Part shown: positions 1 through 50,764 of the stretch, one piece after another
Numbering within the stretch: the first letter of the stretch is position 1
How the letters are laid out: the number at the start of each line of letters is the position of its first letter
DNA from: Seison nebaliae
Lineage: Eukaryota
Reading direction: 5' to 3'
Length of the DNA stretch: 50,764 nucleotides
Assembly: GCA_023231475.1 (NCBI GenBank)
Contig: JALJEE010000580.1
Coordinates: 1 to 50,764, forward strand
Position numbers and translations under genes: made by a program
Notes under the pieces: model-generated
Seen by the model: the letters and a program-made list of their open reading frames with translations, nothing else
The model's database searches: none
What the model was told of the DNA's origin: nothing

Positions 1-159
1 TTGCCGATTTATGATGGAAACGAATTTTCTTCGCAAAATTTGCTGAAAATAATCATTGTTGATGGAAGCAAAGGAACAATTTGTATTCGCTACGTATTTT
101 GTTACTAAATCAATTTCAGATAATTCGATTTCATCGTTACGGTTGGAACTTCCAACCAT
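1..159 (-). CDS. Possible 5' end of a gene or transposase running off the left edge
   Basis: ATG at 159 opens 53 stop-free codons to the edge (MVGSSNRNDEIELSEIDLVTKYVANTNCSFASINNDYFQQIL...), head-to-head with MRPS18A. The YVANTNCSFASINNDYFQQIL segment only weakly resembles hAT transposase N-terminal regions. Confidence 0.3.
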   Translation of the reverse strand, partial: MVGSSNRNDEIELSEIDLVTKYVANTNCSFASINNDYFQQILRRKFVSIINRQ

Positions 160-300
160 TTTCACTCACGTGGATAAAAAATTTCTTCTCATACCGAATT
201 TGAATTCCGAACTTGTTGAATTTTTGTAATATTTCGTATTAAATTTAAAGAGATATCAGTTAAATTATAAGCTGTTATTGAAATAGATACGATCTTGAAA

Positions 301-937
301 ATGAGAGCATTTGGATTGAATAATATTCTTCTTTCAAAAAATCTTTTCAAAACTTTAAGATCTGCACCTATTAGATCTTTAAAAGAAAGCTAGTGAAAAC
401 TTTTAGACATTTGGTAGAATATTTAAGTTCTGTTCAAACATTTTATTTTTCAGTTGTATATGAGAAAAATGAGGATGGAAAAGAAATAACGGTTAATATT
501 TCTAACATTATCTTTTCATTTGATAGAAACCATTAGATTCGAGGTAAGCAATATGATAAAACTGCAGAGAACGTCCTTAAAGATGAGAATGGGAAACTAC
601 TTTGTTTATGTCGCTTAGAAGATAAAGGAATCAGAATACATTATACTGTTACTTAATAAGTCAATTAACAAATTCATATCAATTTATATTTCCTAAGGAT
701 GTTCTTGTATTACGTCAATTTATCAATAGTGATGGTGATGTTTTGCCTCGTCATTTGACTGGAATATGTTACGAGAAATTTCAATTAATTCACCGTTTGG
801 TAGACAAAGCAAAGAGAGCTGGTTTCATTCCATTTCTTGTCTAATTAGAAATAACGTTTTGTTTAGGACTTCTGGCGAAAGAAGAGGTAGAAGACGTTGA
901 AGGATTTCAAAAAAGAAATACATTTTTTTATTATTAA
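301..937 (+). CDS. MRPS18A: Mitochondrial ribosomal protein mL66/S18A, 5 exons (301-388, 454-491, 537-647, 698-821, 867-937)
   Basis: Spliced translation gives a basic presequence, LKEIVYEKNEDGKEITIRG and HYTDVLVLRQFINSDGDVLPRHLTGICYEK...KAKRAGLL, matching the S18 family (DVLLLSQFI..G.MLPR.ITGLC...RAGLL). Absent from the ORF track because of its introns. Intron 1 must be GC-AG. Confidence 0.88.
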
Positions 938-1072
938 TTATTGTTATAAAAATTTTAATTTAAATTCTCATATATTTTTTTTGGTCGAAAAAAAAATTGG
1001 TTTAAGAACATGTATTTTCTAAATAAATCTGTTAAATATTTAAATTTTAGAGGAAATTTGAATTGTCATAAA

Positions 1073-1972
1073 TTAAGAAATAGGACATTGATTTTCCACT
1101 TGCATACAATTCTCAAAAAGTGATGATAGAGATGTAGAGGAACTATCTTTTGAATCGATCAGATTCTCCGTCAATTCTTTCGGTGGTGAACCATATTCTC
1201 TCATTTGTTGAATGAGTTCCAATATCGTCTCATAATTATCTGGATAAATTCAAATTTGAATTGGGAAAAAAAAAAAGAGAACAATTCGGTTTTTCATATT
1301 CCACAATAATCGTCCCCATCAATTCGTGTTGTTTTCGATAATTTCCCAATTGAGTTTGGGTCAATGTCATTTCATTATCTTTCAAATATTTTGGGAATTT
1401 CTCACTCGCATATTTGAGAGAAGGATATAGGACATCTTTGGAGAGCATAGTCGTTAAGAAATTCTTCATAAAAGGGAAACAATTGAACAATTCATTTGTA
1501 TTACTTAATCCGTCATCGTTCTCTGTATTATTCTTCATTAAATTATTTAACAGAACATTCTCCATGTCAGGCGGAAATTGGAAATTATCTTCTGAAAAAT
1601 TCTTTTCGGTCAACAAATCACCGAGAAGTTTTTGTGCTTCAAACGCTGGAGATTTTTCCTTTATCTCCTCTTTATCTACAGCAAAATTGCTTGATGATTT
1701 CTCTTCTTGATTCTCATGCGGTGGTTTATCAACTATGTTGTTCATATCCTTGAAACATGTTCTGAATTGTTCAAACAAATTCTTGTCATCGTACCCAGCA
1801 ACTTCGTTCTTGTTAATATTACTTTCGGAAGACGCATGTAATTTCGATGACTTCAAATTATTATATTCATCAAGTGCATCTTTTTTGAATCGAAATAATT
1901 TAATAAATGAATGGAAAAAAAACCGTCGAACATTGATTTCATGTTATCGTTGGTGGGTGGTAAATCTGACAT
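1073..1972 (-). CDS. PEX19: Peroxisomal biogenesis factor 19, 3 exons (introns 1880-1923, 1240-1282)
   Basis: N-terminal FDDALDEY motif forms across intron 1; MLSKDVLYPSLK; ILELIQQMREYGSPPKEL; C-terminal CaaX box CPIS*. Confidence 0.93.
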
Positions 1973-2178
1973 TTTCTCCAATAATTTTCACCAAATTCTT
2001 CCACTCATAATAATATTAAAATATTTTAAACTTATGCTTAAGTCTTCAATTTGTCAATTATTCAAACAATTTTCTTTCCTTATTAAAATTCTTCACTTTT
2101 TTTCAAAATATTTAAAAATTTTCAATTATCAAATTGACAGTTGGATAATTCTCTTATTATCTCTTGGAATAGAAGTAA

Positions 2179-2219
2179 AATAATGTGTATTATGATTATG
2201 TGAATAATGTGTATTATGA
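2179..2219. repeat. Short direct repeat AATAATGTGTATTATGA x2 in the PEX19/CCT4 divergent intergenic region
   Basis: Two identical 17-mers separated by a few bases, read directly. Confidence 0.7.
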
Positions 2220-2530
2220 ACAGAAGAATGACAGAAAAATCGTTTAGTTTTAGAATATTCTCATTCAATTAGTTAGAAATGTGTAAAGCTTAAGATTTTC
2301 AGTAACTATAGGAATAAATTGAAAGAAGTGATTGGATGAATCGATTAATTCAAATGTGGAATATTATCCAATTTGAATTTGAAAGGAAGAATTGTATTTA
2401 TCCTTTTTTTTAAAGAAACATGTGAGTATTGAGAAAGTTCCAGAAGATTCCAAAAAATGAATTAAATATTAATTAATCTTATCAATTTATTTTCCGTTAG
2501 AATATCATTTGAGATTTTACTTGAATCAAA

Positions 2531-4250
2531 ATGGCGAAAGTAGCTGCACCGACAACTGTCTCATCATCCACTCAGATGAATAAAGGAAACAAGAACGTCT
2601 TCAGTGACAAGAGCAAACCGGCTGCCGTTCGTTATAACAATATCATTGCAGCAAAAGCAGTTGCCGATGCGATTCGAACGAGTTTGGGGCCGAAAGGAAT
2701 GGACAAAATGATTCAAGACGCTAAGAGTAATGTCACAGTTACTAATGATGGAGCGACGATTCTCAAGCAGATGCAAGTGTTACATCCAACGGCGAAGATG
2801 TTGGTGGAATTGAGTCATGCTCAAGATATCGAAGCAGGAGATGGAACTACATCAGTTGTTGTTCTCGCCGGTTCATTATTAACGGCGTCGATGAAATTAT
2901 TGGAACAAGGAATTCATCCAACTGTCATATCGGAATCATTCCGATTAGCTGCAAATAAATGTTCGGAGATTCTTTATAAAATGTCAAGACAAATTAATTT
3001 GTCTGATATGGTGACATTGAGAGAGATCGCTCGAACTTCATTATCATCGAAGATCGTTTCACAAAATTTCTTATTGGCACCATTAGCTGTGAATGCGGTG
3101 ATGAATATCATTGATGTGAATAAGGATAAGAATGTCGATTTATCTCTAATTCGAATTCATAAAATTTTCGGTGGAACTGTTGATGATACTCAATTGATTA
3201 ATGGTATTCTCTTACCACAAAAAACTCCAGTATTTAATGGACCGAAATCGATCAAAGATGCAAAAATTGCTCTAATTCAATTCTGCATTTCTCCTCCTAA
3301 AACTGATATGGAGAATAATGTCATCATTAATGATTATGAGCAAATGGATCGAGTGTTAGAAGAAGAAAGAAATTATATTCTTAACATCATTCGACAAATT
3401 AAGAAGAGTGGATGTAATGTACTTTTGATACAGAAATCTATTCTACGTGATGCCACTAATGATCTCGCTTTACATTTCCTCGCCAAAATGAAAATTATGG
3501 TGGTGAAAGATATTGAACGAGATGAGATCGAAAACTTATCGAAAACTTTAGGATGTCGTCCAATAGCTAGTATCGATCATTTGAAAGTAGAAAATTTCGG
3601 TAAAGCTGAATTTGTTGAAGAGAAACGATATGGTCATAAGAAGATGGTGAAGATTGTGGGAGTCGAGAATCCACATGCTTCCATTTCTATTCTCATTCGA
3701 GGAAGTAATCGTTTAGTTTTAGAAGAAGCAGAACGATCATTACATGACGCTCTCTGTGTTATCAGATGTCTCGTCAAGAATAACGCCATCATTTCAGGAG
3801 GTGGAGCACCAGAAATCGAATTGGCAATTCGTCTAACGAAATGGGCGAATGAATTGGCAGATGCGAATGTTCATTGTGTACGTGCATTTGCAGAAGCATT
3901 GGAAATTATTCCTTATACATTAGCTGAAAATGCTGGAATGAATCCAATTCGAACAGTTACCGAATTGAGAAATCGTCATGCTCATGGTGATTTACATTCA
4001 GGAATTGACATCAACAAAGTTTCATCATTTAAATATAAAAATGAGTTTAATAAAATTTCTAGTGTTCCATCGGAGATATAAAGAACGTTATTCAACCATT
4101 ATTGGTAACATTATCCGCTGTGAAATTAGCGACGGAAACTGTGCGCTCAATTGTGAAAATTGATGATATTGTTATTTATTATTTTTTTAAATTTAATTTT
4201 AACCTCCTTAAAATTAATTCCATTTTCAGGTTATGGTTATGAGAAATTAG
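2531..4250 (+). CDS. CCT4: T-complex protein 1 subunit delta, 3 exons (introns 4019-4062, 4171-4229)
   Basis: [58 protein letters not shown]. Splicing restores VIQPLLV...[21 protein letters not shown]. Confidence 0.97.
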
Positions 4251-4576
4251 AAATAAGAAAAATTTATTTTCTATTTTTATTCGTTCGACGAAAATGTCGT
4301 GAGAGGAGGAACAATGAATAATTATTTTTAATAAAAAATCATTTCGCTTTTCTTTTAAATTTTGATAAAATTAAAATTTTTTATTTTCGAAATTACTTAT
4401 TCGATTAAAATGTAATTAGAGAAAGAAAATTTCCTCTTTTATTTTAATACTCTAATTTATTTGATATTTAACGGTATTTCTCTTCGGACAAATTTTTGCT
4501 ATTGAATGAATGAAATTTTGAAGATTTTGGAAGAGAAGTAAAATATTATTCAATCCACTTGATTAATTGTGAAAAA

Positions 4577-6889
4577 ATGTCGCAATCGAATCCCAATTCA
4601 ATGACGGTAGTCAATTCGTCTAATATGAATGGAGGTGCACGACAGAAAGTTATGATGCAATTACACAACACACTTAATATGGTGAATGACGTGATGAAGA
4701 ATGAACAATTCCGACAATATCGTCAGAAATTCCTCCAACAAATTCTTGTGACCGTCAGTCAAAATCGAGAATTGGTAACGATCATGTTGAGAATGTGCTC
4801 AGCAAATAAATCGAATTTATTAATAAATGTTATTCGAGATGCGGTGGATAATTATTCGTCTTTGGAATCATATAATTTGCAAACGTATATTCAGAAATAT
4901 AATGAATATCTCAAATTTTTCGAACAAGCTGATGATGCAGTTCGTCCTGAATTATCTCAAGTGTTATTCCCATTATTCGTTACAGTAATAATGCAATTGT
5001 TACAACAGAATCGTTATGAAGATGCGGCTGAATTTTATAAACAATTCTCCAAATGTATTCCAGTTTATTACGATGAATATTTACTTCAATTAAAGATGTT
5101 GAGAACGTTCCCACCATCACCCGATTCCTTCCCACTCCTCAATGCACATATGACACAACAGAAATATCATATCAGACAATCGATTTTAGGTGAACAATGT
5201 TTATCTCAATGGTTTTTAAAAAATCATTATTCAATTTTTCTCGAACGATTCAAATCTCAAATAGAATTCATTCGTTGTTATGAACAACCTCCCTCCGCTC
5301 AAATACTCTACAGTTTGAGCGGTGCATTTTTTGGAATTCCAGTTTATGCCGATAATAAAATTAAAGTTTTCAACAGTACGGTGAAAGAGCAAAATTTCAG
5401 AGCTAGAATAGATGGCGCTCCATCAACTGCCGTAAAAGAAGATCATGAAATGACTACGACAGCTAAAGCGAAAAAGAGATCTATCAATCGACCAACAAGT
5501 ACCGAAAATAAATCGGATAAAACGGAGACACAAGCAACAACAACAACAACCACAGTTTCGGGAACGAAGAAATCGAAAACAGAAAATATTCTTTCCGGTG
5601 ATCGTCGTTTACCGTTCCCACCGATAAGATCGGTTGATCAAATATTGAAAGCGAATGAAGGAAAAGAAGAGAAACATCTTCCGTCCGTCAAATTTTTTAC
5701 TCATTTCGAAAGTGATGATCGTATAACTTGTGCCGATTTCAGTTTGGAAGGAGGTGAAATTAAGAGGATTGTCATGTTGGGATTCAATTCCGCAATAATT
5801 CGTGTTATTGCATTGGAAGGCAAATTGACGACATTGAGCAATACGGATAAAAGTTTTCGTGATTTGAGTTCACTCTTCATTCCAAATGAACATGACAATA
5901 AAGATAAGAAGTCTCATTTATTAGTTGGTCATTCGGCAGCTGTGACTGGAGTTTCCATTTCGTCCGATCGTTTATACTCCGTCTCATCATCATTAGATTG
6001 TACTGTGAGATTGTGGTGTTTGACGACGATGGAGAATTTGGCCATATTCCGTGCACATTCTGCGCCCGTTCTCTGTGTAAAATTTTCACCTTTTAGTTTC
6101 TATTTTGCTTCGGGTGGTCAAGATCGTAGTTTGATGTTATGGGACATGACGAATCATTTACCCATTCGGATAATGAATGAACATTTATCTGATGTCGAAT
6201 GTTTGTCATGGCATCCAAATTCACATTATGTTGCTACTGGTTCATCAGATCGTATGGTTCGCGTCTTCGAAATAACAACAGCTCAAGTAGTTCGAATGTA
6301 TACGGGACACAAATCTCCCATAACATCTGTCCAATTCTCTCATAACGGCAAATTGATAGCGTCGGGTGGAGCGTTTCCATTGCCAGTTATTATTATTAAT
6401 AGCTTCAGTCTCGGTGTTCAATTAGTGGTGTATGGAATGCATCAGAATGATATTACTTCTCTAGATTTCTCTTTTGATTCACATTATTTGGTTTCCGGTT
6501 CTATTGACCAAACCATCAAAGTTTGGGATGTTACCGATTGGCTGAAAGCCGATAGTAATGATGACGTGGCACAAATTATTGCTGCGAATGAACAATCATC
6601 AAATGATCATTTATCCTCATCTGTTGTGCAATCATCATCATTAACCAATTTTTCACGCCAATATAAAAATGATCAATTTGGAGAAAGTTTCGATATTTCC
6701 ACTCTACATGATGTAACATCGAAATTAACGAAAGGGACAGTCTTTAACGAGAATGGTGAACCTCAACAATTGGAGGAAGCAGCAAATCTTATTATGACTC
6801 TATATACGAAGAATACAGACGTCATCAATGTAACTTGTTGTAGGAAACATTTGGTATTAGCTGTCGGTACATTCGATCGAACAGCATAA
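4577..6889 (+). CDS. TAF5: TFIID subunit 5 (NTD2 plus WD40 propeller), apparently intronless
   Basis: ELSQVLFPLFV NTD2 motif; WD40 repeats FSPFSFYFASGGQDR, HLSDVECLSWHPNSHYVATGSSDR and VRMYTGHK; C-terminal YTKNT...RKHLVLAVG fits TAF5 better than TAF5L. First ATG is at 4577. Confidence 0.9.
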   Translation: MSQSNPNSMTVVNSSNMNGGARQKVMMQLHNTLNMVNDVMKNEQFRQYRQKFLQQILVTVSQNRELVTIMLRMCSANKSNLLINVIRDAVDNYSSLESYNLQTYIQKYNEYLKFFEQADDAVRPELSQVLFPLFVTVIMQLLQQNRYEDAAEFYKQFSKCIPVYYDEYLLQLKMLRTFPPSPDSFPLLNAHMTQQKYHIRQSILGEQCLSQWFLKNHYSIFLERFKSQIEFIRCYEQPPSAQILYSLSGAFFGIPVYADNKIKVFNSTVKEQNFRARIDGAPSTAVKEDHEMTTTAKAKKRSINRPTSTENKSDKTETQATTTTTTVSGTKKSKTENILSGDRRLPFPPIRSVDQILKANEGKEEKHLPSVKFFTHFESDDRITCADFSLEGGEIKRIVMLGFNSAIIRVIALEGKLTTLSNTDKSFRDLSSLFIPNEHDNKDKKSHLLVGHSAAVTGVSISSDRLYSVSSSLDCTVRLWCLTTMENLAIFRAHSAPVLCVKFSPFSFYFASGGQDRSLMLWDMTNHLPIRIMNEHLSDVECLSWHPNSHYVATGSSDRMVRVFEITTAQVVRMYTGHKSPITSVQFSHNGKLIASGGAFPLPVIIINSFSLGVQLVVYGMHQNDITSLDFSFDSHYLVSGSIDQTIKVWDVTDWLKADSNDDVAQIIAANEQSSNDHLSSSVVQSSSLTNFSRQYKNDQFGESFDISTLHDVTSKLTKGTVFNENGEPQQLEEAANLIMTLYTKNTDVINVTCCRKHLVLAVGTFDRTA

Positions 6890-6970
6890 AATTAACATTG
6901 CTTTTTTTAAATTTTATTCATTTTTTTAATAAACTGAAAAGGAATTTATGGAATTTTTCGAATACCGTCA

Positions 6971-9715
6971 TTAGTCTTTCGATTTATCATGATATTGATC
7001 CATTAGCGATTGGAATGACATCGAATCTTCTTCATCACCATTAAGTCCATTGTCTTCGTCATAAATACTCATTTCATCACTCATCGCTGAAATTGCTCTC
7101 TGAGGATGAGATTGTTTCTTTTTCGGTTTTTTCAAATTTCGTTTCTCCGTCTCTCTGGACTTATCCAAAATCGGTGAATTGATTCTGGAATTTCTTAAGG
7201 AATTTGTAATTAGAAAATTTTTAGGTAAATCCATTGAATTCTTTGTAGGAGATTTAGTTCGAGTAGAATGCGCTGATTTTCTTGGGGAAGAAGAAATTAA
7301 TTTTCTTGTCTTCAAATTATCCCGATGGGAGAGTGGAAGAGATTTATTGGAAATTGCAGATAATTGATTTCTTTTGTTGAGATCTGCTGATCGAATTTTA
7401 TTTTTATGACGATGTGAACGTAACGACATTTGACGGACGGCACGAACAACATCGTCTAATTTTTCATCAGCGAACTCATATTCATCAGTTTCAGCGATTT
7501 GTTCGCTAATTTTCCGATTATATTTCTTTAATTTCAACAAATTCCGACTAGAACAAGTTATCGTATCCATTATCTGTTCATCGACTGGTTCTTTATCATT
7601 TAATTGTAAACTGTCTTGAATTATTCCAATTGACGATTTTCGCACTTCCAATAAACCATCTTCATTCAGATCGACAACTGAACAGGCACTACTCGTCAAT
7701 TCATTTTTGTCGTCATTCGGATTAGTTATCGTTCGATCTGAGAGTGAATCATATTCCATTATTTCTTCAGCTTCCTCATCACAAACTCCATATTTTTTAT
7801 TCATTGAATTATCTAAAATCGATTTTAATGGTGAATTCAATTCAGTTAATTCGTCAACAATCTTTGAAGGAGATATCAATGTCGTTTCAACGGATTTCTC
7901 AGGATGCCATGAAGATTGTTGTGTAATTTTTGTTCTTAATTTCGTCTCAGAATCTCTTCCCAATTTTACTATAAAGAAAATTGCATATTTTAAAAAAATA
8001 TTAAAGCGCACCTTCATCAATTATTTTTGTTGATGTCACCTGATGTTTCGGCTTTTTATCTTCCTCAATTTCATTAAGACGGAAAGTTTCGAAGGAAAGA
8101 TATTTCTCCAATATCGGTTCATCTAAAGTACATAACCGATTAGTAATCGACTGCAAATGGTCGTCATTCCTCGTTAAAATGAAAAGCAAAACAGAGAATA
8201 GAAATAATAGCAACTTCCTCCCCGATTTCACTGGTTTAGCAGAGACAGATCTCGCCGATTCAATTCTTGCAGTAGCAGGTCGACTTAAACGTCTATTTTA
8301 ATGAAATAAAAATGTATGAATGAAAAAGGTTTAAAATTAAACTCATCAATTTCATGTATCTTTGTAGCTGAACGGGCCGATTCTAATCTCTCGTTTTCAC
8401 ATTCAACTACCTGTTCCTTCAGTAACTTAATCTCTTCTAAATGTTGCTCTGATATATTCATTATAGTTTGAATTTCTTTTACTGCAGCCTCCTCTAACAG
8501 ATGTTGAACGGGTAATGCAGTCGAAACATTTCGCACAATTTTTCCATTTATGCTATTTTCCTTTTCTATTCGTGCTGATTCAGTTCTCAGTTTTGTTGCT
8601 TTCTTCAAAAATAGTTTCTCAGCATAACTCAACGTAGAAGTTGATGAGAATTTTATTTGTTTCTCAAACATCTTTTTTTGTTCAACCACATTTCTTTCGG
8701 TGGAAGTACTCATTTCTTTTTAATTCATTATAACATGAACAATAGTTGGACAAAGTGGAACCTTTCGTATCAAATGATGATTGTCTATAACTGTTAATAT
8801 CTCTATTCTCTTTATTATGTCTCCAATTATTCACTGCCAATTGAAATTGTTTACTACTTTCCTCTTCATCATAATTTCCTGTTCAATGAAATTGTTTAAA
8901 TTCTCCAATTATAATTTAACCATCTAATAAGTTTCCAAATGATGAAGTCACATCACAATTGATTGTATCCTGTTTACTCGTACTAACTTGTTTCTCATAT
9001 TTGCTGTTAGTATCGTTTATTGAATTTGTACGATTGTTCTCATTAATAAGTCTCTCAAAGTTATTTGTATTATACGTCGTGGGTATATGAGTTTTCATTG
9101 CACCTTTCTTGTGGAATGTCTTGAAACATCCCGTACAAAACTTTTCAGAACATTCTCGACAAATCTGAAAACATATCAACAGTTATTTCTTTTGAGTTAA
9201 ATTAAACCAATGACGCAATATTTCTTTCACACTGTCCACATTTATTTTTAATCGTATTTCGTTTTTCTATTAATTTAATTTAAAGAAAGGATATCTGAAT
9301 GAAAACTGAACTTCCTTTATCGCATTGGAGTAGAACGAGTTTTTGATCCTAAAAAATACTCACAATTAAAACTTATATATTTTAATAACTCGATAATTTG
9401 CTAAGTTGGCAGTTTTTTGTTTATGTCTTGCAGCACTGTTCCATATAGTGCCCCCTCTAATTCAGAACGGGAATTATATGAAAAGAATCTATAAAAATTT
9501 AATCATCAAACTCAGTCTCCTGCTGGAAATTTGCATGGAGAACATCGAGACGTTTCTGTATTTGTTCTCGTTCTTTCTGCAACTTTTCCGATTCCTTCTT
9601 ACTATTAAGAGAAGGATAAAGAATTAGAAGAACATTTATATATTATTGGATTTAAGTGTTGTTAATGAATTAAGATTTCCAACAAGGTTTTCGGATTCTT
9701 GTAATTATATGTCAT
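6971..9715 (-). CDS. ZBBX: Zinc finger B-box domain-containing ciliary protein, ~11 exons
   Basis: Spliced B-box CGQCERNIASL|ICRECSEKFCTGCFKTFHKKGAMKTH, plus LLDG|NYDEEESSKQFQLAVNNWR and LSYAEKLFLKK motifs shared with ZBBX. The start codon and low-complexity C-terminal exons are less certain. Confidence 0.8.
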
Positions 9716-10180
9716 TATATATCAGAACAACGATAACTTATTATCGAATATTAATTCGGAAATTAAAAGTAAGAAAAATCTAGTTGATATGGTAACGGAA
9801 CAAACTCCTTTAAATCAATCAAAAACGTTCATTTTCCGAATATTGATGAATTCTCATTTTATCTCATATCAAACTATAAGCATTCTATATTTTTTATTCA
9901 TTACATAATTCGAACTTTTTCTTTTTTTGGCACTTATATGACCTTTTTCCCATAAATTTCTAAAGATATGACACGCTTATTTAAAATTTATTCATTATAC
10001 ATGTATTTCGATAGGTTCTAAAGTTTTGAAACCCAGTATGTTATATAGTAGTATTAATAATTTAACAAACATTCAATAATTTATTTAACGAATTAACAAA
10101 AATAAGGAATTAAGTAAATTTGGAATTAATATTGGAATTAAGTCGAACGACATAATTGAAATTTGGAAAACTGGACAGTT

Positions 10181-11436
10181 TTACAAGTCGCTTTTAATCA
10201 AATCCGATGGTTGATTGAAAAACATTTTTGGTAATGTACTTCCAAAATAATATTTAGCATTCTTATGAACTGCTTCATATTCTTTTATTTTCAAATACTC
10301 TTCAGTTAATCGAACCTATACAATCAACAGATTTTTTAAAGAAAGAAAAAGAAAAATTTCTAACTTTATTTGCGGCCGCTTCTTTTTCACTTCTATAGAA
10401 TTCGGCGTCAGCGATCGACTTTTCTTTAGCTGTGTGCATCTCATATCCGATAATGGCAATCTTCTTCTCACTTTCTTTTTCGGAAATTTTTTGTCTGTAA
10501 TTTATTTCAGAAACCTGGGCAATTTTCTCAGCTTCGATGACTGCTTTCTTCCGTTCTGTCTCCGCTTCTTTTTCAATAACTCTTTGTTTCTGTTCTGCTA
10601 TCAATAACTTCGTCTTTTCATTTTCCCTTTAAAATGCTGAATGATAATTTTGTGAAGAAATGAAAGTAGAAACATAAGTTCATAATTCTTTCGAATTGTA
10701 TCCGGAATTCTCGGTTTAGTTACACGAACTGCCAAAACTTTCAATCCAGTTGCTCCGATATAATTCAAATCTTCTTGTAAAGCTGATTTCAGATTCTCAT
10801 CAATTTCAGCTGAATTGAAAGAATAAATAATAGATGAATAATAAGTAAAAGGGAAATAAACAGAATAAATCAATATACACTTCGTGCAGTGTATGAGAAG
10901 AACAGAATTGATTAATTTCATGATGGATCTTATTGAAAATTAAAGTTTTGTCATAATCAACCGTGTAATTCTTGACGATGTTATAAACTAAAATAATTAT
11001 CAATTTCTTATAAATAATCCAATTAAACCGTTTTCTGATTCTAATAAATTCACCACTTCAACTCGAGCGAAATAAAGAACAACTCCGCCACTCGTTCCGC
11101 ATGGAATATTATCCACTTCATCCGTTTGAACTGTGACCTGATGAGAAAAATGTTTTAGATGAAAATCTAAATAATATTTAAAAGAACTTGAATCGAATAA
11201 TGACTAGTGATAAACGGAATTTTCAAATGATATCCTGGTTTCGATGTGCTTTTCAGAAGAGCACCACCCTATTCAAATTTGAAGAAAAATTTTAAGGAAA
11301 CCATAATATTTATGAACTAAACTCGATAATAGACACCGACGTATCCTTCGTTGATATGATGTACGCCATAAGTCATGAAGCAAGTTAAAAGACCAAATAT
11401 GGCAAATGCTAACGTTGCGACGTTTTCTGGCGTCAT
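10181..11436 (-). CDS. ERLIN: Erlin (SPFH/band 7 ER protein), 7 exons (introns 11269-11322, 11138-11187, 10988-11028, 10810-10861, 10627-10673, 10316-10364)
   Basis: [86 protein letters not shown]. All six junctions are fixed by conservation. Confidence 0.96.
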
Positions 11437-12154
11437 TACTTAATAATTGTGTAATGAAAATTTATTTAAATCTAAACAAATTGATAGAAGGTAATATTCA
11501 ATAAAAATAATTATATTTATTAAATTTCCATTTTTGAATTGACAAAGAGCCTAAATTCATTCAATTGTTAGCTAAACTATTAAATTATTTTTCAATAAAT
11601 GATTTTGATTTATTTTATTTCTTGTCAATACTCGAGTGATGTTTAGTTCATAATTAAACTGTTTGATAATTTTTTGAAATCTGATGAAATCTGATATACT
11701 GATATCCGAAAAAGACAGAAATTTTTTGGGGAAATTAACGAAACTGAACATTAATTTAATATTATGGATATATGGTATTCCTCATCATTAGAAAGTTAAC
11801 CTTATTGTACATAATATACGTCAAATAGAAAAATATTCTGTTTTTTTTGCAAATTTAAAGATAAAGATAAATTACAAGTTAATACATTAAATTATGTAAT
11901 TTCCATGGAGATGAACTAGTATTTCAGTTACAGTTCTAACGAAAGTCAGTTATAAGAAATATATTTTTTAAAACTTTAATTTAGGAATTTAGAAATTAAA
12001 CATTCAACATATTTTCTATATAATTAAGTTTGTTGAAAAAAAACAGTTTATTATAAAGAAATTTCGGAAGTTGATCATAAAAGTTTTAATAGGGATAACA
12101 ATAAATTAAAATAATAGTGATTTAATTTTGTAAATCTCAATTCACATACAATTG

Positions 12155-13377
12155 TCAGTGAACGTAGAATCCACTTGATTGAACTAGATGCTTGCTTGGT
12201 AAGAGGATTTGAGAGCGATCAATGTAATTTGCAGTCAGCGATATATTCATCAATTTATCTTGCCCCTTCTCCTTAGGGAGATTTGGTGATTGGTTCTTAA
12301 CACGAGTCGCTATTTTATTGTTTCGAACCTTGCAACCATCTCTTGGAACTTTTGATAGGAAGGAGGATGTAATTGGATATTTCCGACTTAAATCTTTGAC
12401 ACTGTATCTTCCAACTCCAACGATAGCGTCATTCGCCCAATTATAATCTCTTTTAGCTGTGCTTTTAAACGGAGGTTTTTTCTTATTCTCCAATTTCTTT
12501 TCTTCGAAGTTTAAAGAATATGTTCCAACTGGTGGATGACCTTTTTGCCAATCGTAGAATAAACTCAAATGATCGATCTCTCTGGATGGACCAAATCTTC
12601 CGACTCTTCTTTTATCCAAATCTTGAGTAAACGTTTTGTAGTTATATTCACCGGGTCCCAAATCGATTGGTTGTTTCGCATAATGACCAGTATTTATCGG
12701 CTCTTGACGGTCAATCGTGAACACTTGATATGGACCTTTCGTTCCAGATCTTTTGTTTAACATTTTGTCAATTTCTGAAGGTATTTCGTAAGTTCCCGGA
12801 CCAACTGTATCACTCATTCTACCTAGACCTCGAATTGCTTCAACTGTTTCGAAATATGTCCGGTTTCCAGAACACTGAGATTTCGTTCTGTCATGTGGAT
12901 ATGTTCCTAATCAAATTAAAATAGAAAACATCTGATGTTTGTCATCTGAGTTTAACCTGGTCCTGGTACATCATTTAAATATTGATTTGGAAATCTAGGA
13001 GCTCGCATGTCCAACATTCCACGACGACTAACTGGTTTACCAAATTTACTCATATAGGAATCTCCAACTTCATATTTGCCTGGACCTAAACTGGTTTCTT
13101 TCGTTCTTGCAATTTCCTTTCTTAGTTTCATCATGACTGGCGGAATTTTTGCCATATGTTCCACATATAATTGTCTGCCCCAACCAGGAGCCGATTTCAC
13201 TTTATTTCTTTTCGATTCGCTAAATGGGCCACTATCATCGACATTGTAATAAGCTGGACCGGGATGACCCGACTTTTTACTGAAAGCCGTAAATGCATTA
13301 AGTCTTCGATATTGGGGATGTATTTCGAAGGCGTTAAATCGACCTGCTTTACGACCAAACCCAATGGAGTCTCCCAT
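12155..13377 (-). CDS. CIMAP2: PGP-repeat ciliary microtubule-associated protein 2 / LEXM-like, 2 exons (intron 12907-12956)
   Basis: Repeated GPG.Y motifs; VGPGTYEIPSEIDKMLNKRSGTKGPYQVFTIDRQEPINTGHY resembles LEXM/C1orf177. Splicing gives VPGPG|TY. Confidence 0.72.
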
Positions 13378-14084
13378 AAGAAAATTTAATTGAATATAAA
13401 TTGAATTGAGTCAAATAAGAAAGGAGAGAAAGTTAATAATCGTTTCTTCTGACTTTTCTTAACAATGTCAAATTGTTAAAAATAGTCGTTAAACTAAATA
13501 AAATTAGGAGAAGTTTGATATTTTGTTAAGTTTACTCGCCATCCAAATTCACTTATTGTTAGGTTGATTTCTTCTCATAAATGTTCGAAACTTCATTTGT
13601 GTTTTAGAAAATTTAGACTTTACAATTGTTTTATGCCTCTGTCCATTTCGGATAAGTTTCTTTATTCTTATGTACTCAATTATTCTGATACAACTTTCCA
13701 TTCAAACAGAAGATGATCACTATGACAACTTCGGATAAGAATGAGGAAATATAACAATCGCTAAGTCGATTTGGCAGAAATAATCGGATGAATTAACGGA
13801 TTGGTTTGTCCATTCTGTTACTCAAATATGACCATCGAGAAATGGTAAGAAATTATTGAAAATGAAGAGGAATGAAGGTAGAAAAAATTTTTAGCAAAAA
13901 AATATTTATACTCTTTGTCTGTGAACAATTAAGGTATATTATCTAAAGTCGATTTATATGTAGCAGGTTGTTGTGCATTCATTTTTTTGAAGGATTCCTT
14001 CTTCGACATTTATAAGACATGTCCTTTATTCTTTTGTTATTGACTGAAATAAACAACAAAAAAAAAGTTTAGAAGAAAATCGTT

Positions 14085-15398
14085 TTACTTTAGGACTCTA
14101 ACTAATTTACAAAATTTTGTTTGATTCGATATGCTTTTGCTTCTCGGATATGTATTTTGTCTTCGAGGTTTACCATGATACAAGTCCTTCTTTAGACCTT
14201 TCAACGCTTGCCAATTCCTGTATCTTCTTCTTATCACTGATTTGACATTTTGATTGATGAAACATAAAACACACGCTACTAATGTACCGAGATATGATGT
14301 GCCCAATACATAGAATAATTCACGGACGAAACTTTTCACTTTGACGACAAAAAAGATGAAATGGAATCCAAGTGTAGGTACGAGTATGAGTAAAGCCTTC
14401 GCTGACAATTGTCTGGAATGAGTTAGATCACTTCCATTTATATCGCGGATACCAGTTATTTTTCGTTTTAGTGTCAGCAGTACTCGAATAGCTAACAAGA
14501 AATTGAGTATAAGCAGAATGATTGATGGACCATGAACCAATAAGAGAAATAGAGAATTGTCGAACCAACAATCGAAATCTTTTTTCGGTTCTGTGTTGGA
14601 GAAGAATGTTCGAATGACTGAATAAATTATGATGAGAAAGAATGGAATTCCCCATGAAATGAAATAATGTAGATAGAGTGTTTTACTGATTTTGATGCGC
14701 ATTGGTGATGCAACATGTTCATACAGATAGCAACCCCAACTAAAGATAGAGAAGTAGTTACATGTTAAGAAGTATTGAGCTAAGACATGTAATGCTCGAC
14801 ATATGAGAAGACCATTAGAAATGGTTTGCAGTTGTTGAAGTAAATTGCCATTTTGTGACGTGATATAAACGATCAATAGTGTGATTGAAGAACACAAGAA
14901 TGAGAATAAGAGATTTCTGTGCATTGATATTCTACTCGAATGTAAAGGTCGAAGATATGTGAAGATGATAAGAGCAGCGAGACAAGTCAAAATACTGCAA
15001 ACATATCCAGAGATTGTTAAGATCATTAATGTTTGCATTTGATAGAATTTTTGATTGTTAAAACAATTTTGGAAGGTATGATTCATCCATTCTCCTTCCG
15101 AATTGCATGTTCGTGTGATTTTATTAGATGTGATAAATCCCGGAATCCATGATGGACATTCAATTTCAACATCCGTATTCGCTGGTAATGGGGGCCAACA
15201 TACGCCCAGATAATCTGTCTCATATGGACAATTGTGATGGTTCTTTGTCAAACTGTGAGATTGAATAGATGTGGGAAGAATCGTTGAATTATTTGTCTTA
15301 TCATCATATTTGTTACGACAAAGTTTGTGATGTTTATCGATCTGTTCCATAAGAAGTTGGTTGATATACAACTTTCTCTTTTTTTCTATAGTTTCCAT
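14085..15398 (-). CDS. Class B (secretin-family) G-protein-coupled receptor
   Basis: Hormone-receptor ectodomain (CPYETDYLGVCWP...CPSW...RTCNSEGEW...C), seven hydrophobic helices, MHRNLLFSF, SWGIP, CW in ECL2, LVPTLG, CFIN. Both termini are uncertain: a short 3' exon near 13980-14043 is possible and no signal peptide is visible. Confidence 0.92.
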   Translation of the reverse strand: METIEKKRKLYINQLLMEQIDKHHKLCRNKYDDKTNNSTILPTSIQSHSLTKNHHNCPYETDYLGVCWPPLPANTDVEIECPSWIPGFITSNKITRTCNSEGEWMNHTFQNCFNNQKFYQMQTLMILTISGYVCSILTCLAALIIFTYLRPLHSSRISMHRNLLFSFLCSSITLLIVYITSQNGNLLQQLQTISNGLLICRALHVLAQYFLTCNYFSIFSWGCYLYEHVASPMRIKISKTLYLHYFISWGIPFFLIIIYSVIRTFFSNTEPKKDFDCWFDNSLFLLLVHGPSIILLILNFLLAIRVLLTLKRKITGIRDINGSDLTHSRQLSAKALLILVPTLGFHFIFFVVKVKSFVRELFYVLGTSYLGTLVACVLCFINQNVKSVIRRRYRNWQALKGLKKDLYHGKPRRQNTYPRSKSISNQTKFCKLVRVLK

Positions 15399-16399
15399 TC
15401 TACCAATAAAAATAGATTTTAGATTTAAAAAATATTCTTGTTATTGAGCCGGAAGAAGGAAAATTGAAGACCGTTTCATTGTTTTTTTGCGGAATTATTC
15501 TTCCTCCATTCTTCCAGTCAACAGCGAAAATGACATTAAATGAGAAAAAACTAATTTAGCATTACGTTTCAAAATTTATTTAGGAAACTGCAAAAATCAC
15601 AGAATGTTTTTCATTTGAAAGTCTTCCGTATTGTAAGCAGAATAAAGAAAATGGAGAAGGTACGGTTGGCACTCGAATGGATCAACCGTAAAATATTTGA
15701 CATAGATAAAAAACACAAATTCTGCGAAAATTCTATGCATAATAAAAGAAAAATCTGATAAAAATATGAATAAAATTCCAGATTGAACTTTTAAAGTAAA
15801 AATGGAAAGGATGGGATTGACCTAATAAAGAAACCGGAAATGGATCGGAGCAAGATTGTGATAACCAAATAAACATTTATTTATTTTCAAGGGAATTATT
15901 TAGATTTTCAATTGTTAGAACCGAGTTGTATCGAAATTGTTTTTCGAAAACATCTGTTAACGATTTCCAAGGGCACAATTACATTCCTGATAAACTACAT
16001 TCAACATTATTATGGAATTGGTTGAAGCAATAAAAATGTCCTACTCTTCAATTTACCATAACTATAGAGAATAATTTCAACATCAACGAAGGACATTATT
16101 ATGCAATGGATATTGTCAAGAATTTTTAGAATAGTTTAACGAAAGACATCGTTAAGAGATATCATATAAGTCATTCCTTCAGGGCAATTTCTTAACTTTC
16201 CAATTATTAAATAATCGAAATAAATAATGGTTTAATAAAATTATTATAATATTCAATAATAATGATTCAGTTCCCGTCTAATCTAGCATTAAAATAATAT
16301 TGTAATATTATAAATTTTCCGGAAGGTTTTCCTTCACGATGTCAAAAATATAAAATTTCCAAACAAACAAGTCAATAATACGTAAAGAAATTGTTTTGA

Positions 16400-16960
16400 T
16401 CTTCCTAACATAGAATAGAATAGTAAGATAGAATAACTATGAAAAACAAAATCATTTGGAAAAACAAGAAACTTTCATTCGTGCTGCATTCGAATTATGT
16501 ATTGTTCTCCTTTGAACAACGATAAACAAAATATAATCATAAAATTCGACAATATTCATATGAAGATATGGTGGTCAGATAGACATATTGAAAGATAAAT
16601 GCTTAAGTTAATTATACAAAATAAGACGAATGTTTCTCAGAACTGAACTTACCGTATTGGGTAGCAAGGTTAAATATGTGTTCCAACTAACTCCAACAAA
16701 CTTCCAAAAGTGAAAAAATATTCTTCCTTTAATCAAAACAAGAAATTTCCCTGATAAACATTGGAAGATCAATCTAATAAGATCTAATATGGTGGAATTA
16801 TTCATAAATAAAGTATTATCGTTAAACCAGATAAATACAAAATAATTGCTTAAACAGTCCATTCTTTCTCTAATCAACATCTTATATGCATAATCCACAT
16901 GACAGACAATAAGTTCGGAATAGACATTCTTCCTGAAGCGAAAAGAATGGGCGTGCATCG
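16400..16960 (-). mobile_element. Heavily decayed non-LTR retrotransposon RT C-terminal relic
   Basis: Degenerate RT motifs in the expected order: YAYKML (YADD-like), WFNDNTLFMN, KFVGVSWNTYLT (KFLGV...LT), VVQRRTIH (lQkraiR), with in-frame stops. Confidence 0.45.
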
Positions 16961-19399
16961 AAAGATTGAATGAAAACGGTATTATTTATCGAAAATTCTG
17001 ATTAACTGTTGTTGACTAATTATAGAACTGGTTAATCTCAAAATAGTTAACTGATCATTTGCATCGGTCAATCTGAAAACCTAGAATAAAAACTATAAGT
17101 TTAAAGAAATTTTTATTTTTCCGCTTATTTTTAACTCTTAAGTGGGTGATATTAAAAAGAACTGATGCTTGGTAATTATACGTTTTTTCCGATCATCAAA
17201 ATTTTGACATAACTATTATATATAATAAATCTCTATTTTATACGTATATATATATATAATAGATGTTCTTAATATGCATCTTAATATTAGAATCTTAAAA
17301 CATATATGCTTTGGGAAGTATCTTAATATGTTAAATACACATGAAAATGAAAAATTAGAGAATATTAATTATTACATATTTGATTTGTTTGTCAGTGAAT
17401 ATCAAAGAGGATAATTATTTTAATAACAAAACCGACAAGGTTTTTCATTAAATTACTGTAACGGATAGACTGTAGTTAGTTAGGACGGTAAATCGATGTC
17501 ATAACGTCCATTTTATATATTTTGGGGAATTTTTACAGAATTTGAGAATAATTCCATGGTGTTTTAGATCTCCGTCAAAATTTCGTTGAAAGTACAATTT
17601 AATGGGCGAGCAGACGATTTATGGAAATCGAAACAAGATTATTCTAGATAATAACAAAAGCTTTTCAAATTTTCTGGTTCGTTACATCTTCTGGATTTTC
17701 GTTGCATCACTGTATCGATAGTAGAACATGGATATTATAGTACATGTCCATCATCTAAGTGAGACGGTAACATTTAAAGAATAATTTACTCTTCCATTCT
17801 GATGGCGCAATATAAAAAGGAATAATCTTTCTCACGAATAAAGATCCTATTCATTGTGTTAACAAAAGAATTTCCAGTGTATACCTCCGGGTAACATATT
17901 CCCTAATTGAACATCTCTCTGAACAATATCCAAGAAGTATTATGTCCTAGATAATAAAACGGTATCATTCGGAAATGTTGAACTAAATAACGTCCTTAAT
18001 CAGCATTGTCAGTACTTGCAGACTAATCTAAATAACAGCTATCACATCACAATTGCGAAGTCCCAACAGATTAGTAAATTCTTTTATTTTTCCTCATCAT
18101 TTTTAGTTATTAGACAGAAGTTCTCAATATCACCATTATGAATAAATACAATTTCTTTCATACAAATATTATGAAAGAATATCTAATGATAAATACTAGT
18201 TATTGCTCATAATATAAAGGTGAAAATTAATTTGAGATACCAAATTATTCGAGTACGATTATATAACCTGTACGAGTCATAGGAGAAAATTCTTCGAATA
18301 ATTTTATTCTAATTTGAGTTCGAGAAATTGTTATTAATTTGACTATAATAAAAACAAAATTTTCCGTAACTTTCCTCTAAATTTCGGAATTTTCTTATTA
18401 TTCTTTAAAAAAAATTCTGACATTAATTGACATCATTGATGCCAGAGTACATAATGAGATAAATATTTAACATATAACTAATTTCTCCTTTAGACGAAAT
18501 TTTTAGAAAACTTCCTAATTTTTATATTAGTGAGCGAATAATTACATTGAATTTTTTTATTAAGCAAAAAATTTTACATATTATAAATTGAATTGGAATT
18601 GTAATGGAATATTTCCTAGTTATAATTACGTCACACAATTATGCGTCAGACCAAATTAGACACCAAATATTTTCCAATGTGCAAATAATTCTAAATGTCG
18701 ATCTTGTACGTTGTACGTCGACCTTTTCTCGATAAATTTCAATCGTGTGACCAAACCAGTGTTATTATGGCAGATTGTTGGACATTTGTAGACGTGAAAG
18801 ATTCTGAATTAACGAAAAAATGTAATCGAAAAATTTAACAAAATCATTATCAGACGAAAAATCTCTACCTTCCACATGACAAGTTGAAAAATATTAGTAC
18901 CTTATGATTAAGAGGGGCGAAATAATTGACGAAGAATAATTGAGAAAATTTGCATATGAATAGAACGTAGTTTGAATTAGAATTGTAGAATTGAACAAAA
19001 ATATTGTAAATATCATTATAGTGAACCCCATTGAAATGATGGAAATATTATCGTAGGAGGATGTCATCCAACTCTAGTTACCTTGTTGATATGATGTAGA
19101 TAGGAAATAATATGATGTAAATAAAATTATTAGAATAAAGAAAGATATAGAAAAATAATTATAATTTCCGAATTTTATGCATATAATCTTACTATCGATG
19201 TAAGAAGGCAAGTTAATAACTCGCAAAAAAATATTGCATCAATTATAAAAAAATATCATATAGTTTACTCCTTATCGGCCATCAAAAGAATGTTCGACAG
19301 AAAAGTGGGAAAATAATAAGATTAAGAATTGAAATGTGATGAAAATGACCATCTTTAAGATAAGCCTTAATGTGAGTGAAGGACATTTAACTTCAACTA

Positions 19400-19880
19400 G
19401 TAATAATTACCATTGTTACAAGAGAGTAAGATAATGGTTTATTGTTCGCTTCATACTGGTAAATGTGACAATCCCTTTACAAATTAGTCAAACTTGTGAC
19501 TGTATGATTGTAAATGTGGAAAAAACTAAATACTAGGAATGTCGAGTCTAAACCTATAAATCAGATCTTCGAATTATAAAGCCAAAAGGAATGCAACTTT
19601 TGATTAAGATCAATAAATTATTTGTACAGGTAATGGCAGTATCTAGAATAAATTTCATGGATGACGTTCAAATTCGGAATAAACTTAACGTACTTTGATG
19701 GAACTAATAAATTTATGATATCTATTTCTCGAATTTCATGAATAATTAATGAATTTGTGATAAGGCAAGTTCGTTCCCCTTCCAGAGTTAACCATTGAGA
19801 TCGACGTATTTTGTTACGTCTTTTAATGATCTCCAATGTACAGGAGGAACGGAAAGAGGAGGGGGAGATGTGAGAAAGCA
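19400..19880 (-). mobile_element. Possible decayed non-LTR relic (endonuclease-RT linker region)
   Basis: LEIIKRRNKIRRSQWLT...NSLIIHEIREI resembles the basic linker helix of LINE ORF2 and is followed by a G.D-like motif. Weak. Confidence 0.3.
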
Positions 19881-21186
19881 ATAATAGGTATTCGTTAATC
19901 TTTTATTTTTTGAATAAAATAAATATAATAGCTTATCATCAATATTTTTCTTTTGCATCTCTTGCAATAATACCTAATAATTGGCGCTAATATTCTTCTA
20001 AGTGCCCATTTGAAGAACGTTCGATGTTGCACTAGTCATCATTGGTAGTACCAACTTAAATGCAAAAGATTTATTAATGTTGGACAGAGTGAGCATCAGG
20101 TAATATTTTAATTCCTTTTTACTTCAAGGCTCTTCTGATAATTCAATTTTACATATACGTCGTCATCATTTCCATCGTTCTTCTACATAAAGTACAACAA
20201 CATACTTGCATTGATCATTCTTTGTAATACAATCTCCTTTAAGCAATTGGCCGTCAATTACGAAAAACTCTAAACAAATGTCTCAATTTACATTAGGATT
20301 TCCATAAGAGATGATAATCTTGAATAATAATCAGCAACTTTATTCTAAAATTTCAAATCCGAATACCATTTCCTCATCGTTAATTTTCTCATCGATAATT
20401 TGTGAGAGCAAATTACGTCATTAATCTTCATTTCCTTCCTAATTACTCGATTTGGAAAGAAACAAAACAGACAAACTGTCATATAATCGAACGGTTAAAG
20501 AAGACGAGTAGTTAATATACTCCTATGATAATGATGTTTGATGGAAAGAAAGAATGAGGATTCCTAAAATAATTAGGTAAGAAAAAACTGTATTATATCA
20601 GTATAATTGTTCTAATAAAATCACTTCATTTATATTAAGTGACAGATTCATTTGAAGAAACTACCAAAAATTATATCACTCGCTGCCATGATGAAACTGT
20701 CGTTAACAGAAGAATATACTTGTGAAACTTATGTCTACCTCATAATCTAGATATATGATATCCATTTTCCAAACGGGTGACATTTCATCCAAACGTAAAT
20801 TAGACACATTTTTTAATCTGTTTGTGACGGCTCCAGACTAAAATTCATTTGGAGGACATGTACATTATATGCGATTGTATATGGAATTTATTGAAACGGA
20901 ATTTCTACCTTTACCGTAAAAATATTCTAAAACATAATCAATTTTGACAGAAAGTATGGCAAAATGATGTATTTATTCTATATTTTATTATTAGATAAAA
21001 TAGGTAAATTTTAATATTAGATCATTCGTACCTTCTCATTTCTCATCTAATTATATAAACTTACAACTCAACATTCAATGTAGTCAGAATAAGAGAAGAG
21101 TGATGAGACACTAAATGCAACAAAAAAATTCAAGTTTGAATATAATTTTTAACTCCAAATAGTTTCATCTATGCACCTGCATCGAT

Positions 21187-23808
21187 GATTGGGGGACAGA
21201 TCGTAACATTATATTAACATTTTGTAAAGGACAGTTCTTAATCCAAAAAAAGGACCTGTTCTCAACCTAGTTTTTTATTTGTTCGGACAGTTCTCAACCT
21301 TTGTTTCCAAATTTCGGACAGTTCTCAAGCTTTTTTCTCAATTTCGGACAGTTCTCAACCTCAAAACAGACTGAAAATTGAACTGGAAAGATAGTAACGG
21401 TACATAAGAATTCTCCAGAGGATAGTTATTAACTCATAATTACGACAATTCTTAACTTAGTTTTTCAATAGTTTTTAAATTTAAGACATAATATGTCTGT
21501 CACTTTATGCAGTTCATTATATAGGTTTGTCTGAAGTAATGATTCCAGGTTAAAGATTACAAACGAAGCCTAAGCCATCCACTTAATACGCAAATAGAGT
21601 TGTATTGTGCTGGACTAATCGTGTTACAAATATTATAAAATATATATTACCATAAAAAACAAAATTTGCTACCATAAAAATTGCTTCTTCTATCCTTATT
21701 TGCTAAATATTCAACATTAAACTACTAAAGAAATGGAAAATTTTGGAGATCAAGAAGAATGGAGGAGATTTTTACCACCATCTGCACCATCTTCAACTAG
21801 TTCATTATCATTTTCAACCACACCTTTGTCATCATCATCAACTGAATGCATCAAAACGCGAACATCAACATATTCAACCACATTAATCGCACCATTACCA
21901 CTAACATCATTCACCGAAGATTCATCTCCAACTTCACCTGAAAATTGCAAACAAATACACACACAAATTGGTACTATTAAAATTATATGGACGAGTAAAA
22001 AAAATGAAGCAATAACTCACAATGATGAGATTTTTTATTTGAGAAGAACGTATAGTTCTGGTAAAAAACTTTTTTATTGCGCACAATCCTACAAATTAAA
22101 GTGCACGGCTTCAATTACGCTGGAAGGTTTGGACGTATGGTCCCATAAAGTCAATCACAATCATGGTAATAATGCACAAATACGAATAGAATATCTTAAA
22201 GAATTCGTTGTTATTAAGTAATGCCCCATTTCTCATTTCTGATAATTCTTTAAGATGTTTTATTTGTATGGTCCCATAAAGTCAATCACAATCATGATAA
22301 TAATGCACAAATACGAATTGAACATCTTAAAGAATTATCAGATATGAGAACAACGAACTAAAGAACTCGGAAATTCGTCGATTTACTTCCGAACAACGAA
22401 ACATTCGTCGATATCGACGTGAAAATCGAAAAAAAGAAGTTCATTAATTTTAAATAAGAAGAGAAGAATTTATTATCTATTATTTGACAAACTTAAACAA
22501 AGAAGAACTGAAAAATAGGCATTTTTTTCTACACGGGAAATTTTAAAATGTCCCGTTGATTATTATCAATTATATGTTGTAGCTGTGTTAATGGCTGATT
22601 ATCTCGTTTCTCCATTTCTAATTATAATGAAAGGGAAGACAAAATCTTTATATAAAGAAGTCTTTCAAATATTGATAAATGAGTTTGAAATTGAGCTGTT
22701 ATCCCTTACTTTGGATTTTGACATTGGTGCCATATCTGCGCTAAGCGAAACATTTCGGAGTATACCTATCCACACATGCTATTTGCACCTGTGTCAAACG
22801 ATAATTAGGAAGGTATCGGAATTCAATTTCAAACGAAAGTATTTTCGGACAAAAATTTCAGATTTGAAATAAGAAAGTTGATGTATATCTCTTCTATTCC
22901 AACATGGCATGCTAAAGAAGTCTTCGAATGCATAATAGAGATTTGTTCAAATAATTCAAAATTAATTTATCAATTCCAAATTATATCGTTGAAGGGTTTC
23001 GATTTCCAATAAAAATTTGGAATAATAATCGACGAACGATTGAGGATATTCTCAGAACCAACAATATAATAGAAGAGGAAAATAATGGTTTAAGACACAT
23101 TTTTCCATTGAACCGTCTATCATTGATAATTTTTGAGAATTCGTTGATAAAATGTTTCAATCATGAAAAAGTGCAAATGGATCGTTTTCGGAAAGGCGAA
23201 AAAAAGATTATCCGATAGAGTGAAAGATGAGAAACTGAAAAAATTAGTAGTTAATTTTGACATAAGAAATGTATCTTCTTTTTTTGTGGGAATCGATACT
23301 ATATTTTATGAAAGTTAAATTCCGTTGAAATCTCTATTCTATTTGATCTCAAACAATAAATAACAATCTTCTTAATTTATCATTGTAACAAAAATTTAAA
23401 ATCTTAAATTAGGAAAAATCTTTATTCTTATTATTTTTTTTTTTATAATCATAACAAATCCCCGCGGGGCAAATTAAAATTTGCTATAATTATTAGGTTG
23501 TATATTCTTATAATTAATTAATAATAATAATTCATATGATTACATAATTATAACTTCATAACTGCCTTTTTGAGAATTTTTATGTACGGTTACAATCTTT
23601 TCAGATTTTTCTGGATTTCAAACAAGTATGTTTTGAGGTTGAGAACTATCGTTTTTTTCTCAAAAGTTTGAGAACTGTCCGAAATTGAGAAAAAAAGTTG
23701 AGAACTGTCCGAACGAATAAAAAATTTGGTTAAGAACTGTCCTTTTTTTTGGGTGGGGACCTGTCCTCTACATAATTTTGATATAAGGTTACAATCTGTC
23801 CGGTTACC
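21187..23808 (+). mobile_element. Mutator/MULE DNA transposon with ~260-bp modular TIRs and an 8-bp TSD; non-functional
   Basis: Imperfect TIRs at ~21187-21445 and ~23542-23808; flanking direct repeat GCATCGAT at 21179-21186 and 23809-23816; internal transposase remnants. Confidence 0.9.
21733..23100 (+). pseudogene. Disrupted MULE transposase
   Basis: FLYWCH/WRKY-type finger FYCAQSYKLKCTASI...HNH; catalytic region LDFDIGAISAL...TCYLHLCQ (CxxH); RTNNIIE near 23053. Broken by stops, frameshifts and an internal rearrangement. Confidence 0.85.
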
Positions 23809-26120
23809 GCATCGATATATCGATACTATAATTTCTCACAACTCTACAATTATGTCAGAAGACCATGGTCTTCTGGAGTATAATAATTTCATATATTTTC
23901 CAATCATTAATAAAAGAAATGAATAGAAAGAGAGTAAAATAACATTACAAACAATTTTATTGAGATGATTTTATTATCGTCTACTGACGGAAATCTTCTA
24001 TTCGAATATATTCGGAAATTAAACAGATAGACCCTAAAACGATTTTTACTTCGATTGACAACTTCCTCTTTATTTAATACCTCAAATTTTGTTTACTGTA
24101 AGCCAAGGAAATAGTTAACTAACGGTTGGAAAATTTGTTTATTGTAGATAATTTTCTATTATAAAATTTCACCTGAAAAATTGTTTGAATAGTATTTAAT
24201 TGAAGTATAAAAATTCGTTTAGTAATTTGTTTGACTAAAATATGATGAATTTCTGGGAAGGACTGTTCTTTTAAGAGGAACATATTCCGCTCGGCACAAA
24301 AGACAATTATTTCGTTCAAATCACTTTTGTGACTATCTTATTACGGAAAGGTTAGTAACATGTTTATTCTCATTAAAAAGAAGAAGGTATCAATTATGAA
24401 TTAAGCTAAATATAAATTTCCCATGCTATATGATTGTGACAATATGATCATCATAAACAGCGAAATAATATAAAAGAATTATTGGAACAAGCACTTTCTT
24501 CTCGAAACTATATTTCTCTCATCAAACAGTTGTCATCTTATAATAAAAATCGTAGTTAAATTTACAAATTGTGACCAACGTTCGAACGAATGGTTGATGT
24601 CATGTCGTTTAATAATTATTCTTGCTAGATATATTATTATATCTTGAGCAGATGTATCAGATTTCCAAGTCGTTCTTGATGAACTGACTAGAATTGAAGT
24701 CCTTCAGGAATTGGAAAAGTATCATAATAAAAATTTTCATTTTAAAATGATATATTGAAACATCTTGTTAGTATTAATTTTCTTCTTATCTCATTTTTTT
24801 TATTAATTCTAATTATAATGTTCCTTTTAATTGAGTAAAAATTTACATCTTGTTAAATATAATTTTTTAATTTGGCTTTTAAAAGCCTCATTAATCATTT
24901 AAAATTTGTGACTCAATGGTTCTTCAAGAAATTTTCTCGACACATTTTACCTGGCATCTGATTGTTCAAATGAAATTGTACTAAAACTAATTCAATTTGT
25001 GATATTTGAACTAATTCTAAAGAATTGTGTTTCCCTTAGATTCGAAGTCGAGGATGAGAAAACGAATATATACCTTTGAATTAGATAAATTATTGATAAG
25101 TTATTGGAAAAAAAATATCCATGTATTAACTTTATGAATTTTTTCACCTTATTTTATGAAATTGTGTATATTGTGAATATTTTACATTAAAATATAATAC
25201 AAATATTTTCAGATTAAAATTTTACATATCATATTAATAACAGAAAAACAGATGCCAATACAAATTATTCTCGTAAAAATGATGTTATCGTCGAACACTG
25301 ATTCTTACGAAGAACATGTTTTGTTAAAAAAATCTTTAAGATCAACATATTATTTGGATTGTATATTTAAGATTGTCATTGTAAATTATGCTACAAAACA
25401 CCGATTCTAAAGGTGTCCTTCGTGATCTGAGATATATCCTGTCCTTTCTACTTCCATAAAGTCAATTGTGGCAACATCACTTTTTAAGATAAATCTAATA
25501 GGAAAAACAACACGACATACCACTCTAACAATATCAATAAACTACCAATTAATTCAATTATGTTTCAAACTGTCTTGAAATATCAAAATACAATTGAGAA
25601 ATAGAGCAAATCGATTAATTTTTAGAATTCCATTACAAAAGTGGTTGAAGTAGATAATAGAAGAGATCGGAATTCATAATAAAATAAGAAACTTCACATG
25701 AAATATATTACACTTTTTAACTAGTGTAATTCTTTACGTATAAGAATAATGGAATATATCAATTTCGACATATGAAATGCAAACAAATCGTTCACAAATA
25801 AAACGACCTTTGTTATATCATATAATTTATATGTTTAAAATACCATACGTAAGATGAAAGAATTCGCATAAAGTATTATTTCCTTCAATTTCGATCTCGT
25901 CACCGGTCATGCAATATTCATGTAGTTCATGTTTAATTATCCTTCGCCATTAATATTTAGCGGATCATTAACCAATACCATGCACATGCTACTAAAACCT
26001 TAGATTGAAAATGCTAATCGTATTAACCCAAGATCGTTAGGTGAAGCCATAACGGTAGATTCGTCACAAATTTTGGAACAATCTGGTAGTAGAATAAATT
26101 TCTGAAATCAATCACAATAA

Positions 26121-26309
26121 ATGGAGCGTGCGAAGCGTAGTGGTCTACGCACGTTCCATGCATTTATGCGAAACAATGCATTCGATACGAAATTATATTG
26201 GGATGTACGTAGCGCAGTGGTCTATGCACGTTCCCAACATCACAACGATTGAGACAGACGTCTCACGAAAGGTAGGGATCTCCTATCACTGACCGTAAGG
26301 AAGGAGATC
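26121..26309. other. Cluster of four GC-rich stem-loops, two of them related copies
   Basis: Hairpins at 26121-26159, 26198-26237, 26250-26265 and 26277-26309. The first two share AGCG(T/C)AGTGGTCTA(C/T)GCACGTTCC. Confidence 0.65.
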
Positions 26310-27439
26310 ACTCAAACAATATTCAATTGCCCGGATTGGGATTTCAAAAAAAAAATGTAAACTTCAGGAAATCAAAGAAGAATATAAAAATTTTAATTAA
26401 CAACGTGACTTTTCAAAAGAACATCATTGGAAATTTTACTCTTCAAATATCCACTCCGATTTTATTCGGATATTGAACATTATTGCCCTATAGAACATTA
26501 TTGGTAACAGAAGAATAAATTGATTATAATAAACGTTACACTATACTCATATAATTAAACGAACATATATTATAAGGAATAATTCAATAATCGATCTAAT
26601 CTAGCACGAACTTCTACTATAAAATTAAGTAAATCTAATCAAAAAAACAACAGAGTACCAAAAAAAATATCGGAATGAGAAATTTAATCTAAAATAGGAA
26701 TGGGATTTATACGAGCATTAAAAATATTATTGTTCTTTGCACTAAAAATTGATATAGGTGGGGTTATTATGATTTCCGTTCCCATCATAATTCTCCTCAT
26801 ATATTTCAATACCCTATACTGACCAATAATCAATAACAACAAAAATAAAATAATGTTTGAAATGTTAACTTTTTATGGAAAATCAATAATAAATGACTAA
26901 TCGTCATAAGAGAATTTATATTATTAGTATAAGACTAATAGTAATAAAGAGTAGTTGAATATGATTGGAAAAGAACAATATATATTGACAGGATAATTAA
27001 GATAATATAACTGATGAATCAAATTCAATAAAAAAATTATTAATCTCTTCAATAAATAATTGTCGGTCTTCCAATTAGGTGAACAGATGAATAATCCTGA
27101 TTTATTACGCCCAATTCATTCATCAGTCAACTATCTTTTTTATTAAAGGACGGTAAGTGTGCATCAATTTATATTAATCTAATCGAAAAATATGGATTGT
27201 AGGTGAGTTACCAGTTGGTTATGAATTTTTTTCATCCAATATCTATTGCTTTCAATTAATTTCCCAATTTTTAAAATTGATCATTTTGCCTAATTTTTTT
27301 AAAATGACCTGAGAAGGATGATTTACAGATTTAAAGGAAAATTAGGTATGAATTTATGATATTTTAAAAAGCTGATTTTTGACATTTTTTGAGGAATAAA
27401 ATTCTGCTCTTGCTGATATGATAGATATGATTATGTGAT

Positions 27440-27665
27440 ATATATTCATCTCACTATGTCGTTCCGTTAATACGATGTTCTTTTTTTACTTCATTGACGC
27501 TTCGATTCTGTGAATATGCAAGAAGGATGGCGTGTTTTAGAAGAGGCAGGTCTTGATTGTTATTGCATAAATTTCATTAAACTTCTATCGACTAACGCCC
27601 AAGGTGCAGTCAGATGGAATTCTTGCTGTTCAAATTTGTTTCCTATTAACAAAGGTGTCAAGGAT
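27440..27665 (+). mobile_element. Non-LTR retrotransposon RT fragment
   Basis: FDSVNMQEGWRVLEEAGLD...INFIKLL...VRWNSCCSNLFPINKGVK matches the RT AFDSV to GVRQG interval and aligns by eye with the RT at 48167-48706. Confidence 0.75.
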
Positions 27666-29103
27666 GCATTTTGGCTCGTTGGTTACAGGGACTCTTTCTA
27701 AATATATTAAAGTAAACGTCATATCTTAAATATTCCTTACAATAAACTACAAAAAATCGATCAATTACCTACAATCAAAAATATGAGTGAAATTCTATCA
27801 TATTCCACGCTTAGAACTAAATGTATGAAGTTACTTAAATTATATTATCATTAAACATATTAACTCGCTAACAGTATTTTTATTATTACATTTTATTATT
27901 GTATATTGACCATTTTTAATTAAAAGGAAAATATTATGCAATTATTCCAAAACAAAAAATATTCAATTCAATCCTTTGACATCACACAAATTTTCACTGG
28001 TAAATAGGATTATTTTTAATTGTATACATACAAGAAATAGATATAAAAACAGCCAAAAAAATTAAGGATGGCAATGAATTAAACCGCTGTAGAAAATTGA
28101 AGTTGTTCTATTTAATCCGGTTTATGGATATAATAAAAAATAATCGATTCATCATAATTATAGTACAATTTATCTATATCTAGTGGGAAGGACAACCGGG
28201 ACGAGAACGGTATACAAATAAGTAATACTTATTAAGAATTTCTTTATAAAAAATAATTCACTTATCTGTATTACGAATAGTAAATGGTAATTGTGATGAA
28301 CAGTAATTTGTTAGGTCATCGAGAAGAATAAAAAAGAGGAGAATGAATTGAAAATGATAATTTAATATTCTTTTCTTCTCATTTGTTGCAATATTAGTGA
28401 TTAATTATTATGAATGTTCCCATAATGAGCATGGTATGAGGGGAAATTTTTTTGGTTTAGCGTGGTACGTATAATTTATAAGTTACTGCGCTGAAATATC
28501 AGTAACGAGAACGGATGGCGATTTGCTTTCATTCCATTTATTTGTCCATCATTCAAATTTTTATTTAGGATTTATCCATTCGTATGATTTCTACAATATT
28601 CTCTGTATTTCTTTTTTATTAGCTAATTATATTATTTTACCTTACAATTTTGTTAGTTAAAATTCTATTCTTCAAACATGGAAACATTGGAAGATGTCAC
28701 TTATTTCGTTTGAAGAGCATTAACTTTCTGACTAATTTACCAGAATTCCTCTTGAAAAAAGGATTACCTTATTGCGTGAGATTTCCACATACGTATTAAT
28801 ATTCGCTGACTCAAACAGGAAACTTTCAAATGTATCAGAGGTAAACAAAAATTTTTCTCTTCTAATTCCTTTTGAACGATCTATAAAATATGATATGTAA
28901 ATATTATTAAGACGAAATGTCCATACCATTTGGATTAGTTAATGTTGTTCAATGATTTTTATTTGTTTCTCGGATGAGAAATTATAGAATTTTCATTCAA
29001 TGATCTCTAGTTTCTCTAGAAGGAAAAAATGGACAAAAAATGGACATAAAACACATTTATTTTAGAGGAAAAGATAATTTGTCTAAAAATTAGAATTGAC
29101 TAT

Positions 29104-30412
29104 TTAAACTGATCTGCAATTTCGTACATAAAAATTTTTGGGTATAGTTTTGTAAACGTTGTCGAATAATTCTTCCACTGCCGGTTCTGATTCTTTTCGG
29201 ACGAATTGTTCTGCTTCCAACATCTCCTCCTTCACCTTCTTTTCTATTTGACGCAATTCATCACCAGTTGCTAATTCGTTTGAGAGAATCTTCTCTTTGA
29301 AAGATACGATTGGATCTCTTGTCCGTCGGACTTCTTGTACTTCCTCTCTCGTTCGATATGAGTTGCCTGGATCACTCATCGAATGTCCCATATATCGATA
29401 GGTAGACATTTCCATTATAATTGGTCCTCGGCCACTTAGACACCATTCTCTAGCAAATTTTGTTGCTGAGCGAACAGCCATCACATCCATTCCATCTACC
29501 AATATACCTGGAATATAATCTCCTCTCGTATAATAGTTAGTGGAAGCGGATGCTCGATCAACTGATGTTCCCATTCCATATCCATTATTCTCACAAATGA
29601 AAATCACAGGTAAATTCCACAATTTTGCCATATTAAACGTTTCAAACACTTGTCCCTGATTAGCAGCGCCATCACCATAAAGTGAGATGCAAACATTATC
29701 CTCATTTCGATATTTGTGAGCCAAGGCAATACCTGCACCTAATGGCACTTGAGCACCTACTATGCCATTTCCACCATAAAAATTCTTCGTATACATATGC
29801 ATAGAACCGCCTTTCCCTCCTGATATTCCACATTTCTTTCCCAGCAATTCACCTAACACTTGAACTGGAGTACCGCCCATCACATACGTCCAACCATGAC
29901 AACGATACGCTGTTACTACGGAATCGTTATTCAATGCCGATTTGATACCAACACATACTGCTTCCTTTAATTGATAATGATATTTGAATAAAATAAAATA
30001 TTAAAATGAACTTGTCCTGAATAGATGTGACAGAATCCACGGACTAATGCTTCTTTATATAATGAGATTGCTGTACTTTCTAATCGTCGCACCGTCACCA
30101 TATCTGTGTACCATTTGAGAGCATCATCTCTTGTACATGTACCTTCTACTTTGGGTCCTTCATCTTCAGATAATAAATGTTTTTTCACTGGCTAATCGAC
30201 CAACTTACACGAAAGAAACATAAAGAAAATGTCAACTTTAAATTCACATTTCATTTCCGTCATCAAATTCATCCGACTCCCATATTGCAAAGGAACAAAA
30301 CATTTTTTCTGTAAATTATTATTGATGAATATATATTCATTTTATAAATTACAGAATGAGAATAAATTCTAACTATCAATTGCTTATGAAAGGAACGTGT
30401 TATTGCCAACAT
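29104..30412 (-). CDS. PDHA1: Pyruvate dehydrogenase E1 alpha subunit, 4 exons
   Basis: [16 protein letters not shown] (intron 29965-30011), [29 protein letters not shown] motif, [12 protein letters not shown] phospho-loop. The intron 1 donor is ambiguous (GTT or GTA). Confidence 0.97.
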
Positions 30413-30686
30413 GTCTCACGGAGTGACTTACTCAAATGCAATCCTTATCTTCTGGATAAGAATTATATAAGAAATGAGTTAATTTCTCTTCGAATGAGAT
30501 ACCAAATTAAAAGAAATATTCCTGAAAAGTAATCTTAAAAAATTTTAATTTTTTAATTTTTCTTTGGTCGCCATCAAATATTTCGCTTTCATCGTATTAA
30601 TTTCCATATATATTTGTTCGGTTGACTGCAAATAAATTTTCAAAGTTTTTTCTAAAGAAGAAGACATAAATCAAGGACATCATTCA

Positions 30687-31397
30687 ATGAATAATTATCC
30701 ACAATTTGTTTGTTTTGGAGATTCTATTACAGAACGCGGCGAGACTCCTGACGGATGGGTAACATTATTACGATCTCATTTGGTCAGACGATGTGACGTA
30801 ATAAATAGAGGTATGAGTGGATTTAATTCGAAATTTCTCAAAGAAGAAGTTATTGATAAGATTGTTGATAAACCATTAAATTATGTCGCGACTTTACTCA
30901 TCGGTAGTAATGATATTTGTGCCGGTGGTGAGCGATATGTTTCACTAAAAGATTATGAAGAATATTTGAGATGTATTTTAAAACGTCTCTCAGAAACATT
31001 TGAACATGTCATTGTAATGACAATTCCGAGATATTTCAATCCCGATTGGGAAGCATATTTGAAAAAAGAAGGATTACCAGTACTCGATCCACCTCGTTCA
31101 TTGGAAATGGCTATGAAATATAACACGTCACTAAAAGAGATTATCCGTTTGGCCAATGAAGAAAATAAGAATAGTATTGTGACGGTGGATTTGTTTGAAG
31201 AGATGGGTAAATGCAATTGGCGAGAATTATTATGTGATGGTTTACATTTATCTCCACCAGGACAACAATTTGTAGCACAACAAATTCGTAAGGTAATTAA
31301 AGATCACTCGTTTGATATGGTCATTCCTCAATGGAAAGAAATCGCCGATAGAAACAAAGCACAAGAAATGCAAAATAATTTAAAAACAATTATTTAA
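30687..31397 (+). CDS. IAH1: SGNH/GDSL esterase, isoamyl acetate-hydrolyzing esterase 1 homolog
   Basis: FGDSITE, RRCDVINRGMSGFNS, IGSND and DGLHLS catalytic blocks; C-terminal PQWKEI. Confidence 0.92.
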   Translation: MNNYPQFVCFGDSITERGETPDGWVTLLRSHLVRRCDVINRGMSGFNSKFLKEEVIDKIVDKPLNYVATLLIGSNDICAGGERYVSLKDYEEYLRCILKRLSETFEHVIVMTIPRYFNPDWEAYLKKEGLPVLDPPRSLEMAMKYNTSLKEIIRLANEENKNSIVTVDLFEEMGKCNWRELLCDGLHLSPPGQQFVAQQIRKVIKDHSFDMVIPQWKEIADRNKAQEMQNNLKTII

Positions 31398-31600
31398 TAG
31401 AAATTTCATTATTTAATTTTATTTCTGATAAATATAAGATCAACAACGAACAGTCATAATTATTTTAAATATTAATATTTATTTCTCTCCTAGAGAAAAA
31501 TTTAGGAAAAAAAAGAACTCGCACACAATTGGCGAAACATTAAACAATTATTTTACAAGTATAATTTGATTCAATTTATGATTCAATCTGTTCAATTTTG

Positions 31601-33046
31601 TTATCGGCTAATATTCCATTCTAAAGTCTTAAGAAATTCATCTTCGGTAAATTGAATAACTTTCGATGTTTCCAATAACATCTTGAAAAAGAGTTGAAAT
31701 AAAAATAGAGAGAAGAATTGGGGGAAATTATAACTTTTTGTCTATTCAAAATATCGATCAGTTTCTGTTGCTTTTTAAATATTTGAAGTAATTCATTCTT
31801 CTTATTTTCCAATTTGAGATTTTGCTGTTTTAGTTCACTAATTTGATTTCGATCTTCATTCATTGTATCATGTTTATCATTTGAATTCATCTTTATCCTT
31901 TCTTTACATCTGAAATCGATAAGTTATCGGGAAATATAATTATTCTTCTAAAAAATCTAATAACTTTGCAAGTTCCTCCAAAGTTCTCTTCAATCGAATC
32001 TCTGTTGATCCACTATCTTGTTCCTTCTTCCTTTGGTCTTTCTTCAAGTTTTCTAAATCCTTTAATTCAACCATATAGTTTAAATGAAAAAAAAATTTCT
32101 GTTAACCTTTTTCAAAATATTAAATTTGATTTCTAATTCTTTCTCAGAATTTTGATAATTTTGGTTAATTTTAGTTAGTCGCTCTATTTCAATCGTTTTT
32201 ACTTTCAATTTCTGCTCAAATTTATCTTTATCCGATTTCAATTCTTTTATGATGGCTGCACTTTTCGCAGTGTTCTCATGAGTTTGAAGTGAAGTTGAAC
32301 GAATCTTATTGAGTTCATTGCGTAGAACTAGAATTTTCGCTTTCAGAAATCTTATTTGACTTTCTAAAGATTTTGAAGAATAGAATGTGAAAAAGTATTT
32401 GTAGATCAAACCAGTTCCCATATTCGTGGCAGTTGGAGGAAGAATATCTTCATCAAAAATATCATTGTCGTTAATTGATTGAGATCTGTTATTTTTGATT
32501 CGATTGGATGATGTTGGTGGGTGGCCATTCCTCAAGGAATTAGGTCTTGATGATTTACTTTTCGATACTGCAGGTTTCTCCATCGTCCCAGTATCTAATG
32601 ATAATAAGTCCATCATTTTAGTTGTATATGAATTATCATAATTTATTTCACTATTCCTTCAAAAATTTTCATATTTAATTCAGTTAAGTAATAGAAGAAC
32701 TTTCCGACAGATTCTTTTAAGAAACTATAAAATAATTTATATAATATAACAAAATAATAAAACATCTAACTGTTCATCAAACAATTTATTATCCACCAAT
32801 AGCGCCTCTTGTTTTTTCTAAAATTAATTTTTTCAAATAAAATATCAAAAATTTGGAAATAATTTTTCTAACTAGCATATCATCCGTTTCCTGGATAATA
32901 TTCGCCGTCTTTTTTTCAAGATCGTCATTTAGTTTCCTTTAATTTAATTCCAATTTTACGTTAATTAAAACTTAAATTTAATTTCAAAACCGATATGCTT
33001 CCTCGCGCTCTTCTAACGTCATCTCATCACTGCCCATTTTCGACAT
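31601..33046 (-). CDS. TEX9: Testis-expressed protein 9 (ciliary coiled-coil), 9 exons including a 24-nt exon at 32701-32724
   Basis: EREEAYR|KLNDDLEKKT, MGT|ESQIRFLKAK, EIRLKRTLEE, FKKQQKLIDILNRQK|MLLETSKVIQFTEDEFLKTLEW. Confidence 0.9.
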
Positions 33047-33875
33047 TTCATATTGCTAATTTTCACCATGACAACGATTAAGATAATCTCTTCGCTTACC
33101 GATTAATCAAATGTCATAAATTAATCATATTTAAATTTTTAGTTTTTCCAACATATTTTATCATTTTACTTGATAAACAAAAGATTGCTAAATTAAAGTG
33201 TAGCAGTTAGTTCGAGAGATAAACGAAATGATTAAAAAGTTCTTCAAATCGAAATCCTGTTTCCCATATTTTTTTCTCTTTAAATGGTTTTTCTCTATTT
33301 AGTACGAAAGCACTTATTTTAAACTGACAGAATTATAACAAGAGAACCTAAATTTTTCTTACAATCAAAAATTCCAAGAATCGACTGTGATTCCGGTAAA
33401 ATTCTCTTTGGTGTGTAATGAGACATATTTTTTTTCTCTTGGAAATTAGCATGCATACTAAAACCACGATTTTAAACACCGTAGTTTTTTCAGAATTTTA
33501 ATTATCAATTTTTTCTTGAGATATTTAAAAATAAAATCTGTAAAATACTGTCTATACGAAGTGAACGAAGTGGCAAGTAATATTATGCTTGAGAATATAT
33601 TTCATAAAGTTATGTAAACTTTTGAGTTAAGATATCAAAGTTGCAATCCATAAATGGATTAAGTATCATAATTTACTTTCGTAGGAAAAATTAACACAAT
33701 CAGTTCGTTATACAATCATCTGATATTGTCCAAAACGAGTTTTATTTTCCATGACATATAAACAATGTAAAGCTAAGATTTACAAATATTCGTGTCTTAA
33801 TTTTTTGTTAGGAATAATGTTAGAATAACATAATTTGTAACTATTATTTTCTGTTTTATAAATTATTATATTATA

Positions 33876-34685
33876 ATGGATATAATTTTGATAATATTGG
33901 TTCTTCTTTGTTTGGTTCCAGTCGGTTATATTATTTACTTCTCATATTATTCGAAAGATCGAGAATTGGAAGCAGTAATTCGTGAACGATTAAGAAATAA
34001 AAATCCACCGAAAGAAAATGTCAGTGAGGACGAAAATGAAAAAAAGGAAACGGAAAATGACATGGTGGGAGAAGGGAAGAAGATAGGAGCAAAGAAACGA
34101 AGGAAAATTGTGGAGAAAGAGATGCGTCGAGAAGAGCGAGAGAGAGAGCAACGTGAACGTGGAGAAAAGAAGAAGAAAGAAGCAGAAAAGAGGAAACAAG
34201 AAGAAGATGAGAGAATTAAGAAGGAATCATTGGCGAAAGAGAAAGAAGAGAAGTTGAAGAAAGAGCGTGAAGAAGAGCAGAAAGCAGAAGAATTAGAATA
34301 TCTCAAGTGGAAATCATCGCTAAATGTAGTGGAGGAAGGTGACGATAATGAAGTATTATCTGATCTCGATACCAAATCAACAATGTATCAACAATTCAAA
34401 AATTTCGTTATTGAAAATAAAATTGTCCGAATTGATGAAATTGCATCTATATTCGGAATGAAGACACATCGAGTTCGAGATGTTATTCAATTAATGGAAT
34501 CGACGAAAGACTTGACAGGATTCTTCGATGACAGAGGCAAATACATTAGTTTGGAGAAAGACAATATTGATTCGATTCTCCATTTCATTAATCGTCGCGG
34601 ACGGTTATCCATTAATGATCTAGCAGAGAAATCGTCAGAAATTATTCAAGTGCCACAACAAACTTTAAATGTCTCTATTGAATAA
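33876..34685 (+). CDS. DDRGK1: DDRGK domain-containing protein 1 (UFBP1), intronless
   Basis: N-terminal TM helix, KKIGAKK, charged coil, EYLKWK...VVEEG, LTGFFDDRGKYI, FINRRGRLSI. Confidence 0.96.
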   Translation: MDIILIILVLLCLVPVGYIIYFSYYSKDRELEAVIRERLRNKNPPKENVSEDENEKKETENDMVGEGKKIGAKKRRKIVEKEMRREEREREQRERGEKKKKEAEKRKQEEDERIKKESLAKEKEEKLKKEREEEQKAEELEYLKWKSSLNVVEEGDDNEVLSDLDTKSTMYQQFKNFVIENKIVRIDEIASIFGMKTHRVRDVIQLMESTKDLTGFFDDRGKYISLEKDNIDSILHFINRRGRLSINDLAEKSSEIIQVPQQTLNVSIE

Positions 34686-34923
34686 TTTTAATATTTAAAC
34701 ATTATACGTATATATATAATCATAAAATTTATCGGTTGTCGTTTCATTTTAACTTCAATCCTAAAATTACTCAAATCATTCTAAAATGCCCGTTTCCAAA
34801 AACAAATAAAAATTATTGAAATCTTTATTTTTTATAATTTCAATATTGTTAGATAAACTGTTGATTAGAATGAGAAAGCATTAGAAAATTTAATATGAAT
34901 TTATTCGTGTGAATGTCATAGTG

Positions 34924-35856
34924 TTATGTGTTGTTATAACCTCTCAACATCTCAATGACCATCCATCTCATAAATCGCATCATAACAATTTCGTACTCTT
35001 TCTTATAAAGAGTTTTTGGCAAGTTGTTGTATAAGGAGTAGAAGAATGCATCGATCATAGGAGGGAAGTATTCAATTCGGAGAGCGTATGCTCGATGTGC
35101 TTTACCCAAATTAAAAAGAATTTTTACTGCCAATCGTTCATCATCGAAATTTTTTACAACGCTTGAAATTAATCGAAATATTCGTCGTCCATGAGTTTTG
35201 AGTTGGGCGAAGTTCTCGATTTTCGACTTATTCTTTCCATCATTCATCGTATGAAATCTCCATATATGTCTCAGATTAGGATAACGCTCGAAAACCCTGA
35301 AATTTAAAAATTTAATAAAAATTTAATATTTCCTCTAAACGACGAACCTCAACATCATATCTAAGCCGTACACTCCCAAATCTCCTGTTTGTACTTCCTC
35401 CCACACTTTGGTGACTACCGCTTTCTCATAATTATTCATGGGACATCGATCCGAATAGTTCAAATGAAATTGTTTAGTTATCATATCAACCGATTTGGGA
35501 CAGTCGATTGGATAGACCAAATACAATTTCGACTTTCTACATGGAATACGATAGTGTTTAATGTTCGGCCGATAAATTTTCTCATTCGGATCTAAATTAG
35601 TCATTTCACTTTGAAAAGAATTTTTAGTTGAGATTGACAGATATTTTATTCGAACTAACCGTTCGGTTTCATAGGAATGGGCGAATTCTTGGAGAATCTG
35701 AGCCGAATCATGTCGAATCTTGATGAGATTTTGTTTTGAACTCGCACTGCTTATCGAGTACTTTTGAGAATGAAGACAACAGTTCATATAAGAAGAATTT
35801 TCCGGGTGAGTTGCTGTTTCATCAATGAACATTGGTGAAACGAGCGCACAACCCAT
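34924..35856 (-). CDS. Globin with long N-terminal extension (globin X/neuroglobin-like), 2 exons (intron 35297-35347)
   Basis: VTKVWEEV (A helix), GLDMMLR|VFERYP (B/C), LKTHGRRIF (distal His E7), LGKAHRAY (proximal His F8), EYFPPM (G helix). Starts MGC. Confidence 0.85.
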
Positions 35857-38171
35857 AATTTATATAGAAATCTATGATTTGAGAAATGAGAAAATGATAA
35901 ATGTCAAATGGAACGACATTAGGTGGCAACATTAGTAATATGTGGGTTGGCAGAAGGAGAATAATATCATACATCCGAAATATAATTAATGAATTGTTAT
36001 GTCTTGTTAGGAAGCATGGATGTACTTCAATGGGAAATGATTGATCGAGTGTAAAATAGTAGTGGAATGTTGGACGGAAAGAATTAAAAGAAATCAATTA
36101 ATTTATTTAATACTAATGATATAGATAAGTAATGAATAGGACGATATCATATTGGCAAATTTGATATCATTCAGGTTATTCGTACGATTATCAAGACTAT
36201 AAAATCAAATAATGAAAGAATTGTTATGGCATCGATGAGATTGAAGAAAAACGAATGAATCGATTGAACATGAGAAAGATATGAAGAATGGAAAATATTT
36301 CATTCCTTATGGCAGTTTATTTTATGAGAATAATGATATTATTACATCAGATTAAAAGAATTGATAAATGTAATGTTCTAATATAATGTTTCATTTCCCT
36401 CATGAATGATTACGGTTGATGATTTAGATTAAGCACTACGACATTCTCCTGCTTTCTAAATATTATACTAAATTTACTTTTTCCTCTAATTCTTCTCAAT
36501 TACCAATTATTTTTGTAAGTTCATCTTACTACTTGTGAGATAATAGGAGGAATTAATGGATACTTGTAGTAAGGAAAAAAATTTAATTTTCGATTAATTC
36601 TTTAAAATGTTATGATGAGGCTTCTTAGAAAAATGGATGTTTCCCATCCTCGGAAAGAACTCATATTCATCTCGTTACATGGAAAAGTATGCGCTGGATA
36701 CATATTAATAATTTTCATTTCAAATGAGATAAGAATTATTAATAATAGACAAGACATAAATAGATATGCAGTACATGGATCAACAAGACGACAGGTAATT
36801 GAATGGTTACTTTCTTCAAATATCACTGAAATCACTAAGGTATGTCAGAGTTTGACTATAAATGACTTCATATTTCTTTCGGTCGGATGGATCTCTATAC
36901 AAAAGATCACTAGCACGAAAAGAAATATGTTGAGGGGAAGAAGTAATGAATGATCGTAGGACGAAACCATTTTCTAGAAAGATTATGACATTTTAAAATG
37001 GCTCTTGAGAAATTGCAGGTATAGGCGAAAACTAATCAGAATCCATCATTGTTCTAACTACCAGAAAGCCATATCTCCATCATTCGCTCCATTACTCATC
37101 TCATTTATCTCATTAAAATTTTTTATCCATCTTACTCGAAATTCATTGAAATTAGAAATGACAATTAAAAAGAATTTTCATAAAGTGAAATGGAAAGAGG
37201 AGGGAGACTTGTTGATAAAACATCCGTTCTATATGAATATTTGATGATCTATTAAGTTCTTCATATTTCTCTTAATTATACGTTCGTACAAACGAGATGG
37301 AATGATAGTCGGTGGAGAAAGAAAGTCTGAAATTAGAATATTTATTAGTTCGAAAACTACAACTTAACTGGATGGTGAATAATGTTCATGAATTGAGACA
37401 TGTCGGACAATAAGATTTATCTTTGAAATATATATTATCATAATGTTAGAGAAAACGAAAATTATTCATTTTAAAAGAATGCCTCATTTTTGTCAGCTTA
37501 TTTCTAATATAAGTTCGAAAAGTAGATCGATATGTATCATAAATGTCTAATAAGTAATGGACGATAACTAAAAAACATATTAAAAGTTTGATAGACAATC
37601 GCGAGAGTAGATCGGAAGAATGATTAAGAATATTGAAAAATCAGTTAGAAATTCTCAGAAATATAGAGGACATTAATTCTTTTTTGATAATATCTCCTCA
37701 GAGCTCTCCTACCTCCTATAAAAGAGTGATGGCTGATATGATTGAGAGACGTGGAACTTCTTGGAAATGAGTGCATTCCTTCCTATCTTATGCATTGAGA
37801 ATGAAAGATTGAATCCAATTCTATTCACTTCTTCTTTTGTTAATGAAAGAAAGGAAGAAATTGTTCGCTATTCCAAAACATCATGCCACAACATAATCGT
37901 ATAAAGAAGATGTTGAGAGATATCAATATGTTTTGATTTCTCCTTAGTCGACGCATATGTCTAGAGATTGTATACGTAATGATGTTCTTCGTCTATTGGA
38001 CGAAAAAGGAGGAGGAGGAGGAGTAAGAGAAGGAGGGAAATGTGAATGAAAGAAAGAATGGATGAGCGACAGAGATGCACTTATTTCTTTTTCTTTTCGA
38101 ATGAATAATATTTGGAATCGAATAAATCTGATTTGAATGAAATAATGAATAAAATTGGAAATGAAATAAGT

Positions 38172-40902
38172 TTAGAGTTCTTGTTTGTGAGTTGGCGGGA
38201 TGAGATGATTCGGTAATGTCGTGGGCAGTTCGTGACCTTCTAATTTGATCTTCATCAAATGATTTGCCAATGCCCATTCATCTCTATTCAGATATCCATC
38301 CTTATCATGATCAGCTAACGTCCAAATCTTTCCTAAAACTGTATTTGGTAATTTGGATTTGACCATTTCAGCTTTTGCTTTGGCACCACTGAACTTTCCA
38401 CCCAATGGATTCACACGGTCAAAAACTCGGTCAGCTTCCTCACGTTCCCGGTCAACTATCCATCCGTCTTCTCCTAAACCTAAATGAAAATGAATGAGAT
38501 ATGTGTGTGAAAGATGAAAATGACTTCATTGTCCATCTAACCTGCTTTTATTCCTTCGCCCATACCAACATCGAACGGATTCTCTACCATTTGTCCAAAA
38601 ACACCACCATGTGCTACGTATTTATTCTTCGTCATATTACTAGTATCACCGCCTTCTATACACGAATGCGATAGAAGATATAGAATATTAATAAAAGGAA
38701 ATCATTTCATTTCATTTCATGTCAATTACTAAGTAGAAGATGACCCACAATCATTAATTCCCAAGATATCGAACTAACTAATTATGGTAATAAAATCGAT
38801 ATTAAGATATAAAAGCTATTTTCTAATCTGCAATCATCTATGATAAAGAACTACGAATTTGGAAAGGAAGCATTATATAAGAGAGTATAAATCATCTCAA
38901 AGCGAAAGAAGATGAGAGTAGAGAAAAAATGGTGGAACCTCCTGTTTGACTTGAATACTCGGGTGCTGTTTTTTTATAGGTGGAATAAATATTGTTAGGA
39001 TAAATAACAAATAAACAAAATGCAGAAAAATTCTCAATAAAAGTTCGAGAGTAATCCGCTCTTATAGATTGAATAGAAATTGACATTCACTGGATATTAT
39101 TCATCCAAAAAATATCTTCCTTCCATTCGTTTTTTTGGAAATGTAACAGATGCAATAACAAACATGTCATGAAGAGTGGAGGAGAGATAGATGGATATTC
39201 TCAAAAAACATTGCCCTCATTCACACATTCATTTATTTTTTTTCCCATAACTAACGTTGATCATTGATTTGAATGGCATTACGTAATTCTTGCGTCTCTT
39301 TGGGGATAAGTGCCATGAGTCGTGTTATTTCGTTCGTTGTCATATTATCAACTCGATCAATTAGTTTCTTATCGAGAGATTTGAAATTACGGAAATCCTT
39401 AAAGAAAGAAAAAAGGTAAATTATTGAAGAGAAGGGAGAGGCGAATGATACGAATAATTCCAATTATCATATTCCAAAATCAACTCATTATGACATGGTG
39501 GTAGTAGCGCATCAATCTCTTTTCCCACATTACAAATATGGAATGAAGACGATGTGGGATAATCATTAAAAAAAGAATCATCAATGTAGATTGAATATGA
39601 AGGGAATGAATAGGAGAGAAGCCTAAAAAGAAAGAAGAAGTACCATTGGCTAAATAGTAGTTATGATAAATAAAGAAATGTGACAATGAGAATAAGAAGG
39701 TTATGAATATAAGACAGAAATCGATTATTTCTCTCGAAATCTTCTTCCCCCAATCATTATACTAACAGTTCTGGACAGATATTCTCTCATTCGTTCGATC
39801 TCCGGAAAATCTCCTGGTGATATCTGATGTTCTTGTTCGATGTGACGATAAATCTTGTCAAGATTCGCAATTAATTCTCGTTTTTTCGTTTCCTTTCCAA
39901 AAACTGATGGCATCTCCTTCTTCAAATATGAAATAATATACGCATGAACCTAACAAAGAATATTTTCAATTAATTCTTATTTTGAAGTAGAACCTTTGCG
40001 GAACGTGCTCGTTTAATTAAATCATTTAATTTCCTTAATGTTGCATTTCTAGGTAAGGATTGAAGATCAGTCAATAAATCATTCTCTTCCATCTCAAATA
40101 ATTTTCGATTATGATCATATTGGTGTGGTTTATCCCAAAACGATCCGATATAAACTCGTACGACTTCCGGTGTATTGAACACCTTCCCCAACGACCACAT
40201 CAGTGCCCCATAAATCCTCATCAATTGTTGATGATTAATCATATCAGACTTGTTGAGAACAATTCGAATTTTGTCATCGTTTCGTTTGAGAACTTCGATA
40301 CATCGTTTAAATTCGTCACTGATATCTAATTTGTGAGCGTCGAATAAAAGAATGATTCGATCGACACGATCAGCAAACCATTCGAGAACTCCTTGGAAAT
40401 CATAACCACGATTAATTCTCTGTTTCTCTCCCGATAAGATACCAGGAGTATCGATGAAAGTTATTGATTCGAGCACGGGATTAGGTAGATGTGAACATTG
40501 AAATCGATTGAGGAATGTATTGCCAAATTTGGAAAGAACTTTAAATTGTTTCTTCGGATCTACAACTAATGCATTGCCAGGAATGGCACCAGTATCTTCT
40601 GCATGCATCACAGCGATATAACCATCAGTCGTCGGTTCAGGTCCAATTCGGATACCGGGAAAATCTTCTTCAAGAATATAACGAATGAAAGTCGTTTTAC
40701 CTACACTGTATTGACCGACTAATAATACCATTGGTTTGGCGTCGAAATCAGCTGCATCCAATGGTGGAGAATGAAAATCATGAAAATTGTATGCTTTCTC
40801 CAATGGATGTAAGGAATTCTTGTAAGCATTCTTCAATCCGTCAATAACCGTTCGGAATTCTTTGTTTTCCGTCTCCGATTTATTTTTCCCCCATCGACCC
40901 AT
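38172..40902 (-). CDS. EHD1: EH domain-containing ATPase (EHD1/Past1/RME-1 family), 5 exons (introns 39950-39993, 39398-39766, 38656-39255, 38480-38541)
   Basis: GQYSVGKTTFI, IGPEPTTD, DTPGILSGEKQ, LLFDAHKLDISDEF, LNKSD; C-terminal EH domain SKLPNTVLGKIWTLADHDKDG. Confidence 0.97.
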
Positions 40903-42306
40903 TTTCCTGTGCAAAATTATCAATTTCTGACTTTGTTCAATTTATTCAGATAAATGCGAGATGGTGGGAATGGATAGAAGAGAATCAGTTTCTATAAAAC
41001 GAAAATAGTTTCAACTTCCAAATGAAAGATTTTATTAATGAGTTTTTATTTCAATTGAACTAATAATAGTCAAATAAAATTATAATAATTCAATTCAATT
41101 TATAAATCATAAATGATCATATCAAAATAAATAAATGAGCGCAATTGACAAATAGAAATAGGGATATTAAGAATAGTTTGGAAATGAAAGAGTTAATTAG
41201 AATTTAATGAATTAAAAATATTCTAAAATATATTTTAAAAAGAATTTATTAATAATAAATAAACTTTAGATGTTCTGAAAATTATGATAAGTTATTTTTC
41301 ATAAAATTCTTCAACATTAAACGACACTTTACTGTTGTTGTTGAGAAATTCAAATGTCGGTGTCTCTTAGAATTATCATCAGACTTATTAGCGCACTTTC
41401 ATTCTTTTCTCCTATTCAATTTTTATAGAGTCTCCAACCATTAATTTCATTCAGTGAGTTAACATGCATACACCACACGTTCAATCGGACAAGTTTACTT
41501 CCTTTATCTGGATCATGTGATTATGAACGTTGTTGCATAATTTACTGAACGACGATTATCAACATACTAATTTATCATCGAATACGATTTAAACGTGTAC
41601 ACATGATCAGGTACTTCTGAAGTCATCTCAAATAAGTCTGAAGGAGAAATAAGTCGTTTAATTATTCTATAAATCTACTGCTAAGTACACTAGTTCAACA
41701 CAAGAGAAGAAAAATTAGTCAGTCAACACAACTCAACTCCATTTGGTACATCGTTATTCCAAAATTAGTGACTTTTATTTAATAAAGCTTCTCATCTTTC
41801 TCATCTCTAAATGGTGTTGCTTATCTAAGGATCATTTATAATGGTTTACAATTTATAATTTAATAGTATTTCCCTTCTAAAATGTTCAAATTATCCTCGT
41901 AATTTAAAACAATTTTGAATTGTTGTTAATTATAATCATCATTATTTCAATTCAAACTTAATACCAAATAACATATTAATAGATGACAATATAATTAGTT
42001 TCAATAATTTCATAATTTATGTGATGGAATGTAATAAAAAACATTTTAATTCAAAACACATTCCTCTATCCTCTTTAAAAACTCAATTAATTAATTTCAA
42101 AAATAATTTTGCAGCAACACAAAACTTATCTGCTTAGACTCTCTAGAAGAAGTTATATTTTAGTCACAAGCTTAATATTTGAACTGGGAGATTGGACTGT
42201 CTCATCACACGGTCATTATAAGAGATGAATAATGATTAAATTTAAAGCTAATTAAAAAGAATTAGAGGAATAATTTAATTTACAAATTTGTATTTCCGAA
42301 TCCGAA

Positions 42307-43220
42307 ATGTTCTTAAATGTTAGTTTTCTCGTTTCATACTCGAACAACTTTTATGATTGTTCCATTGACATCGACAGGCACCTAATTGTTCTCGTGAATT
42401 ACTTTGTCTTCAAAAAGAATTGAAGAGATTGCAGAAACAACAAGATGAGGCATGTTCATCGCTTAATTACTTGTTAACTGAACGAGCGAAAGCATTGAAA
42501 GTTAAATTTTTTTCTTCTGTCAATTTAATTCTTCTTCTAATTTTCCAGGATCCTGCACTCTTCATGAAGAAGTTGAAAGAGAAGTTGGAAAATTGTTTAT
42601 TAAACTATTTGATAATTGAATGACATTTCATTATGTTTTATAGTGATGAAGATTGTTTTAAAATGCCAGAACCACTTCAATTGCAATTCGATCTGGTTTT
42701 GGGAGGTGACAAAACTACTTCTCTTCCGGAGGTGGCGCTTGGTTTTGTGATGAATGTTGAAGAGTCGTTGAACGAAGATGAGGGAAAGACGGTTGATGTA
42801 GAAATGATAAATGGAATTGAAGAAACGACCGAGATGAATGAGAAGGATGTTGTTAAAGTTGAATCTACAAATACAAAAGGAACTCGAATTCGAGATGACA
42901 AGGGTTCGAGTTCCTCAGAAACAAATGGAAAAAACGGAAGGACATCAACTAAAATTAGAAAAAAAGTTAGACCGCAAGGTAAAAAAAACCAACCGAAAAG
43001 ACCGAGTGCTGGATGTAGTAGATGGACAACAGAGGAACATGACCGTTTATGTGCATTAATGAGGAAATATCCACCGGAAGAAGTTCAAGCTAAACGTTGG
43101 AGGAAAATCGCCGAAGAACTTCATTCGAGAACTCCCCTACAAATTCAATCTCATGTTCAGAAAATGGCCAAAAGACTTCCTGATTGGGAAGAAAATAATA
43201 CTAATAATTGTAGTTCTTGA
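42307..43220 (+). CDS. ZZZ3: ZZZ3-like SANT/Myb protein, 4 exons (introns 42319-42377, 42501-42548, 42584-42643)
   Basis: RAKALK|DPALFMKKL coil motif and SANT WTTEEHDRLCALMRKYPPEEVQAKRWRKIAEELHSRTPLQIQSHVQK, both characteristic of ZZZ3/ATAC1. No ZZ finger found. Confidence 0.72.
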
Positions 43221-43440
43221 AATAGTTATTGTCAATCAAAAAACTTGTTGTTATTTCCTTCGTTATTTCACTCGCCTTCAGTTTCACATACTCTTCTCGT
43301 TGTAAAGAAAATCTCTAATTTTTTTTAATCTTTCCCAAAACCGGTTATACGGAAGATATATTTTTCTTGTTAATTCATTTTTTTGTTATAATAATAAAGT
43401 TATTTTAATTTAAAGGATAATTTATTTAACAATATTATCA

Positions 43441-46119
43441 TCATTTCGATAATTCAATATGTAAATCTTCCAATTTCTCGTCAATTCGCCGAAGCTTCCG
43501 CTGGATTTCGATGAGAGCCATATCTTTTGATGACATTCGATTCTTCTTACTTTTCTTTTCTTTCTTTTTACCTTTCTTCAATTTCGTTCTATCGAAATAT
43601 GAAGTGATGTAAGCACGAGACACATTCCGAACATGATTGTCGATACCATAAGCATTAACGTAAATATAACGATGGAATTGAAGACGAGCAAATTGGAATG
43701 CCAATTGAATTCGTCTTTCTTCATTCTTTTCCTTTTCTAATTTCTCTTCGTCGAGCGTTTTATCTGGTAATTCGACTTTTTTATCTTCCTCTTTTAGATC
43801 ATCGGGTATTGGTTGAATTTGTTTCTTTTTTCGTTTCTCTTTTAATTCATTCTTCATCTGAAGCATCAATCGTTTCTTTTGTTCTTTCTCATGTTGTAGT
43901 GCGATTGTGTTATCGGAGAATTGTATATGCTTCTCATTCTTCACTTCCAAATCTAAATCTTTCGATTTAATTTCGGATTCTTTTGAAGGTTTTCTGAAAG
44001 AACTTTTACAGATTTCTTTAATATCGATATTAGACAAATCCTTATTATTCTGTAATTCTGTGACGGTTTGGTTTTCACTCGTTATTGTTGTTATACTATC
44101 CTCAATGAGAGGATGACTGTCTAGAATTGTCAAGTCATCATTATGTTCTTCCGATATTATTTGCTCTAACATATTTTCTCTAATTTTATCTTGTGAATTT
44201 TTCTTTAGTTTCTTTGTTCTTTTGATATATTCAGGCTTAATTGCATCAACTTTGTAATCATGAGTTTCATCTTTTTCATCTTTATCAAAAACTTTTATTT
44301 GGACTTGAAACTAAATTCAATACAATTCAACTAAAATTACAAAGTTAGGAAAAGGTAACTATACCAGAATCAGTCGATTCCAAATCAAATGATTTTATTT
44401 CAATTGGAGGTAACTCTTCATGTGTCCGATCGATTCTAATCGTCGTTTCACCCACTAGTGGAATATCATCCATATCCACTTTCACAATTGTACATTCTTC
44501 CTCGTTTAACTTCAATTGGAGATCGATATTTTCTTTCGAAAGATCTTCGTTGATCAATTCATCGATAACATCATCAGAAATATGTAAAGTGAAATTTGTT
44601 CGATCAGTTTTTCGACTATCGTTCTTACTGCCTGATAATGCACTTTCTAATAATTTACGATATTCAATTCGTCGATTTTCAACATTATTTTCTTCGTTCT
44701 CTTTTAGATTTACTATACTTTTCTCTATCAAACTTGAAGTGAATGAACAGCGAGAAGAAATGTTCCTCGACGTTTCTTTAACAATTTCAATTATTCTTCT
44801 TTCTTCTTGTAATCGTTGAGTGTTGAGATAATTATTCTTATTATCATTTGTTGATGCCAAAGCAAAATTCTGCACATTAATCAATTGATTGTCTATCGAC
44901 GAATTGTTAGTTCTGACGGATTTCCTCGACAATTTAATTCGTTTCATTTCATCCGATTGTCGAAAGAAAGCTTTGTTGGGTAAAGTTGTATTTTGTTTTA
45001 GTTTTGGAAGATGAATTTTCTCAACCGAAGAATCAATCACTTTATCTATCGATATTGGTCTTTTTGATAAATTTCCCAATTTCTTTTCATTTCTCGTTTT
45101 CTTCGAATAATTTTCTTGCATTGTCACTTCAATTTCTTTTTCTAGTTTGCGACGTTCTTGTTCTTGTTCAAACGACGGTTGAAATAGTTTCGTGTTTATC
45201 GATTTAGTCAAAGCAGCTCGTTCATATGACCATCCCACATTCGATTTATTTGTTGACTTATCTTCATTAAAATAATTCATTGAACTACTTAACGAAATGT
45301 TTCGATGATGTTGTATATTAGAAAAATCGAAATTCTTATAATTTATGTTAGAATTGATTGTTAAATTGGACTTTGCAATAAACTTATCAGCGACTGTGGA
45401 AGATATAATCGATTTGGGTAAATAATCATCCCTTCCACCTGGTCGAAATGGGATCGTTTCCTACAAATTATGTTCTTACTATGCAAAGTCAATATTAGTT
45501 GTATGTAAACTTTATTATTAAGAAATTCTTTCAGATATCCTTCAACAACTATTTGCTGTTGTTTCTTTTTTGAATATAATTCCATTTCTTCTTCTGTTCT
45601 CGTCTTCTTTAATTTCTCTAATTTTTTTGTCCTTTCCACTTCCACCAATTCATTTGGTGACGTTTTAACTTTCGTTGTTGCTAAATGGAATTCATTTATT
45701 TCCATAATACGATATGAGAAGATAACGTTTATTTAGAATGACTGGAAGTTTCATGTTCTCTGATATTCGTACCAGTTTCGAAGACGGATAAATTTCGCTC
45801 AAATTCCGTTTAGTCATTATCGACGTACGATCTTCTTCGATTGAAGTGAGGAAAGGCAATGATGGAAATGAATTTAATGAATTTGTGGAAACATTGATTT
45901 GTTTGTTTTTTTCATTCTCACCTTCTCGATGAATCAATACCGTTTCCGGTATTAATTCAATGGAAGGGATCTGCTGATATGACAAAATGGTTCGGCATAA
46001 ATTACCTTCACTTTTTATATGATTCTCACTTCAAATAACAACGAACAATGGACTTCATTCATGCTGATAATTTGAGAAAAATTTAACTTGTAAGACATAC
46101 CATATTTGGTTCGGTCCAT
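43441..46119 (-). CDS. Uncharacterised charged, low-complexity protein, ~5 exons
   Basis: Four consecutive minus-strand ORFs can be joined in frame by GTT-AG introns. The only conserved-looking block is YGIDNHVRNVSRAYITSYF near the C-terminus. Start position is tentative. Confidence 0.6.
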
Positions 46120-46959
46120 GGCACATTGAAATTAGATTTGAAAAAGAATTTTTATGATACAATTATTATGAATAGAATGTTTAAGTCACTCAAATTTTTT
46201 ATTCTCTCATTCCTTATAGTTCCTTCAATTCTGATTCATTCCTTTAATAGTTTTCTTTTCTTGCGACAACGTTGGAAGAAGAATATTTTCCTATTTAAAT
46301 AAACGATCCAACAAGAGAAAAGGTGATGTCGTGTATAATCTGAATATGTCGAAGAATATTATTGGAATAACATTAACAAACTAATAAACTTGCTAACGAA
46401 CAGTAGAGGAAGACTCTCTTGTTGGTTTCGAGTTGGTTAATATAATAATGGGAATTATAACAATCATAGTCTAAGGAGGGAAAAGAAAGAATCTATTTTT
46501 AATGCTACGCAGGTATGCCATGCAAACTGAATAACAAAAGAAATTTCCTGAACAATATTTTGAATATAAGTGGACTGACCTTCAATTAAACGACAACCGG
46601 ACGAAGGAATAACGATTTTTTGTAAGAAACACATATTTAGTTAAATCAATGGGTAACTCAAATTTTCTTTATTTCCATTCTTGCCTTCCAGTAGATCATC
46701 TTTCTTAGGCAATCATTCCTCCTAAAAATATTTGGTTCGTGTAGAAGTCGTGTTTGTTGGATTTCACATATGAAACTTGTAGTTTCTAATTTTCCATACT
46801 TGATCAATATTGTATAATCATAAAAAATGGGATAACTATCATTATTACTCATTAATTGGAAGAGATGCTGTTGGTTTATATGAAAATATGAATTGTTAAA
46901 AAAGAGATTTATGAAAACCTCTTTTTTGAGAGAAGTTAACATAGGCGTATAGTAAAAAA

Positions 46960-48880
46960 GTTTATTTGTTTATTTATTTATTTGTAATAAAAGAAAAAGA
47001 AGGAGAAAAAAAGGAACACGATTGGGCAGAGCTGCAGAAAAATCGACTTATCTATCGGAAAAAATATATAAAGATCCCAAATACAAAATCCCATACAGTG
47101 ACAATTCAAACGTCGCTCTCGAGAAGAATCCTCAAAGTGCTAGGCTGATTTTTTTCTATCAGGGTCTTGACAGAATTTAAAGTAGACCAGTTCGTCACGT
47201 AATCGGGACACTGAAGAAAACGACAAGATGAACTCACGAAATTCTGTTGAAAGAGGTGAGTGGTTTATCGAATAGTATACAACGGTGGAAGAAAAGATGG
47301 AATGATTCGATGTGATAGAACAAGAGATGATAATCAGGAGGCACATCATCTTGAGCGAATCAGGCACATACGAAATAATGTTGAAATTTGATGTCAACAC
47401 TAACGCGTCAGACAGTGAGTTCGGATACGTAATTGAGTAATAACGGAAAAAAAAATTTGAGAGGCGATGAGAAGTCCTCACATTGTGCATAAATTGGAAC
47501 TGAAAGAGCTGAACTGCGACTACAATCAACTACTTTCACATACCTCTGCGCCAGGAATAATGGCAATGGAGTCAGTTCGCAAATCGTGAACATAAATGCT
47601 CTATTGAAAGGCTTATGACAACCGAGCATCATCCGAATTGTTCTATTATACGTTCGATCAAGGCAACGTAGTGACTTATCAGTATTCGAGATAGAGACTG
47701 CTAATCCCTACAAGTCGCAACAGTAACAAACAAATAATTTCTACTTCAATTTAAGAGAAAAAAATTTGTAGCGATGATGAAAAGAGTAATTTTACTCATT
47801 TGAATAAGAATAGATCATAAGATCATTTGATCTTAGAAATCTGCATCTTACTCGATCTACTAGTGCTGAACTTTTCCTCTTCGATTCGAACTGACACCCA
47901 AGAAAACACACTTCCTTGTTCCTCACAATGAAAACGAATTGGAAATCTTGAAATATTCGACAGAATTGACGATTTACTCTCGTCACATATGATTCCTACA
48001 ATAATTAACCGATTATGAATGAACTCATTGTCAGTAATCTTTTTACATTGACGAACATTATTGGCACATATGAGAATGTCGTCTGCATATGCAATGACTG
48101 CAGGAAAAGAATTCGTCCCGATTCTAAATGAAAACAACTGATAAGATTCAATGAGAATTCCATCTATCACTTTCCCAAAATCCATGGGGCAAGAATACAT
48201 TCTTGTCTCACTCCTTTATTTATGCGAAATGTCTCCGATTTTGTATCTCCAACTTTTACCACTCCGAAGGAGTTAGTGAAGATCTCATTAATGAAAGAAA
48301 GATAAATTTCATCAACTCCTTCTCTCCGTAAAATATCGATACCATGCTCCATACTGATAGAGTCGAAAGCTTTCGATGCGTCCATGAAGAAGAAAACAAA
48401 TTTCGAGTTTACAATACGTGATGAACAGATCAAAAATTTTAAATAAAGAATCAGAGGCATGGTTCCCCTATTATCTTCCCGATAAGCGAATTGAAATTTC
48501 GACGAACATACCTGATTTACATATCTATTCTTAATTATCTGTTCAGTCATCTTGATTAATCCGCTAGCGACACAGATAGGACGATAGGAATTAACTTCCG
48601 AAGCGTCCTTACAATGCCCTTTATAGATTGGAGTGATAGAAAACAATCTGATGTTGCTGAAATCGACATTGCCAGTCAATACATCATTAATATACTCAAC
48701 TATCAATTGAAATGATGACTCCTTTAATGTGACGAACTAATGACTACAAACTTAATGCACGTGGAAGTGATTGTCAACCGAGAGCGACTATTGACTTAAC
48801 AAGGCTTGTGGACTCAGAAACTGCTGACTCAACGTTGGAATCATCTTGGAAGGAAACGCCACCCTCCTTTCGCATGGAAT
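46960..48880 (-). mobile_element. 5'-truncated, frameshifted non-LTR retrotransposon (RT and 3' end)
   Basis: ITPIYKG...SYRPI, QFAYR, FMDASKAFDSI, GVRQ(frameshift)CILAP, IAYADDIL, FLGC. Ends in an (AAAT)n-like tail at 46960-46984, typical of CR1/L2-group LINEs. Confidence 0.92.
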
Positions 48881-49276
48881 TATTTACCGAATTATTTATA
48901 TCAGACATGTCAAAAAAAAATTTTTTTTTTTGAATAAATTTTAAAATAACAGAAATACGCTAAATTACAATCGATGCATTAAAATTTCTTTTTGTCTTCA
49001 AGTCATTCTTATTAACAGCAGACGAAGAATTCCTTATGTCACAGTTTTAGATATAATTTTAGTAATCAGTTCGTTATCTGTCATTTGAGGAAAATCTATT
49101 TCATAATATACATGTATTCGTAATTTCATATTATTCGTTTTATTTATTATAAATAGATTATATTATAGATATTTAGAACCCAAAATTACATCTGCATCTC
49201 TTTATTATTATTCAAATTAATTGTCATAAATGAAACTATGAACTAATATGAATATATAAATACAATTTGAAAAAAA

Positions 49277-50338
49277 ATGATCGATTCGAGTACCTGTACC
49301 GATATCAACTCTTCAATCATCTCCAACGCACCTGTAGTAATTACACCGTTAGTCCCCGGTGACGCATCGCAATCCTCAGGTATGGATCGTATTCTTAACT
49401 CATCAACCTTCCAAGAATTATTAGAGAATTCCTCGACTAATACCGGAAGGAAAAGAAAAAACGACGATACAAACGTAACCTCTACAAATCGTCAAACTCC
49501 TTCAACTGCCAATAAATTTTCTAAATCGAATCCTAGTAACGTCGCAATACTCAACGAACTCTCTGAAATCAAACAACTGCTTCGTTTGCTTCTGAACCGA
49601 AACGCAACACCCACGGTGAAACACGAAATCGGTTGTCAAACTGTCGACATTGAATTAGTGAAATCATCAGTTCGTTCTCCATCACAAAAAACGAAAACGA
49701 ACGATCTCACCACATCTTCCAATTGGTTCTCCAACAGGACTTCCGTCTTGCGCGCGAAGCTAACGTCAAACGGCGAGTCAGCTCGAAAGGAGACGACTGT
49801 TTCATTCGATAATCTACCAATTCCTGCACGGCCCACTCACAAGAAGAAAAAACCGAGGAGCAAACCAGCTGTAGCCGTCGTAACCGGCACTCGTACAAGC
49901 TGTTCTGTTCTTGGGGCTCCTCCTCGTCCAACCGTACCGATACTCAGGTCAATGCTAGTTACCAACCTCGAACCCGACACGAAATCTTCCGACATCTCTT
50001 CACTTCTCCAACAATCCAATCTGGATTTCGTCAAGTTGTGGCGTATGAGAAGCAAAAAGAGTGACGATTCCCTAAATATGGCCCGTTCATTCATTATACG
50101 ATGTTCGGTTGACAATCTGCAAAAATTTCTCGATCCTTCTCTGTGGCCTGAACGTGTCAACATTCGCTATTTCTTTTTCTCTTCCTCCACCAACGATTTT
50201 TTAAGAGAGAGGTGCATTGAGTTCGTCGAAAACTCTTCGGACGTTACCATGACGACTCGCGCTCCTCCTCTTCTTTCTATCTCTTCTTCTTCCTCCACTT
50301 CTCTCTCAGCTCCTTCATCTTCATCCATATCTTTATGA
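49277..50338 (+). CDS. LINE ORF1 protein (disordered region, short coil, RRM-like C-terminal domain)
   Basis: ILNELSEIKQLL coil; SMLVTNLEPDT...SFIIRCS...FLDPSLWPERVNIRYF is the pattern seen in CR1/L2-group ORF1s. GC-richer than host DNA and directly followed by an APE domain. Confidence 0.78.
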   Translation: MIDSSTCTDINSSIISNAPVVITPLVPGDASQSSGMDRILNSSTFQELLENSSTNTGRKRKNDDTNVTSTNRQTPSTANKFSKSNPSNVAILNELSEIKQLLRLLLNRNATPTVKHEIGCQTVDIELVKSSVRSPSQKTKTNDLTTSSNWFSNRTSVLRAKLTSNGESARKETTVSFDNLPIPARPTHKKKKPRSKPAVAVVTGTRTSCSVLGAPPRPTVPILRSMLVTNLEPDTKSSDISSLLQQSNLDFVKLWRMRSKKSDDSLNMARSFIIRCSVDNLQKFLDPSLWPERVNIRYFFFSSSTNDFLRERCIEFVENSSDVTMTTRAPPLLSISSSSSTSLSAPSSSSISL

Positions 50339-50764
50339 CGTAACCATCCCTCCGTTTTATCTTCTGCTTCATGTTCACCCATATTACTCCAGTCTTCGGA
50401 TTCGAAGAAACTGTCACTTGTTTCGTTCAATTCGAATGGACCGTCGAATTTATGTTCAAATCTACCATTCCTCTTACATCACGAGTTAATCTTCATACAA
50501 GAATCCTGGCTCATCTCTCCATATCCGAACTGGCTCTCATCGGATACACATCGTCTTATTTCTCTCGACGCGATGGTCAATATTTCAGGTCTTGGCAGAC
50601 CATCAGGAGGTCTCCTCGTCTTCATTCACGAATCTTTAACCGCAACCGACATCTGTGATTTCGGTAGATGTTCCATTTCTTTCCGCATAGAGAATGTAAT
50701 TTTCTACAACGTCTACCTCCCTACAGGCGACGTAGGAATAATTTCTTCTTTTTTCGAATGCGTA
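50339..50764 (+). mobile_element. LINE ORF2 APE endonuclease, truncated by the window edge; not in the ORF track
   Basis: Frame is open for 142 codons to the edge: KLSLVSFNSNG...LIFIQESWL...GRPSGGLLVFI...FYNVYLP. Confidence 0.9.

Follow-up and report, generated by a model that had tools for sequence, protein, structure and literature searches.

Known changes in the code of the 5' splice site, or donor, come from intron-poor protists and yeasts, which have few sites to alter. The accessible part of the survey by Roy and Bowser (bioRxiv 10.1101/2022.06.08.495308) describes GUUUGU(U) donors, a U1 snRNA arm that reads ACAAAC, and an unchanged U6 ACAGA in Entamoeba, which confirms the precedent for GUU-type donors named in the first-pass annotation of the DNA studied here. 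The same text reports that in the relatively intron-rich genome of Mastigamoeba balamuthi a single U1 change (ACGUAC) fits the donors (GUGCGC), and that the standard U1 persists in most of the lineages whose donors are odd (69 Saccharomycotina yeasts, Giardia, Micromonas, and Thecamonas). In Saccharomycotina, switches from +4A to +4U have been tied to the loss of METTL16 and SNRNP27K (PMC10581693, as described in the accessible part of PMC11732430). Our literature search found no animal case of GTT-type donors, and it found such a switch described for Entamoeba only.

In animals, the U1 base opposite position +3 of the donor is a U, which pairs with A and wobbles with G, hence the +3 purine. 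To our knowledge, neither this purine nor the U1 arm that reads it is regarded as variable among animals. The window analyzed here, a stretch of 50,764 nucleotides from Seison nebaliae, a tiny rotifer living on crustaceans, does not follow the animal donor consensus with a +3 purine (GURAG). NCBI assigns two 100% matches to this species. Our whole-gene models, in which the frame is open across each junction, contain 48 introns in 12 genes, with 46 GTT donors, one GCT (389), one GTG (8011), and no GTA, a count identical to that of the first-pass annotation. Position +3 is T in 47 of the 48 donors, G in one, and A in none, and is as invariant as +2; intron interiors, for comparison, contain 47% T (p = 1e-14) and 33% A. 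The introns have the GT-AG or GC-AG ends of the U2 type, and 44 of the 48 measure 41-65 nt. U12-type introns, with their RTATCC donor motif, are ruled out, as all 48 donors begin with GTT, GCT, or GTG. With 48 introns in 12 intron-bearing genes the density is about four per gene; another three genes each consist of one open frame. Genes at 16,000-28,600 and 36,000-37,900 and a GPCR gene were left out of the models. The modeled introns are as follows (a slash marks the exon-intron border).

389..453, plus strand: MRPS18A (Pfam PF01084 and PDB matches) intron 1, the sole GC donor, AAA/GCTAGT; donor-blind parse.
492-536, 648-697, and 822-866, plus strand: MRPS18A introns 2-4, all GTT; parse and curated model; a PDB alignment agrees with the intron-4 junction.
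1923-1880 and 1282-1240, minus strand: PEX19 (Pfam PF04614) introns, GTT; parse margins 13.5 and 11.9.
4019..4062, plus strand: CCT4 intron 1, AAA/GTTTCA; resolved by homology; NCBI model P0001.
4171..4229, plus strand: CCT4 intron 2, ATT/GTTATT; resolved by homology; NCBI model P0001.
7969..9683, minus strand: 10 introns of a B-box gene (Pfam B-box), presumably ZBBX-like, with nine GTT donors and the only GTG donor, 8011 (AAG/GTGCGC); curated open frame, in which four donors and one acceptor were hand-chosen.
10316..11322, minus strand: six ERLIN introns, donors 11322, 11187, 11028, 10861, 10673, and 10364, all GTT; resolved by homology; NCBI model P0121.
12907..12956, minus strand: intron of a SHIPPO-repeat gene (weak Pfam PF07004), CAG/GTTAAA; parse margin 11.1.
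29965..30011, minus strand: PDHA1 intron 3, CAA/GTTCAT; resolved by homology, 45 bits above the best GTG; a PDB match stops at the junction.
30373-30309 and 30236-30192, minus strand: PDHA1 introns 1 and 2, modeled as GTT; homology does not separate these donors from the alternatives GTA 30352 and GTG 30247.
31682..32990, minus strand: eight introns of a coiled-coil gene that we take to be TEX9-like, all GTT; parse and curated model.
35297..35347, minus strand: globin (Pfam PF00042) intron, GAG/GTTCGT; parse alone, low margin.
39993-39950 and 39766-39398, minus strand: EHD introns 1 and 2, the latter of 369 nt with GTTAGT; homology and parse.
39255-38656 and 38541-38480, minus strand: EHD introns 3 (600 nt, GTTAGT, undecided by homology) and 4; homology and parse.
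42319..42643, plus strand: three introns of a Myb-domain gene (Pfam PF00249), all GTT; parse.
44311..46087, minus strand: four introns of an unnamed gene for which a Pfam search gave no match, donors 46087, 45726, 45510, and 44359, all GTT; parse and curated model.

Part of the curated set was hand-chosen, and we place the weight on two tests that are independent of donor choice, homology profiles and a donor-blind gene parse. For the former, HMMs were built from non-Seison homologs and each frame-keeping junction near 15 introns was scored. Twelve introns were resolved, all of them as GTT (CCT4 2/2, ERLIN 6/6, EHD 3/4, and PDHA1 1/3), the best GTA or GTG alternative lying 15-45 bits below GTT or no frame-keeping one existing; at 0.388 per site, chance would give 12/12 with a probability of 1e-5. 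Among all frame-keeping junctions, including noncanonical ones, the GT-AG junction was the best or at most about 2 bits below the best in each of the 12. The earlier claim that protein conservation fixes the donors of ERLIN, of CCT4, and of EHD and PDHA1 at 39993 and 30011 is thereby upheld, and the same eight GTT donors of CCT4 and ERLIN stand in the NCBI models. Homology could not decide the remaining three, namely, EHD intron 3, PDHA1 intron 2, and PDHA1 intron 1, for whose GTA alternative the first-pass annotation had rightly urged caution.

The parse covered 13 gene spans and was given only GT/GC..AG, with no +3 information. It returned 39 introns (34 GTT, 2 GTG, 1 GTC, and 2 GC), so that GTT occupies 34/37 GT donors versus 38.8% of the 750 unused sense-strand GTs of the same spans (p = 2e-11); over six penalty settings, GTT ranged from 27/32 to 46/60 calls. 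When +3 was changed to A in silico, five settings gave exactly the same donors and the sixth kept 42/44; the parse thus does not depend on the T for its calls. False calls arose from small exons merged at high penalty and from coding sequence split at low penalty, and the stop supplied for the TEX9-like gene was in the wrong frame; such calls were kept in the parse tallies and removed only from the curated 48. The parse alone supports the donors of PEX19 (margins 12-13.5) and globin (35347, margin 0.8).

That GTT donors are real in this window seems to us practically certain. An artifact of T-rich DNA and biased donor choice, or a local oddity of the contig, is highly improbable: nearly half of the bases inside the introns are indeed T, some of the curated set was picked by hand, and only one window is involved, but both tests and the excess of T at +3 speak against it, as do the 12 unrelated genes on both strands and the DNA contigs of runs X1-X3, which are near-identical to the window and cover its positions 1-20000 evenly. 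These runs are DNA-like, with flat cover and no spliced joints. A protist contaminant was rejected, since CCT4 falls among bilaterians (SH-aLRT 93), on a long branch, in a quick tree of 38 rows, and since Pfam identifies a secretin-family GPCR with a hormone-receptor domain in the window.

The first-pass annotation had proposed a genome-wide change in donor recognition. The shift to +3T within the window stands, far beyond chance, and from the 12 genes, from two donors in a second ERLIN copy, and from an indirect mapping statistic we infer that GTT donors very probably hold genome-wide. The second copy, genomic and diverged (about 85% alike, with 28/32 of the exon changes among those listed at third codon positions), retains GTT in both visible donors, those of introns 4 (10861) and 6 (10364), while +4 and +5 are altered. 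Its depth is below 5, donors 1, 2, 3, and 5 lie outside the visible part, and about one-third of the intron-4 positions differ, so that both GTTs may well have been kept by chance. As to mapping, published S. nebaliae transcripts skip intron-sized gaps elsewhere in the genome (median 50 nt, n = 115 sampled), and only 13 of these 115 short gaps are recorded as introns in the published transcript mapping (PMC8351084). Among the 19,906 rows listed of the transcript-to-genome alignments in supplementary file 2 of that paper, where a control term was found, no row matched the exon/intron length signatures of CCT4, ERLIN, or EHD, and its supplement 1 has no mention of introns, splicing, snRNA, or exons. 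This is a warning that alignment and gene-finding tools built on human-type splice models go wrong on this genome.

Beyond +3, the donor carries only 0.06-0.5 bits of information per position. As had been claimed, the exonic -1 base is often not G (G 15/48, A 23/48 in the curated set), and exon ends are rich in A (-3 A 27/48, -2 A 26/48). Position +4 is A in 22, T in 13, C in 9, and G in 4 of the 48 donors (+4A, p = 0.05), +5 is G in 15/48, whereas intron interiors have 6.5% G (p = 2e-7), and +6 shows no preference for T (T 17, A 21). Positions +7 and +8 are T-rich yet near the intron background (KL 0.04 and 0.12 bits), and a trade-off between -1G and +5G was undetectable in this small sample of 48 donors (p = 0.75). 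The most frequent donor 5-mer is GTTAG (8/48); it opens 5/10 introns of at least 58 nt versus 3/38 shorter ones (p = 0.006, with a cutoff picked post hoc), and the two longest introns both open with GTTAGT. In these genes, GTAAG or GTGAG sites are used in 0/10 cases versus 8/17 for GTTAG (p = 0.012); an example is the GAG/GTAAGC at 544 in MRPS18A exon 3, left unused.

GC donors are normally optimal at their other positions. From the GCTAGT donor and the two longest introns, the best donor is likely the usual GTAAGT with the +3 A replaced by T. The survival of this weak GTTAGT optimum, overlooked in the first-pass annotation, points to a single changed U1 position and not to an entirely new code. 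No donor has A at +3 although A is common in the interiors, which altered donor recognition would explain most simply, and we lean toward a one-base change of the Seison U1 arm from ACUUAC to ACUAAC, a mechanism read from the donors. An A in U1 opposite +3 would pair with U alone, giving a strict T and excluding A, and with the rest of the arm unaltered the best donor would be GTTAGT. Long or GC-starting introns would need this full sequence, and short ones would manage with GTT, A-rich exon ends, and their shortness. Over +1 to +6, the donors form on average 3.10 Watson-Crick pairs with ACUUAC, 4.08 with ACUAAC, and 3.90 with ACAAAC, values that follow from the tally and are not independent of it. 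As a separate observation, pairing beyond +3 may matter little, given the weak +4A and the absence of a +6 T preference, which we set against a U1 change. An Rfam search of the window gave one chance match and no snRNA, hence no U1, U5, or U6 gene, and the four matches to U1-like 8-mers lie outside any Rfam U1 match.

As far as the accessible parts of the cited sources go, the closest parallel is Entamoeba, with +3 U in nearly all GT-AG introns and a compensating U1 change proposed as the cause, as in Seison. Entamoeba, however, is intron-poor, whereas the 12 genes of Seison, an animal, hold 48 introns; the GUUUGU of Entamoeba is near-invariant over six to seven bases, with +4 U, whereas Seison has a weak +4A, +5G in under one-third of its donors, and no +6 preference; and the Entamoeba U1 arm carries two changes, against the one predicted here. 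M. balamuthi shares the single U1 change and relative intron richness but changed at +4 and kept the purine at +3. Saccharomycotina likewise altered their donor preference lineage-wide, but at +4, from the U6 side, with U1 unchanged and few introns. The odd-donor lineages with a standard U1 mostly changed at +4; we have counted them against the U1 reading of Seison.

These lineages bring in another explanation, somewhat unlikely in our estimate, that +3U is real and general while U1 still reads ACUUAC, the T being read by a U6 base or a PRP8 pocket at the catalytic stage, by diverged U1C or LUC7, or by a TIA-1/NAM8-type protein on the U-rich intron start. Several lineages did switch donors without a U1 change, and donor preference is shaped by U5, U6, METTL16, SNRNP27K, and LUC7 (accessible parts of bioRxiv 10.1101/2022.06.08.495308 and PMC11732430, respectively). 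The A-rich exon ends would fit pairing with the U5 loop, and +7 and +8 are T-rich, though near background. An ACUUAC arm, however, pairs best with +3A, which no donor has, and the GTAAG and GTGAG sites go unused; moreover, the factor losses documented in that part of PMC11732430 shift +4 and not +3. The low information past +3 and the short introns would also suit a U1 pairing that is lost or vestigial, as in Cyanidioschyzon merolae, with introns recognized from their length, the 3' AG, and a bare GUU that U5/U6 and PRP8 would read directly; gene loss is marked in this species, with 36.5% of BUSCO Metazoa missing (PMC8351084). We hold this to be quite improbable: the reported loss is from an intron-poor alga and not from genes as intron-bearing as these, +5G is enriched, and the full GTTAGT or GCTAGT of the 369- and 600-nt introns and the GC donor suggests a pairing partner.

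Under the favored U1 change, ancestral introns would have been rewritten, not replaced. Among 115 EHD homologs, 52 depart from the family sequence directly after K-V at Seison intron 1 and end at most 54 residues later, as expected if an intron lies at the same position. From these protein sequences, this position appears common to many other genomes, and at least one intron position would thus be ancient, which makes rewriting of old introns likely; this shared position also led us to reject the idea that new introns gained wholesale are the sole cause. It is also conceivable, though rather doubtful, that +3U predates Seison as a trait of the rotifer/acanthocephalan clade, which would be compatible with any mechanism. 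A bdelloid tubulin paper gives donors merely as G/GT (PMC3464624), and a metagenome scan for rotifer genomic DNA returned 80 loci, none sharing more than 71% identity with the bdelloid query, with rotifer CCT4 only on unbroken transcript-like contigs (the six loci grouping with Brachionus are short and unbroken). Against it, bdelloid and Brachionus genomes are within pan-eukaryote intron surveys (PMC10639083 and PMC11347168), and our literature searches turned up no report of such donors; moreover, the branch bearing Seison CCT4 is long and contains Seison alone.

We give an even chance to the full scenario, in which a Seison U1 with A opposite +3 accompanied the conversion of an intron-rich genome, its ancestral introns passing almost wholesale from GTA/GTG to GTT and keeping a signal barely longer than three letters; if true, Metazoa would have its first case of U1/donor recoding. 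The window holds about four introns for each intron-bearing gene, and at least one position is probably ancient. Seison thus offers a way to test how a recognition code as central as this RNA-RNA pairing can switch when many thousands of substrates, by our estimate, must follow suit, and which parts of the spliceosome dictate the +3 rule. At the 3' end of the introns, the branch-point motif CTRAY occurs in 6/48 and YTRAY in 24/48, as raw counts without a chance control, and acceptor position -3 is T in 24, C in 13, A in 10, and G in 1.

As far as the sequence can tell, the shift to T at intron position +3 (+1 being the first intron base, -1 the last exon base) is strongly confirmed in the window. 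HMMs built from non-Seison homologues (114 CCT4, 89 ERLIN, 55 EHD, and 17 PDHA1 sequences) were used to score frame-keeping junctions up to 45 bases around each of 15 introns. For the 12 introns that were resolved, the top-scoring GT/GC-AG junction has a GTT donor in every case (12/12), with the best GTA or GTG alternative 15 to 45 bits below or nonexistent. The donors fixed by homology are these:

4019, 4171, forward strand, GTT donors of CCT4
11322, 11187, 11028, 10861, 10673, 10364, reverse strand, GTT donors of ERLIN
39993, 39766, 38541, reverse strand, GTT donors of EHD
30011, reverse strand, GTT donor of PDHA1

The first-pass annotation had claimed GTT donors pinned by protein conservation for the two CCT4 and six ERLIN introns, EHD 39993, and PDHA1 30011, and all are GTT by HMM score; the same 8 GTT donors also reproduce NCBI's gene models for CCT4 and ERLIN. 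EHD intron 3 lies within a variable linker, where the scores single out no donor. PDHA1 introns 1 and 2 fall in an N terminus that is not conserved, each with a purine alternative that scores equally, as had been flagged for intron 1 (a GTA).

The curated set, 48 introns from whole-gene models of 12 genes on both strands with part of the donors chosen by hand, matches the original tally of 46 GTT, one GCT (389), and one GTG (8011). Across the 48 donors, information at +3 amounts to 1.85 bits, equal to that at +2 and in line with the claim that +3U carries much of the donor signal, and falls to 0.22, 0.06, and 0.29 bits at +4, +5, and +6. G occupies +5 in 15/48 versus 6.5% in intron interiors (p = 2e-7), the excess of A at +4 (22/48) is of marginal significance (p = 0.05), and no preference for T at +6 was found in these donors. 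The exon end is A rich (A in 27, 26, and 23 of 48 at -3, -2, and -1), and G stands at -1 in only 15, which bears out the remark that this base is often not G. Intron length is 41 to 65 nt in 44/48; both longest introns (369 and 600 nt) start with GTTAGT, and GTTAG opens 5/10 longer versus 3/38 shorter introns (p = 0.006, for a length cutoff picked after inspection). The single GC donor reads GCTAGT, and the single GTG donor is preceded by AG and has G at +5; in both, this is the pattern that compensation of a weak spot elsewhere in the site would produce. GTAAG or GTGAG sites in these genes are used in 0/10 cases versus 8/17 for GTTAG (p = 0.012, a value that ignores position).

A donor-blind parse, a dynamic programming procedure that combined codon statistics learned from long open frames with a profile of acceptors and a term for intron length and constrained the donor only to GT or GC, called 39 introns in 13 gene spans: 34 GTT, 2 GTG, 1 GTC, 2 GC, and 0 GTA. 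The profile was built on 11 HMM-resolved introns, whose recovery is thus partly dependent at the 3' side. Among unused sense GTs, GTT accounts for 38.8% (n = 750; used versus unused, p = 2e-11). GTT calls at six settings in 12 genes were 27/32, 33/38, 43/49, 46/52, 44/54, and 46/60, false calls included. When +3 was set to A in silico, the same donors were picked, all of them at five settings and 42/44 at one, so that the parse is blind to the +3 base; that the GTT excess is an artefact seems to us scarcely credible.

The acceptors of the 48 introns read AAG in 10 and GAG in 1, more than is usual in animals, and the 3' splice signal may be relaxed too. The TAF5-like WD40 (4577 to 6886), GDSL-hydrolase (30666 to 31394), and DDRGK (33876 to 34682) genes each consist of one uninterrupted open frame. 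In CCT4 and EHD the first exon is very long and the introns are confined to the 3' part. Together these structures suggest that introns have been lost as well as retained.

A CCT4 exon and an ERLIN exon of the window each match, at 100% identity, one protein that NCBI labels Seison nebaliae, a seisonid rotifer. In a quick tree built from 38 CCT4 sequences, the CCT4 of the window falls within the bilaterians (SH-aLRT 93); its branch is long and has no resolved sister. We consider it likely that GTT donors extend genome-wide. GMAP records short gaps as introns only when both ends reach at least 0.8 under a human-type model. The published transcript mapping for this one species, sampled at parts 1, 200, and 400 of 400, holds at least 115 distinct gaps of 40 to 99 nt (median, 50), of which 102/115 are recorded as deletions and 13/115 as introns (PMC8351084 supplement 2). 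If the GMAP rule is right, this would mean that most Seison introns fail its human-type model genome-wide; acceptors may contribute to the failure.

The sequencing runs covering the window cover introns evenly and contain no spliced joints, and therefore behave as DNA. Four DNA runs aligned to ERLIN at 80% likeness reveal a second copy (depth, 3.7 to 4.3; about 85% identity); of the 32 exon differences listed, 28 fall at third codon positions. The copy is likely the orthologue of a diverged lineage; the genome paper reports two lineages within S. nebaliae (PMC8351084). In intron 4 of the second copy, GTT is kept while +4 differs, as does roughly one third of the intron, and in intron 6 the alignment extends through GTTA and ends at +5. 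With 2 of 6 donors visible, this is weakly consistent with retained GTT. Among 115 EHD homologues, 52 depart from the family right after K-V at Seison intron 1 and end within 54 residues, another 52 and 9 more continue as full-length proteins, and 2 are ambiguous; the early departures point to an old, shared position for this intron.

Opposite +3 the U1 arm has a U, which can pair with A or G. We lean slightly toward a change in the U1 arm at this base, a prediction easily tested: with A in place of U, only U would be accepted at +3, and this single change would cover the strict T, the absence of A at +3 despite an AT-rich genome, and the surviving GTTAGT optimum. That U1 has stopped reading the donor is, next to that optimum, quite improbable. 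The standard arm ACUUAC pairs with GUAAGU, and many lineages with odd donors retain it, according to the preprint of Roy and Bowser (bioRxiv 10.1101/2022.06.08.495308); for this reason an unchanged U1, with +3U enforced by another reader (U6, PRP8, U1C, LUC7, or TIA-1), is a possible, if doubtful, alternative. The closest system to the Seison donors is described in the same preprint: Entamoeba has GUUUGU donors, U1 ACAAAC, and an unchanged U6, but, unlike Seison, it is intron poor, its consensus is strong, and +4 is U. Yeast switches concern +4U, with METTL16 and SNRNP27K, and not +3 as in Seison (PMC11732430). The introns modelled here behave like U2-type GT-AG introns, yet violate the animal +3 purine rule. 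A literature search, with subscription journals, bioRxiv supplements, and the rest of PMC8351084 supplement 2 outside its scope, found no animal +3U donors. Introns come up twice in the available text of the genome paper, regarding gene compactness (PMC8351084), and the accessible portion of a 2025 paper on the group mentions neither splicing, introns, nor snRNA (PMC12256650). That Seison's relatives share the +3U trait, which is compatible with any mechanism, strikes us as rather unlikely.

Further features of the window are the following:

21194 to 23801, Mutator-like element with terminal inverted arms of 120 nt (80% complementary) and broken FLYWCH and MULE transposase frames inside
47000 to 50764, non-LTR retroelement remnants, with a reverse transcriptase fragment (PF00078) at 48170 to 48736
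14088 to 15440, reverse strand, secretin-family GPCR with a hormone-receptor domain, one open frame for the most part, its 5' exons outside the modelled genes
34927 to 35856, reverse strand, globin gene encoding about 140 extra N-terminal residues, beginning MGC, ahead of the globin domain

Between ERLIN and a B-box gene, about 70 to 90 AT-rich bases (9944 to 10037) reach a summed contig depth about 78x single copy; neither a second copy within the window nor an Rfam match was found, and the stretch is a small dispersed repeat. The MGC start of the N-terminal globin extension is a possible acylation signal, and the parse calls an optional 51-nt in-frame GTT intron in this gene (35659 to 35609).

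Follow-up and report, generated by a model that had tools for sequence, protein, structure and literature searches.

The window, by which we mean the whole stretch of 50,764 nt analyzed here (contig JALJEE010000580.1 of Seison nebaliae, a minute marine animal related to rotifers), holds 11 intron-bearing genes onto which 13 NCBI-annotated proteins were each placed exactly, by one mapping apiece. The resulting set comprises 52 introns (~4.7 per intron-bearing gene), 50 donors and 50 acceptors, all from this one contig, with a median length of 49.5 nt when the shortest intron is taken for each donor. The intron calls rest on the NCBI annotation, reading-frame logic and homologs; the mapping allowed only GT or GC...AG ends, and all 52 introns restore the frame with such ends, splicing being obligatory for the frame in 47. 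A donor-blind gene model fused neighboring genes and invented spurious long introns, and its counts were therefore restricted to introns of 40-65 nt. The EHD gene is SNEBB_009902, as given by its protein label and a 100% match of the first exon; the other gene names are presumptive, being taken from the first-pass annotation of this DNA or based on Pfam accessions. The features needed below are these:

389..453, plus strand: GC-AG intron of a ribosomal S18-family gene, donor GCTAGT (mapping of P0130)
7969..8011, minus strand: 43-nt intron, donor GTGCGC after the exon end aag, the sole constitutive donor lacking T at +3 (P0127)
10316..10364, minus strand: 49-nt intron of a Band-7 gene (ERLIN in the first-pass annotation), donor GTTAGA (P0129)
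30309..30373, minus strand: 65-nt intron of an E1 dehydrogenase gene, donor GTTAGA (P0123)
32725..32770, minus strand: 46-nt intron of SNEBB_009899 (likewise labeled TEX9), donor GTTAGA (P0126)
32818..32872, minus strand: 55-nt intron of the same gene, donor GTTAGA (P0126)
35609..35659, minus strand: 51-nt annotated intron of a globin gene, donor GTTAGT (P0125); less certain, since in-frame read-through is possible
38480..38541, minus strand: 62-nt EHD intron, donor GTTAGA (all three isoforms and the donor-blind model)
38656..39255, minus strand: 600-nt EHD intron, micro-exon-skipped form, donor GTTAGT (isoform P0121)
38939..38965, minus strand: 27-nt alternative EHD micro-exon with its own donor GTTCCA (isoforms P0003 and P0122)
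39398..39766, minus strand: 369-nt EHD intron, micro-exon-skipped form, donor GTTAGT, acceptor AAG (exact mapping of P0003)
39644..39649, minus strand: 6-nt alternative EHD micro-exon (Pro-Met) with its own donor GTACTT (isoforms P0121 and P0122, annotation only)
39950..39993, minus strand: 44-nt EHD intron, degenerate donor GTTCTA (all three isoforms and the donor-blind model)
42319..42377, plus strand: 59-nt intron of a Myb-domain gene (labeled ZZZ3), donor GTTAGT (P0124)

Outside the intron set lie five long genes with apparently intron-free coding parts (2531-4081, 4577-6889, 14085-15395 on the minus strand, 30687-31397 and 33876-34682), which adjoin genes bearing 3-10 tiny introns. Positions 47400-50764, at the end of the window, resemble by eye a non-LTR retroelement, with broken reverse-transcriptase-like frames on the minus strand (48736-47411) and long plus-strand frames (49271-50764). 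Transposase-like fragments at 21721-23215, within 21200-23850, are placed between short repeated units (~21230-21370 and ~23640-23750) that to the eye resemble the inverted ends of a DNA transposon. Contigs of the sequencing runs X1 and X2 cover 28000-43400 at even depth and without intron joints, and have no bearing on expression; runs X6 and X7 yielded no contigs there. Within that interval those of X1 and X2 differ from the window only at 33406-33531, a short repeat-like segment upstream of two divergent genes.

Long introns and micro-exons of the EHD gene

Three EHD isoforms are annotated by NCBI (P0003, P0121 and P0122), and the 369- and 600-nt introns each occur in just one of them, as exon-skipping forms. 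The first-pass annotation had taken these for the only two long introns, a description that does not survive the micro-exon isoforms: the 6-nt exon divides the former into an upstream intron of 117 nt and a downstream one of 246 nt with donor GTACTT, and the 27-nt exon divides the latter into introns of 290 and 283 nt. Among 116 motif-matched EHD proteins, 114 show the spacing of the skipped form, without the 6-nt insert, and the other two are the Seison micro-exon isoforms themselves. It is probably because they host regulated micro-exons that both introns are long. Of the four donors that open introns above 100 nt, two are GTTAG and the others are GTACTT and GTTCCA, and long introns compared on their own with short ones (2/4 vs. 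8/46) do not differ significantly in GTTAG content (p=0.17).

An A-to-T switch at donor position +3

Animal donors usually carry A or G at their third position. In the mapped set this position is T in 48 of 50 donors (47 GTT and one GCT), including 43 of the 45 donors of obligatorily spliced introns, with A and G once each; a purine at +3, as in GURAG, is thus confined to GTGCGC and to the GTACTT that follows the 6-nt EHD micro-exon, the only GTA donor in the set. The same letter follows 251 of 645 unused GT (39%) in the same genes (binomial p~1e-17) and, within introns, 50 of 98 unused GT (p~3e-12). T at +3 is near-fixed in this one contig, an atypical letter held as in Entamoeba.

Beyond +3 the donors are loose, the commonest letter at +4 being A (22/50, against 13/50 for T), with G at +5 in 16/50 and T at +6 in 18/50, and the short introns are degenerate after GTT, as the first-pass annotation had observed. 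Compared with unused GTT in the same genes, donors with +3T are enriched for G at -1 (16/48 vs. 30/251, p=0.0005) and A at +4 (22/48 vs. 48/251, p=0.0001), and less clearly for G at +5 (15/48 vs. 52/251, p=0.08), which at 16/50 nevertheless stands well above the intron interior (p=3e-7). T at +6, on the other hand, is less frequent than in intron interiors (47% T), and the 16 donors with +5G continue with A (9), T (6) or C (1). The absence of enrichment for +6T means that the strong donor is GTTAG, not GTTAGT. The earlier view of this donor as canonical GTAAGT with a single A-to-T change at +3 therefore stands as to register, with +3T, +4A and +5G, and lacks support at its sixth letter. Measured against the usual features of U2-type introns, the set shows GT/GC-AG ends and the preference for -1G, +4A and +5G, and departs at the +3 purine. 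For the window this demonstrates a change from A to T at +3 with the register unaltered.

Does the strength of the donor follow intron length? The seven donors singled out in the first-pass annotation do read as it reported, GTTAGT at 39766, 39255 and 42319 and GTTAGA at 38541, 10364, 32872 and 32770; it had missed GTTAG at 30373 and 35659, as well as the GC donor at 389. Together G[TC]TAG opens 10/50 introns vs. 11/251 unused GTT (Fisher p=0.0004), and the strict hexamer G[TC]TAGT opens only 5/50. By length, G[TC]TAG is found in 1/21 introns of 41-47 nt, 3/18 of 48-55 nt, 4/7 of 56-99 nt and 2/4 of 100 nt or more. The predicted rise of GTTAG with length thus holds within the window (Mann-Whitney p=0.001; p=0.003 below 100 nt; p=0.009 without EHD), in tests that rest on introns already seen when the rise was proposed. 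The argument first drawn from the long EHD introns is weak, since these are two in number, both hold micro-exons and leave +6T unsupported. The match of positions +4 to +8 to U1 also grows with length (Spearman 0.36, p=0.011); among the 50 donors the exonic match shows no trend with intron length, and no compensation between -1G and +5G was seen (p=0.76).

The single GC donor of the set corresponds to the strong donor with C for T at +2, and the frame opening at the ATG at 301 reaches a stop right after the GC at 389. GC donors lose one U1 pair and usually match U1 closely elsewhere, so that GCTAGT, as one site, fits +3T being a preferred, paired letter.

At the other end of the intron, position -3 of the 50 acceptors is T in 24, A in 13, C in 12 and G in 1, and no clear pyrimidine tract rises above the T-rich background. 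Against the -3 baseline of animal acceptors AAG appears unusually common, and this may be coupled to the change at +3. A branch-point motif YTRAY lies near the 3′ end of 24/52 introns, compared with 27.7 in shuffles.

Two explanations would dispense with a switch in the normal register. Were there no selected signal at all, the GTT excess would come from T-rich introns, their interiors being 47% T, or from a self-trained gene predictor, a concern for intron calls that rest on annotation; yet +3T stands at 96% against 47-51% (p~1e-12), persists where the donor is forced because no other GT within 15 nt would preserve the frame (33/35), and recurs in the donor-blind model, in which 18 of the 22 introns of 40-65 nt open with GTT (17/19 within the 11 genes). 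The 6-nt exon, the GC donor and a 5′-partial protein further suggest that the annotation was transcript-based, and an artifact of this kind is very unlikely. Equally unlikely is a shifted register, in which a canonical U1 would pair one base downstream with donors of the GTTAAGT type. GTTAA is indeed more frequent among donors (6/50) than among unused GTT (10/251, p=0.03), but a one-base shift with A at +4/+5 calls for G at +6, which occurs in just 3/50 (background 7%) while G is enriched at +5 instead, and shifted pairing separates donors from decoys no better than chance allows (p=0.15), so that this reading is largely refuted. A donor signal read by U6 (+4U, +5G, +6U) was also considered and rejected, T reaching 13/50 at +4 and 18/50 at +6 against the 47% background.

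U1 pairing and its alternatives

In the human U1 snRNP, donors are chosen mainly by base pairing, and +3 faces pseudouridine 6 (Kondo et al., PMC4383343), so that the first-pass annotation was right to set U1 position 6 opposite donor +3. Building on its prediction, we propose that position 6 of the main U1 snRNA has changed from U to A, giving the 5′ end AUACUAAC (ACUAAC for ACUUAC), so that +3U would again have a Watson-Crick partner. The altered U1 would read the fixed core G-U-U through C8, A7 and A6. In introns of 41-55 nt this core together with intron size (intron definition) may be enough, and longer introns would depend on +4A and +5G in addition. U6, if unchanged, could accept +3U through a G-U wobble, as in Entamoeba, and the rare GTA and GTG donors might be rescued by a good exon end or by a leftover canonical U1 copy. 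Because the window carries no U1 gene, the change is a prediction, which we hold with moderate confidence as the likely cause of +3T: neither U1 nor any other Rfam family is found in the window at gathering threshold, a permissive scan of it yields no U1 and only 7 sub-threshold chance hits (E up to 5), and ACTWACCTG with one mismatch matches 12 times vs. 9.2 expected.

The pairing statistics bear chiefly on the canonical sequence. With the canonical U1 end, true donors are barely distinguished from unused GT (AUC 0.53 by pairs or by duplex energy), and in 27/50 donors no run exceeds two pairs. ACUAAC raises the AUC to 0.74-0.81 by pair counts and to 0.65 when duplex energy is used, and leaves no donor (0/50) without a run of at least three pairs. 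This gain is partly circular, and the poor canonical fit is the informative part. The mean duplex energy of Seison donors is only -3.4 kcal/mol, and since the donors are loose after +3, unlike those of Entamoeba, pairing may be weak whichever letter U1 carries. Against the change count the two donors that keep a +3 purine and a sample of 50 donors, annotation-based and from one contig.

A further cost is possible, in that AUACUAAC is also the branch-point consensus UACUAAC. The donors at 39766 and 39255 extend to GTTAGTA, the reverse complement of TACTAAC, so that pairing between the strong donor and a branch point is conceivable, and the 5′ end predicted for U1 would mimic such a site. Such U1 ends do occur in nature. 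A scan of metagenomes for the variant 5′ end combined with a stem-loop I motif returned at least 115 loci (about 140 estimated); a motif screen of 115 found five with three further U1 motifs and seven with one, and of these 12, all taken to Rfam, five clear the RF00003 threshold with 85-141 bits across the whole model, reading AUACUAACCUGG (ACUAAC), a yield of 5/115 loci in a scan for the variant end alone. The five full-length genes, from metagenome eukaryotes, are:

L004, 271-431: U1 gene with ACUAAC
L005, 401-561: U1 gene with ACUAAC
L093, 301-461: U1 gene with ACUAAC
L111, 171-331: U1 gene with ACUAAC
L046, 401-553: U1 gene with ACUAAC

The first four form two close types, which differ at three positions within the gene and at a larger number in its flanks, and L046 is unrelated to them; U1 ends identical to the branch-point consensus are therefore present in at least two lineages. 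These genes support feasibility only, and they may be minor variant copies.

The principal alternative leaves U1 canonical and has +3U held as a U-pseudouridine mismatch, selected by an altered U1-C, LUC7, TIA1, SNRNP27K or PRP8, or else through wobble pairing to the first G in the ACAGA box of U6. It draws on the fact that most lineages with unusual donors have left U1 as it was, those being +4 changes: canonical U1 is kept in 69 and 227 Saccharomycotina genomes and in Micromonas, Thecamonas and Giardia (bioRxiv 10.1101/2022.06.08.495308; PMC10581693). U1-C, which contacts only the backbone, yet stabilizes +3U mismatches on canonical human U1 (PMC4383343); in Caenorhabditis elegans the +3 letter matters for SNRP-27-dependent splicing (PMC11347140), and GUUUGU is able to pair more extensively with U6 ACAGA (bioRxiv 10.1101/2022.06.08.495308). 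For +3U itself the single lineage tested, Entamoeba, changed its U1, which by analogy would favor a changed U1 here and is one case. Taken with the poor canonical fit, we regard an unchanged U1 as rather unlikely. Less probable again, and distinctly so, is a compensation in U6 (e.g., G facing +3 changed to A) or the loss of U1, with donors chosen at the U6/U5 step. Cyanidioschyzon merolae has a reported U6 ACAGA change and is also missing U1 (PMC10581693, PMC11347168), and Seison has undergone gene loss and has compact genes (PMC8351084). ACAGA is, however, invariant in 240 fungi (PMC10581693) and retained in Entamoeba (bioRxiv 10.1101/2022.06.08.495308), and alternative micro-exons with loose donors would fit a full spliceosome. 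The changed U1 remains our preferred reading. Its fullest form, in which GURAG became GUUAG genome-wide and the main U1 was rewritten to a UACUAAC-like 5′ end, with micro-exon splicing kept and the same U1 variant present in at least two other eukaryote lineages, we advance tentatively, at slightly less than an even chance.

Seison among known splicing systems

In animals, the +3 purine and the U1 sequence ACUUAC are regarded as invariant. For nearly all donors to switch in an animal with several introns per gene, thousands of sites would have had to move together with their machinery, and Seison thus offers a one-letter test: do U1 and splice sites co-evolve, with +3 set by U1 and +4 by U6? 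Gene prediction in Seisonidea is affected as well, as it would be in their relatives, the thorny-headed parasites, were the switch shared. GTT donors are known in print from Entamoeba and Anaeramoeba pumila and are new for animals as far as our searches reach: the literature searched, most subscription papers being outside its reach, yielded no GTT donors in an animal and no account of Seison splice sites, and no donor logos of other rotifers or of acanthocephalans were found in print. The accessible portions of the S. nebaliae genome paper (PMC8351084) mention snRNA nowhere and intron twice, and its two supplements contain none of the terms intron, splic, snRN, METTL16 or U1 small. One apparent precedent for a U1 change was not counted: GTGAGT has been called perfectly complementary to the U1 of Yarrowia (Mekouar et al., PMC2911113), which is contradicted by the finding that ACUUACC is invariant in these yeasts (PMC10581693).

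The closest parallel is Entamoeba, in which GUUUGU(U) donors, with U at both +3 and +4, are accompanied by a co-evolved U1 ACAAAC and a normal U6 ACAGA; U1 is changed there at both facing letters and in Mastigamoeba at one (Roy & Bowser, bioRxiv 10.1101/2022.06.08.495308). Seison shares with Entamoeba +3U in nearly all introns, and the position-6 change predicted for it is one of the two Entamoeba U1 changes. In Entamoeba, however, +4 is changed as well, donors are strict (88-89% GUUUGU) and the branch point is positioned, whereas Seison, an animal, keeps +4A and +5G, is loose beyond +3, lacks a branch-point signal and has alternative micro-exons. Anaeramoeba pumila uses 5′ GTTAGT (bioRxiv 10.64898/2026.04.11.717937), the very hexamer of the strongest Seison donors, but it is a metamonad protist with strict donors and 22 introns in its genome, far from the intron density seen here; its main text, so far as accessible, has 0 hits for snRNA and does not mention U1. 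The Saccharomycotina resemble Seison in a lineage-wide change of one donor letter, tied in their case to METTL16/SNRNP27K with no change in U1 or U6 sequence (PMC10581693); the letter is +4, where A gave way to U, and Seison keeps A as its commonest letter at that position. With the major U2-type introns of animals (GURAG), finally, Seison has in common its GT/GC-AG ends, its -1G, +4A and +5G and its stronger donors in longer introns, and it differs from them in carrying U rather than A or G at +3, in the A found at -3 of 13/50 acceptors and in its indistinct pyrimidine tract.
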